From contig MEDY01000139.1 in the NCBI GenBank assembly GCA_001724265.1, positions 1 to 64,000 on the forward strand: a stretch of 64,000 bases of DNA, written 5' to 3'. The notes beneath the pieces are model-generated. The model made no database searches. It worked only from the letters and a program-made list of their open reading frames with translations, and was not told the origin of the DNA. The DNA comes from Rhizaria sp. SCN 62-66 (Eukaryota). Below, one piece after another: positions 1-64,000 of the stretch. A program made the position numbers and the translations under genes. The stretch's first letter is position 1; each line of letters starts with the position of its first letter.

Positions 1-410
1 TTTCAATTCACTGCTGTTTTGATTCATTCCTGATTTTAATACATTTTCTGACGAAACTTTCCGAAAAAGGGGGCGGAACTTTTTGAAAGTTACCTTACCA
101 TGATTACTACTAGAAATATGGCGACTGTGATCTGCGGTGCTCAGAACATACCCTGTTTGTATCCGACTTTACAGAGTATTAAAGTCGCTAAAAGATGATT
201 CAGTCTTGAAACTTGTTTTATCTTGATATAATCTTCCCGTATTATTAGCAATTAGTGAATTGGTATTCTTTATGTGTGGTCTCTGCGCGCACTGGAGCGC
301 GTTGATGCTCTGTGAGGGATCCCACTCTTATGTTCTTTTTAAGAGCTCACAAGTCTTTCAATTCAAACTGCACGAATCTTTTGTATCATTTTATAAGTTG
401 GCAACTTGTC

Positions 411-1255
411 ATGCTGTCCACACGCAACAAGATACGACGCGCCAGAGAGAAGGTACGCATGACGTTTGATGGCCAGAGAATGCAACATCGCCCTTGGCCG
501 AAGCTCGCATGCGCGGACAAGCCAACATTCCGTGCGACATGATGCTTGTCTTGTTGCAATTAAGCTTTAGACCCGTTCGCTTGCGGCTGCCATTTCATAT
601 ATGATTGCCTCAAGACTTTGTCATGGTATTTTGATGCGAGCCTGCCCTCGTTTGACCAGCAGCACTCAGCTTTGTACGTCCCAACTCACACACTTGACAT
701 CTCTGATTTTATCCCGTCGCTCCCGATCTCAACTGTTTTCTGTATTCAGGACTACGCGGCAGCAGCTCATTTGCGTGTAAGCAAGAAGACCGCCACACTT
801 GCGGCGACGGCTTCTGAGACGAGTAATAAGCTTGCTGCTGCCGACGCATTGCTCAAGCGCTGTGAGACGGCTCCCAAACTCGGGCACAATAGCCTATACG
901 ACAATGACGACTGCAACAGTGACGAAGGCGACGATGTTAACGCCGATGAAGAAAACGAGGAAGCTCTCAGGCGATCCGTCGAGAGAGAGAAAACGCCGGA
1001 TCTAAAACCGCCAATGCTATTGAACACGTCTTTGCCACAATCAACTTTGTCTCTTTTCGCACCGAGACACCTTTCAACAATTTCGACACGAAGATCTACG
1101 GCTCCGCAGTAAAGAAACACTATTGCTTGACATCACCAATGATTTTTGATGTGTTTGAGGAGATCGCAATGCATAGGGGGGCTGATTTCCGCGCAGCTTT
1201 GAAAAGTTTCCTCAGCAAGCTTTATACGTCAAGCAAGGCAAAGAATGACAAGTAA
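411..1255 (+). CDS. Small unknown spliced gene, possibly frameshifted; exons 411-452 and 750-1112, with an alternative protein-like frame at 950-1255
   Basis: ATG at 411 (MLSTRNKIRRAREK) is followed by a GTACGC donor at 453. The acceptor TTCAG at 745-749 joins in phase 0 to DYAAAAHLRV... and ends at TAA 1110-1112. A second frame is open from 950 to TAA 1253-1255 (AIRRERENAGSKTANAIEHVFATINF...). No homology recognised. Confidence 0.35.
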
Positions 1256-1788
1256 ACTCGTCTCACGCTTACTCTCCAGAGCAGCGTCCGCCGCACAAAA
1301 GCTGACGTTGGTTGCACTGCCGTTCTTAACTCGACTTCAACAACCTACTTCCTCGGTTCTGCATCCGCGTTTAAGCAGGTAACGTGACCTAGCACAAAAA
1401 GTGTGGTTTGTGCTGGGTCACAACCCAGCTGCGGTGCACTTAGCAAATCATCTCCACTGAAAGCGATGTGCCGACGTTTTAACCACACAGCGGGGGCCCC
1501 AGAATAAACGTACAGCGTCATAAAGCGCCCGAGCACAAACAACGCGAAGCCGAGGATCAGTGGATCAACATCTTGGTAAGCAGTAACAAATGTCCGACAT
1601 CACCACAGATCTTAATGAGATACAAAACTCAACTTAACTTATGGAGGCTAGATCAGCTTGTCGTTTGCTATTTTCATGTTCAATCCGTACTTATGTGGTT
1701 GGAGACAAGATATCTGTGAGTCGAGCAGAAACTCAAGAGAATACCGAGTCTCAAGCAGATGCAGCATATCACATAATTTTCGACAACA

Positions 1789-4700
1789 TTATTGGTCATC
1801 GTCGGCGTTAGCATCAACAAATGCTTGAAGTGCCCCGAGTCCACGTTTCAGCGCCACAATACTCAACCCAGCAGCGGCGCTGCCGCCAAACAAACACGTC
1901 TCACGCAAACACGCGGGCCAGTTGGTGGCGCACTTTATAAAGACGAGCTCTAACTCTAATTTATCACGCTGGTCCGAGTTACGCTCTCCAACGCCGCATC
2001 GAGCCTCATTTCGATCAGGCACAAGTTCGTTTGTCTCGGCGGGATCGCTAACCGCGACATCACACCACTGCACAAAGCATGCGTTCACCCCTTGCCGTAG
2101 TGCCCACAGCCACGCGCGATGCCGTTGCGGGTCTGCCATCACCGTGAAAAAGCCCGCGGCAGCGTGACCTAGAATTAGCGCGCGGGATCCAAGTCCCAGT
2201 TGTCCGTAAGCACTTGGAAGCAGCCGTTGTAACTGCAGCACGCGCGCACCAGTATTGTCCTTAGCGTTCCCGCCAGTCTGCGCTTCGCTGGAGTACGCGC
2301 GTGTACCCTTGCAAATGGTGCAATCGATTTCACACGGGCGCAATGCGGCGAGCAATACCCGCACTGTGGCAATGACGTCTTGCGCGCGATGCGTCACAGA
2401 CAGCGACGCCGCGGCGCCCGTAAGCAGAGCGTAGTACGCTGTGCGCGCACAGATAATAACCCGCGTCGTCAACTGTTCGGCGGGGGCACGGCGATGCGCC
2501 GCGAGCAGTGCGTCCACAGCCTCACTATTCGCAGTGACGCACAGCGCGTCGAGCAGCGAGAGCGGTGGCCACGGTTTTGGCGACATGCCACCACTCACAA
2601 TAAGTAGTTCGTAGAACGCTTCTGTGCTTGAGGTCAGCGCTGGCACAAATGCCGTGAACAACGCGATCACAGCAAGTGCTACGGCTTGGCGCCCGCTAAG
2701 TGTACCATCGTTAGTGCCCCCACTGGCAGCGCTGCCGGAGCGCGGCGCGGACACGTAGGGCACGACGTACGGGTCAACATGCTTGTAGACACCAGGCCCG
2801 AGAACAAACGCGGCAGGCGCTTGGCACGCCATGCGCATCAGGTTACCGTGGCGGCAACATGCAGCGACAGTCAGCGGCGCGCCAACTGTGAGTGCCCAAG
2901 CAAATACGGTAGTCAGGGTTGGTGCCTGCTGTTGTTGTGTTGGCTGCGCCGAGCTCGACAGTGTCATGTCAATGATGCCGTCCCCATTAGCATTCTGTGT
3001 TGTAGCGGTGGGAATGGAATTGTTGTGACGCTCAATTGCAGCACATAGGCGTGAAATCATAATTGCGACTCGCGTGTCATAGGCTGCGACAATGCTTGGG
3101 AGTGCGGCAAGCGTGTCACGCACAGCGTTGATGGCAGTGGCGCACGTGGTGGCAAGTGCGTTCGGGGCAATTTCTGCAGGAGTAATGTCGACATTAAGAC
3201 AACAAACATCGTCTAACGTTAAACTTGCTTGAGGACTGGAGTACGCTCTTTCGATCATGCGAGAGACTTTGTCATCAGTGCAGGACTTGGTATCATTCTC
3301 TGACGATTTGTGCAGCGATAGATGCTTTGCCGTGGAGAGGAATTGCATGACTCCAAAAGAAGACACTAGCGACGGCGCCTCAACGCTACGTGTTTTTCCA
3401 TCATTGCCAACGCGTTCAATGCGCGTTACTAGCGATACCAAGCGTGCCGGCAGCGCCCAACAGTGGGCAGCCTGTGGGCTTAGTTGCAACAGTGCGCACT
3501 CAGCGTACGGCTCCAAGACCTCGATGAAGTCCTCCGGTAGCGCACCCGAGGCGATGGCGGTTACAACCGTGCGCACAAGTGCATCGTCACGGTCCAAGGC
3601 AAGCGAGTGGCGCAAAGCAGCCTTGGCGGAAACAGGATCCCAGTCAATGAACGGATGAAGCGCAGTACCTGCAGAACAAGTAAGAGAGTCAACTGATTGA
3701 GTTGATTCAATTTCTGAATCTTGCGCAGTGCCTGTGCTTCCTCTGCTGACACGACTTGTCTCTGAAATGTCCATCGATGTGCGCATTAGAGCATGTTGAG
3801 CTGTGAAACCAAGATCTTTCTGAATCGTGTCCACCGGCGGAATGTAGATGCGAAATTTGCGCTCAATGCAGGGCCACATGAGCACCATTCGCAGTGTCCG
3901 AGCTGCGCGCGCGTGGCCCACAGTGCCCGGCACGCTTACAAGCGCATCATAGCTCGCAAGATACCACGGACCTGGATTGTTGCGACTATGGTGATGTTCT
4001 GCATGTGCGTGACTTAGCTCTTGCTACGGCAGTCCTTGCGCGGGCGCGGGCGGCCGCTTCCTGTCATGCAGCGGCAAGGGCTCCAAGCCCCACAGAATAG
4101 GACTCTCTCGGAAAAAAGCTGCGCGGTCAAAGCAGTCCGTCAGCAGCGCGTTGTGTTTCAACATTGCGGTCACTGTTTCGAACTGTGCGGACCGCAGCAA
4201 GTGGACGAGATCCTCGCGGGTTCCTTGCTTTGAAAGCGGAAGCAAGCCATTGATTTCCCGGGAAATCTTGTCAACGAGACTTTGAGTGAAACGGACCATG
4301 TACGTGAACGTGACAACATTCATCGGCCTACAGGCATCAACGCTCACAGCCTGTCGCTCTTGCGAAGTTGCGATTGCACAACTATGTTCATCTAGAAGGG
4401 TCTCTGCGATGAATAAAGACGAATACATCGATAAATCTTTCATAAAGCCAGAATCTTGCATCCAGCATAGATCATTGCTGCATTCGTTGATATTTGTGTC
4501 CGTGTTTCTCGCCACCCACGCCGAACTGTTGCTGAATGCTGCGATTTTGTTGTTGAGATCAACAACACCACCATAATGCAGGGTGCTCACCACGCGAATC
4601 TTACCGCTCATGACCTGCTTAATCTTCCTTTTCACAGCAGTAGCCGCGCGATGAATATCGCCGGCATCGCTGAACCCCAGCATACGATGCAGATCGCTGC

Positions 4701-6057
4701 CGCAAGAAGCCGCAAGTGCATCGTTTGTTTTCCTCGCCGACGCCGCCCTGCCGTACGACGTCAGAGCCCACAACGCGGCCTCAGTTAGACCGGCTGCGCT
4801 GAACACGCGCGTCGGGGGAGAGCCAGGCGGGTTGGGAACCGCGTCACGCAGCACGAGTGCAAGATTTGGGTATGCTGTCAGAATGCTCTTCAACACCGCT
4901 GGGTCGCGGCCCGCCCACGCCCAGTCATGAATGCATGTCGGCAGCAAAAGCATCTGGGCAGACACAAGGCGGCAGAGAAGCTCGCTGCACATCTCGCTCG
5001 TGTGCGCGCAGGGAACCGCAGAGTCGCGGTGGTGGAAGTGTTGGACACGCACGATGAAGCGCAACACAAGCTGGAAGCAGCGGAAGCACCCACCGAACGC
5101 GGTCCAGTGCAGCAGACGCAGCTGGCTGGGCGGGGCGCTAAGTCGAGCCACCAATGGCGCGCTCACTCTGGAAAGCGGGTCGCTCAGGGTGTCACAGTTG
5201 TTGACATCAGCATCGTCAATATCACCGGTGGTGATATGCGCTGTGTTTCGATCATCAACACTGCTGTTTGTCAGAAATGCAACCATTTCGACATGGCCGT
5301 TGCTTGCTGCAGCAGCAAGTGGCATTGATAAAGGCACGTACCAAGCTGTCGGTTCCGCAGATGCAGTGTAAGGAGATTCGGCAGTGCATGTGGATGACGC
5401 GGGTGCCGGTAGCAGCTGTGCCGGATCTAAGCCCCATTGAGGCGTGCCCAGAGCGTTGAGCGTCGTCGCTAGCTCTTTGTCAGCACGCTCCCCTGGCAGT
5501 TGATGCTAAGGGGCGCACATCGCAGCCCACTGCTGGGGCGTCGCAGCGTTGTACAGCGCGCGCGCGCAGGCGACACGGTTAAGCAGCGCGGCCCACGTGA
5601 GCACGCTGTACCCCATGATGCACTTGCTCCAGCCTGCACCGGAGCGCAATAGCGCAGAGACAACACGCGGAAGATCGAGCCTAACAGCGACGGCGAGTGG
5701 CGTTGACTCCGCGAGCGAGCTTTGCAGCGATCGCGAGTATGGGTTGGCGTGTGTGTACCAGTCTTTGAGAGGCACCGCGTCGTTGATGTAGATATTATAG
5801 CGCGCGGGGGTCAATAACTCATGCGCTGCAGCGATGTAAAACAACACTTCGTCCTCGATGAAAGCTGTGCGGCCGATACCCCCCTGCTTGGCGTACTCTG
5901 CTATCATCTCAGATGTTGCATGAGTGTAGACAACGTTTGCTCTGGAGGTAGATGCGAGACGCTCCATGAGACGCACGAGCGCAGCGGGTTTCACGAGGAA
6001 AGTGGCCAACTCAAGTGTTTCTCCATAAGAGACGGTGCGCCCGTTGATAACGCGCAT
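1789..6057 (-). CDS. Ankyrin-repeat protein (~1420 aa) containing two in-frame TAG codons (5506-5508, 4024-4026)
   Basis: ORFs 5506-6078, 4024-5337 and 1789-3933 share one frame. The gaps between them translate openly except for a single TAG each, and the frame ends at TAA 1789-1791. Ankyrin-like motifs: TPLAVAVRLDLPRVVSALLRSGA, SVLTWAALLNRVACARAL, PLAAAASNGHVEMVAFL, LLHWTAFGGCFRCFQLVL. The start (first in-frame ATG, 6057) is uncertain and an upstream exon is possible. Confidence 0.75.
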
Positions 6058-6718
6058 TCTTCTTCCTGTCCACTTCACGTAGCACCATTAAGCGAATTCA
6101 AGGAGATTGCAGAGATGCGTTGAGGTTTTGAGTGAGGGTTGCGTTAAAAGTGACTTTCACACAATAATAACCACGATGTAGAAATTGTATCAATACTGTA
6201 TGGTACACATACCAGCTGCATATTGGATTCATGATGTATATGTTGCAAATATGTGCATTACATGCCAAAACCACATCGATTTCTGTGTTTGAAAAGTGAA
6301 ATTTTCCCTCACCTTCCACTTCCACCACAAATCAAAAATGACGTGACAAGTGAAGAGACATTACGTCTGGGTGTCATCACCCAGGCCGCCATTCTCTGAC
6401 GTTCGCTGTCTGTCGCTGCAAGAAAGTAGAGTCATTGTACGATACGTACAGAGGAACGCTTATAATACAGAAACCGTGCTTTATTGAAGTGGTTGTTCCT
6501 TCTTTGCGAAGTGTGGCCTTCTTGACACATAAGTTAGATTCCAACAACGTCAATACACGCATAAAACAACAGGCACAGACAGAGACTAATACTATCACAG
6601 GCAAATCTAAATACATCAAATCACAGAGCAATACACATTAAACAAATGCATTTTCACAAATGTACTTCTCTAAATGACAACGAGCCGTTCGCGGGGCGCG
6701 ACAAGGCAAATGTCGTCT

Positions 6719-8564
6719 TTACTTGCCGAAAAGTGTGTTGAAAAAGGCGCTGGTGGCCTTGCCAATGACGGGGTACTTGGCGATCACAACGCTGCCTGCA
6801 GCAACGGCCGCAGCGATAAGCGCCGCAGCAGCGACGCGCCCGGCGGCGCGGGAAATCGGCTTGCCTGCTGCCTAGACCAACCATAACCAGAACCAATCGA
6901 AGCAAACAGTGTTTAGAACAGCAGAGACAGAGAAAGAAGGAGAAATAGTGAGACAGTATCAACACAAGCAAGGACTGGATTCTAGGGGTATCTCTTATTC
7001 AGATGGTTCGCTACATTAAAACGTTGATTGGTGCCCGAAGCGCGAAAACACAGAGAAAATGATTCGTATTGTGAGTATAGTGACGACGTACGTAGATGAG
7101 CGAGCGCTTGAAGCCCGTGTAGGGCGGGTAGCGCGCGGGCATATCGAGGATGTTCTGCTTGTACATGACTGCCTTGAGGTGGGAGAACTCGTCGAAGCTG
7201 TACTTGCCGTGGTAGCAACCCATGCCCGAGTGGCCGACGCCGCCGAAAGGCAGGTTCGAGTTGGCCAGGTGCACGACGGCATCGTTGAAGACGAGTCCGC
7301 CCGAGGACGTCGTGGTCTCGAACAGCGTGCGCACGGCCGCCGTGGTTGTGAAGATGTACATCGCAAGCGGCTTCTCACGGCGCTTGATGCTCGCCACGGC
7401 CTCGGCGGCGTTGGCGACGCGGAGGATCGGCAGGATCGGCCCGAAGAGCTCCGCCTGCATCGCCGCAGAGGCGTGGAACGCGGCCGAGTCGGCGCCAAAG
7501 TCGAGCACGGTCGGCGCGACAAACCGCTGCTCGACATCCACGTCGCCGCCCAGCACGAGGTACTGCTTGTCGGTCTCGACGATCTTGGCCAGGCGCGTGA
7601 TGGCGCCGCCGCCGTTGATGATGCGGCCGAAGTACGGCGACGTCTTAATGCTCGCGGGGCCCTTGGCGGCGTCCGCGTAGCCGAACTCGGTGCTGTCGTT
7701 GGCGCGGGAGGCGTAGAACTCGCGGACGTAGTTGCCGATGCGCGCGACGAGCTCGTCGGCGACGTCGGCGTGCACGAGCACGTGGTCAGGCCGCACGCAC
7801 GTCTGGCCGGCGTTGATAAACGCGCCCCAGGTCAGCCGGCGCGCGGCAATGTCCACGTCGGCGGACTTGTCAACGTACGCGGGGGACTTGCCGCCGAGCT
7901 CGAGCGTGACGGGGGTGAGGTGCGCCGCGGCGGCCTGGAGGACGATCTTGCCCAGCGTGGGGCCGCCGGTAAAGAAGATCTTGTCGAAGCGGCACGCGAG
8001 CGCGTTGGTGGTCGTCGCACGGCCGCCGATGGTGACGGCAAACGCAGTGGGGTCCATGTACTTGGCGACGAGCGCGCCGAGGGTCTCGGAGACGTTGGAC
8101 GAGTACTCGGCAGGCCGCAGCAGCGCGCAGTTGCCGGCGGCGATGGCGCCGACGAGCGGGCCCAGAAGCAGCTGCACAGGGTAGTTCCAGGGCGCCATAA
8201 TGAGCGCCACGCCCAGCGGGTCGCGCTTGACGGCGCTGGACGCGGGCTGGTTGAGCAGGTTCGTCGGCTTGGCCTCGGGCGCCATCCAGTCGTCAAGGTG
8301 GTCGAGCGCCTCCTGGACCTCGTGCTCAACGATATTGAGCTCGATCAGGTGCGACTCGAAGCGCGAACGGTGCAGGTCCGCGTAGAGCGCCTCAGACATG
8401 GCCTCCTTGCCCTCGGTGAGAAGCTTCTTGAGCTGCTGCAGCTGTGCGACGCGCCACGAGCGGCTCAGCGTCACTCCGGAGTCGAAGGTCGCGCGCAGGC
8501 GGTCCACGGTCGACGCAATCTGCGTCGCATCATGCACCACCATCTGATTCGGGGCAGAGCTCAT
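6719..8564 (-). CDS. ALDH3: NAD(P)+-dependent aldehyde dehydrogenase, family 3 (fatty aldehyde dehydrogenase-like) with C-terminal membrane anchor; exons 7092-8564 and 6719-6871
   Basis: Motifs PWNYP, FTGG, LELGGKSP, catalytic-Cys FINAGQTCVRPD, ELFGPILP and PFGGVGHSGMGCYHGKYSF. Intron 6872-7091 (GTACGT...TCTAG). The last exon encodes hydrophobic VAAAALIAAAVAAGSVVIA and ends at TAA. Confidence 0.93.
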
Positions 8565-9083
8565 CTGGTAGTGGCAGTGATAAATTGGTCAAGTGCGATA
8601 TGGTGAGTCAAGAGCCTTGATAGAGACGTGGAGGAGGGGGAGACGACGAGACATAATCTGCACTCACAAAAGGACGGATTTCACCGATATAATCGGCATA
8701 ACCAGGAAAGTGAATATTCCATTCATACAAAACAGTAGAAGTAAAATACAATTTGATTCCTCCGATGCCGTTCTTTGACAATATTCGGAGGCAACATGTA
8801 TTCTTCGTACTAGATTTTGGGTCAGAGACGATTCGGTGAAACCCAAGCCGCGCCGAGGCATCGATCGAGGTCGTGATTCCATCGTACATCCCACTTGACT
8901 TTCACCGTCATTTGAGTTGTTTCGCAACACCCATGAAAGATACATATGCCAACCACACCCTTATGCAATTATCTCACCAGCGGACTCTCATCTGCGCAAC
9001 ATCTCTACTCCTCAGAATCTAGACCACAAACTCGATTCCAGCAAGTCACACTGGTTGGCTATCGAACTTTATCACCTTCAAGC

Positions 9084-9955
9084 ATGGCTTCAGAAACATC
9101 TGATGCTGTCGCGACCGCGGTGACATCGGCATGCGCCCTGCTGGACTCTGCCAAGACTGCGTACATTGATGGCGAGGCCGCGTTCGACGCGAACAGGGCC
9201 GCGCTGCACGCGGATTTACGCGAGCAGGCTCTTGCAGCGGCCGCGCCTCTGCCCGCGCTGCGCTCCGACCTAAGCGCGCTCTCGACCACGCGCGCCGCAG
9301 AGCACGCCCGCGCCGCCGTGGTGCATGAGGACCTGAGCGCGGCAGCAAACACACGCAACAGGCTGCTCGCAGTGCTGGCGCAGTCGACACGCGCCGCCGA
9401 CGAGGCTGAGGTACGTTCTAGATATCAACTCATCGCAAGCAAGATATGTACAGGCGGAGAGCATTGTTATGGTGGTTTTTCTATGTGGTCTTTATTGACT
9501 TGTATGTGCATACGCCTCAATATGTGACGAACAGTCTTATCACTATAATCCTATGCACTTGTCACATTCGCTCTTGCACTTCATTCTATTGCTTACGCAT
9601 AGGCCTCCGTGCTCCGCCGACGCCTGCTCGAGCTCAACCGCTGCCTCCCGTTCCGTCCTCCAGCCGACGCTGACACTGCCGCTGCCGCTGCTGCTGATGA
9701 CTCTGCTGCTGCGCTAGGCGGCTTACTTTTCCTCCACCCGTCTCTGCTGCGGCCAGCGCCGGCCCCCGCGGCGCCCATTCTCCCACCCGCGGACCTCGCG
9801 GTGCGCGGCTTAACTTTGAACAGCAGCATGCCAACTGCCAGTGCTGGTAACGTCACCAGCAACAGTGCGAATGATGAGAGCGCGCTGCTGTATTCGCCCG
9901 TGTTCTCCCCTTCGCGCCAGCCCTTCGGCCACAGCGACACCACTGCCGCCACCAG

Positions 9956-9989
<34 letters not shown>

Positions 9990-12422
9990 GACACTGGCGT
10001 CGCCGGCGCTGGCGCCGCTGCGGGCCCTGGCAGCGGCGCTGGCTCTGTGCCGCTGCCGCTGCTGTTGGACCCCACCGTGACGGCTTCGACAGCGCTCATC
10101 ACCGCCGCTACAGCAGCCGCCACCGCCGCTGTCACGGCCGCGACCGCCGCCAACAGCAGCCACAGCAACAGCAACACGCAAAGCTTCAAGACTGCCGACA
10201 CCGCCGACGCCGACTTGAGCGCCTCCCAGCGCCCCGCGCTGCGTCTGCTGCCGCTGCGCGTGGTTGACGTTCTGCTCTCGTTCCTGGCCGCTGGCGAGCT
10301 GCAGCGGTGCCAGTTGGTGTGCCGCGACTGGCACCGCGCCGCGTTGCGGTCCTCGGCGTGGAAACTCACTCTGTACCGCTACACTGAGGCGCGCGCGCTG
10401 CAGACCGCGCTGTCTCACAGCGCTGCCTCGGGCAGCGGGGGGCAGTGGCGGGGGTCGGGGGCGGGCGCGCGGTCCGCGGGGGCTCTTGCATCGGGCAAGG
10501 GGCGCGGGTCGCAGTCGCGGCCGAGCACGGGGTTCAACAGCAACGATGAAGGCGATGATGTGGAGCTCACGGTGGCCACACCGCACTCACAGCCACAATT
10601 GCAGTTACAGTCGCAGTTCCAGCTACAGCCACATCTGAAGCAGAAGCCTTCCGAATCTGAACTGGGGGCGAGCGCCGCCGCTGAGGCGAAGGCGGGTGCA
10701 CTGGGTGTAGACGTTGAAACGCCTGAAGTTTGGCCTGCTGATAGCATCGAAGTCAAACCGCTCGACGCTACGCTGAGCAACACGGCAGCGACGGCTGAGA
10801 ATGCCGCCGACGACGATGAAGATGATGACGGGACTGACCCTGTTCCACGCACCATCGCGAAGGCAGAGGCTGCTCTCACCGACAGCTCGGCTGACTGCAA
10901 CAGCGGCTTCACGACTGAAGTTCCGGACTTGATTGTCCTCGACACTTCCGTCGCTAACCTCTGTCTCCCTGCACTCGCGAGCAAGAGTGTGTTGAGTCCG
11001 GAGCACACTGCGAGTGTGACGGTGGGCCAGCTTGGCGAGCTCCCCGTGCCCGGGGTCGTTTTGGCCCGCGCTTCGCTGTCGGTGCCTGCGACGACTGCGC
11101 ACGCCGCGCTGCTCGCTGTGGCGCGCACACAGGGCCTGCGTCCCGCTCACACTGATAAATCGAGTCGCCACAGTCAGGGCGAGCCTGTCGCGGCAGGGCA
11201 GTCGAAGGGCGGGTTGAGTAGCGCCGTGGGCAGTCCGTCTAAGAACCCCCTGAGCCGCCAAGATGAGGTACTTAGCCAGGAGTTCGCTCCTTACATGATG
11301 CACCCAGCCATGCTCCCCGCAGCCGTGCGCGCTCTGGCCAGTGCAAGCAACGTTGTAAACGGCAGCGCCAATAACAACATCAACAGCAGCATCACTGCGA
11401 CTGTCACACTGGTGCCCGACAGCGTTGTGACGAGCTACGCGCACACCTTCGGCCTCCCTGCGACTCTCGCTAACAGTACTTGCGGTAACAAGAACGCCGG
11501 CGACCAGCAGCCTCGGACTCAGAGCGCGCGCTCAAGCTCTGGCTCACTGGTTCCCAGCGTAAGCGATGGCAGCACACTGCAGCAGCAACAGGGCCGCACA
11601 CACACGCATTACACGCTGCGGCTCTATGCGGCCGCGGCGAGCGAGTTCGAGGTCACGGCCGAGGGCGTCGAGGTCCCTGATACGGCCTGCGCGCGCGGGC
11701 CCTCAGAGGTTTATAATCTATTCGACCCAGCAACGCGTGGCAGCACCGCGCACAACGCCGCGTTACTCGCGCAAATCAGCCCCGACGGCGCCGAGCCTCT
11801 TGACGCCGCTGCCGCGATCGCGCACTGCGCCGCGAATCCCACTGGCATTAAATCACCATCGTCTTCGCGCGGTGTGTCGCTGCGGGTGTGCTCATTGCAT
11901 CCTGGTTCTGACGCGGCCGAGCTGGCGCTGTGCCGGTCGCTGCTGGACCAGCAGCAGCACCTGACGACAATCCATCTGGACCGCGCGCGGCTCAAGTCGC
12001 GCCTTGACGCCTCCAAGGGCGTCAAGGAGCAGCTTTCCACTGCGCTGGCCGCGGCCAAGCGCGACGCCGCCGCCGAGGAAGAGGCCGCGGCGGGGATCAA
12101 GAAGCAGCTCGTGTCCGACGGATGCACTAACGTGTTTCTTACCGAGCAAGTTGCCGCGGCGCGCGCGCGGCGCGACCAGGCGCGCGCGGAGGCCGCCGCA
12201 GCGCTGGCGCAGGGCGCGGCGGCCGTGGTGGCGCTCGAGGCCCGCATTGGGGCAGTGGAGCGCAACAAGAACGAGCAGGAGAAGACTTTTTTGGAGCTCA
12301 AGATGCACCGCAAGCTGCTTTCGAAGGAGGTCAAGTTGCTGCAGGGCGCGCTGGCCGAGGAGAGCACGCGCACGGCGCGCCTGCAGGCGCTGCTTGCCTC
12401 TGCGAACTCACAGATGGGCTGA
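9084..12422 (+). CDS. F-box domain protein with C-terminal coiled coil; exons 9084-9410 and 9603-12422
   Basis: F-box motif LRLLPLRVVDVLLSFLAAGELQRCQLVCRDWHRAALRSSAW (~10240-10362). Heptad-like C-terminus (...HRKLLSKEVKLLQGAL). Phase-0 intron 9411-9602 (GTACGT...CATAG). Ends at TGA followed by AT-rich sequence. Confidence 0.75.
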
Positions 12423-12700
12423 GAGGTCGTTTCTCTTGTTGATGAGTGTAAATGCACTCAATATTACTGTTATTTATCTAGAATACAATTGATTATGGTG
12501 TACGCGACATGTGATGGGGTTCCTACATTTGCTCGTTGATATTTGTTTTGCAAAAATGGATTTGTGCTATGTATCATTAGAGTAGTAAATTAAGCGGACG
12601 GGCCTGCAATCGCAATTGCAGAGCGAAATAACGCGTCTTTCGCAAAGAACTCAATCAGTAATGCAATCATATCATTTACGCACACGCAATTGCGTGGTAC

Positions 12701-13674
12701 TCAACGCATCGACGCACCGTGCGGAGTCTTCATGATTAGAATGCGGATTGTGGACACGCGACGCGCACGGGTGAACGCAACGCCGTCGCCAGTCAGCGGC
12801 TACATAGACGGGGATGTTAAAGAGAATTATTGTCTTGAGAGGTTAGATAAGTAATTGAAAATACAATTTTTCAAGGCAAGAATCTGGAGTTCGTTATAAA
12901 CTGCCTGCTGATATGCGTCGGTATGTGTCGGTAATTATGGCGTACGATGTAGTCGTCGACGACGATGTTGGTGTCGGTCGTGGTCGAGGTCTTGACCCAG
13001 GGCTGGTGCTTGTCGGTCACGTCCACGGCGGCCTTGACCGCGGCGAACACACCGCCGGGGCCCATGCCATGGACGACGACCGAGGTGAGGTTGTCGGTGA
13101 AGAGCAGCGTCGTGAGGCGCTTGAGCACCGGGGCCAGCGGACGGCCGGGAGACACGAACACGTCCGCCTTGCCGCCGGAGGGGCGCGGGGAGGGACGCGT
13201 GCGGCGCGTGTCTGCACGGATTCCCGGTTGGGGAGTCAAACAGAGCGCGACAGATAAGATATCGTGGAATGAGATCGGATGGATGCAGCGAACAAGACAC
13301 ACTTCAGCGCAAGTGCGGCATGGATGTGGCAAAAGGGGATAGGGATATGGGTCGGACGTACACTTGGTAGGGTCAATCTTGCCGCCAGGGTCCGCGGGGT
13401 CGACGGGAAGACCATCGTTGTCACCATCAACAGCTGCAGCATCGTTGTCGTCGTCGTCGTTGTCGCTGTTAGCAACACTATTGTCGGACTTCGCGACCTC
13501 GCCACTGGTTTTCTCAGCAACACCCTTTGCCGCGCCAGCGCCTCTGGAGCTCGGTTTAGTATTGCTGCTTGTCAGATCCGTTTCAGCGTTGGTACCGGCT
13601 GCGCTTGCAACTGTGGCGTCGCGAGACTTCTTCGACTGTCCACCAGCCGCCTCGTCTGCGGCGCGCTTGGGCAT
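12701..13674 (-). CDS. POP7: RNase P/MRP subunit Rpp20/Pop7-like (Alba fold); exons 13362-13674, 12946-13211 and 12701-12799
   Basis: The spliced product (225 aa) has ADVFVS...VLKRLTTLL...VVVHGMG...AAVKAAVDV...TTDTNIVVDDYIP...RARRVSTIRILI, the Rpp20 pattern. Both introns are GTACGY...YAG with consistent phases. Ends at TGA. Confidence 0.75.
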
Positions 13675-14072
13675 CTGCACAGAGCCAGGATTAATGATAA
13701 TAGAGTAAACAGTTTAGAATAATATGTAGTCACTTATATTGAATTATGAAATCTGCTTCACACTTCTAACCTTAATTGTCATAAGACGTAAATCGTGATT
13801 GCGGTGATGACTCAAGAGCTAGTGCAAACGGCTGGACGGTCTCTCAAAAACAAAGTGCGTTAAGCGAGTTCATCTCCCGCACCTTAATGATCGTCACTTG
13901 AGCTATCAACGCAAGTTCTAGATAATAACACGCGTTCCACATAATTTACAATTTTAAAATTACTAGAATAATTGATTACTGTCTCACACACTCCACTTTC
14001 CGTGTGTCGCCCTTGCTCCTCCATCTCGGACTCCTTGTCTGCTTCCTGCTCAACGGCCTCTCCGTCCAGTCG

Positions 14073-15270
14073 ATGGAGTTCATCAAGGACCTCGTCTCGG
14101 TGCGCCAGACGGTCGCGTCATCGCTTTTTACGCTTGTCTCCAACGGCATGTACGCGCAGCGCGCTGCCTACTGCGCCGGTACGCATTCAACAAAGCTCTT
14201 TCACTTCATTCGTAACTTCCTTCGCCTCATGCACCTGTCTCTTTGGCTGACTCCACCAACTCATATCTTCGCCCACATAACGTTATAATTCGGTTTATCT
14301 TTTGTATTTTTATTATCCCATAGAGCCCCCGGCTGCGTGCCCTCGCTCCAAGGCTGCTGCTGAGGCTGCCGCCGCCGCCGCTGCCCCCGCCGCCGTCTGC
14401 CCTGTCAAGCACACCGCTCCCGCTGCTGACGCCGTCCCCGCCGCCCCCGCCGCCGCTGTGTGCCCCGTCAAGCACTCCTCGGTTCCTGTCACGACCCCCG
14501 CGACCGACGCTGCGGTCTGCCCCGTTCGCACCCGTGCCGCCGCCGCCGTTGCCGGCACCCACGGCAGCGACGCCCTCCTCGCCAACGCCAACAGCGCCGA
14601 ACCCGGTGACACGGCGGACCGCTTCGTGCGCGCCGTTGGCGCTAAGGCGCGGTCCGCGGCGAACGCGTCGACGGAGGACCTGAGCAAGATTGCGCATGCC
14701 GACGAAGTTCCGGGCGGCCGCATTCCCGCCACGGGCCGCGGCAACTCGCAGGACGGCGCCGACTGGGTAAACCCGACGCCCAAGGAGCTGTTCCGCGCGC
14801 TGCGCCGCAAGGACAAGCACATTGACGAGGAAGACGCGTTCTCGGTTGCATTCGTGCACTCCGTCGTCGTGGACCAGACGTGGGACCAGATCATGGCCTA
14901 CGAGGCGCTCCATGCCGACGAGTGCTCCGACCCGACGCTGAACCGGTTCGAGGGCAAGTACGGCGACCACACGATCAAGACGAAGCTGACGCACTGGCTG
15001 TACCCCTCGGTCGAGTGCTTCGACCGCCACGACTGGTACGTCAACCGCTGCGGCCGCGAAGTGCGCTACATCATCGACTACTACTCGACCCGCAGCGCAC
15101 CCACCACGGCCACGGTCACCGGCCCCGACGGGAAGCCCGTGACGGTGGAGGTGCCCGCCGCCGAGGAGGAGTACTTCATCGACGCTCGCCCCGCGCCCAC
15201 CGTCGGCGGCATGGTTGACCGCGCGCGCATGGCGTGGAAGCGTTGGCGCAATGGAGAGCAGGTCTGGTGA
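14073..15270 (+). CDS. HCCS: Holocytochrome c synthase (cytochrome c heme lyase); exons 14073-14178 and 14324-15270
   Basis: N-terminal CP/CPV heme-regulatory motifs (x4), WVNPTPKELFRALRRK, VHSVVVDQTWDQIMAYE, FDRHDWYVNRCGREVRYIIDYY, IDARPA. Intron 14179-14323 (GTACGC...CATAG). Ends at TGA. Confidence 0.92.
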
Positions 15271-15626
15271 GTCTGCAAACAGAGTCAGTCTCTGCGTCGA
15301 CACTGACTGGTGCTGTTTGACACGATATATATCACTATGGCGCTAATAAGATAGGTTGGGGTATTTAAGTTTGATTGTTTGGCTCTGTTATTCGCAAATA
15401 TACAATTGCGCGTAAACGTGTATTCGTTCGATAATACGTAATAAACAATGACAATAATGACAATAGTACTGAGAAGCCTTTCCTTCATAGGAAGCTTAAT
15501 TGTAGTTCGATTAAGCAATAATCAAACTTAAAACTAGGTTCTCTGCACATACATTAGGACTTAGCAAACAAATTGCTCGCCAATCGTGCATTGATGATTC
15601 ACTGTCTTTGGCAGATGACGCGCGAG

Positions 15627-16169
15627 TCACTTGAGGCTCAACGTTCGGAGTCTAGTGGGCCACGTTCCCTTGATGGCATCCTCAAAGGTCTTGCTGTGAC
15701 ACAACGCCTCCAGAGGCTCGAAAACGTGCCCACGCGTTGTAGTCGCCGTCATTGCCGCCAGTGCAGTTGTTGCCGTCGCCGTTTTAGACGGATGGCTCGA
15801 GCAGCGTTAACACTGCGCCCAGGTGCGACTGCAACAGGTCAACCGCGGCCAATGCATTGTCGCGCGGAGCCACAAGCGCGGCGTTGAACGTGTCGTCACA
15901 GCAGTTCTGCGCAGTCACCGCCGCGAGCGAGACCAGCGAGGCGACCATGTCGGCGTACGCGCTCTCGGTGCCGCACGGCAGCGTGCCCAGTGCGCACTAT
16001 CGTCATCGCCACCGTCACAGGCAGTCTCAGTCTCCACCGCGGCGTCGCTTGCGCTGGGCAGCAGAACGGTGACGCAGCTGCCCAGCGCGAAGATATTCAA
16101 TCGGCTACGGTGGCTTCGATAATGCCATCTTCGTTCTGTTTTGTGTTGGCGAACTGGCATGTGCCTCAT
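15627..16169 (-). pseudogene. Possible degraded coding relic
   Basis: GC-rich island between AT-rich spacers. Protein-like segments lie in three different minus frames (ETETACDGGDDDSA / ALGTLPCGTESAYADMVASL...LEPSV* / GHVFEPLEALCHSKTFEDAIKG), separated by frameshifts and stops. Confidence 0.25.
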
Positions 16170-16429
16170 CCTCCGTTACAGAAGCTTAAGCCACAATATC
16201 AGTTGGATCATAATATTTTTGACTTATTCCCGTAATTATACATCACGAATTCCTTCCTACACTCATATGCACGTCTTTCGAAGTTAACACGCTCCTCACC
16301 TTGATCTTCGTCTCGCCCTCCCACTGCCCAACAGGTCTACCTCGACGAACAACGATCCGAAAGCACTAATAGTAAATTGGCTAGGTATACATACTGTGAG
16401 TGCGCGTTGCGCCATCCATCCGACTGACA

Positions 16430-19400
16430 ATGGCACAACGGCCGTTGTCATTTCAAATGTTTCTCCAGGACCGGGTACGCCAACAAGCCAGGTCTCACTC
16501 TCTCTCCATGCGCTCTCGAACGTATCTAAGGAAACAATTGAAACATCGGTTCGATTCATAAGCCAATAGTGATCGTAATTTCCCTCCGCTTGCCTTGTTG
16601 CCTTTGTGTTGATCCTAACATAGTCTCATTGCTTGTCGTCTTTTGCTCCACCTTTTTCCTGACCCATTGTCTCAACTCGCCAGCCTGCGTTGCAACACAA
16701 AGACGAGTCTCTACAAGACCGCGTCTACCGGTCCTATCTCGAGGCGTTCTGTTTGTCTAACCCGGCCGCGGTGCCCATTGCCGCGCAATACCTACATGCG
16801 CGCTCGTCTTCGTCCTCGGCCCGCACCAGCGCCGCGGCCGCAGCCACTGCAGCAGCTCAAGCAGCCAAGGCCGCGACCGCGAAGGCCGCTGCTGCCGCGA
16901 ACACCGCCGCCCCCAAGGCAGCCGCCAAGCCCGCTGCCGCCGCTACCCCGGTGGCGAACGCGGCGGTCAGCAGGCCGCCGCGCCTGGTGACGCAGTCCGA
17001 CCTGTCGCTCGGCCGCATCACTGAGGAAGATGCGGTTACGGTGCCGGCGTCGGTCACGGCGCCGGTGAGCTCGACTGCACCTGCGACGGCGACGGCGGTT
17101 AGTGGCAAGCAGGGGCAGGGCTTTGTGCTGACGTCGGCGCCGCCGTCGCCGCCGCAGCTGCAGCCTAGCGGCGCAACCGGTGGCACCAGCGGCAGCGGCA
17201 GCACCACCAGCGGCAGCGGCAGCACCACCAGCGGCAGCGGCGGTGCCAGTAGCAGCGGCGGTGCCGGTAGCAGCGCGGCCAGGCCTCGAAGCGGCGGCCC
17301 TAACGCCCCAACAAGAACAGCTACGCCAACGGCAACGGCAACGACAACAGCGTCAGCGGCACTTTCGCCGTCGCCATCGCCGTTGTCGTCGTCGACCGGC
17401 TCTGTGCAAGCCGCGCCCGGGGCAGCAGCACAGTCGCCGTCGCAGTCGCAGTCGCCGCTACCGCTGCAGGGGGGCGTAGCCGACGTGACCGGCATGGCTT
17501 TGGCAACAACAGCGTTGTCCGCTGCTGCGGCAACAACGCCGCCGAGCGTGCACCACTTGACCGGAGCGGCGATCACCGCGGCGACGACGACAGCTGCGAC
17601 AACAGCTAGCAGCAGCCACAATGCGCCGTTTCAGGCAGGCACGCCGCCCCGTACACACGCCCCGCAGCCGACAAGCACCGACACCGCCGCAGTCACTGAC
17701 ACGGCGCACAGCAGCAACAGCAGCCATGTGTTCGCGTTCCCGAACCCCTCAGCGTCGACAGCGACGACGACGGCGACGGCCACCGGCTCGACCGCGCAAG
17801 TCCTTGCGCAGGCCGCGGCGGTTGCGGCTGCGGCGGCGGCGCTGGGCGTTGTCCCCACTGGCACAGGTGCGGGCGGTGCGTTTGAGTACGGGCAGTTTAG
17901 CGTCACGAAGCGGCTGCCCTCCGCAGTAGCCGCGCTGGCCCCGGTGGCCGCGCCCGCGAATATCGCCGCCGCTGGCCGTCCGACTGCTCAACAGCAGCTT
18001 TACCAGCAGCAGAAGCAAGCGAATGTGGCCGGCGCTGCGCCCTCGCAGAAGACTGTGCCGGCGTACGGCTACGACGACGTGGGCGCCGTGACGAACGCGG
18101 TGGCCCGGCGCACGGCGACTGCAGCTGCCGCTGCCGCTGCGCATGCGCACGGCCACGCGATCGCACCGGTATCTGCCCACGGTCAGCACTCCAGTGCGCA
18201 CAGACACACCGCGCATGCGAACGCGGGCGTGGGCCATGCCACCGGTGCCCACGACCACGGCCACAACCACTTCGACGAGGACCGCGACGACGCTGTGGGC
18301 GGCCGCGGCCACGGTGGCGCCGGCGCCGGCGGAGTGCGACTGAGTGCACGTGAACAGCGGTACCAGGACCGGCTGCTGGCGAAGCGTTTTGCTGCGCCGA
18401 CGGCTGACACCGCTGGCCGCGGGCAGCTTGCTGTTCATGGTGGCCGTGGGACGAACAATGGCGCTTTGAGTGCTCCAACGGCATCGACCGCGAGACCCAA
18501 GCATGTCGTCAGCGACAGCGCGCCTCCTGCGACTGCGGATGTGGACGCAAATGCTGTCGTACACGATATCCTGGCGACGCCACCGCCGCACACGCGCCAC
18601 GGCCGCAGCCACGCCCGCTCTCCAGCGAGCTCCCACGGCGACAACGCCGCCGCTGCCGCGCACTCCGCCACGCACTCCGCCGCGCAGTCCGCGACGAACT
18701 CGGCGCGCGGTGTTTTTTTTCGCACGCCGTCGCGCACTCGCAGCGGCGGCAGTCTGGCTGCTGCGACGACGACGGCGGCGCTCAACAACGCGATTGCCGC
18801 CGCTGCCGCTATCGCGAGCAATAACAGCGTGGCAAACGCCGATGGCCAGTCTAGAGGCGTGCATACGCCGAGTCACTCTGGTGCGAATGCGAGTGCCGCG
18901 TACACGAGCAACAGGATCAGAGTCCCTGCAGCGGACACCAGCGCGCCTGCTTTCGATCTGTCTCACGGTAGGCAGTCTCCTAACACGGCGGTGTCCGTCA
19001 CATCCAATGGCAATAGCAGCAGCAGCAGCAGCAGCAGCAGCTCGAGCGCCGCCGCGGCCGCCGCCGCCGCCGCGCTCTCGCAAGGCCACATCGGATCCCC
19101 GTTTGCCTCCGCGTCCCCACAGCACAGCGCGCACGCGCTCGCCGCCGCGGGGACGCATTCGCCTCTCTTCCCGCAGCCCGCCGCGCAGTCGCACGCGCAG
19201 GGCCAGCTGCTCGCGCAGTCGCTGCTGGCCCAGTCGCAGTCGACGCAGTCGCCGGCGCTGGTGCCGCGCGCGCGCCGCGGGTCGCTGTCGGTGGCCCACC
19301 AGCACTGGCTGCAGAAGCTCGCGCCGACGCCCGCGCCGCACACGCCCACGCCGCCTCTGCAACAGCAACAACAACAAGAGCGTGAACAGGAGCAGGCGTA

Positions 19401-22400
19401 CGAGTCGCTAGCGCTGCGCCACAGCGACAGTGGCGACATCCTGAGTGCGAGACACGGCACTGCAAACAACGCTCTGGGCTTGTCTTTGATCACGAACGAT
19501 GTCCAGCACGACTCCGGCGCTGCGCATCAGTTGCCGCGCCAACAGCTCTTGCCCAGTCGCAGCGCCAGCGGCAAGCTGCACCCACATCCGCATCCACACT
19601 TGCACTCGCACGCGCACCCGCACGCACACTCACATACGCACTCGCACGCGCACGCGCACGCGCACGCGGTGCCGCTGTCGCTGAACTCGCCGGCGCTGCT
19701 GTACGTGCCGTCGCCGCTCAACGCGGCCATGCTGCCCCCGCTGCCCCTGCCGGCGCACATGCCGCTCTCGGCAGCGTCGACGAACGCGCTTCCTGCCCAC
19801 AGTCACGCTATTTCGACCAGTGCCACCGGGAACAACAATGCTGCCGCTGCCGGTGCTGCCGGCACGCCGCCGCTGGCGTCGCGCAGTGTACACTACACTG
19901 GTGCGGCGGAGTCCGCGTTTGACAGCGGCCGCGCGCTGGGCGGCAGTGCAAGCTTCCACACGACGATCGTCAGTGGTAGTCTGACTGGGCGAAGCGGGGC
20001 CAGCGGCGGCATGAAGCCGTCGGCCTCGTTTGGAGCGCTGCACACGCTTGCCAACACTGGCCACGGCCACATGCATCACGGACACAGCGATAGCCGTGCC
20101 AGCATGAGCGCCATCCACGGGCTGAAGCAACACCACCACCAACAACCACAGCTGCAGCAACAGCAGCAACAGCGCGCGAGCGACACTGCGACCGCAGCGT
20201 ATTACGGGCACCGGAGCAGGCAGCAGCTGCCGCCGCACCAACCGCGGCTGCGCGCGAGCGGCAGTCTCTCGCGCACGCGACTCGGCGTGCACGGCCACAG
20301 CCAGCTTGCGGCTGCGGCTGCTGCGGCCGCGTCGGCGGTCGCGCTCGTCACACCAACTGCGGCTGCGAACGCCAATGCTGTGAAACTGCAGCCGGGCGTG
20401 GACACGCTGAAGCCGCCGAGGCGTGCGGCCGACAGCAGCAGTGAGAGCGAGTCACGGCGCGCTAACGGCTACGAAAGCAGCGACGACGATGACGATGATC
20501 ATGAGGGTGGCGCGTACAGCTACAGTCACTCACCCGTCTCTCTGTCCTCCGCCTCACTGGCGTCATCACGTGCGTCGTCGCCCGAGCTCACGCAGAGCCA
20601 CTCGTCTGCGTCTTCGTCGTCGCTGCTCTCGGCCTCGGCTGCGACTGGCGCTGACTTGGGCGTCATGGCAGTCGTCGGTTTGAACCGCCAGGCCTCGCTG
20701 CGCGCGTCAGCGGCCCAACTGCAGCATCAATCGCATCCTCGCTCCTTTTACAGCAGCAACGCGCTCGACGCCGACAACGAAGGCGACGCTGTCGTGGCGC
20801 TGTCCACTGGCGTGCACGGCGCGAGTCCAGTGTACGTGCCCGCGCTGAGTGTGCGCAGTGGCAAAACGCGATCAAGGCTGCCGCCCACTGCCTTTGTGCA
20901 GGGCTCGCCGTACACTCGCGCACGCGGCTTAACTTTGGGCAGCATTAGCGGGCAAGCAAGCTCTGAGCATCCCGGCGATTCATCGCTGTCTTTTGGTGTC
21001 GCGCACAACGGTGGCGCTGATGTGTTGTCGCCGCTACCGACTGCAGCTGTGCCCGAGACACCGGGAGCCGACGTCTCGACAGTTGCGCTGACATCGGCAG
21101 ATGAGAAGCGTCAGGGCCATCAGTTTGGCACTGACGAGCTTGACGCCGGTGAGCACCCGCTGCCGCCAGCGGCCTCTGCGGCGACGCCGGCCGGTGCGGA
21201 GCGCCTGTTCTATCTGCTCATGACGCGCAACATTACAACAGCTGCGCACTTGGGCGATTTATCATTCTTCCACACGCTTGCCGCTCAGTGCCAGTCTGCG
21301 ACGACGAGCAGCAACGCGAGCGACAAGAGTGCGGGCGCGACAGAGACCGAGTCGTCTAACCCGCTGCTGAAGACCAGCGCGCTGCCGCTGTTCTCGGAGC
21401 TGATCAACCACCCCGACCTCGACGGCCGCACTCCGCTGCACGCGGCCGCGCTCGAGGGTCAGGCCGCAGTGGTGCGCTATCTTCTCGCGGCCAAGGCGCG
21501 CGCTGACGCGAGCGACCGCTGGGGCCGCAGCGCTGCTGACGACGCGGCGGCGCGCGGCCACACCGATGTGCTATCCCTGTTGCTGCAGCACAGCAACAAC
21601 AACGCGGGCGGCAGCGACCGCGCCGCTGATATCGAGGCTCTGCTACCCGCGGGCGCGCAAGCTGGCGCTGCTCGTGATCTGACCACGGGGAGCGAAGCCT
21701 CGCATCCGGCCTTGTCCGCAGGCGAGAGCTTGAGTGATGCTGCTGCTGGAAGCGGAGTGACTGTTGGTAGTGATACATACGCGGTCGTTCAGCTCGCGAA
21801 CACCGCGGGCTTTTCTGGTGACACGAGCAACATGACGATCGCCGCTTCGGTCAACGACAAGCTGCATCTTAGCGGCGTTCTTGACGCAAAGACGGGTGAC
21901 GCTGTCCCACTCATCCCAGACGACCGCAAGAAGGCGGATATTAGTCAGAAGCTAGTGACCAAGACATTCACCAACGCGCGCGCCCAGGCCGGGCTCACGA
22001 GTGTTGCTGTCCACGGTGTTCCTTTGCTATGCACAGACTGGACGCTTTCAGCACAGCCCGCAGCTGCGCCGACTGAGAGTCGCACTGCAGCGCTGCCTGA
22101 CTGGCTGCCTGCGCGCTTCCAGCCGTAGTCGAGGACTGACAGCGATAGCTGCGACCAAAGCGACAGTGTGCTCAGGACAGGGAAAAAGACTCGCGCTGCC
22201 GTCGTCACTCTGGAGGTTGAGGAAAGCGGCGTTGGCGCCGGGTCAAAGTATCAGGCCCGCCGCGGGACAAAGGGCGCCCACCGCTCGGCCGCAGCCACAA
22301 CGACCACAACGCAGAGCAACACTGCGGACACGGACCTTGACGAGGACACCACCAATACGGAGTCGGTCATTGGCAACAAGAGTGCAGATGCGAGTGCGAA

Positions 22401-25400
22401 TGAGAAAAACAATGGTAGCGAGTCAGCGATGCCGAGTGCTGACACGGAGGCGGACATGCGTCCCTGGCTTGCGCTTGACGCCCCTACAGATTCACAGGCG
22501 CACTCTGCTCTTGACGCCCAGCTGCGCACTCTCGGTGGGTATATTCACCCCCGTTCTCTCTTGCCGCATTCCCTCCTCCCGACCAGCAGCGATGGGCGAT
22601 GCTGTGCGCGGTTTGGCCGCGTCGCCGGCGCAGTGCGCGCCGCAGTGAGTGCGATCACCGCGCAAGTCGTGGTCTCATCCGGCGCGGACTGGGGCGAGGT
22701 GTGGTTCCCTGGCGCGCCCGTGAAAGATATTCGTGATGGCACTTATGCGAAACCGCCCGTGCTGCATCGGTGCACGCACATCTCACAAACGGTGGATCTG
22801 GAATCGCTGATTATGCACGCGTCCGCACTGAGTGACAACTCTTCGAACAGCAATGATGCGAGTGGCAAGGGTCATGATGTTGCCTGTGTTGACTCCGTTC
22901 ACGCCCACTTGTCTGGCTGCGTAAGCCACCAACTTGTCGGTCAGGCGCTGCTTAGTGCGTCCCCCGATGCAGTCGCGCAGTGCCAAGAGGAGCTCGTTGC
23001 ACTGACGGACACACTGCACGCGAGCGCTGGGCCACTGACAGCGCCGCTGCAGCTCGCGCCCGTGCCCCGGTGTCGCGAGTGTGGTCGGCGCCGCAAAAAC
23101 CCGCGGTGCACGTGCAAGAACATCAGCGCCGGCAGTAGTGATGACGAGAGCAGTGATTTTTTTGACTTGTCGAGCAGCAGTGACGATGAGAGCAACAACG
23201 AGTTCAAAGCTTTGCAAATACAACTGCGGCGCGCACCGCTGCCCACACAGGGTGCACATAGCGCTCTCCCAGTCACGCTGCCGACCGTCACTGCACTGCG
23301 CCGCAGCAAGAAGGTCTACCTCAAGAGCTTTGAGGCTACTCAGCCCGAGGTCAAGCCGCAGCGCGCCCTGAAGGCGTTTACAACTTGCTGTGAGCGTGCA
23401 CTAAAGGACCGTGAGCCAGCGTTGAGTCGCGTTGGCACTTACACCGCGTCTGCGTTATCACTGCGCACGTATATGGATCCGAACGCGTCCGCTCTGGCCA
23501 CGGCCCTCGCAACGCTGAATGGTTTCAGTACACCCAACATGGACTCCTCTCAGTTGGATTCCACTGCGTCATCTCTAGTTGCAGTATTATGCCTGTACAC
23601 GTTACGTGCGCCAACACAGCCGCTGCCGGGCGCTGTGACTAGACTCCAGCGCTCACTCACTGCGGCGGCGCACGGCGCGAGCTGGTGCTGTGACCGTGTC
23701 TCTGCTCTGCTGGCGCTGACTCTTGAGGAGAAACAAATGTTTTCATACGCAGACGGTCTTGCACGCGCAGTAGCGTCGCTCGTCGTTCCCGTTGCTGTCG
23801 CCACGTTTACCAATAAGACCAACAAACCCGCGACTGGCGTCCTTGGTGAGAGCAAAGATGACGACGGGCCTGCTCAAACTCACTCTCACAGCTTCTCGCC
23901 ACCTCCAGCATTCACGACTCTGGCGAACGCAGACAACAACATCACTGACTCTAACACACGCACCAGCGCTGCTGTGGTCACTGACGTATTCCGCGCAATC
24001 AGCACGCACCCGACGACGACCAGCTCCACATTCCTAGGCGCTCTGCTCGACGCAGCGGCACACATCGCACCGACGCCGACTCTCGTCGCGGGGCTCTGGC
24101 CGCTGGCGTGTCTCGCGCCCGCAGCAGCGACGGACCCGTTGTTTTTTTGGGCGACCGGCGCAACCTCTGAGGAGCACCGCGCCGCGGCGCGCGTGTTACC
24201 TGCACTGGCGGCCGCCGCGCCGCTGCTGCGCGCACTTGGCGTCTGGGACTCCGGCCACAGCAGCGCGGGCTCTGCGTTGAGAGACGGCAAGGACGCGGAG
24301 GCGCATCAGGGGCTCGGCGAGGTGCTGATCGAGGCGCTGGAGTATCTTTACGCTGTGTCGCCGCTCGAGGCCGCGGCGGCGCGCGGTGGGCACGTGCACG
24401 TGCGGGATATGGCGCAGAAGTGCCTAGCAATGCTGGCGCTTGCGGGACTGCTGCCCGGTGTCGACTTGAAGTATCTGTCGGAGCCTATCGTTGCGAACCC
24501 GGCGATCACGGCGTGCATCACAAACAGTGACATCAAAACTGCTGCTAATGAAAATGGGACGAGCAATGACGCTGCTTCAAGCAGCGAGAGCAAGACTGAC
24601 TCCAAGAGTATGGAGAGTGCTAGTTCTAGCGCGAGTGCGAAGAAGACAATTGCAGCGATGATGCTGAGTCTTGAAGAGGACTTGAACGAGGAGCCACAGG
24701 CAGTGACCACCGATGCTCTGCACGACTCACTCACTCTGCCGAAGCTTCCCGAACGCAGTCCATCGAACAACAACAACAGCACCAACAAGTACATCACGAG
24801 CCCGAGCAATGCAAATACGGAAGAGTCCGCAGCAACTGGTGCTGATGAGCTCGACGATCTCGGCTTTTTTGGGCTTACTCTTCCAAAGCTCGGCAAGCCC
24901 AAGGCAAGCACCAATACGAGCGCAGCGACCAGTACAGTTGCGTCTGGAGCTGTCTCCCCGCTCTCCAAGACCCTTAGCGCCGAGCCACAGACCCAGTCGC
25001 CTCTCGCAACATCGTCGATGCAGCAACAAACCGTAACCACATCAACTGTTGCCGAACAACAACCTCAACTTAAAGCTGCGACAACGCAAGACACATCAGT
25101 CGCGGTGAGCACAGAGCCCACCGTACGGCCGCTGTCCGCGCTCATCGCGCTGGCGTGCAACAGCCCCGCCTTTACCAAGTACCTCCACACACCCTTCTTT
25201 GGCCCCACGCGACCCAGTCCCGCCTTCCGCGCTCTGCTTGCTGGCCACGAACTCGCCGCAATTGCGGCCGATTACGCCGCCCTATCCCCGGCGGTCAAGA
25301 CCGCGCTCCGCGCCCGCGCGCGGCCCGAGCGCTTTCCCTCAGTCGGCGACTGGGACACATACGCCGTGATGGACTCCAACGCCAACGCCGCCAGCAACGG

Positions 25401-26067
25401 CGGGGGCTCCGGCGGCGGCGTCGACTGGGACGCGCTCACCGACGGTATCAACGCGCTCTTGGCGCCCACAGCGACAACCAGCGCGGCGCAGGCGGCCATT
25501 GCCAGCGCCGCGACGGTAGCGGCGGCTGCGAAGAAAGCCGCCGCCGAAGCGCGCGCTAGCGGAGGCAGCTATGCGCAGGCGCTGGCGGCCGCGACTGAGG
25601 CAGCGTCGGCCGCAGCACCGGCGGAAGGCTGCTACAACCCAACTCTTGTGCGCCTGCATCCCGAACACCTGATGTCGCTGCACGCAGCGCTGTCTCTGTC
25701 CACTGACGTAGCGCCGGCGACGTTCCGCCGCGCGTCGCTGGTGGGCTCGTATCGCTTCTACGCGCACTACCGCACGTTCATGCCGTGGAGCGAGGTCGCG
25801 GCGGCCGTGGACACGCTGTGCGCGACGCTGCGGTCGCCCGCGATGAGGCGCTTCGACCCTGTGGTGCGCGCCTTCTACTTCTTCTCCGTCTTCGTCTACT
25901 TTATCCACCCCTTTGAGGACGGAAACGGACGGCTGGGACGGCTCGTATGCAATGTGCTGCTTCGCGCGGGCGGGTATCCGTGGGTGGTCGACGTCAACGA
26001 TAAAGTTGTCACGTTCCATTCGCTCGTCGCCAAAATCATCGCACAGCCCTTGCCAGACTTGGCGTAA
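16430..26067 (+). CDS. Giant ankyrin-repeat / Fic-domain (AMPylase-type) protein, ~3140 aa, with one in-frame TAG at 22126-22128; exons 16430-16474 (tentative) and 16684-26067
   Basis: ORFs 16690-22128 and 22168-26067 are in the same frame, separated only by a TAG and 13 sense codons. Ankyrin repeats DLDGRTPLHAAALEGQAAVVRYLL...DRWGRSAADDAAARGHTDVLSLL (~21238-21585). Canonical Fic motif HPFEDGNGRLGR at 25906-25941. Ends at TAA followed by AT-rich DNA. Confidence 0.8.
17185..17240 (+). repeat. Coding 21-bp tandem repeat (TSGSGST), about 2.7 copies
   Basis: The unit ACCAGCGGCAGCGGCAGCACC is directly repeated. Confidence 0.7.
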
Positions 26068-26540
26068 AAAAATAACAGATACGAGTTTGCTTCTGGTCTT
26101 TTGCAATTTATTGTTTAAGTTTGTGGTTGTTTTAGTTGTTAATCTCATGTGTATTATTTGTTACTTTCATAATCAAAGAGAATTGTGCACAAAGCACGCG
26201 GATCAAATGTTATCACGTCTTTAAGATCGTGTTATTGTGTGGCACCAGCACCAAGCAAGCAACCTTTCGTCAACTTCACCAATGTACTTAGTCTTTTGTT
26301 TGTTTGTCTTATTTGCTTTGAGTTATATTAGTCCCCCCTGCCTCTTGACGTCGTCATTACCTTTTCTGTGCTGATGATGAACATCAGTTCATAAGTATCG
26401 GAAATTTCAATATTCAAATTATACAGAGCCAAATTATGTGCATCAAATCCACCTTCCTTCCAATCGAACAGTCTGCGCTTAGTCATACTTAGCGAGCCAC
26501 GTCAAGCGACCTGCTTGCAGTAAAATTGCATTTAGCGCGC

Positions 26541-27243
26541 TTACATGTACTCGTAGCCGTCGGACATGGACTCGTTGGTGCGCTCGAGACCGTCGTCGTC
26601 GTCGTCCTGGCCGTCGTCGTCGCCGCTGTGCTCGTTGTCCTCGCCGCCCATCCGCTTGCCCGCGCCGGTGATGGCGCTAGTGTAGGTGCCCTTGGGCGTG
26701 CCGTCGGCGTTGGTCGCCGGGGCGGCGGCGCGCTTCGGGATGGGCGTGAACTCGAACTTGAGCTGCGCGCTCTCCTGCATGCCCGTGACCGCGACACCGC
26801 GCGCCTTGACGCCGGAGGCCGCGAGCTTGGCCAGCGCGGCGGGGTCTGCGCGCACCGTCACGCGCGTGTCGTTACTGAGCGTGCCAGCGACGATGAGGCG
26901 CGAGATCTGCGTCACGACGTTGCGCTCAAGCCAGCGCTTGAGCGGGCGCGCGCCGTACACGGGGTCATACGCCTCGGCCATGACAACCTGCACGGCCGTG
27001 TCGTCGAGCACGACCTCGACGTTGCGCTCCGCAAGCCGCTCCGAGAGCCCGGCCATCTGGAGCTTGATAATCTGGCCCATGTCCGTAGCCGAGAGCGGCG
27101 TGAACACAACGATGTCGTCCAGGCGGTTCAGGAACTCGGGACGGAAGTGGCCCTTGACCTCGGCCAGCACGGCGGCCTTGGCGGCCTCGGCGTTGGTGAA
27201 CTTGCCCGTGCGCGCGTCGATGGCGCCCAGCAGGTGCTGCGCG

Positions 27244-27275
<32 letters not shown>

Positions 27276-29429
27276 GGCAAAGTCGACGGTGCGGCCCTTG
27301 CCGTCGGTCAGCCGGCCGTCGTCAAGCACCTGCAGCAGCACGTTGAAGATCGACGGGTGCGCCTTCTCAACCTCGTCGAACAGCACCACGCTGTAGGGCT
27401 TGCGGCGGACGGCCTCGGTGAGCTGGCCGCCCTCGTCGAAGCCGACGTAGCCGGGCGGCGCGCCGATGAGCCGCGCAACCGAGTGCTGCTCAGAGTACTC
27501 GCTCATGTCGATGCGGACCATGTTCTTCTCGCTGTCGTAGAGCTCGGCCGAGAGGGTCTTGGCGAGCTCGCTCTTGCCACAGCCGGTCGGGCCGAGCAGC
27601 AGGAACGACCCCGTGGGCTGATTCTTGCGGCCCAGTCCGGCGCGCGAGCGCAGGATAGCCGCCGCGACGGCCTCGACGGCCTCGTCCTGACCGACGACGC
27701 GCTTGTGCAGGTGGTCGCCCAGCGTGAGCAGGCGCGCGCGCTCTGTCTGCGAGAGCTTCGTGACGGGGATACCGGTCCAGCGGGACACGATCTCGGCGAT
27801 TTGCTCAGGGCCGACGACCTCGGACAGCAAGCGCTCCTCGCGCTTCTTCTCGTCGCGACTCTCGCGCTCGAGCTCGCGTTCCAGCGTCTTGATGCGATGC
27901 TCCAGCTCCGGCACGGCGCCGTACCGGAGGTCGGCCACCAGCGCAAGATTCTTCTCGCGCTCGGCGCGCGCGATCTTGTTGCGTGTCTCCTCCAGCTTCG
28001 CCTTGACCTGCATCAGCGTCGTCACGCGGCCGCGTTCGGACTCGTGCTGCAGCTTGAGCGGGACGAGCTTCTCGTTGATGCGCGCGAGCTCGGCGCGCAC
28101 GGCGTCGAGGCGCGGGCGCGAGGCCTCGTCCTTCTCCTGCGCGATTGCTGTCTCCTCGACCTCGAGTTGGAGCTTGCGGCGCTCCAGCTCGTCGATGATC
28201 GCGGGCTGCGAGTCGAGCTGCACGCGCGTGCTGGCGCAGGCCTCGTCAACCAGGTCGATGGCCTTGTCGGGCAGGAATCGCGTCTGAATGTAGCGGTTGC
28301 TGAGCTGGGCCGCGATGACGAGCGCGGCGTCGCGGATGCGCACGCCGTGGTGCTGCTCGTAGCGCTGCTTAAGCCCGCGCAAGATCGACACGGTGTCCTC
28401 AACCGAAGGCTCGTTGACGGTAACCTGCTGGAAGCGGCGCTCGAACGCCGAGTCCTTCTCGATGATGCGGTACTCGGCCGTCGTGGTCGCGCCAATGCAC
28501 TTGAGCGTGCCACGGGCGAGCGCGGGCTTGAGCAGGTTCGCGCAGTCCATAGCGCCGCCCGTGGAGCCGGTGCCGAGCACGAGGTGGATTTCGTCGATGA
28601 AGAGGATGATCTGCCCCTTCGCGTCCTCGACCTCCTTGATGACGGCCTTGAGGCGCTCCTCAAACTCGCCGCGCATGCTCGCGCCCGCAATCAACGCGGC
28701 CAGGTCCAGCGCAAAGACCTGGCAGTTCTGCAGCGACTTGGGGACCTCGCCGCGCACGATGCGGGTAGCGATGAGCTCGGCGATGGCCGTCTTGCCGACA
28801 CCGGGGGGACCCACGAGCATGGGGTTGGACTTGGTGCGGCGCGAGAGGACGAGCAGCGTGCGGCGGACCTCGTTGTCGCGGCCAATGACGGGGTCGAGCT
28901 TGCCCTGCTCGGCCAGCTCGGTGAGGTTGGTGGCGTACTTAGACAGAGCCTCATAGTTGTCCTCGGCCGAGCGGCTCGTCGTGCCGGCCCCGCCCTTGGC
29001 GGACTTGATTGCGGCCTCAACCGCCTGCTTGGTGAGGCCGAGCTGGCGCAGGATCGATGCGCAGGGCTCGTCGTCGTAGAGACCGAGGAAGAGGTGGTCG
29101 AGCGCGAGCAGGGACGAGTTGTCGGCTGCCTTGTACTTGTCTGCGGCGCGAAGCACGGCGCGCAGGCCGTGAGAGAAGTTCACCTGCGCCGGGGCGGGAG
29201 TCTGGCGCGGCTGGCGGCTAACAAGGCCCTGGAAGGCGGCCGTGACGTGCGCGACGGGCACCGAGAGCTTGTTGGCGATGCGCGAGGCGATCGAGTTGTC
29301 GGTAGCGAAGAGCTCGAGCGCGAGCAAGGGAGAAGTGACGTCAGCGACGCCCAGAGATTCGGCCTTCTTAATGACGGCCGAGATTAGCTTGTTGGTGGCG
29401 TTGGTCGCCGTGTTGGGATCGTACGACAT
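26541..29429 (-). CDS. clpB: Cytosolic Hsp101/Hsp104-type ClpB disaggregase (962 aa, intronless)
   Basis: Clp N-domain, GKLDPVIGR, Walker A GPPGVGKT and GPTGCGKS, Walker B LFIDEIH and LFDEVEKAH, middle coiled-coil domain, RLIGAPPGYVG, GARPLKR, acidic tail, no targeting peptide. ATG at 29429, TAA at 26541. Confidence 0.96.
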
Positions 29430-29881
29430 GTTGGTGGCGTAGAGGTGGTTTGGTGTCAACGAAGACCGGTGGCTAGCGGGGTCTTGCTTGAGCTTCCTTG
29501 TGTGAGCTGTAAGAGGTACGGGGAAAGGATGAAAAGCGAGTGAAATGAAGATGTTAAAGAATGAGCAAGAGTGAGTGGATAGAATCAAGTCGGTAGTTCT
29601 CGATATGCACAGTGATCAAGACAGTTAAGGTCGTCAAGTGTGGTCGATGAAGATAAGCGAAAGTGCATCCCTTCGTCCCACGTGACTTCCTGGCGAGATA
29701 TTTTGGAAGTGCTTCGATATGCATGGCAAGAACGAAAGTCTAAGAGGTTTTGATTTGCGATTTGCATTTGACTAAAGTTTTTTGTTAGTATTGAGTCAAC
29801 ATCGATCGCAAATGACGGGACTTTTATTCGTTGTTTTAGTTTGTTTGTTTCCCCCGATTCGGGCATCCAAAATCGCCCGTT

Positions 29882-29910
29882 GTTCGGGACTGTTCGCGAT
29901 ATTCCAGAAC
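29882..29910. promoter_or_regulatory. Putative heat-shock element cluster upstream of clpB/Hsp101
   Basis: gTTCg-gGACt-gTTCg-cGATa overlaps aTTCc-aGAAc, giving alternating nGAAn/nTTCn pentamers (two with one mismatch) about 450 bp 5' of the clpB ATG. Confidence 0.4.
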
Positions 29911-30103
29911 ACGAAAATAATTTGTGGTGGAAACATCATCGCCGCCATGAAATGACGCATATCGCGGCTAAGATAGAAAGCGCTATGAAAAAGAATAACT
30001 TATTATTAACAATAGCAAACTGGCCATTCTGGTAGTACCATTAAATATTCGCTACACAAGCAGGAATCAGCGCATATCTCGTTAGATTCCATTGGTGCCG
30101 CAC

Positions 30104-31635
30104 TCATTTGTTCGCCACAGCCGCAGCCGGGGCAGCAGCAGCGGCGTCGGCGACGGCAGCGGAGCCGTCGAGCGGGTGTGCCTTGATGTCGTCCTTGATG
30201 ATGCGCGTCATCGACGTCGCAATCTCCTCGGCGTTCATATTCTGCCCGTAATAGTTGAGCAGGGACCCCTGGCGGTCCATGAGGAAGAAGAAGATCGAGT
30301 GGTCGACGTTGTAGTCGTCCTCCGCAGTCACGTCCTCGGGCATGCTGAAATAGATACGGAACTTCTTGGCGACATCGAGCAACTGTGCGAGAAAGCGAAA
30401 TGAACAAGCAGAGATGTCGAGTTACAGGAGCGAGGGGGAAGTGAGGTAATGTCTCTGTGCAGATATGATTTAGCTCAAACAAGCGTCAAATAGTTAAACA
30501 TCGCAGTTTGAAGCAATCTAAGAACGTGTTATGGACAGTTGATGTCATATCATGTGAAAATAATGAGATATCGCAGAATTTGCGCGTCTGTGTACGTACG
30601 GCGTCGTTGGGCCCCGTGAGCCAGCGGATGCGGGGGTGGTAGTTCTCGGCGTACTTCTTGAGCTGGGGCACCGTGTCGCGCAGCGGGTCAACCGAGATGA
30701 AGATCGGGCGGATCAGCGCCGCCAGCGAAGGGTTTTTCGCCTCAATCTAATAGAGGCGGAAGGACAGCAGAGCAGCGCAGAGAGAGGGACAAGCGCAGAG
30801 TAAGGAAAAAGATACCTAGTGAGAAACTGTATCTTGAATTCAAGCAACACGTGATTGAATTTGGAGTTTATAGAGCTCATGTAAGAGAGTGTAGTCATAT
30901 ATAGAATTGTAATGTTTTCATGAATGTCGAGCGTACCTTGTTGATGGCACGCATCATCTTCTGGAGCTCGGTGGGGCAGATATCGGGGCAGTGGGTGAAG
31001 CCGAAGTAGAGCAACTGGTATTCGCCCTTGTACTGGTCACTCGACGCGGGGCGCCCGTCCTGATCAATCAGACCGGTAAAAGGGCCACCGATCTCGATCT
31101 TGCCCGACTGATGCGTGACCGTGGCCGAGACCGACTTCTGCTTCTTCTCCGTGGTTTGTAAATAAAGGTACCCGCCGAGTCCGAGCACGAGGGCGAAGAG
31201 CAGCGGCGTCCACGTCATGCGCGCCTGCTGCGCCTTGGCGCCGAAGTTCATCGAGTTCTTCATCCGCTCCTCGTCCTTGGACGCGGACGCCGTCGCCGCG
31301 GCGGGCACGCCGCGGGCCACGGCCGCGGCCGCAGACGCAGCGCCGGCGGCAGCAGCAGCGCCGGCGTCGGCGGAGTCGCCCTTGTTGGCGTCGGCGGAGG
31401 AGAAGGCGCGCACGGGGGCAAACGCAAAGGGCGCGGGCAGCAGAGTCGCGGTGGCGCTAATGGGGAACGCGGCGGGGGCGCAGAGCATAGACGTGGCGCA
31501 GGTGGCGAGACGTGCATAGCGAGGGGTGGCGGTGGGGGTGATGCGAGAGGCTGCGGTGCTCGAGAAAGCAGCGATAGATCCGAGGGAACTGACGCTGCGA
31601 GCGCCAGCAACACGCGAAAAGGCTTGACGGAGCAT
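30104..31635 (-). CDS. SCO1: Mitochondrial copper chaperone SCO1/SCO2 (cytochrome c oxidase assembly); exons 30937-31635, 30600-30746 and 30104-30382
   Basis: Arg/Ser/Ala-rich presequence, one TM helix, IGGPF, LLYFGFTHCPDICPTEL (CxxxC), PIFISVDPLRD, YNVDHSIFFFLMD. Two phase-0 GTACGY...YAG introns. Ends at TGA. Confidence 0.95.
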
Positions 31636-32101
31636 GACAGTACGGGTTGACGCCGTGACAAGTCTGTTGACGGAAAGCCTCGCCCCAGAGCTTGACTTGT
31701 CAGCAAGGTTCAGTCGGCCATTGGTTGGAACGGGCTGCTTGCTGCAGCACGTTCGCTCCTCTCCTACTTTGGCGGGACCGAAAAAAGGGGACTGGCCTCC
31801 CAGCCGCAAACATCAAAAAATCGTATTGTGGTGTCTCCATGTCGTTTTTAAAGACTTTAATTATGTACTCGAAACAACATTAGTCCGGGTGTGCTGTATT
31901 GCAAAAGAAGTCGCACCCGTCGACGACGTGTGTGTGAAGTCGCCTAAATGACTCTCTTCAACAAGGGGGCAGTCAACGCAGCAGTCATCAGCCACCAAAC
32001 GAGCCTCTCACTCTTTCTCGCAATCCCTTTTTGTTTTAGTTTCTGTTTCAAAACATTGTAGTAGCACTTGGCTATCCGCTGTCTTCTCTTGCGCGTCATC
32101 C

Positions 32102-35100
32102 ATGCATCCCACGTCCAGCGCGGCGCGAGTGCCCCGCGTTGACGCCGCCGCTGCCCCAGAGACGGCGCTACTCGCCCTCTCGGCACGCCTGCTCGCGCCT
32201 GCCTTCGCCCCGCACGCGCTCCCCACCGCGCTCAGCGCCGCGCTGGCTTACTCCGGCGCCTCTGCCGCGCGTCTGTTCGCTGCCTGTGCCGACGACGACG
32301 CCGTGACGCGTCTGCCGGATTGCTTCAAACTCTCCTTGCCCTCCTTGCGGGGGGCTGCCTCTGCGCCGCTCTGCATCACCCCCGTCTCCGCGCCCGTCGC
32401 CGCCGCTGCACCCGCCGGCGCAGGCGCCGCGCTGGCCCTACGCTGCGTTGCCGCCGTGACCACTGAGGGCGCTGGTGATTCTGAGCTGTGCGTTGAGGAC
32501 GCTTGTGGTCTCGCTGCGACCTTACCACGCTGCGCGACCTCTGCCACCGCTCTCACCGCCGCGCCCGCGCCCGTGGCTGCTGTTTTCACTATTGCACTGA
32601 GCGGCGCAGTTGCATATCTTCCTGTCGCGTTTACCCCCGCGCGGCCCGGCTCCGTTGCGCAAACGGCCGTGTTGGAGCTCGTGTTACAGGCCCCGAAGAC
32701 TGCCGCGACCGCAGACGATGTGATTAGGCACCCGTTCGCGCGCACGCTGCTGCCGTCGCTCATCGCGCTTGCGCTCACGCACGCCTGCGCGCACCACAGC
32801 GCCGCTGCCAGTGGCGACAGCAGCATCAGCAGCAGCAGCAACAGCTGCAACAGCGGCAGCAGTGCGGAGGCCGCTGCCGCGCTTGCTGCCATTGACAATG
32901 ACAGTGCTGTCACATTCACGTCCTCATCGTCATCGTCACTCGCGCCGTCCTATGCATATGCATCATCATCATCATCGTCGTCGGCGGCGGCCTCGTCATC
33001 GATGAGCGTGCTGCGCGCCGCCGCGACGGCTGCGGTGCTGGCCTCTGGCGCCGCGAGCGCGAGCGTCTACTTGGTCGACGACGAAGCTAACGCGCTGTAC
33101 ATGGGCGCACGCGCCCTCCACCCGCGCACGATGGCTGCGCTGCAAACCGCTGCACAGCAGACCGCGCCCTCTCTGTCATCTACTGGAGTGGGTGCGCATG
33201 CGAGTGCGCCTGTGAACGCGAGGAGTCCGGTCGTGCTGGGTCAGGGCGGCGGCGCGCCCGCGCCGACCATCTCGGTCAGTGCCAGCGTCGTCGACAACGC
33301 TGTCGCGCAGGCCGTCCAAGCGCAGTCGCAGGCGCAACACAACAACGCGTTCGGCGCTGCTTCTGGTGAGTGTGCCGGCGGCACGTGCAGCCCCGGGCGC
33401 CACCCTGTGCTGCGCGGCAGCGAGCGGCCTAACTTCGATGCGGACAGCGAGCGCAAAGACAACAACGGCGGCAGCAACAGTGGGAGCGCGGTCAAACAGC
33501 TTCAGTACGGCAGCGACGACGACGACAACAACGATGAAGACGCCGAGGAGGACGACGAGGGGTACTGGCTGCCCGTCGGCTACAGCGGCGGGCTTATCGG
33601 CACCGCGGCCGCCACGGGCTACTGCTTCAGTCTCAGCGTGAACGGTGACGGCGACCGTCTCCTTAGCAGCGCGCTGACCGCGGGCACGGACCTCGGCGAT
33701 GACGACGTCGACGACAACGGCGGCGATCTGAACAAGAACAAGGCCGGCCCGGGCGTCAGTGTGACCGCGAACCGCGTGCGCGCGCTCTGGGCCGCCTACG
33801 CCGCCGCGCTCTGCCCACCCAACAACACGGTGAGCACCGCCTCTGCGCCAGCCTCCAGCAGCGCCAGCTCTGCAACCGCTGTCGCTGCTGCTGGTGGTGG
33901 GAGTGCGCAGGCGCAGGCGCAGCTGCTGTCGCACCCGTACAGCGGGCTGAGCGCGTCCCCGGGCGCCAGCGTCGCGGCGTGTGTGCGCAGCGTGCTCGTG
34001 CTGCCGGTGACCGACGCCGCCACGGGCAGGCCCATCGCCGTCATCGAGCTCACCAACGCACAGGCCACCAACGCCGCCGCGAGCGCGAACAGTGACGACA
34101 GCACCGGCTTCACGCGGGCGGCGCTGGTGGCTGTGCTGCCCGTGCTGCGCGCCGCCGCGTCTGCGCTCTCGCGCGCGCTGCTGCGGGAAGAGGCCGCGGC
34201 GCTGCGCCTGCACTCGCAGTCGATGCTGCGGCTGACCGACCTCATGAACACCGATGTCGGCACCAGCAAAGTCGTGCCGCGTCTTATCACGGCGGCCTAC
34301 CAGCTCGTCCCCGCTGAGCGCATCTCGCTTTTTCTTGTCGAGGACACCGCCGCCGCAACCACTGCGCTCCTTGGCAACAACAACAGTAACAGCGCAGACT
34401 CGAACAGTAACAACAATGTTGGTTTTGCTGCTGATGGCAACAGCGGCGGCGGTCTCTCTGCGTCTGCGCTGATCGAGACCCCTTCGTTCATGACTGCCAT
34501 GTCGTCCCGCGCGGCGCCCTCGGCTGGCTCCGCGTCCGCCGCGTCGCTGGCCGTCACGGCGGCGCCGATGATGACGGCGACGGGGACGGCGTCTGTTGCG
34601 AACGGCAGCGCGTTGCAGAACACGCCCGCGGTGGCGATGCCGCCGGGCGGCTTAAGTTCCGCGATGAGTGTCATCTCGACGAGCGCGCACATCAACAACA
34701 TGCACAACATGAGCGTCAATATCAACGCCAGCGCGCTGCCCATCAGTGCCAGCGGCGGCATTGACACGCCCTTGACCGCGCTTCACAGCCAGTACAGTGA
34801 CATCTTCCCCAGCAACAATATAAATAACAACAACAATGGTGCGACCGCTGCGAGCGGCGCGCTGACCATGGGTGGCAATAGCAGCAACGGCGCTAGTGCG
34901 ACGACGAAGCGCCTCGTGTGCGTCGTGTCGGCGGACCCTGCGATGCTTCTGCGGTCCATCCCGTGGGGCCAAGGCCTGGTCGGCTATTGCGCACAGCACC
35001 AGAGAGCGCTCAACATCCCCGACGCCTACGCGGACCCGCGGTTCGGGAACAAGATGGACCGCAAAACGGCGTTCGTCACACGGTCGGTACTCACGGTACC

Positions 35101-36745
35101 GGTGACGGACCCGGAGGGCAAGACGGTGGCCGTGATTCAGGCCATCAACAAGATCCCCCGTCGCAAGGCTCACCACCGCAGCAAGAGTAACATCTCCAAC
35201 AGCAACAACAACAATAACAACAATAATACTAACAGTAGCTCGTCTTCGTTCGTGGCTGACTGCACTCCTCGTCGCCCTCGCCGCAAGACCCGCGGCGGAG
35301 CCAGCGCCGGCGCGGCCACCGTCAGCAGTTTCCCTCTGCCGACGCCCGCGTTCACCGAGCATGACCAGAGCATCCTCATGGCGCTGGCCACGTCCGCGGG
35401 CATCATCCTGCGCAAGTCGTTCCTGTACCACCAGGCTCAGCGCGCGGAGCGCAAGGCCACCGCTCTGCTGGGGCTGCTGCGGCTGCCGACTCAGGGCCCG
35501 CTCGAGGATGTCATCCAGGGCATCGCGCGCATTGCTTACGCGGCACTGGGCGCTGACCGCGTGTCAATCTTCTTCGTCGACAACGGGTTCCTGTACCAGG
35601 CCGTGTCGCGCGCGGGCCACCAGTGGCGCATCCCCATCACGTCCGGCGTAGTGGGCTACGTCGCGCGCACGGGGCTGCCGCTGCTGATCCCCGACGCGTA
35701 CCAGGACCCGCGGTTCGATCCATCGTTTGACCGCACCACGGGCTACCGCACGCGCTCCATGCTCTGCATGCCCATCATCGACTCGGACCTCGCCGCCACG
35801 CTCGGAAACAACAACGTTGTCGTGGGGGCCGCCACGCGCGCGCGCTCCAGCAGTATTAGCTCCAGTCTCGGCGCGCTCGGCGGCGGCAGCGGCGGCGGCG
35901 ACAGCGTGTTTGGCAGCAACAACAACGGCTACTTCACCGAAGACGATGAGCTTGAGGCCCTCAACAGCCTTTGTTCCTGCGGCGCCGATGCAAACAACAA
36001 CAGTAACAACAACAGTGCCGGTGCTGGCGAGTGCGACGAGCTCACCTGCCCGCCCTGCACCTGCCCTCCCGGCGCGATCACCGGCAACGGCAACGGCCAC
36101 GGTCACGGCCACGGCCACAGCGGCGGTCACAGCCACGGACTGCCGCGCCGCAGTATGACTAAGCTGTCGCCGACCGTTGGGCCGCGCACGCCGTCACGCA
36201 CACCGCGCAACAGCGGGGTTATGGGCCCCGCCGTGAGCGCGCTCGTGGCCGCGAGCCGCGGCAGCAGCGCGGCGAGCTCGCACCGACGCCTGTCGTTCTA
36301 CAAGCCCACCTCGGTGCCCGACGGCGCGGCGGGCCCCGCGACGCACGTGTCGCACGACGACCTCGCGCTCTCGCACGCGCACGGCTTCGACAACGACAGC
36401 GACACGGAGCCCAGCGTCGGCAGCGGCCTTGGCTTAGGCGCCGGGTCCGGCTCTGGCGCTCCGAGCGCTGGCGGCGCCGGCGCCGGCGCTGCGGGCGGCA
36501 ACTCCGTCCCGGCGACGAACCGCTCGTTCACGGTCACCGCCGCGGCCGCGACGGTGGGCAGCTCACCGCTCTTGCGCGGGTCGAGCGTGTCGTCGGCGCA
36601 GTCGCCCGCGGGCCGGCCCCGCGGCCTCAGCATCGGCGGTGGCGGCGCGCCCGTCCCGCGGTCGCCGTCGCTCGCCACTGCCGCGCGGCTGCTGCAGACC
36701 CCGCGCGCGCTCGCCGCCGCCGGCGCTCCCGCCGCTGCAGCGACT

Positions 36746-36777
<32 letters not shown>

Positions 36778-39700
36778 TGCTGCTGCTAACGGCGAAGCTG
36801 GCAACGACGGCGGCGACAACGTGTCCCCGCTGCTCAGCACCGGCTCGCGGCGCATCACCGCGCCCGCGGCCACCCTCGCCGCCGCCACTGCCGCCGCCGC
36901 CGCCGCCGCTGCCGCCGCCGCCGCCGCTGCGGTGTCCGAGTGCCCGCGTCATTCGCAACCTCACACGCACGCGCACGCGCAGCCCGGCGGCGCGGGCAAC
37001 GGCCGCGCTGGCGGCGCGATCGTGCACGCGCGACATTGCCCTCAGCACCGCCGCGCCTCTGTCGCTGGCTCCACGGGCAGCCAGCCCGGTGGCGTCGGCA
37101 ACGGCGGCGGCAGCCAGTCGCGCGGGCCCGTCATCGCGGTCATCCAGTGCATTAACAAGCGCGGCAGCCGCACGATGCCCGACGACGTCTTCTGCGGCAG
37201 CAACTACGTGCAGGCCATCGCGGACCGCGTGATCAGCGAGCTCGCCAACGGCGGGTCCTCGTACACCGGCCCCAACAGCGCGCTGCGCAACGGCGGCGCC
37301 GGAAGCGCGTTCTCGTACGCCGCTGCTGCTGAGAACGGCGTGTGCGACGCGAATCCCAACGGCAATGGCATCGCGACGAGCAGCGTCAAGAGCGGGCTCA
37401 GCGGATTCGCCTCGTTCCGCCGCCCTCCGCCGCAGACGCAGTCGCAGTCCGTCCAGCAGCAGCAACAGCAGCTGCAGCAGCTGTCGCCCGCCAGAGCTGC
37501 GCTCGTCGCGCCTGCGCCGCTGCCGTTTGGCACTGCTTCACCGACCGGCAACGGCAGCGCCACCGGTATTAAGCTGAATGACATCGCGAATTTCGGGTTC
37601 GGCGACGACCGCGTGAGCAGCGTTTACCTGCCCACCCACACGTCCGACGCCGACACCGCCGCGGCGGCCTCTGCGGCGGCGATGGCGGCGGAGGCCACGG
37701 CGTTCATGCGCCGCGGCTCGCTCCCGACTCTGCCCACGCACACCGACGCCTATAACGACAACGGCGTCGTGGCGGTGAACGCCACCGAGGATCGCCTGCG
37801 CGACAACGCCACCGCGGGCACCAGCGACAGCGGGTCTGTGGCCGCACCGCTGCCTTTCAGCGTCGACAGCGGCTCTGCGGGCGCGCTGGCACTGCCCGCC
37901 GGCTCTCATCTGGCGCCGTCGCCGCCGCAGATGCACTCGCGCTCGCACAGCCAGTCAGGCCTGCCGTCGCGCGCCGTCGCGGGCTCGCCGCTGCCGCTTG
38001 CGCGCAACCCGCAGACGGGCGCCGTCAAGGCCGACTGGATCCCCTTCACGGCCGAGGATGCCGACGTGCTGTCGGCCATCTGCCAGCACTTGGTGCAGGT
38101 CGTGCGCCGCTACGCCACAGAGGTCATCCTGGACACGATCAAGGACTCGAGCAACGACGTGGTGTCGTCGCTGATGGAGCTCTACTCGCGCGACAAGAGC
38201 CGCTACGCGACGCCTGCGCTCACCAGCGGAACGGCGACGCCGGCCATCACCTCCGCGGGCGCCGGCGCCGCCGTGGTCGCGCCCGTTGCGCTGGGCTCTG
38301 CCAGCTTCAGCGTGCCGTCCTACTCGGGCGCGGCGGGCTCCTCCGCGGCCGCGGCGGCGGCGGCCGTTGCGGCGGGGCTACCCGGCGCGCGCTCCCGGAT
38401 GACGCCGCACCACCAGCTGCCCGGCTTCGCCCGCGGTGCGTCGGTGTCCGTCGCCGCCGCCTCGGCCGCCGCGTCCACCGCCGCCGCCGCCGCCGCCGCC
38501 GGGGGCGCGCTGGCGCCGACGGGCAGCGACGCGCTCGGCGGGCTCTCGGTCGCCGCCGCCGCGGCTGCTGCATATGCGCGCTCTAAGACGGCCAGCGCGC
38601 GCAACGCCGACGCCACCGCGGCCGCCGCTGCTGCTGCCACAGCTGCCACGGCGGCGGCGGCGGCACAGGCGGCGGCGGCGCAGGCGGCGGTCGCTGCGGC
38701 GGCGGCTGCGAACAACAACAGCAGCCGTGCCGGCGATGCGTCCGTGGCGGTGACGACTGACGCGCTGGCCGGTGGCGATGTCGCGCACTCGGTCTCGGCC
38801 TCCGGGGCCGCGGCCGAGGCCGGCACCACTGCGCCGTCCGTCGCCGCCGCTGGCCTCCACGGCCACGGTCAAGGTCAAGGTCAAGGTCACGGGCAGAGCC
38901 GCGGCGCGATCATGGTGCCGGCCAGCGCGACCAATGCGTCCGCGGCGGCAGCCGCGGCGGCGCGCCCGTTCCTGCTGCACAACAACAACGGCAACGACAG
39001 CCCCGCCACGGGTGATACCGGCAGCGTGAGCCTGAGCGGCAACGGCGTCGTCATCAGCACGATGCAGGCCGCGCAGCAGCGGCCGCACACGCGCCCCGTG
39101 TCTCCCGCGTCGTCGTCTTCCGGCGCTGCGTCAGTCACGCTCGCGGCCTCGGTCGCCGCGACCACGCTGCACCAGCACCTGCATCAGCACCAGCACCAAC
39201 AGCGCCCGCCGCGCACGGCCACGCTCTCCGGCGGCAACGCGCGCACCGCGGCGCTCTCGCAGCTCGAAAGCCGCGACAACAGCAGCGTGACCGTGACCGC
39301 GGGGCGCGCGTACTCGCCTCAGCCCGTCGCGGCGTCGGTCGTGGCCGCCACAGTCGGCTGTGACGATGCGCGCAGTCTCCGCGCGGGCGGCCGCGGCCAC
39401 GGCGAGGACTGCGTGCACGGCGGGCTCGCCAGCAGCGGCGACGGAGACGGCCACCTGGCCTCTGAGCTCGCCAGCGCTGACGCCGCCGACTCGGTGTATG
39501 TGCACGCGCCCTGTCGCGACGGCGACGACGGCAAGCTCGGCAGCGGCGACGCCAATGATGGTGATGACTACTACGACAGCATCAACATCAACACCGGCGG
39601 CGTCGCGGGCACCGTGCGCGGGTGCGACGACAACGGCCGCATCGACGACGACGGCGACGACGACAACGACAACGTGTCCGGCATCGCCGACCACCTCTCT

Positions 39701-41427
39701 GTGCGCACGCACGCGCCCGGTCACCTGCACCGCCGCCCCAAGCGCGCCCCCTCGGTCGCCAACTCGACCAACTCGACCGCGGCGGCGGGCAACGACAACG
39801 GCAGCGGCGCCGCGGTGGTCGCCATCAACCGCAACGAGAATGTGCGGCTGACGACGCGCGGCGACCAGACCTGTCTGCGCATCGCGTCCTCGTCGTCCTC
39901 GGCGGCGGGCGGCGCCGCGGCTACGGACGCGGCCGTCGCGGGCGGCGCCGTGGCGGGCCTTGCGCCGACCATTGCCTCTGTCGCCGCGGAGGACGACGAC
40001 GACGACCACCGCGCGAACGGCGCCGTGCGCGGCCGCCGCCAGCGCAACGGCGGCAACACCAACGTCGATGATGATGACGATGACGACGACGGCGGCAGTG
40101 CTAGTGGCGACGACGACGCCGGCGACGACGACAACTACAACACCGGCGAGATGAGCGGCGACGGCGGCGACAGCTACTCGCTGCACAACCTCCGCAGTGG
40201 CGCGGCGCACCTCCACAGCAGCAGCAGCTCCAACCTTAACGCGCTCCCCAGCCACAGCGGGCGTAACGGCGACAGTGGCGCGGCCGGCGTGTCGGTGGGC
40301 GACGCGAGTGCGCTCGTGTACGATGGCAACGGCGTGCGCTACCCGCCCGCGGCGCCCGCGTCGGTGCGCCTGGCCACCCACAGCGGCAAGCAGCGCCGCA
40401 GCACTGGTGGCGTCCACGGCGGCGGCGCCGGTGCCGGCGGCGCGGGCAGCGGCGGCAGCGTCAGCGGGAACCCCGGCCGGTCGCGGCCCCGCGCGCACAC
40501 GCACGCGCGCGACACGTCGGCCTACTCCGCGACCGCGACTGTCGCGGTCAACGACGGCGCTGCGGCCGCCGACAACGCGGTTGCGGCCGCGCCAGCGCCG
40601 TCGGCGAGAGCGGCCGACGGACTGCCGCTGCAGCATCAGCACCACCGCAACCGCAGCAGCGGGCGCTTCGGCAGCACGCTGACGGCGGCGGGGGGCAGCC
40701 CCGTCACGCCGGGGCTTGGCCTCAGCGGCCGCCCGGGCTCTGGCGCCGTGGGAGCCGCCGCGGGCGGGCTGCGCACGGGCATGATGTCGGTCGGCCGCGG
40801 TGAGTCGAGCCTCTGCGGCGACACGCCCACGGCGAACGACCACGACGACGACGACGAGCACGACGGACTGAGCGACAACGGCGTGGGCCCCACGCCCGTG
40901 CGCTCGCCGTCGCCGTCGTACTCGTTCTTCTCCGCTGTGTCCTCGTCCACGGCGCACCACGATGCGTACCCGGCCGCGCACACGCTCACGCACGCCGCGT
41001 CGCTGCGCCCAGCGCCCTCGCTCGCCGCCGCGCCGCCCGCGCGCGCCTCGGCCGCCGCCGCTGCCGCAGTGCTGCTGCCGCCGCGCGCGCAGGATTGGCA
41101 CGCGGGCGGCTCGCGCGCGGCGCCCGCGGCAACAACCACAGCTGCGACCAAGGCGGCCGCCGCCGCTGCCGCTGCCGCGCACGCCGCTGCCGCCGCCGCC
41201 GTCGCCGCTGCTGCTGCCGCCGCGGCCGCCGCTGCGGAGGCTGAAGCTGAGGCCGAGGCCGAGGCCCAAGCCGTCGCCGCCGCCGCCGAGGCCGCCGCCG
41301 CCGCCGCTGCCGCAGCCTCTGCGTCCGCGTCAATCTCCGGCAGCAGCCTGCCTCCCGCCGCAGTGGCCTCTAAACCACTTGCCTCGTCGACGGCGGCGGC
41401 GGCGGCGGCGGCTGACAGCACGCGCGC

Positions 41428-41510
<83 letters not shown>

Positions 41511-43678
41511 TGCTGCTGCCGCGGCTGGCCAACGTCGCGAGCGACGGGCTGGGCACTGACGACACGGACATCGTGCCCCCCGCCTCGGCCGCCGCAGACG
41601 CCGCCGCCACGGCCGCGTTTGCCGCCGCGGCCGCCAACCCCAGCGTCAGCGCCGGCGCCGGCGCCGGTGCCGCTCTCGCGGGCCCGGCCGCTCTCGATGA
41701 CGCTGAGTCGGCCGGTGCGGCCGCGACGACGGGCACGAGCGTGACGCCGTGGGCGGGACAGCCGATCGCGCGCGGCACGGCGTACGCGCCCTTCGCGCTG
41801 CCCTTCCGGGCGGGCTTCTCGCTGCAGTGGCCGCCTGCGGACGCGCGCGTCGATGCAATGCCGCTGCCCGTGCAGCGCCATTCTGACGGCGCATGTAGCA
41901 ACAATAGCAACAACAACAACAACGGCATCAGCAACAACAGCAGCAGCTGCGTCGGCGTCGGCGGCGGCATGAGCGCCGAGGAGGAGTATGCGGCCGTGAT
42001 CGCGGCCGCGCCCGTGGTGGTGGTGACCAAGCCTGACCCGCGCAGCGCGCGCTCGCGCCACCGCCGCGCGGCCTCGTTCTTCGCGGTCACCGCGTCCAGT
42101 TACTGCTCGTCCACGTCGGGGCTCACCTACGGCAGCAACGACGGCGACAACAGCGACAGCCGCGACATGACCGCGGCGGCCAGGGGCCCGCTCCCGGCGC
42201 TGTCGCTGGTGCCGGGGCTGTGTCCCGCCGCGCTGGCGTCGCCGACCTTCGACCCGTTCCTGTACTCGGACGCGGACCTCGCCGTGGGCGCCTACGCCGC
42301 GCTCGTGCACGCGGGTGCGTTGTCGTTGCTCAAGTGCAACGCTGCCACGCTACAGAACTTCGTGCTCTCCGTGTCGGGACTGTACCGCAATAACCCGTTC
42401 CACAACTTCCGCCACGGATTTTCCGTGTTTCAGTTCTCCTTCGCACTGCTCGCGCACGCCTCCGAGTCGCTGCCCGCCTTCCCGGAGCTCCCGTTCTGCT
42501 CCTTTAACCACGGTAGAAGCAGCGGCATCAGCGCGGCCGCAGCGGTGTCGCCGTGTGACGCCGACGCAGCAGCCGCCGCAGCCAACGCCGCGGGCGCGGC
42601 TGCGGCGGAGGAGGCGTCGCTGCCTATGATCCCCGTCCCCGTGGCAGCGGCGAATCCACTGTGGGCGCTGCCGGCGCTTGACGCGTTGTGCCTGCTACTG
42701 GCATCCTTTTGCCACGACATCGACCACCCGGGTAACACGAACATGTTCGAGACGGCGACCAACTCGCCCATCGCGACCATGCACAACGACCTGGCCGTGC
42801 TAGAGAACCACCACGCATGCACGACCAACATGCTGCTGCGGCGCCCCGACAGCGCCATCTTCTCCGCACTGCCCGCGGCCGAGCAGCGCGGTGCGCGCAG
42901 CATGATCACGCAGGCCATTCTCGCCACGGACATGACGGCGCACATGGACTCGCTCAAGAAGATCTCCAGCTACGAGTCCTTTTCCTCGGGCTACGACCTC
43001 GCCGTGGCGGGCGACCGGCAGGCGCTGGTGAACCTGGTGGTGCACACGGCGGACCTGAGCGGCCAGCTCTACCCGCTGCCCGTGGCGCTGCTGTGGGAGC
43101 GCGGCATCAGCGAGGAGTTTGCCCGCCAGGCCTGCATGGAAGAGCTGGCCGGGCTCGCGCCGCTGCCGTTCATGAAGAACCTGGACCAGATGCGCCCGCG
43201 CTGCCAGGGCCAGGTCGGCTTTATCGACTTCGTCGTCGCGCCCTGGTGGCGCCACCTCTCGCGACTGCTGCCTGAGATGAACTGCTGCGCCGTGCAGCTG
43301 CGCGAGAATAGGGACTATTACGCCGCTATGGTCCAGAGCATCGACGCAGACACCGCGGCCGCCGCCGAGGCCGCAAAGGCCCAGGCGGCTGCGGACGGCG
43401 ACGCTGCGGCTGCTGCGGCTGCCGCTGCCACTGCTGCAAATGTGGCTTAGCAGGCCGCTGGTGCAGCCGCGGGCAGCGACGGCAACAAGGATAAGAGCGG
43501 CCCGCAACAAGACGCCGCCGCTGCTGCCGCTTCTGGAGGCGCGGGTGCCAAGGCACCGGGGTGCGCGCATGGGGGCGAGTGGGTGACGCAGGACTTCTGG
43601 CAGTGCAAGCAGCGGCTGGAGCTGATTCCCGGTCCGGTGCAGCACGAGGACGACTGCGACAACTGCGATCGCCCGTAA
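32102..43678 (+). CDS. Giant GAF-domain class I cyclic-nucleotide phosphodiesterase (~3858 aa) with in-frame TAG at 43448-43450
   Basis: GAF motifs (LNIPDAYADPRF...RSVLTVPV...VAVIQAINK; LLIPDAYQDPRF...TGYRTRSMLCMPI). Catalytic motifs YRNNPFHNFRHG, CHDIDHPGNTN, VLENHH, ILATDM, HTADLS, EEFARQ, QVGFIDFVV. After the TAG, 75 more GC-rich sense codons run to TAA 43676-43678. Confidence 0.9.
41429..41509 (+). repeat. Perfect (CAG)27 coding microsatellite (polyQ) in the PDE gene
   Basis: 81 nt of uninterrupted CAG, in frame as Q27. Confidence 0.95.
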
Positions 43679-44344
43679 TATTGAACTGTACCTTACTTAT
43701 CTTCGCAATACGTGATACGTGTTACGTATAACGCACAACTAACTATTACACACCACAAACAAAAATACTACAACCGCCTCTTTTTTCACAGGTTTATGAT
43801 TACACGCAAGAAACTGTTTGCTCCTAGTCTAAGATTTTTTGTTTTGCCTTCTCTCTCGCTTTAGTTGTTTTTTTTTTTCTTCACCAACCCCATTTAAGAA
43901 TAGTAAATTGTGATGCATTTTTTATCTGTCTTGATTTTGGAACAACCTATGACGTTGTTATTTTTGTATTTCGTGTCTTAGAACATGCTGGATGTTGTTG
44001 TCTCTAAAAATAAGTGCTTTGTTATTGATGTGATGCGACGAACAACAATACACATGTATCATCTGCGTTATGCTATATTCATGCAGATCTTGATGAGTGA
44101 GGCTAATACAAATGACGATGACAAAGCCTGACGCCCATAATGTACACTTGCAATGATACTGAGAAATCCGATTGGGGCCGATCAAATTATTTGCTTGTCA
44201 TACAAAACACACAACATGAAACATAGCATCATAGTAGAAGAAAATAAGAAATCAAAACCAATAATTTATTCAGAATAATTTGACAAAATCACTACAACAA
44301 AAAATTATTCCAAAATAAACGCATATTTATCATTAAAGTTCATT

Positions 44345-46705
44345 TTAGGCGCCAGAGAGCTTGACCTGCTCGAGGCGCTCGAGGAAGCCAGGGTTGGTCT
44401 TCTCGTTCTTGACACGATAGATGCGGACCATCCAATGCTCGGAAGTGAATGCCTCCTCAATGTAGTCGAGCTTGATGTCCTTGTCTCCGACCTCGGAGTG
44501 GCGCACGCGGTCATAGCCATTGTTGCCGTGGCCCTCGGCGAACTTGTGGTAGCACATCTTGTACATGAGCGAGTTGCGCATGCGGGGCGACGCCGAGCGG
44601 TCAATGCGGTACCCGCCCTGCGCGTTGTAGTAGTCGTTCTCAACAACTTCGGGAAACACGCCACCGGAAATGCGCACCATCCACAGGAACTTGTTGATAT
44701 CGTCGCTCGAGTACCCAATGCGGCCGCCGAAGACGACGAGCACGTAGTCGACGTCGAGCGCACGCATGACTTCGTACGCGCGCTCCTCGGTCGACGCCAT
44801 GGCGAGGCCGACGGTGGCGATGTGCGTGTTGTTGCGCGTGTTGTTGTCGACGATGACAGTGCGGTTGGCCATCTCGGTGATCTGGTAGCCGTAGTCCCAC
44901 CAGCTCATGATGCGCGCGTGCGCGGGCGTGTTGTGGCGCAACCACGTGTAGCCCTCGCGGAAGTCGTCGAAGTAGATGCGCTCACCGCTGCCGCCGTTGG
45001 CCATGAGCACGATGGACGGGGACGAGTACGCGGTCTGCGTCACCCACGTGCAGTGGATCACGTAGAAGTAGAAGAGCACGGTGAGGAAGCCGATGACGAG
45101 CATGGCGATGAGCGACGACACGCGCGGGCGGCCAGTCACCACAGACGCGGGCGCCTTGCCGGGCGCGTTGGTCGTCGTCACAGCAGCCTTGCTGCCCGAA
45201 GAAACTGAGGAGGAGTCGTCGCTGGCGTTGGCAGGAACAGCCTTGCCGAGCGCGTTGGCGGTGATAACGTCGCAGTAGGTGGAGAGGAGCACGTTGACGC
45301 CGACGCCGGCGAGCACGCACGCGATGGGCGTGAGCACGAGCACAAGACGCACCATGATGGACGCGAAGTAGGACGCGAACACGGCGTAGATGAGGGCGAA
45401 GATGTTGGCGTCAGTGAGGTGCTTGAAGCAGAAATACATGCCGACGGGGACGAAAAAGACGACGCAGTGCAGGTCGAAGAAGAACGTCGTCCATGGCGAG
45501 GGCTGGTGCTCCGACACGGACTTGACAATAGCGATGTTCGAGGTCGCGCCGAGCAGCGAGAGCAGGCGTGCGGTGAAGAACGGGACCTTGCCGAGCGCGG
45601 CGGCGACGACGAGCAGCGACACGGCGGCGATTACCAGCAGCACGGTGGAGCGGAACAGCAGCTGGATGTGCTTGGCAGAGAGCAGAGTGCGAAGCCAGGA
45701 GACAAACATGAAGACCTGCATGAGGCCGAACATGCCCAGCGCGGCGATGTGCTCGGGCGACGTCGAGAAGGGCTGGAAACCGACGAACTGGACCTGCATC
45801 GACATCAGCGTGCCCAGCACGTAAAACGTGCAGTAGGAGACATACAGACGGCTTGAGAAGCGGCCGGCAATCATGAGCGCAAAGGCGTGCATGGGAATGA
45901 TGTTGATAATGAAGATGTAGCCACCCCACGCAGCGACCATGTTGAAGTAGCCCAGCGCGGCGGCCGCGGCCCATAACATGGAGCCTGTGTTGACTGCCTT
46001 GACCCAGAGGTAGAAGCAGAAGACGAGCGCGAAGATGGCAACGGCTTCGTTGTCGAAGGAGCCGGCGACGGAGCGGGAAATGTAGCCCGGCGCAACGGAC
46101 ATAAAGGCGGCGGCGATAATGCCCGCGCCGCCGTTCCAGACCTGAGCCGTGAGGAGGTACGTGGCGAGGACCGTGAGCGAGGCCATGAAAGGCGAGAGGA
46201 AGACGCAGACGTTGCGGATGTGCGCAGTAAAGTGCAGCACGTTGTGCAGAAAGTGGAAAAACAGCGCGGCAGTCCACATGAGGCCCGGGTAGACGGTGCC
46301 ACCGACGAAGCGGCCGATAGGAACCCAGGTCATGTCGTCGAACCAGTTGTGGAAGGCGTAGAAGCCGTTCTCGACGAGGTACTTGGTGGAGCGGAAGTTG
46401 AACTGCGGGTCGAACTCATGAATAAGAGCGCCGTAGGTCAGAGGAGCAAAGAGACGAACACAGAAAGCTACACAGCAGCGGAGACACGAGGGGGAGAGAA
46501 GGATCCGGGTGTGAGTTAGGAGCTTCTATCGGAAAAGCGTGCAAATGTTTGTGGATTATGGCGGAGAAAAGGACGTACCAACGGTGCAAAGACCGAGAAG
46601 GATAACGGCATGAACGACAAACTCACTGCGACCGATGAAGGTCGACAGGAAGCCGTCGTTTGTCTGGTCGGATCCCTTTTTGGGAGAAGCGGCGACCACC
46701 GACAT
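44345..46705 (-). CDS. STT3: Oligosaccharyltransferase catalytic subunit STT3 (749 aa); exons 46579-46705 and 44345-46467
   Basis: IHEFDPQFNFR, GRFVGGTVYPGLM, SRSVAGSFDNEAVAIF, SVSEHQP, SWWDYGYQI, VDNNTRN, DINKFLWMVRI. Intron 46468-46578 (GTACGT...TGTAG). Ends at TAA. Confidence 0.96.
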
Positions 46706-47634
46706 GGCTATGGCGAAAGGAAGAAGTGCGAATGGGCGTAGAGGAGTGTCATTGAGTTTTCTTGGCGTACAATTACAGCGGACACATATTAGCTCGATAT
46801 TAATGCAGGATTTCGAAATGTCATTTTTAAGCACTGACGATATGTGGCTATCAAAACGAAAACAAATCGGCTGAGGTGGCTGACCGCTTCGTTCGTTCAG
46901 ATCTATTTCGCGTGGTTCCGAAAAATTAACCTGTGGCACATTGCGTGTTGCGTGGGTGTGACTTAAAAAGTTCGCTCCAACACTTAAACAAAGCATTTGT
47001 GGAAATTTGATGTGCTTTGTTCAACGTGAATCAAACATAATTTATTAGATAATACATTTTTACCCTGTATTTCTCTCTGATCTGTGATCCCATGCGTCCA
47101 AGTCACTAGTTAGTTACGTTGCGTCATATTCTGCCTCAGTATTAAGTCAGTTGTCGCAATTTGCAAAACTATTCCGACTGCTGCCACGCGATGAAAGATA
47201 AAATAAGTGATACTATACATCATAAACAGAATATTATCTGCGCAAAAACCATATGTGGTTGATCATCACCTTAGCCATACCGAGTGCCCTTCTCGTCCTA
47301 ACAGTACACGTTCCGCCAAGGGCTCATCGTCACTGTTATCGTTCACCGGCCGAGTCTTCGGGATGAAAAAAACCATGCGGCTGATGGGGATTGCGCTGCG
47401 CAGCAGGCGTTTGACTGAACCAGAAAGCCGAGGTTTCCAATTCAGTTATCTCTCTTCGCGCATGTTGCGCATCGCAGATCGGTGCCTCGATTAATTTGCT
47501 AAAATACATATTTGATACGCCAAGAATCCTTACATGATGACATGAACAAGATAAGAATTTAACGCGTAACGTGATTTTCTACCTCGTAATTCTCAATCAC
47601 ATGCACTATTTCGCTTGAAAATAGGCAGTATGCG

Positions 47635-50157
47635 TTAGCAGCGAATATGCACTGCCTATCCAATAGCACCACAGCACCTCCTCGACAAAGCCGCCTCAAA
47701 GTGCTTCACAATTGCAGCGCTGAAAAGTTCCCGCTTACGATTGTCATCTGCGCGAGCCTCACCCACGCGAGCATCGTCATAATAAGCGTCGTTGTCCTCC
47801 CACGCGCCTTTTGGCACACACGACACGACGCGACCAACGGGGACCGCGCCACGGAGCAGGCGTTTCGGGCACGGCTTAAAGACAATGAACCACGGTGAGT
47901 CATGCGATTCGAACACGTTTAATGAGGGAAGCGCACTGCGGGGGTACATCAGCACCGTGCCGACCGGGTAAATCACAGAGGAGGCGCCCGCGCTCGCGTC
48001 AGCATGCGCAGAGTCCGGTGCGTACTCGCCGTAGACTACGTCAGTTTCAGGAAGCAATCCCGGTGGGGTAAAACAAGGAACGTCGGAATGCAAGCGGAAT
48101 AGAGCGAGGAACGGCAGCGACGCAGCAGTTTCAACGAGACCCTGAGGCACAAAACAAGTGTGGAGCCTGGTGCCGAGGGCGCTGGTGGACGCTGCCACAC
48201 GGAAATACGCGGCGTTACACGGAAACCTTGTGTCGTCGATCCGGATCCCCATTTCGTAGTCGTTCTGCCGCCGGTCAGAGTGGTCCAGATACATCGAAAA
48301 ATTCAAGTCTAACCCCCTGTACGTGTGCTCAAAGGCCGCGACCAGAGTGCATTCACGCGCCCTGGCCTGTAGCAGAGACAACAGTGCGGGGGACGGCGTC
48401 GTACGAGCGCGCGATTGCGGAGAGTGTGCTTCATTATCGACATCACCATCGTCACAGTCGCGGTTCTCGTCCTTCGCATCTGGTGGCGGGCAGCCACTTT
48501 GTTCCAGAGTACACGAGATGTATGCATCAAATGCGGCACGCCAATCCTTTTGCGACTGCATAAACACCTGAAGCTCTGCAAGCGTTTGCAGGCGAAGCTG
48601 TTCCGTTTCTTCGGTATCCGGTGCAATCACTGCCATCCTTGCAAGGAGAGCCCGTAGCTGCGCCAGATCTTGCATCACAAGGTCGCCACCGCTCGTTTGC
48701 AGGCACTCATCGTAGCGCAGCAGCTCAAGTGCTTGTAACCCATTCTCAGCAATGAACTGTGCCAAAAAGGGGTTCCGCGGCGCAGCGCCCCTATTCCGCA
48801 CTGCAGGGCCAGGCGACGTGTCACTGGTACTGATCATAGTGCGCAGTACACGCAAAACGCGTGCTACTTTCTTGCCCGTCATGCAATCCAAGGCAGAACG
48901 ACTTTCGCGGTCGTGATGCGTAAGCACAGGATACAAAAGATGCAAACAACAAATCTTCATTGCATCCTTGGCGAGCAAGTCCCGCGCTGCAAGTGTCACA
49001 TCAGGGGCCGATGTGAGAATGTTATCAAACAACCACACCGCGCCGCTGAGCAAGTTGCACGCAAACCGGGAGTTCCCACTGGACTTGTGGTGAGTCCAGT
49101 AAAGGATGTTCGCAAGGCCGCGCGCTTGGGTGATGCGTTGCGCAAACTCAGGGAGTTTGGTTGCTAACTCCGCGAACAGCTCAGTCGCGTTCAGCAGGTC
49201 TTCATAAGAGGTAAACTGTTGTGCATCGACTTGCATAAGAATACGATCAAGGCGAGGCTGCGTGAATGCGAGCGCAACCGTGTCGTCGTCAAACATGTGG
49301 AGATAAAATAGAAGATTTTCTAGGATCCAGCTGTCGGAGATATCAAACATATCATCAAAGCAATTACTGACCACAAAATCCGCGAGATCGCGGCGGCGCT
49401 CTGCGTTATAAGAGTCGTCATCTCCATCAGACTTCAACAAACGGCGCAGCGCAACGACAGACTCAACGTAGACGTGCCGGTCCCGTCCTGAGAGTGACGC
49501 GTGACGCTCAAGAGTGCCGCGGAGCAGAGGGACAAATGCAGACACAGCGGTGTACGGAAGGCGGGACATGATAACCGCACCGGAGTCAAGTGCGGTGATA
49601 ATGGTGGAGATTTCGGTGTGGTAGGCATCGCAGTGAGTCCCAGATGAGCCCAGACGGTGGCACTCTTGCTCATCAATGTCGCGCATGTGCGAAAGCAGAA
49701 GCTCCACTGCAGTCTCCCTCGTAGATAGAGATAAGATCGAGGTCTTTGCAACATCAGCCACAACATGGAGAAGCAAGTGCGTATCTGTGTCGACCTCTTT
49801 CCCAACGACATGAGCGAGGAGCTTCTCAACTACGCTGCATTCGGCGAGCAAGTCGTTTCCACTGAAGACAATGTCGCCAGATTGCGCCGGGAAACAGTCA
49901 GACAGTCTTTTAAGCAGAGCAACAATGAGGCGAAGTCGCCTATTGCCGACGTCTACGGTGCCGCAGGGCTCAAGCGATTGCAGGAGGAGTGGGATGACCC
50001 CACCCTCCTGGAGCACGCCGATTGCGCCCTCAGGACATCGAGCAATCGACTCCGTGAGTTGAAATATAGCAGAGTCGCCAACCTCAAGCGTTTTAAGGGA
50101 TATTATACCGGATACCGCATTGTGGAGCTACTTGAGCTAGACTTTCGTACGTTCCAT
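47635..50157 (-). CDS. Unknown ~840 aa protein: ARM/HEAT-like helical N-terminus plus degenerate cyclophilin-like C-terminal domain; in-frame TAGs at 50137-50139, 50128-50130 and 47656-47658
   Basis: The frame of ORF 47656-50016 extends upstream through two TAGs to ATG 50157 (MERTKV*LK*LHNAVSGII...EGGVIPLLLQSL) and downstream through a TAG to TAA 47635-47637. Domain calls are by eye only. Confidence 0.6.
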
Positions 50158-51238
50158 CCTCAACGACGAGATCTTCACAAAGAAGTCAGGCGATGACCAA
50201 AGGAGCAACACGCGAGTAGTAAGCGGAGGGGTCTGTTTGTTACGAAATCGGCAATCTTACGCTCTAACTTCCCACTGGTAGGTCGTGCTGTGTGCACCTT
50301 GTGTGCCTTCTGTGTGAGCGGTTTGTTCGAAGCGAAGTGGACGGTAGTACGCAGTGTTTGTAGTGAGTTTAGGGTTGGGGCTACCTACAACAAGAACAGT
50401 CACGATAGAAATATTATTAACGTGACAAGTCAAAACGCCCAAAAAACCGATGATAAAAGTCACACAGGCACATTGGACGATGTAGTTACTGTGCACAGAA
50501 CGGTTTATATTAACGACACTCTCTGGAGTTAACTTGACACCCCCCAGCCAAGCAGATGACACCATGTATCTTAAGGCCATCATTTTGTGATGTCCTGCTC
50601 GTCAAATCAGGATATGCACGCGGTATCTAGAGGTGTCACTTTTCCAGCAGTTCATTCTTATTTTGGCATTTCTTTGAGACTTTGTTATGTTGCGCACATG
50701 CGTAGTTCCTGGCCGCTCACCTGTGCCGTGTGACTGGGATCGTCCACCACGCTTTCGTTGTCTGAGTGGATTAGATTGTCTACATTAGAGACATATTATT
50801 CGCGTTATTGGTTGATTGATGAGGATTGTATACGCTAATTTTGCATTTTATTGTTCAATCTTCTTCCAGACGCCGCATTAGTGGTGTCTCCCTAGGGCTT
50901 CGTGGTCACTTCCGTTTCTCGGAGACGCGCTAAATATTCATAGGATATTCACATAATGACAAGCATCAATATCATAATTCTTTGATTATGTCACGATTTG
51001 CGCGTTGATACGTCAAATGCCCGGATGTGGACGGTTCATGTTGCAATGTAGTTTCGAAATCGCTATTTATCTTTCGTCGCATAAGCTCATTGCATCTCTC
51101 CTTTTCCTTCCATTTTGCACGTCTGCGCACACAGTTCCAGTTCGCACACACGCTTACCACCCATCGCAGCACTACATCTCGCGACACTGGTACACACTTT
51201 GCATGTGCGCGTCTCGCTTGTGCCCCTAGCAGTAACGA

Positions 51239-54200
51239 ATGAACGGCCACACGCGTCGCGGCAGCAGCGCCGCCTCGCTCCTCGTTCCCCCCGGCTCCAC
51301 TGCCTCCGGCAGCGGCGGCCTCAACGCGAACGCGCTCGGCGACGGCCCCCGTCCTTACGGTACTGATTTCACCAATGCCATTCACCCCACGGTTGCTCCG
51401 CTTGCTGTCTCTCTCGCGTCTCAGAGCGCGTCTGACTCGACCGCGGCCGCGTCCGCAGCTGCGTTCGCTCCTGCAAGCTCTGCATCGCTGTCGACGTCGA
51501 CGTCGCTCGCGCACAGTCGTTCTGCCGCCGACGCGTACGGGCCCGTGCAGCAGAGCGCCTCACAGCCCGCTGGCGCGCAGTCTGCGTCTGCGTCCGCGTT
51601 TGCGTCGGCGTCAGCGTCGGCGTCAGCGTCAGCGTCTGTTTCGCTGTCCATCGCCTCTGTTCCACACAGTGGGCCGCCTGGCGCGGCCAACGCTGCTGCT
51701 GCCACTGCTGGAGACGGCGCGAACGGCTCTGGCGGCGGCGCTGGGCAACATAAGCTGCAGCTCCCACGGTCTCCATCGCCGCTGCCGCCGCTGTCGCCGG
51801 CGCAGTCACAACCGCTGCACGCGCACACACACGCACACGCGTACGCGCACACACACGCACACGGACACGGGCGGCACTTGCAGTTGTCGCCGCTGCCGCC
51901 GTCGCCGCTGAGCGGCGCGTCCCAGAGTCACTCTTCCGCTGCCCACGGTCACTCTGTCCACGGTCACCAGCCCCCGGGGGCTGCGCAGAGTGGCAGCACT
52001 CAACCGGGTTCACTGGGGGCATATATTCACCACTCGCGGCCACCGTCGCGCACCAACACGCGCATGAGCGACGACAGGACCAGCAGCAACGGCAGCAGCA
52101 ACAACAGCAACAACAACAGCAGTAGCAGCAGCAACGCCATGGACCGCAGCAGCAGTAGTATCAACTCTCTTCACCAACACCAGCAATTACAGCAGTCGCC
52201 GCAGTCGCCGCAGAAGCAACATCAGCTCGACGGGCCTGGTCAAAATCCGCACGGCAACGCGCGCGCGAGCACAAGCCAAGAATTTTACCGCAGAAGTGGC
52301 AGACCGGGTCACCATACGCATCGCCAGCACCAGCCTCAGCCCTACCATCATAATCAACAGCAACATCAGCTGCAACACCAAGAACAGCAGCCGGCGTCAT
52401 ATCTCCAGCTTGGGAGGCGAAACAGCAGCAGCAGCAGTAGCAGCAGCAACGCTAGCAGCAGCGCCAGCGCCAGCAGCGTGCAGCCGCAGCTGTTTGTATC
52501 CACCCCTAACACAACCACGCACACGCTCGGCAGCAGCCTCAGCTTCGGGGGCCCACACCACAGCAACAGCAGCAGCAGCAGCAGCGGCGGCGACAGCGGC
52601 AGCGGCAGCGGCAGCGGCCACGGCAGCGGCAGCGGCCACGGTGGCGGCCGCGGTAGCAGCGGCGGCGCAGCGGGCTCTGCACAGTTCTACGCCCCCGCGG
52701 CCGCGGCAGCGTACTTGTCATCATCTTTGTCGTCGTCAGCGTACAACACCAACGTGGGCGGGTACTACATCGGCGCTGCGAGCCTCCTCAGCCACGGCCA
52801 CGGCCACAACCTGCTGCACTCGACGACGGTGCCGTCGCCGCGGCGCTCGCTGCAGATCACCACGCGCACGCCGTCGCCGCGGCCGCCCGCTCCGCCGGGC
52901 CAGCCGCCTGCGCACCAGTCGCCCGCGCACCGGCGACCCACGCCTGCCCCGTCGCCCTCGCCTGTGGCAGCCTCATCTGTGGCAGCCTCGCCGGTTGCGG
53001 CGGCCCGCAGTGGTCAGCCTCCGCGCAGAGGCAACGGGAGGAGTGGCAACGGCAACGGCAACGGCGGCGCCAGTGGCAGACAGACGCCGGCTGCCTCGCC
53101 CAAAGCAGAGGCGCCGACGGCGACCGGGCCCGCTCTCAGCGCTGGTCTGACGCCCGTGTCTCTCTCCGCCACCGTGCCAGTGCCGTTGTCGGTGCCGGTG
53201 CCTGCGGGCGCGAGCGGCGGGGGCAACGTCACGCCGGCACGCCGGTTCTGGACCGACGGGCCCGCGCTGGCGGCCGCGGCGGCCGCGACGGCGACCCGAC
53301 CGGGCACCGTGGGCGCGGCCATGGCCGAACACGCCACCACCGGCCATGGCCAAGGCGGTGGCGGCGGCGGATGCTACGCTCGGAGCGGTGAGGCGAAGAG
53401 CAGCGACGCAGCCGCCACAGCTGTTGCAGGCAGCGGCAGCAGCAGTAGCAACAGCAGTACTAGTGCTTGTTTTGCATCGCCGCAGCCTTTGTCGCTGACA
53501 CCGTCGCCGTCGCCGTCGCCGACATCTTCCGCGCAGCTCGCGCGGGCCGCGGCCGCGGCTGCGGCGGCAACGCTGGCGGCGGCGACGGCGGCCGAGGCGA
53601 GCAGCAGCCGGTTCCCGCTGCTGGCGTCGCAGGCGGCGGCGGGCGGCGTGCCCGCGCCGCCGCTACTGCCGCTGTGGCGCAAGCCTGGCGGCCTCTCGCC
53701 GCGCTCTGCGCTGCCCTCGCCGCACCACCAGGAGCAGCGGCAGGAGCAACAACAGCAGCATCAACAACAACAGCAGCACGATAGACATACACAGCAGCCA
53801 CTGCACCAGGATCATCAATATCAGAGCGATCACGCGAGACTGTTTGAGCAGCAGCAGCAGCAGCAATTGATGCAGCAGCTCCGACAGCACAAGCAGCAAC
53901 TACTGCAACAGGTGCACGCGCAGGCCCAGTCGCGCCCGTGGCCGCCGCTGACGCCGTCGCCGTCGCGGCCCTCATCGCGGCCGCAGTCGCGTAGCGGTAC
54001 CGGGGCGACGCGTCCGCCGTCGCGCATCGGCCACTCTCGCCCACCGTCACGGCTTGAATTCTCGACGGGGGGACGCCTTGACTTTACGTCGGCGGTTCGT
54101 GGCGACGGGAGCTCCACCAGCACCTCGTCGGGGCCGCTGTCAAGCGCGGGCACTGTGTCGGCAGCGGCCTCCATGTCGCATAGTGGGATGCAGTCGCAGC

Positions 54201-57200
54201 CGCTGCACCACCAGCAGCCTGCGCTGTACCAGCACCAGATCCACCACTCGCACTCGAATCTGCAAATGCAGCCGCAGTCGCGGCACAACAATGACCCGGG
54301 CGCGCACCCGCAGCACTGGTCCCCGCGGTACAGCGTCGGCAGCAGCAGCAGCAGCAGCGCCAGCTCGCCGTATCGCGGCAGCACCAGCGCGCACGACTAC
54401 GCCCCGGACGCGTTTGCGCACAGCAGTCACTACGAAGTCGGCTCCGCTCCGTTCACGAGCCATCGTCTCGACTTCGGGGCAGTCGACTGCCGGCCCTCCG
54501 ATGCGGAGAGCGCGCGACCTAACATCGAGCTATCAAGCCACAGCTTTAGCCGCACTGTGTCGCGCGAGGGCTTCCAAAGCGTGCATTCTCAGTCTCCATA
54601 CCAGCTTTACCACAACCACCAACAGCCGCAACAGCAGCAGCAACACCACCAGCAGCAGCACTGGCAGCAATCGCCTCCGCATCTGATGCCACTATCCCAG
54701 TCGCAGCCACAGCCTGCGCCTGAGACAACCACGAGCGCGCTGATTGTTGACGACGGCACGACTTCGAGCTCCAGCTCCAGCTTCACGCGCAGCGGCAGCG
54801 CCAGCAGCAGCGCTGCTGGAAGCGCGACCGAGCACAACGTCGACGGCGAGACCAGGGACACGGACGGCGATGACAGCGACGACTATGCCGGTGCGCGCCT
54901 GTCGTTTTCGCGCCACCACAGCAACTACACCGACTCTGACCACGTCAATCCCGGTGGCAACACGGCGAACGGCAACAGCTTTGTCGTCATCGCTGGCGAC
55001 GTCCGCAGCGGGCTCTCGCTCCGTGACGGCGACTGCGCTGCGGACAACTGCGACGCCGCAGTGGCCACGACGGGCGAGATTGTCATGACGGGTACCCGCG
55101 CCGAGAGCCCGAACAGCAAACACATCCGCAACAACAGCCGCGTGTTGAGCCGAGTCCCCAGCAGCGGTGGCGCGCCCCGGAACCGACACAGCAGCCGCCG
55201 CAGCAGCTCCGGCGCGCACCACCTCCGCCACCACAGCCCCGCGTCGATGGCCGACAACAGCGGTGCCGGGCAGAGCGGGCTCTCTGGCGGCGCGCACAAG
55301 CGGCGCAGCCGGAGCAAGCACCCTACTCTGGCGGACACCGACGCCCCGAACGCGGCGGCCTCTGCGGCCGCGGGCGGCGCGAGCGGGCGCCGCACGACGG
55401 CGGACAGCGACGCGAGCAGCGGCGCAATTGTGACCGCGGTGATCCCGGACACGTTCGCGCAGTCGGGGTTGGGCCGGCGGCTGACGATGATGGCCGCGAC
55501 CTCGGCCGGCAGCTCTGTCACCACCACTACCACCGCGACCGCGACCTCCCCTGCGACTGCGACGGCGGCGACGACCGAGGCCGACGGTCTCAGCTCAGTC
55601 ACGCGCGCCGACTCGCTCACGGCGACGGTGGCGACGGTAACGGCGACCGCGACGGCCAGTCGCACCGTGAGCGCCGTCGCGCGGCAGCTCGCTGCCGTCG
55701 ACGTCTCCGCGCCTAGCACGGTCGACCGCGGCGCGCTGGCGCTCACTGGGTGCGGCAGCGGCGGCGGCAGCGGCAGCGGCGACAGCCTCGGTCAGGCGCC
55801 GCATTTGACGACGGACCTGTTGACGCCGCACTCGGTCACGGCGTCATCGCCGTCAGTGCTGCTCTCGCCCACCAATAGTACCGCGGCCGCGGCCGCCGCG
55901 GCCACAGCGACGGCCGCCGTGATCGCCGCCGCCGCGGTCAACGCTGCGGGCAACGTCGGCGGCGCGGCCGTCTCTGGCAGCGGTGCCGGACCGATGAGCC
56001 CGCGCCCGGGCGGGTATCTGCGCCGCGTGAGCATCGCTTCGGTCCCCTCGCTCCTCGTTGCCACGCAACAGGGCGGCGGCGGCGGCGGCTTACTTTCTGA
56101 GAGGCACGCGCAGGGGGCCGCGCCGTGGCTGCACAGCCCTCTTCACGGCCAAGTCATCACCCCTGGGCACGGCCGCGTCGGCACCCCCGCGAGTGCGAGC
56201 ATCAACACCCCCAGTAATCTAAGCACCCCTGGCTCGACCTCCCTCGGCTCACGCGGGCTGCTCCTGTCACCGCAAGCCACGGCCGCGCACGTGATGTCGC
56301 CCGGCGGCGCCTACAGCACCGGCTCGTTTGCTGGCAGCACGTTCTCCGGTGGCGCGCGCACGCCGGGCTCGTTCCCGTCCGCGCAGTTGCGCGCGGGCCT
56401 GCCTGCCGGCGTTGCCAGCGTGAACGCGAGTCCTAGCGCGAATTCGTACTTCGTGACGCCGCTCACGTGCAATCCACGCGTCGTTTCTGGCCAGAACACG
56501 GGCGCCGCTGCAAACGGCGCAGCGGAGAACGCAGCGAGCGGGGTGCGACCCGACGAGCGGCTTGGAGTTGGTGAGTGGCAGTGGGGTTGGGAGGGTGGGA
56601 AGCAACAAAACTTGCCCAATACACCCGATAGCTCGACACCGCGGATGACAGAACCAGTGCAGGCACATGTTCAGAGAAACAAGGCGCGGGCTAAAACGGC
56701 GACGTCGATGAGACCTGCCACAATTGACACCTCCACGCTAGTGCAGACTGAATCCCACATGTCGACGTCGACACTGACTCAAACCAGTGCCCACATGGCG
56801 ACGCCTGAGAGCAGCTCTTTATCTCTGTCCACAACTGTTGGGCGTGTTGATGGCAGTATGGATGACAACAAGGCCCCTGGCCGTGGGGACAGTCGCAGAG
56901 ACCAAGCCAACTTCAGCGGCCAGGGCCCGCTGGACTGGCCGTCGCCGCGCTTTTTTCTGACCGAGCAGCAACAAAAACAACCATTCTACGTCAAGAATGA
57001 GGGCGTCGACGGGAACGTGGATGGTCTTGACGCTGACGCACTCCCGAGTGCGCTGTGTCCCACGGTTGTTCGCACGGACAGCACGAACAGTGTGACCGCG
57101 GGTGCTTCTGGACTCTTTAGCTCCTTCTCACCGGCTACGAGGCCGCGGCCGCAGTCGCCGTCACATGTGTCTCCGTTTGCTCACTTGTCTACGCTCTCCG

Positions 57201-60200
57201 CAGCGGCTGCGGTTGCAACGGCGGCTGAGCATGTCGACTTAGAGCAGCGCAGTCCGGTACACGGCCGTGACTTCCTTGTGCATGGACCTCTGTCTGACAG
57301 TGAAAGCGATAATGCCGGCGAAAACGACGTCGACGAGGCTTTGCAAGCGACACAACTTGTGTTCGACCAGCAGGATCATTACGCTCAGAACTTGCAACCA
57401 GAGTGCGACTATGATGAAGGCGATGATTATGACTGCAGCCCAAGCAGCAATCGAAATGCTATTGACTCCTTTGATCAAGAGCATCTTGCTGCGCACGGTC
57501 GTTTAACCGATTCTTGTACCAGCAGGAGCAGGCAGCTGCGGTTGTCGCAAATGCCGCGCGCGAGCTTCAGTGACAACAAATCGATGAGCGCGAACGAGAC
57601 GAGCAACAACGACATGAGCAGCAGCAACGTGACGAACACGCACAGCGACGATGTCGAGGAGAATGTTGCTGTCTACAGTGTCAAGCACAATGCCTCTCTA
57701 GACATTCGCTATCCTCATGCAGCCACCGCGACCGGCGCTAGCACAAGTGTTTCGTCTCAGTCAATCTCCGCTGCCGGTGCAAACACACAGTCCGAGGCTG
57801 CTTACATGAACTCGAACAATGACGCCTCTCCTGACGTCCACTGTCAGTGCGGCGAGTGCGTTATTTGCGCACGCAGACGTCGTTTCAGGCTCTCGTTTGA
57901 TGCAATTTCTGACAGCGACAGCAGCAGTGGCTTCGGCACTAATATGACCAAGATCGAGAATGACGCCGAAATGATGCATAATGCGCGCGACCCAGCATCG
58001 TATGCTGAATGCTTAGGTAACGCGGCTGGAAACAACATTGATAGCGATAACATGGCCAATATTGCCCCGAACAGCAACGTCGACGCAACCATGAATAGTA
58101 TCACTCAGTACGAGTCCTTTAATGCGACCGAAGTCGCGGTAACTGCGACGAACGATGCCAACCTGCCTGGTTCTCCCGCGCCCATGATCGAGGCTAGAAA
58201 CGTGCGTGGTGGCATGCGCATCTCTTTGCGCGGCACTACTCGTGGCCGTGGACACCGGCGAAGTCGCTCGCAGAGCCTCAGTCGCTCGCACTCGCGATCG
58301 CGGTCACAGTCGCGGTCGCGGTCGCACTCGCAAGCGCAGTCGCCGCGCGCTGACGACAGCAGTCACAATAGCAACGCTCCGCACCAGCTGATGGGTGTGA
58401 ACGCTCACCTGATGCAGCGTCTCTGCCACTCAGCTCTCGATGATGATGGCGAGCGCGGCCTCGCACGGCCCCGCGGACACAGCCTCTCTGAGATGTCCGC
58501 TCAAAACGAGTGCGACAGCGAGTCCACCTCTGACCACAGCAGCGACGCGAGCAGTCTCACAGGAGATTCGCCAGCCATGTTCACTGAGCCCACGAAGCCG
58601 TCCACCCCCACCGTTCGCAGTACGAATACTCCCACGTCTCCCACGAGGCATTCGAGCCACAATGGTGTTACATGTGCCGCTATCAGTAACACCGTCAGTA
58701 CTGCCGCACCGAACGCGAGCCGTGCGCTTCAAGAGCTTTCGTTTGCAGGCTCACAGGCCAACAATAATCCGCTCATTTGCCGCACGAATGCAGCACTTGC
58801 TGGACCAATGGTCAGAAATGGTGACTGCGTAAGCGTGGCTGCTTTGACTGCGGGCACCGTGCTGAGCGCGGGCAGCGCCCTTCTCCGCGCCAGCAGCCTC
58901 GAGTCCCTTCGCAGTGCAGAGTCGGCCCTGTCGCTGTCGCTGCCCACGCCGACCATGTTTGGCGCCGGTGCTTCTGTCACGGAGCCGCCGACGCTGACTG
59001 TTGCGTCGCCAGTGTCGCACATGTCAACTGACTTAGCGACCGGGACGCCGCAAACCATGACGATGCCCGCGGGTGCGCTGTATGGAGGCGACGGCAACGG
59101 CAACACGGACGGGATTCACGCCGTTCCAGAGTATTTTGCGGATGATGATAACAACCTGTACGTGTCGTATGACGGCGGCGCCACGTTAGCGCCGCACCAG
59201 ACCACCGCTGACTGCGTCATTGTCGAGATGTCTCCAGACTCTGCTGCGTACGCAGCCTCAAGCGGCGCCTTATTTACAACTGACTCTTTGTCGCCACAGG
59301 CTGTTTTTGCGACGAGCGAGGGCACACTTGCGCCCACTCTTAAGCTGCGCCAAGAGCAACAACAACGAGCCGCGGCGCTGGCTGCTGAGCGCGCTGAGCG
59401 TGAGTCCGCGACCACAGCCGAGCTCGCAGCGAACGACGACCGCGTTGAGGGCCTCATCCTCGAGGCGCGCCGTGAGCCCGAGTTGCGTCGGTGGGAACGC
59501 GGCGAGACGCTGCTGCGCGCCAGCCTCGTCAACTCTGTCACACTTGCGTACGCCGATGACGAGAATGAGCGGTTGTACGCGAAAAGTCTGTTTGAGAATC
59601 GTCACACTCTCGTGTCGACACAGCTTGTGCCTGCGCTGTGGATGCTGGCGTTTGCGGCTGCGTTCACGTCCGCGGTCACTGCTACTCTGGCCTCAGCTGT
59701 GGCACCAGTGACTTCCCAGGCCGTTGCTCTCCACAATTCTGCGATCAGCATTGCTGGTGTCACCGTCTCTGGGGAGGGCGTGCTGGCTGCGATGGTGACT
59801 GCGATTGCCCGTATCACCGCATCACCGCTGACTCCTGCTCTGTCACTGTCTCTCGGCTCAACAGCGCCATTACTTCTTGCTTTCACCTCTCTCGTGAACC
59901 GCCACAGCAGCTCCGCACCTCGCTACATCAAGGACAAATACTCACACAACACTTACAAGGTCATTCACGGCGCAATGTGTCTGTTATTTGCACTTGCGCT
60001 GTTTGTTCCCTTGGTGCTGCTGCAATGCGACAGCGAGGTTGTCACAATTTTTTCCGTACTTTACGCCGTGGTTACCGTCACTCTCTTCGTTCTCCCGAGC
60101 CAGATTAGCTTGGCGCTCTGCGTTTTAATCACAATGACACTTGCTCTTTTCAGTACTGATGTAACCATGCTGGTCGCGGCCACATTATTTGTGGCAGTGG

Positions 60201-63200
60201 TGACGGCGACTCTCTCACGTTTTCATGACGCAGCATCGCGCGCTAATTACACACGCTCACTGCTGCGCAAGCAAAGCGGGAATCACCGCCGCGAGCTCGT
60301 CGCAAACCTGGTCCCGCCTCGCGTTGCCCGCGAACTGCGCAAGCTGAACGCGCACAACAGCAGCAATAATGTCGACGCTTCACTTGACTCGAACGCTGCC
60401 CCGACAGATGCTGCCGCGATGCTCGGTAGTCCAACTGTATCGGCCGTAGCGACTGCTTCAGTTATTGCATCTGCCGCGGCGACGTATGCCGAGCGTCACG
60501 ACTGCGTGTCTGTGCTGTTTTCGGACATTAAGGGCTTTACCGAGTTCTCTGCAAACGTGTCGCCGGTCGAGCTGGTCGGTAACCTGAACCTGCTCTACAC
60601 CGTTTTTGACCATATCACGACGGTTCACAACGTGCTGAAGGTCGAGACAATCGGCGACGCGTATATGCTCGCTGCAGGCATGGAGGCGCTTTCGCAGAAG
60701 TCGAGCACTCGTCTCCGGAGTGACGGGGATAACGGTGATATTGGTCACGCGACGCGCATAACGGCGTGCGGTTTCGATATGATAGACGCACTGCGCATCA
60801 TCCACGTGCAGACCGCGCGGCGCGTTGTGCCCCCTGAGGTCAAGCGCTCACGCTCCAAGTCAATCTCCGATCGTCCCAACGCTGAGCCCACTGCTGAAGT
60901 GGCTGCTGCTGTCATGGACGGAGAGTCCACCGGCAGCGCTGACATCAACATCGCGGGCGATAGACCTGACGGCGTGAACAAAGCCAACTCATCGGAAGCA
61001 GCAGTTTCAAACGAACCGGTCATGCTGCCGCCGCTGTCGATGCGCATCGGCATCCACACGGGCGCGCTCGTGGCGGGCGTCGTCGGCCAAAAGGTCCCGC
61101 GCTATCACATCTTTGGCGACACGGTTGCCATCGCGAACCTGATGGAGTCCGCGGGCGAGGCGGGCCGCGTGCAGGTGACGCACGCGACGGCCGAGCAACT
61201 CGAGGCTGAGGCCGTGTTCCCAGTCGTGTACCGCGGCTGCGTGCGCAAGGGCGGCCACGCCGTGCACTCGTACTGGGCGTACCGCAACGAAGGCACGCTG
61301 AGCCGCGATCTCGATTTCCTCAAGGACAACACTAAGGTGGAGGCTCCGGCCCGTGAAGTTAATCATACGAGCCCTCAGCAAGGGCAGTATGATCTTGCAG
61401 CGAACGGTTTTATCGGCAGCCCTGTTGACGGCGCGAACAACGGGCCGCTGCGGCAATGGCAGCACTTCCGCGCTCAGCAGCAGATGCGCCAAGCAATGCT
61501 GCAGGAGCAGCGCACAGCGGCTGCAGGCAACAGCGACAATTTCAGTGTTTGCGACGTCGATGAGAGCTTTTACTACGGCCAGTCTCAGTATGACAACAAC
61601 GACGACGCCGACTCACAGTACTACATCAACTCTAGTCGCTATTACAACGGTGACGACAGTCAAAGCGACAGTTTCTACCTCGACAACAGTACAAGCCAAT
61701 ATTATGACCCTGATTACGGGTCTGAAATGAACTCGGAATACCTATTCTACCCAAGAATCCCAAGCGCCAACGTGTACAACACTCGCTTGCAACAAAGTCA
61801 ACTCGATGCTCGCAGTGCTGCAAATGGCGGTGGCGAGAATACGAGCCGCAGCCGCGATGTGTGGGGCATCCAGCGCGACTGGGAACGGTTTATTGCTGTT
61901 GACAGTAACGCCAACTCGCTTCACGACGCGGCGGACAGACTGTCGGCTAACAACAATGGTCCTTCCCAGGCTTTTTCTCCGCTGAGCCCCGCTGCAAGGT
62001 TGCCCAACGCGTCTAGCTTTGGCAGAAATAACTCGGGGTGTAACAACACCAACGAGTATTACGATGCTGGAGGCGATTTTGACAGCTCAAGCAGCAGCGG
62101 TCGCAGCATTAGCTGTATGGGTGCTGCTCCACTCGACTCGCACTTCGTCCCGGGCTCAAGTAGTGTTGCAATTATCGACAACGACTTTGCGCAGGTGCAA
62201 GATGCACATCCCCGCGATGATGAGACTTTCGGCAATTCAGAGGGTTCGTCTATTACTCAACACCCTTTTGTTGGGAGCACCAGCCCTGCGCCCCGCAGCC
62301 GCAGTCGCAACCAACTGATTCGCTCGGCGTACCCAGCCAAGCCAAGCAGCTCTCTCGGTACGAACACTGCCAAGCACAGTCCTACGAACCACCACGATCA
62401 TTCCAACCCAGATGTGGGTCTTCGTAGCCCATTTGAGCAGCTCAGAGCTCTTGACACCCAATTCCTGCCCCAGCCGACGCCGTCACCACCCCCAGCAGCA
62501 CCTGTCTCGTCCTCGTCGGAGCATTCGCAGTCGCAGTCATCTTCATCTGCATCATCGTCATTTTGCTCTCCTTACGTGTCACCAGAACTACAATATAACC
62601 GGCTTCTGCAGTCTGCGGCGCTCCCACCGACTGTGACCAGCACCGCGAACAACGCAACGTCCATGTCCAATTTTAGCGGTAATGCAGCGCGCTACCAGGA
62701 GTACCATGAGTCGCAACAGGCTCAGCGGCACCAGCAGCCGATTCAGCCCATCATAATCGGGGCTGCTTCATCATCAGCATCGATGCTGACTGCAGCCCCC
62801 CCTTCACAGTCACAGTCGTCCCCACAGCATATGCCGCAGTCACATCAACAACCGTCAGTGTACTCGCAATCACCCTCCCGAACGCTGCGCTCGCGCACTC
62901 CGTCACCGTTGATCTCGCAGTCGTCATTGCGGAGCTCATTGCCCTCGCACCCGCAGCAGCAACTGCCGTCCACCAAGCTTTCCGCGCAGCTGCAGCTGCC
63001 TGTTCCAGCGCAGCTGCCGGACGTGCTTGAGGACGACGCCGAAGTTGCCGCTGCCGCAGCGCGCGCTGCATCACCGCTCGTGCAGTTTTCATCTGGCTTT
63101 GTCTGGCCGACTGTCGCCGCGACATCCATCGCAGCTACAGTGGGCACACCCGCGCAAGCGGGGCTGACGCCGCCACCGACAGCGACAACGCTTGGTGTAT

Positions 63201-63313
63201 GCAAGCTCGGCACAGCTGTGGCACAGTTCCCCGCGTCAGATGATGCATCGAATCGTAAAAAGAGCTTCAGTAGTTGTAGTAGCTCAGAAAGCGTTCAAAA
63301 TCTTTTATCGTAA
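51239..63313 (+). CDS. Giant membrane-bound class III nucleotidyl (guanylyl-type) cyclase, 4024 aa, single catalytic domain
   Basis: About 6 hydrophobic helices (~59630-60220), helical linker LVANLVPPRVAREL, VSVLFSDIKGFT, KVETIGDAYM, MRIGIHTGALVAGVVG, PRYHIFGDTVAIANLMESAG. Long low-complexity N- and C-termini. Ends at TAA. Confidence 0.9.
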   Translation: MNGHTRRGSSAASLLVPPGSTASGSGGLNANALGDGPRPYGTDFTNAIHPTVAPLAVSLASQSASDSTAAASAAAFAPASSASLSTSTSLAHSRSAADAYGPVQQSASQPAGAQSASASAFASASASASASASVSLSIASVPHSGPPGAANAAAATAGDGANGSGGGAGQHKLQLPRSPSPLPPLSPAQSQPLHAHTHAHAYAHTHAHGHGRHLQLSPLPPSPLSGASQSHSSAAHGHSVHGHQPPGAAQSGSTQPGSLGAYIHHSRPPSRTNTRMSDDRTSSNGSSNNSNNNSSSSSNAMDRSSSSINSLHQHQQLQQSPQSPQKQHQLDGPGQNPHGNARASTSQEFYRRSGRPGHHTHRQHQPQPYHHNQQQHQLQHQEQQPASYLQLGRRNSSSSSSSSNASSSASASSVQPQLFVSTPNTTTHTLGSSLSFGGPHHSNSSSSSSGGDSGSGSGSGHGSGSGHGGGRGSSGGAAGSAQFYAPAAAAAYLSSSLSSSAYNTNVGGYYIGAASLLSHGHGHNLLHSTTVPSPRRSLQITTRTPSPRPPAPPGQPPAHQSPAHRRPTPAPSPSPVAASSVAASPVAAARSGQPPRRGNGRSGNGNGNGGASGRQTPAASPKAEAPTATGPALSAGLTPVSLSATVPVPLSVPVPAGASGGGNVTPARRFWTDGPALAAAAAATATRPGTVGAAMAEHATTGHGQGGGGGGCYARSGEAKSSDAAATAVAGSGSSSSNSSTSACFASPQPLSLTPSPSPSPTSSAQLARAAAAAAAATLAAATAAEASSSRFPLLASQAAAGGVPAPPLLPLWRKPGGLSPRSALPSPHHQEQRQEQQQQHQQQQQHDRHTQQPLHQDHQYQSDHARLFEQQQQQQLMQQLRQHKQQLLQQVHAQAQSRPWPPLTPSPSRPSSRPQSRSGTGATRPPSRIGHSRPPSRLEFSTGGRLDFTSAVRGDGSSTSTSSGPLSSAGTVSAAASMSHSGMQSQPLHHQQPALYQHQIHHSHSNLQMQPQSRHNNDPGAHPQHWSPRYSVGSSSSSSASSPYRGSTSAHDYAPDAFAHSSHYEVGSAPFTSHRLDFGAVDCRPSDAESARPNIELSSHSFSRTVSREGFQSVHSQSPYQLYHNHQQPQQQQQHHQQQHWQQSPPHLMPLSQSQPQPAPETTTSALIVDDGTTSSSSSSFTRSGSASSSAAGSATEHNVDGETRDTDGDDSDDYAGARLSFSRHHSNYTDSDHVNPGGNTANGNSFVVIAGDVRSGLSLRDGDCAADNCDAAVATTGEIVMTGTRAESPNSKHIRNNSRVLSRVPSSGGAPRNRHSSRRSSSGAHHLRHHSPASMADNSGAGQSGLSGGAHKRRSRSKHPTLADTDAPNAAASAAAGGASGRRTTADSDASSGAIVTAVIPDTFAQSGLGRRLTMMAATSAGSSVTTTTTATATSPATATAATTEADGLSSVTRADSLTATVATVTATATASRTVSAVARQLAAVDVSAPSTVDRGALALTGCGSGGGSGSGDSLGQAPHLTTDLLTPHSVTASSPSVLLSPTNSTAAAAAAATATAAVIAAAAVNAAGNVGGAAVSGSGAGPMSPRPGGYLRRVSIASVPSLLVATQQGGGGGGLLSERHAQGAAPWLHSPLHGQVITPGHGRVGTPASASINTPSNLSTPGSTSLGSRGLLLSPQATAAHVMSPGGAYSTGSFAGSTFSGGARTPGSFPSAQLRAGLPAGVASVNASPSANSYFVTPLTCNPRVVSGQNTGAAANGAAENAASGVRPDERLGVGEWQWGWEGGKQQNLPNTPDSSTPRMTEPVQAHVQRNKARAKTATSMRPATIDTSTLVQTESHMSTSTLTQTSAHMATPESSSLSLSTTVGRVDGSMDDNKAPGRGDSRRDQANFSGQGPLDWPSPRFFLTEQQQKQPFYVKNEGVDGNVDGLDADALPSALCPTVVRTDSTNSVTAGASGLFSSFSPATRPRPQSPSHVSPFAHLSTLSAAAAVATAAEHVDLEQRSPVHGRDFLVHGPLSDSESDNAGENDVDEALQATQLVFDQQDHYAQNLQPECDYDEGDDYDCSPSSNRNAIDSFDQEHLAAHGRLTDSCTSRSRQLRLSQMPRASFSDNKSMSANETSNNDMSSSNVTNTHSDDVEENVAVYSVKHNASLDIRYPHAATATGASTSVSSQSISAAGANTQSEAAYMNSNNDASPDVHCQCGECVICARRRRFRLSFDAISDSDSSSGFGTNMTKIENDAEMMHNARDPASYAECLGNAAGNNIDSDNMANIAPNSNVDATMNSITQYESFNATEVAVTATNDANLPGSPAPMIEARNVRGGMRISLRGTTRGRGHRRSRSQSLSRSHSRSRSQSRSRSHSQAQSPRADDSSHNSNAPHQLMGVNAHLMQRLCHSALDDDGERGLARPRGHSLSEMSAQNECDSESTSDHSSDASSLTGDSPAMFTEPTKPSTPTVRSTNTPTSPTRHSSHNGVTCAAISNTVSTAAPNASRALQELSFAGSQANNNPLICRTNAALAGPMVRNGDCVSVAALTAGTVLSAGSALLRASSLESLRSAESALSLSLPTPTMFGAGASVTEPPTLTVASPVSHMSTDLATGTPQTMTMPAGALYGGDGNGNTDGIHAVPEYFADDDNNLYVSYDGGATLAPHQTTADCVIVEMSPDSAAYAASSGALFTTDSLSPQAVFATSEGTLAPTLKLRQEQQQRAAALAAERAERESATTAELAANDDRVEGLILEARREPELRRWERGETLLRASLVNSVTLAYADDENERLYAKSLFENRHTLVSTQLVPALWMLAFAAAFTSAVTATLASAVAPVTSQAVALHNSAISIAGVTVSGEGVLAAMVTAIARITASPLTPALSLSLGSTAPLLLAFTSLVNRHSSSAPRYIKDKYSHNTYKVIHGAMCLLFALALFVPLVLLQCDSEVVTIFSVLYAVVTVTLFVLPSQISLALCVLITMTLALFSTDVTMLVAATLFVAVVTATLSRFHDAASRANYTRSLLRKQSGNHRRELVANLVPPRVARELRKLNAHNSSNNVDASLDSNAAPTDAAAMLGSPTVSAVATASVIASAAATYAERHDCVSVLFSDIKGFTEFSANVSPVELVGNLNLLYTVFDHITTVHNVLKVETIGDAYMLAAGMEALSQKSSTRLRSDGDNGDIGHATRITACGFDMIDALRIIHVQTARRVVPPEVKRSRSKSISDRPNAEPTAEVAAAVMDGESTGSADINIAGDRPDGVNKANSSEAAVSNEPVMLPPLSMRIGIHTGALVAGVVGQKVPRYHIFGDTVAIANLMESAGEAGRVQVTHATAEQLEAEAVFPVVYRGCVRKGGHAVHSYWAYRNEGTLSRDLDFLKDNTKVEAPAREVNHTSPQQGQYDLAANGFIGSPVDGANNGPLRQWQHFRAQQQMRQAMLQEQRTAAAGNSDNFSVCDVDESFYYGQSQYDNNDDADSQYYINSSRYYNGDDSQSDSFYLDNSTSQYYDPDYGSEMNSEYLFYPRIPSANVYNTRLQQSQLDARSAANGGGENTSRSRDVWGIQRDWERFIAVDSNANSLHDAADRLSANNNGPSQAFSPLSPAARLPNASSFGRNNSGCNNTNEYYDAGGDFDSSSSSGRSISCMGAAPLDSHFVPGSSSVAIIDNDFAQVQDAHPRDDETFGNSEGSSITQHPFVGSTSPAPRSRSRNQLIRSAYPAKPSSSLGTNTAKHSPTNHHDHSNPDVGLRSPFEQLRALDTQFLPQPTPSPPPAAPVSSSSEHSQSQSSSSASSSFCSPYVSPELQYNRLLQSAALPPTVTSTANNATSMSNFSGNAARYQEYHESQQAQRHQQPIQPIIIGAASSSASMLTAAPPSQSQSSPQHMPQSHQQPSVYSQSPSRTLRSRTPSPLISQSSLRSSLPSHPQQQLPSTKLSAQLQLPVPAQLPDVLEDDAEVAAAAARAASPLVQFSSGFVWPTVAATSIAATVGTPAQAGLTPPPTATTLGVCKLGTAVAQFPASDDASNRKKSFSSCSSSESVQNLLS

Positions 63314-64000
63314 TTTGTGATCTCCCACGTTGTTTATCAACGCCTTCATTTTATGCCATCATTATTTCAATACGTATCTGTGAACCTCTTTCTATTTTCA
63401 TTTAAGCATTGTGCAACTCGTATGCGCAGTTCGTAAGTTTATTTCACTCACTATTTCAATCATTACCCTGACCGCTATTTCCGTTGATGTGCATTTCTCC
63501 CTTAGATGCATTTATTTAGTTTATGAAGTTATTATTTCCTTGATCTATATTAAGTTGTTCGGTGCATTGCCAAATGCAGATCCCGACTTGTTCTAGTGTG
63601 TTTGCGATGTTGTTTGTGGACTCAATGACTGTGTTGTTTGATACAGCAAGTGGTTCCGTACGACTAAAGCTTTCACCTTGTGTGCGTTGTGCGAGACGAA
63701 CTTCTCTTTCGTCTTAGTAATCAAAACCAGTATCAGTGAACCATTTGCCTTACTTCCGCGAATGGAACATGCGCCCGATGCTGATACCTGCACGTTCGTT
63801 TTTTTTTTTTTCTAATGCTTCAAAGACAGATATCTGTAGCAATGGCTGCGTTACTTTACGCAACCATGAATGCGCCACGTGACTGAGACCGACTTGTGAT
63901 TCCTATCAACTATCTAGTTTTTCGTTCGTGGCCACTTTATTGTGATATGCCGACTGTTTCCCCCCGTTTTATCTCTTTCTTCTGCAAGTTCAATGCAACT

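Follow-up and report, generated by a model that had tools for sequence, protein, structure and literature searches.

Genes and in-frame TAG codons in the window

The window, by which we mean the whole 64,000-nucleotide stretch of DNA analysed here, contains 12 recognisable genes. Four of these carry a total of seven in-frame TAG codons (Table 1), all of which lie at the coordinates and in the frames that the initial annotation had given for them. When TAG is read through, each of the four frames runs on to a TAA, and none is interrupted by a TAA, a TGA or a frameshift. Two of the TAGs fall in gene 1, which has an Ank_2 Pfam match and is contained in the open reading frame (ORF) 1789-6087 (minus strand); residue M11 of the ORF translation is the start, which is also the start of a fragment from a relative (P0010). 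No Pfam family was found for the gene with three TAGs, P0002.

Table 1 Positions of TAG-bearing genes, their in-frame TAG codons and the introns of conserved genes
Feature	Position	Strand	Description
Gene 1	1789..6057	minus	Lineage-specific ankyrin-containing protein; 1,422 codons; ATG 6057, TAA 1789-1791
In-frame TAG	4024..4026	minus	Gene 1, residue 688; context CCG TAG CAA
In-frame TAG	5506..5508	minus	Gene 1, residue 194 of P0001 translation; context CCT TAG CAT
ALDH last intron	6872..7091	minus	GTACGT...TCTAG; holds in-frame TAG 7011
HCCS 5' intron	14179..14323	plus	GTACGC...CCCATAG; exon 1 ATG 14148; placed by frame logic
Ank + Fic-domain giant ORF	16663..26067	plus	3,134 codons; TAA 26065; first ATG at codon 278
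In-frame TAG	22126..22128	plus	Between ankyrin and Fic parts; context CCG TAG TCG
SCO1 introns	30747-30936 and 30383-30599	minus	Flank middle exon; last exon TGA 30104
GAF-PDE giant gene	32102..43678	plus	First ATG 32102, TAA 43676; ORF 31952-43678
In-frame TAG	43448..43450	plus	Ala-rich C-terminal tail of PDE; 75 codons ahead of TAA
STT3 5' intron	46468..46578	minus	GTACGT...TGTGTAG; holds in-frame TAG 46526
P0002 gene	47635..50157	minus	Lineage-specific; ATG 50157, TAA 47635; three in-frame TAGs; ORF 47635-50256
In-frame TAG	47656..47658	minus	P0002; six codons ahead of TAA
In-frame TAGs	50137-50139 and 50128-50130	minus	P0002; 6 and 9 codons past only upstream ATG

Coding signal across the TAG codons

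The ORF pieces joined by a TAG adjoin each other without spacer. Codon-usage scores on either side of each TAG were 0.10-0.36 bits per codon in frame and -0.49 to -0.71 off frame, and spacers scored negative in all frames. All seven TAGs had been put forward as evidence for a variant code; the sites are real, but they are not of equal strength.

Three TAGs, namely 4024, 5506 and 22126, lie within genes beyond doubt. The frames stay open for 744, 493 and 1,312 codons past them (P = 1.6e-12, 1.5e-8 and 7e-13, respectively, from the off-frame density of TAA plus TGA), and the first 46-101 of these codons are free of ATG. The nearest ATG is 46 codons downstream of 4024 and, in frame, 61 codons downstream of 5506, and the 100 codons past 22126 score 0.52 bits per codon in frame without containing one. 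The coding score is positive on either side of 5506, and a distant homologue from a third organism (P0011) is one protein that aligns on both sides of this TAG.

The internal position of TAG 43448 is well supported. Past it, the tail of the phosphodiesterase (PDE) scores 0.37 bits per codon in frame, with the two alternative frames at -0.33 and -0.77, and a GC content of 0.68 drops to 0.37 directly after the TAA, as at other gene ends; the remaining open codons are not significant on openness alone (P = 0.28). TAGs 50128 and 50137 are probably internal too, as the 148 codons past them lack ATG and score 0.19 bits per codon versus 0.21 for the rest of the gene; there may be an exon upstream of the P0002 ATG. 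TAG 47656, from which GC declines onward, may be either a sense codon or a true stop.

Independent DNA assemblies have the same TAGs. X3 (from a different study), X4 and L002 show 1-3 differences elsewhere over several kilobases; TAGs 5506 and 4024 are retained in all three, and 22126 is retained in X3 (contig 21070-22500). Polymorphisms in gene 1 (n = 7, four of them synonymous) are uninformative on the code. The RNA evidence consists of assembled contigs only. TAG 4024 is unchanged in contig 3965-4227 from X5, a polyA RNA run, and TAG 5506 is unchanged in contig 5434-5584 from X6, which may be DNA. Another X5 contig (14162-14590) reads straight through the predicted HCCS intron; DNA or pre-mRNA could thus be the source of the X5 contigs, which leaves room for splicing or editing.

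An orthologue under selection in a related species

An orthologue of gene 1 with approximately 46% amino-acid identity is present on L001, a metagenome contig of 4,071 bp that comes from a relative. Its 1,356 codons form one frame with six TAG, no TAA and no TGA, whereas the two other plus-strand frames contain 8 and 11 TAA, 9 and 9 TAG, and 32 and 40 TGA, respectively; the probability of a frame free of TAA and TGA is 8e-21. Database fragments translated with the bacterial code (P0010, P0009 and P0008) end exactly at TAGs 1, 4 and 5 of this orthologue. Eight columns of the alignment with gene 1 hold a TAG, and none of them is common to both species. The ratio dN/dS was 0.34, 0.33 and 0.34 over three segments and 0.35 overall (1,296 codons), with values of 0.33-0.34 on either side of TAG 4024. 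In the relative, 6 of 1,356 codons are UAG, a frequency approximately ten times that of the window organism.

Judged from the sequences, we regard this orthologue as decisive new evidence for UAG as a sense codon. Because the TAGs sit inside genes that are still under selection, in two species, the lineage appears to read UAG as an amino acid. We infer translation of UAG from selection rather than seeing it directly, because no TAG is at a position conserved across eukaryotes, a limit that the initial annotation had itself stated.

Termination codons and introns

In-frame stop codons in 10 genes (16,286 codons) comprised four TAG, no TAA and no TGA; the two other frames of the same genes contained 124 TAG, 131 TAA and 569 TGA. 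P0002 was left out of this count and, counted apart, has three TAG, no TAA and no TGA. TAA and TGA interruptions are not as frequent as TAG: neither occurs in frame in these 16,286 codons or in the 1,356 codons of L001.

Among the 12 recognisable genes, a small sample, eight end at TAA, four at TGA and none at TAG. As had been reported before, ALDH, ClpB, STT3 and the cyclase end at TAA, and the F-box gene, POP7, HCCS and SCO1 end at TGA. For POP7 the TGA end stands, but the Pfam evidence for the name is weak (Rpp20, E = 0.017).

These eight genes had also been described as uninterrupted, which needs correction: 4 of the 12 genes contain AT-rich GT-AG introns, with two in SCO1 and others in ALDH, HCCS and STT3. 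TAGs 7011 and 46526 are intronic and were therefore not counted. The final exon of ALDH (6719-6871) ends at TAA, scores 0.60 bits per codon and encodes a hydrophobic, tail-anchor-like sequence. The joined exons of STT3 read ...LGLCTV/AFCVRLF... (slash, junction), in the part of the ORF whose alignment with human STT3A begins at residue 25. In the main ORF of HCCS the first ATG is at codon 205, yet the Pfam domain begins at residue 31.

UAG as a probable sense codon and competing explanations

Very probably, UAG encodes an amino acid in the nuclear code of the window organism and at least one related species, with UAA and UGA terminating translation; this reading, already proposed in the initial annotation for the window organism, is the only account that fits all findings. 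Decoding would be by a cytoplasmic tRNA whose anticodon, CUA, pairs with UAG and is unable to pair with UAA; recognition of UAG by eRF1 would be weak. No tRNA gene was found within the 64-kb window, and an eRF1 gene is absent from the window and from L001 and L002. UAG makes up 7 of approximately 17,100 codons in the window organism (0.04%), with none in high-GC3 conserved genes, a level of use that fits inefficient decoding.

The same rarity would suit a dual UAG, sense at sites helped by their context and a stop elsewhere, either in an ambiguous or transitional code or through efficient near-cognate readthrough. A Pro codon precedes TAG at 5 of 13 sites versus a background of 6% (P = 6.5e-4), and C follows it at 8 of 13 versus 25.6% (P = 6.6e-3). 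A Pro codon before a stop and a C after it are poor termination contexts, and their enrichment would be expected were termination still in competition; however, these statistics were noticed after looking and cover only 13 sites. UAG would also be dual if 47656, which is close to the TAA and lies where GC begins to fall, or, less likely, 43448 were a real stop. Against this, six TAGs in the orthologue of the relative would leave scarcely any full-length product unless decoding were near complete. TAG is the sole possible end in none of the 12 genes, although 47656 and 43448 could be stops before open sequence, and the sequence after 12 TAG sites showed no stimulating RNA structure (z, -1.5 to +1.3). 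On balance we consider a dual UAG unlikely.

Under a standard code, the TAGs could be true stops that separate neighbouring genes, or could be located in introns or untranslated regions (UTRs). The organism does have introns, two of which contain the TAGs at 7011 and 46526; 47656 could be a true stop; and 50128 and 50137 could be in a 5' intron or UTR, because STT3 and HCCS have their introns close to the 5' end. But at 4024, 5506 and 22126 there is neither a spacer nor a nearby ATG, GC remains at the coding level, unlike the drop in real introns and spacers, and the flanks are conserved as protein with L001 and P0011. At 4024 and 5506 only loose intron candidates were found, with a coding-like GC of 0.56-0.57, and they overlap sequence that is conserved with L001; upstream of 22126 and 43448 no donor-like site was found. 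No convincing donor or acceptor able to remove 50128 and 50137 was found either, the upstream sequence being purine-rich, and a favourable context (A at -3, G at +4) surrounds the ATG at 50157. We therefore consider stops, introns or UTRs a very improbable explanation of the TAGs.

It is also very improbable that, again under a standard code, the TAG-bearing genes are pseudogenes or were recently inactivated. CAG to TAG would be the commonest nonsense change in GC-rich coding DNA, and the TAG-bearing genes are lineage-specific and low in GC3. However, dN/dS stays at approximately 0.34 on either side of each TAG, 1,422 and 1,356 orthologous codons are free of frameshifts, TAA and TGA, and eight TAGs fall in eight different columns in two species with a single type of stop. 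Three further assemblies show the TAGs unaltered, and 4 of 12 genes would need to be dead in one 64-kb window.

Assembly or sequencing errors, or RNA editing that changes the TAGs, for which no evidence was found, can be practically dismissed, given the agreement of X3, X4 and L002 and the TAGs kept in the X5 and X6 contigs, even if these may be DNA.

The amino acid that UAG would specify

At the eight aligned TAG columns the partner residues are R/A, A, N, K, P, G/G, R and a gap. The BLOSUM62 sum over the TAG columns is -22 for Leu, and polar or small residues lie between +4 and -6. Two TAGs fall at an ankyrin position where D, E, A and K are preferred and Leu is found in 1 of 68 repeats. Glu, Lys and Gln would fit these sites best among the amino acids that a single anticodon change separates from CUA, and Leu, Tyr and Trp would fit poorly because the aligned positions are polar or small. 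Gln, Glu and Lys are not separated from one another, as polar and small residues score alike and the eight columns include no conserved one. Leu, the assignment in the rhizarian exLh, is disfavoured by partners that are not hydrophobic, a weak test with eight columns only, none of them conserved.

Comparison with known variant codes

In Rhizaria sp. exLh (Sainouroidea), as described in PMC5304391, UAG encodes Leu and UAA and UGA are stops; 71 genes contained 384 UAG, which occupied conserved Leu positions, and the gene ends were 56 UAA and 15 UGA. UAG alone is reassigned in both organisms, UAA is the main terminator in both (here, eight TAA and four TGA), highly expressed genes use little UAG in both, and the window organism is probably rhizarian too. 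By contrast, UAG is used heavily in exLh and in 0.04% of codons here, and it occupies conserved Leu sites there, whereas none of the eight TAG columns here has a hydrophobic partner.

UAG encodes Gln in Iotanema spirale (Fornicata), where UAA is the main stop (PMC5304391), and in Protocruzia tuzeti and phyllopharyngean ciliates (PMC11687900). Reassignment is reported to be confined to UAG in these organisms, and the polar sites in the window would accommodate Gln. Their lineages are unrelated to that of the window organism, and HCCS, SCO1 and a mitochondrial-type ClpB are present in the window, unlike in an anaerobic fornicate. UAG is Ser in the green alga Scotinosphaera (cited in PMC11687900), and in Oligohymenophorea sp. 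PL0344 UAA is Lys and UAG is Glu (cited in PMC11687900; PMC10553269). UAG is uncoupled from UAA in both, and Ser or Glu would suit the sites here; both are from other lineages, however, and UAA is also reassigned in PL0344, whereas it is the main stop here. Ambiguous stop/sense codes are described for Condylostoma and Parduczia (PMC4967479), karyorelicts (10.1101/2022.04.12.488043) and Blastocrithidia (PMC12153298). There, a stop codon may be both sense and stop by context, as it would be with a dual UAG here; but, in those accounts, UAA and/or UGA are involved as well and sense codons are frequent, whereas here only UAG is involved, and it is rare.

The change of UAG from stop to sense is real; its type is already known, though rare, and the window organism adds a member to it, in which UAG may have kept part of its function as a stop. 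Tentatively, an undescribed, GC-rich and intron-poor wastewater clade, probably within Rhizaria, may have come to decode UAG as a polar amino acid, independently of or differently from the Leu of exLh. This reassignment may be at an early or incomplete stage, because UAG is rarer in one species, absent from highly expressed genes and enriched in contexts of poor termination. If so, two related species would be at different stages, and the codon-capture and ambiguous-intermediate routes could be compared directly.

Affinity of the source organism

On the basis of one gene, STT3, the source organism is probably a rhizarian. The top matches among named protists were Bigelowiella (60% identity), Spongospora (57%), Amorphochlora (56%) and Nonionella (56%), and named animals covering at least 90% of the query reached 53-56%. 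In a quick LG+G4 tree of STT3 (33 rows), the window sequence falls within a metagenome clade on the side of the chlorarachniophytes and a foraminiferan (SH-aLRT 85), and Spongospora is on the opposite side. The DNA comes from an uncultured, GC-rich wastewater protist.

In-frame TAG codons within genes

The window is nuclear eukaryotic DNA (GC 47–76% per 2 kb) with very long, intron-poor genes set between AT-rich spacers, and the stretch is found in wastewater and bioreactor metagenomes from several studies. We recognised 12 genes in it, which form the base for the gene-end counts. The initial annotation had proposed that UAG is read as an amino acid on the strength of seven in-frame TAGs, and all seven were present and in frame as described. 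As evidence they fall into grades: four stand, two are probable and one could be read either way.

Genes recognised in the window, with predicted introns
Feature	Coordinates	Strand	In-frame TAG	Remarks
Gene 1, ankyrin-containing	1789–6057	minus	5506, 4024	
ALDH	6719–8588	minus		TAG 7011 intronic
ALDH last intron	6872–7091			predicted
F-box protein	9603–12422	plus	none	
Rpp20/POP7-like	12871–13713	minus	none	weak match
HCCS	14148–15270	plus	none	
HCCS intron	14179–14323			predicted; at extreme 5′ end, tiny first exon
Ank-Fic giant	16663–26067	plus	22126	
ClpB/Hsp78	26541–29615	minus	none	
SCO1	30104–31812	minus	none	
SCO1 introns	30747–30936, 30383–30599			predicted
GAF-PDE giant	32102–43678	plus	43448	
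STT3	44345 to beyond 46578	minus		TAG 46526 intronic
STT3 intron	46468–46578			predicted; at extreme 5′ end, tiny first exon
P0002, lineage-specific ORF	47635–50157	minus	50137, 50128, 47656	
Cyclase, 4,025 codons	51236–63313	plus	none	

The TAGs at 5506 and 4024 (gene 1) and at 22126 (Ank-Fic) are internal to their genes beyond reasonable doubt. At each site the flanking ORF pieces are contiguous, with the TAG alone separating them, and the frame that follows is free of TAA and TGA for 493 codons (5506; chance P = 1.5e-8), 744 codons (4024; P = 1.6e-12) and 1,312 codons (22126; P = 7e-13). The first in-frame ATG lies 61, 46 and 101 codons downstream of 5506, 4024 and 22126, respectively. GC past all three is at coding level, and real gene ends showed a GC drop in 9 of the 11 measured. 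A codon-usage score trained on other genes favoured the coding frame on either side of each site (positive there, negative in the other frames), reaching 0.52 bits per codon in frame over the 100 codons directly 3′ of 22126. A homologue search around 22126 matched only pieces of the window itself and ankyrin proteins unrelated to it. Intron models that would splice out the internal TAGs were rejected.

The TAG at 43448, in the PDE tail, is well supported as a sense codon: the 75 codons between it and the TAA have an in-frame score of 0.37, compared with −0.33 and −0.77 out of frame, and GC falls at the TAA and not at the TAG; the openness of these 75 codons is not significant by itself (P = 0.28). 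P0002 may have an upstream exon 5′ of its first two TAGs; we consider both, at 50137 and 50128, probable sense codons. They lie 6 and 9 codons past the sole ATG (50157, with A at −3 and G at +4). A further 148 codons separate them from the next ATG, and these codons score like the remainder of P0002; no plausible donor or acceptor able to splice the two out was found. The third, at 47656, stands six codons ahead of the TAA and may be either a sense codon or a true stop.

The initial annotation had taken ALDH, STT3, HCCS and SCO1 to be uninterrupted, which proved wrong: it had missed AT-rich spliceosomal introns (n = 5) in these otherwise GC-rich, nearly intron-free genes. These introns are predicted from homology and frame logic. 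Their donors are near-invariant (GTACGT or GTACGC), and a pyrimidine-rich stretch precedes 3 of the 5 acceptors. Once its last intron is removed, ALDH does end at TAA, as had been stated. Two TAGs absent from the earlier list, at 7011 and 46526, are in frame but lie within these predicted introns and are uninformative on the code.

The three giant ORFs (Ank-Fic, GAF-PDE from 31952, and cyclase) encode 3,100–4,000 residues each and are enlarged by low-complexity runs of Ala, Ser, Gln, Asn and His. The Ank-Fic ORF has 277 open codons (16663–17494) ahead of its first ATG, likely reflecting an extra 5′ exon or a non-ATG start. Genes for cyclic-nucleotide synthesis and breakdown lie less than 20 kb apart.

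An orthologue in a relative carries TAGs at other positions

A separate search for full-length homologues of gene 1 gave none. We then scanned all of 1.84 billion representative proteins with gene 1, reading TAG as Q, and recovered three pieces of the window itself along with six weaker matches. One of these six, P0011, a 654-aa homologue from a third organism with 35% identity, aligns as one protein on both sides of 5506, with the TAG facing a gap. Using an alignment of gene 1 and the database fragment P0008, we retrieved two metagenome contigs. One (L002) is 99.96% identical to the window with both gene 1 TAGs present, and thus comes from the same organism. The other (L001) carries the orthologue of a relative, at 45.6% identity over 1,303 aligned residues.

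L001 is a single open frame from end to end, with 6 TAG, 0 TAA and 0 TGA in 1,356 codons; its two other plus-strand frames contain 8 and 11 TAA, 9 and 9 TAG, and 32 and 40 TGA. TAG is therefore hardly avoided in frame, and TAA and TGA are absent; a frame lacking both would arise by chance with P = 8e-21. Compared between the window and L001, the three segments bounded by the window TAGs gave dN/dS values of 0.34, 0.33 and 0.34, so the protein remains under selection past each of these TAGs. The two genes have no TAG column in common among the eight, the nearest pair being two columns apart. Three database fragments predicted under the bacterial code (P0010, P0009 and P0008) end exactly at the first, fourth and fifth TAG of L001. 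Together, these comparisons of gene 1 with its relatives rule out pseudogenes, separate genes and sequence errors. Both contigs came from one metagenome scan, and the window organism and its TAG-rich relative may live together.

TAGs in independent assemblies

Independent DNA assemblies (X3, X4 and L002) carry the TAGs. X3 contigs, from another study, span 3500–8456 and 21070–22500 and differ from the window solely at 4022; an X4 contig spans 3500–6816 with three differences. These differences leave the TAGs untouched. Contigs from RNA were given little weight: one from a polyA library (X5; 3965–4227) has TAG 4024 unchanged and one from a second run (X6; 5434–5584) spans TAG 5506, and such contigs are unreliable for expression level, strand, splicing and editing. 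Another X5 contig (14162–14590) is unspliced through the predicted HCCS intron, and X5 contigs may therefore be DNA or pre-mRNA. The match of X6 contig 26 to the window ends at 7091, which fits the ALDH splice site; the exon joint is not among the matches listed. Strain polymorphisms in gene 1 (n = 7, 4 synonymous) are too few for a selection test. Two of the changes are to Arg: CAA>CGA at 4022, directly after TAG 4024 (X3 and L002), and CAT>CGT at 4067, 14 codons before it (L002).

UAA and UGA serve as stops

None of the 12 genes ends at TAG; TAA is used at 8 and TGA at 4. With a GC3 of 0.6–0.9, such an excess of TAA at the ends of GC-rich genes is unusual. There are 0 TAA, 4 TAG and 0 TGA in the coding frames of ten genes (16,286 codons), compared with 131 TAA, 124 TAG and 569 TGA in the two other frames; P0002, outside this count, has 3 TAG and neither TAA nor TGA. 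The conserved, high-GC3 genes ALDH, ClpB, STT3 and HCCS have no TAG codon, and neither has the cyclase. The L001 frame, dN/dS and the gene ends thus support the proposal that UAG is a sense codon, and we consider it very probable, from these sequence comparisons, that ribosomes of this lineage translate UAG.

Amino acid and codon context

The residues facing the eight TAG columns were R/A, A, N, K, P, G/G, R and a gap. Summed BLOSUM62 scores ran from +4 to −6 for G, R, A, K, N, S, Q and E, and from −21 to −27 for Y, L, I, F and W. Two L001 TAGs fall on the first x of the ankyrin motif LL-x-x-GA, where 68 motifs from fetched ankyrin proteins have D 24, E 18, A 9, K 8 and L 1 times. Among residues one anticodon change from CUA, these eight non-conserved columns lean, and only lean, towards Glu, Lys or Gln as the meaning of UAG, with Leu, Tyr and Trp appearing to fit poorly.

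Of the 13 TAGs, 5 come directly after a Pro codon (CCN; background 6.0%, P = 6.5e-4, post hoc): the window's three strong sites, 5506, 4024 and 22126, and L001 1002 and 3321. C directly follows at 8 of 13 (background 25.6%, P = 6.6e-3, post hoc). Both are poor contexts for termination, and eRF1 may therefore still compete at UAG; there may be selection for poorly terminating contexts around TAG. No RNA structure or recoding element was found downstream of the 12 TAG sites tested.

Placement of the organism

The top named protist matches to STT3 were rhizarian (Bigelowiella 60%, Spongospora 57%, Amorphochlora 56% and Nonionella 56% identity); named animals covering at least 90% of the query reached 53–56%, and several metagenome sequences were closer (64–89%). 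In a quick tree of STT3 alone (33 rows), from which many eukaryote groups are missing because it was built from top matches only, the window fell within a metagenome clade on the same side as chlorarachniophytes and one foraminiferan (SH-aLRT 85), with Spongospora on the opposite side. Given such a tree, placement in Rhizaria is a lead, not a result. STT3 scans of viral contigs gave no match, and of the ESM Atlas no taxonomic lead. The 25 loci from a scan of genome contigs were AglB-like genes of archaea and contaminating eukaryotic sequence. The top locus (L018), on a 2.38-Mb contig (C2) of a MAG labelled Actinomycetota (G001), is an intron-rich eukaryotic STT3: DNA of a eukaryote had been placed in a bacterial bin. 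We rejected it as a close relative, its exons being only 33–71% identical to the window's; an eRF1_1 search of that genome gave no match.

Relation to known codes

Nuclear genetic codes seldom change, and UAG is separated from UAA more seldom still. UAG is described as uncoupled from UAA in a handful of lineages, with UAG-only reassignment in Rhizaria sp. exLh (Leu), Iotanema (Gln), Scotinosphaera (Ser), Protocruzia and several phyllopharyngean ciliates (PMC5304391, PMC11687900). The code of this lineage is a further case of this rare, already known kind: it has the architecture described for the others, with UAA the dominant stop, and its TAA-rich gene ends recall the 56 UAA versus 15 UGA given for exLh (PMC5304391). 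UAG here and UAG in exLh as described there differ in how often the codon is used and in the type of position it fills. Our literature search turned up neither a description of this lineage nor a second UAG case in Rhizaria.

Another case, in a mitochondriate GC-rich protist, would add evidence that UAG and UAA can be uncoupled, and it already includes two related species tenfold apart in UAG use. Were both this lineage and exLh rhizarian, with different meanings for UAG, the code would have changed repeatedly inside one group. Pánek et al. had no exLh genome in which a tRNA could be sought (PMC5304391); genomic DNA is already at hand for the lineage described here. Standard gene callers split the proteins of this organism at every TAG, and the database fragments P0005–P0010 are proteins cut in this way.
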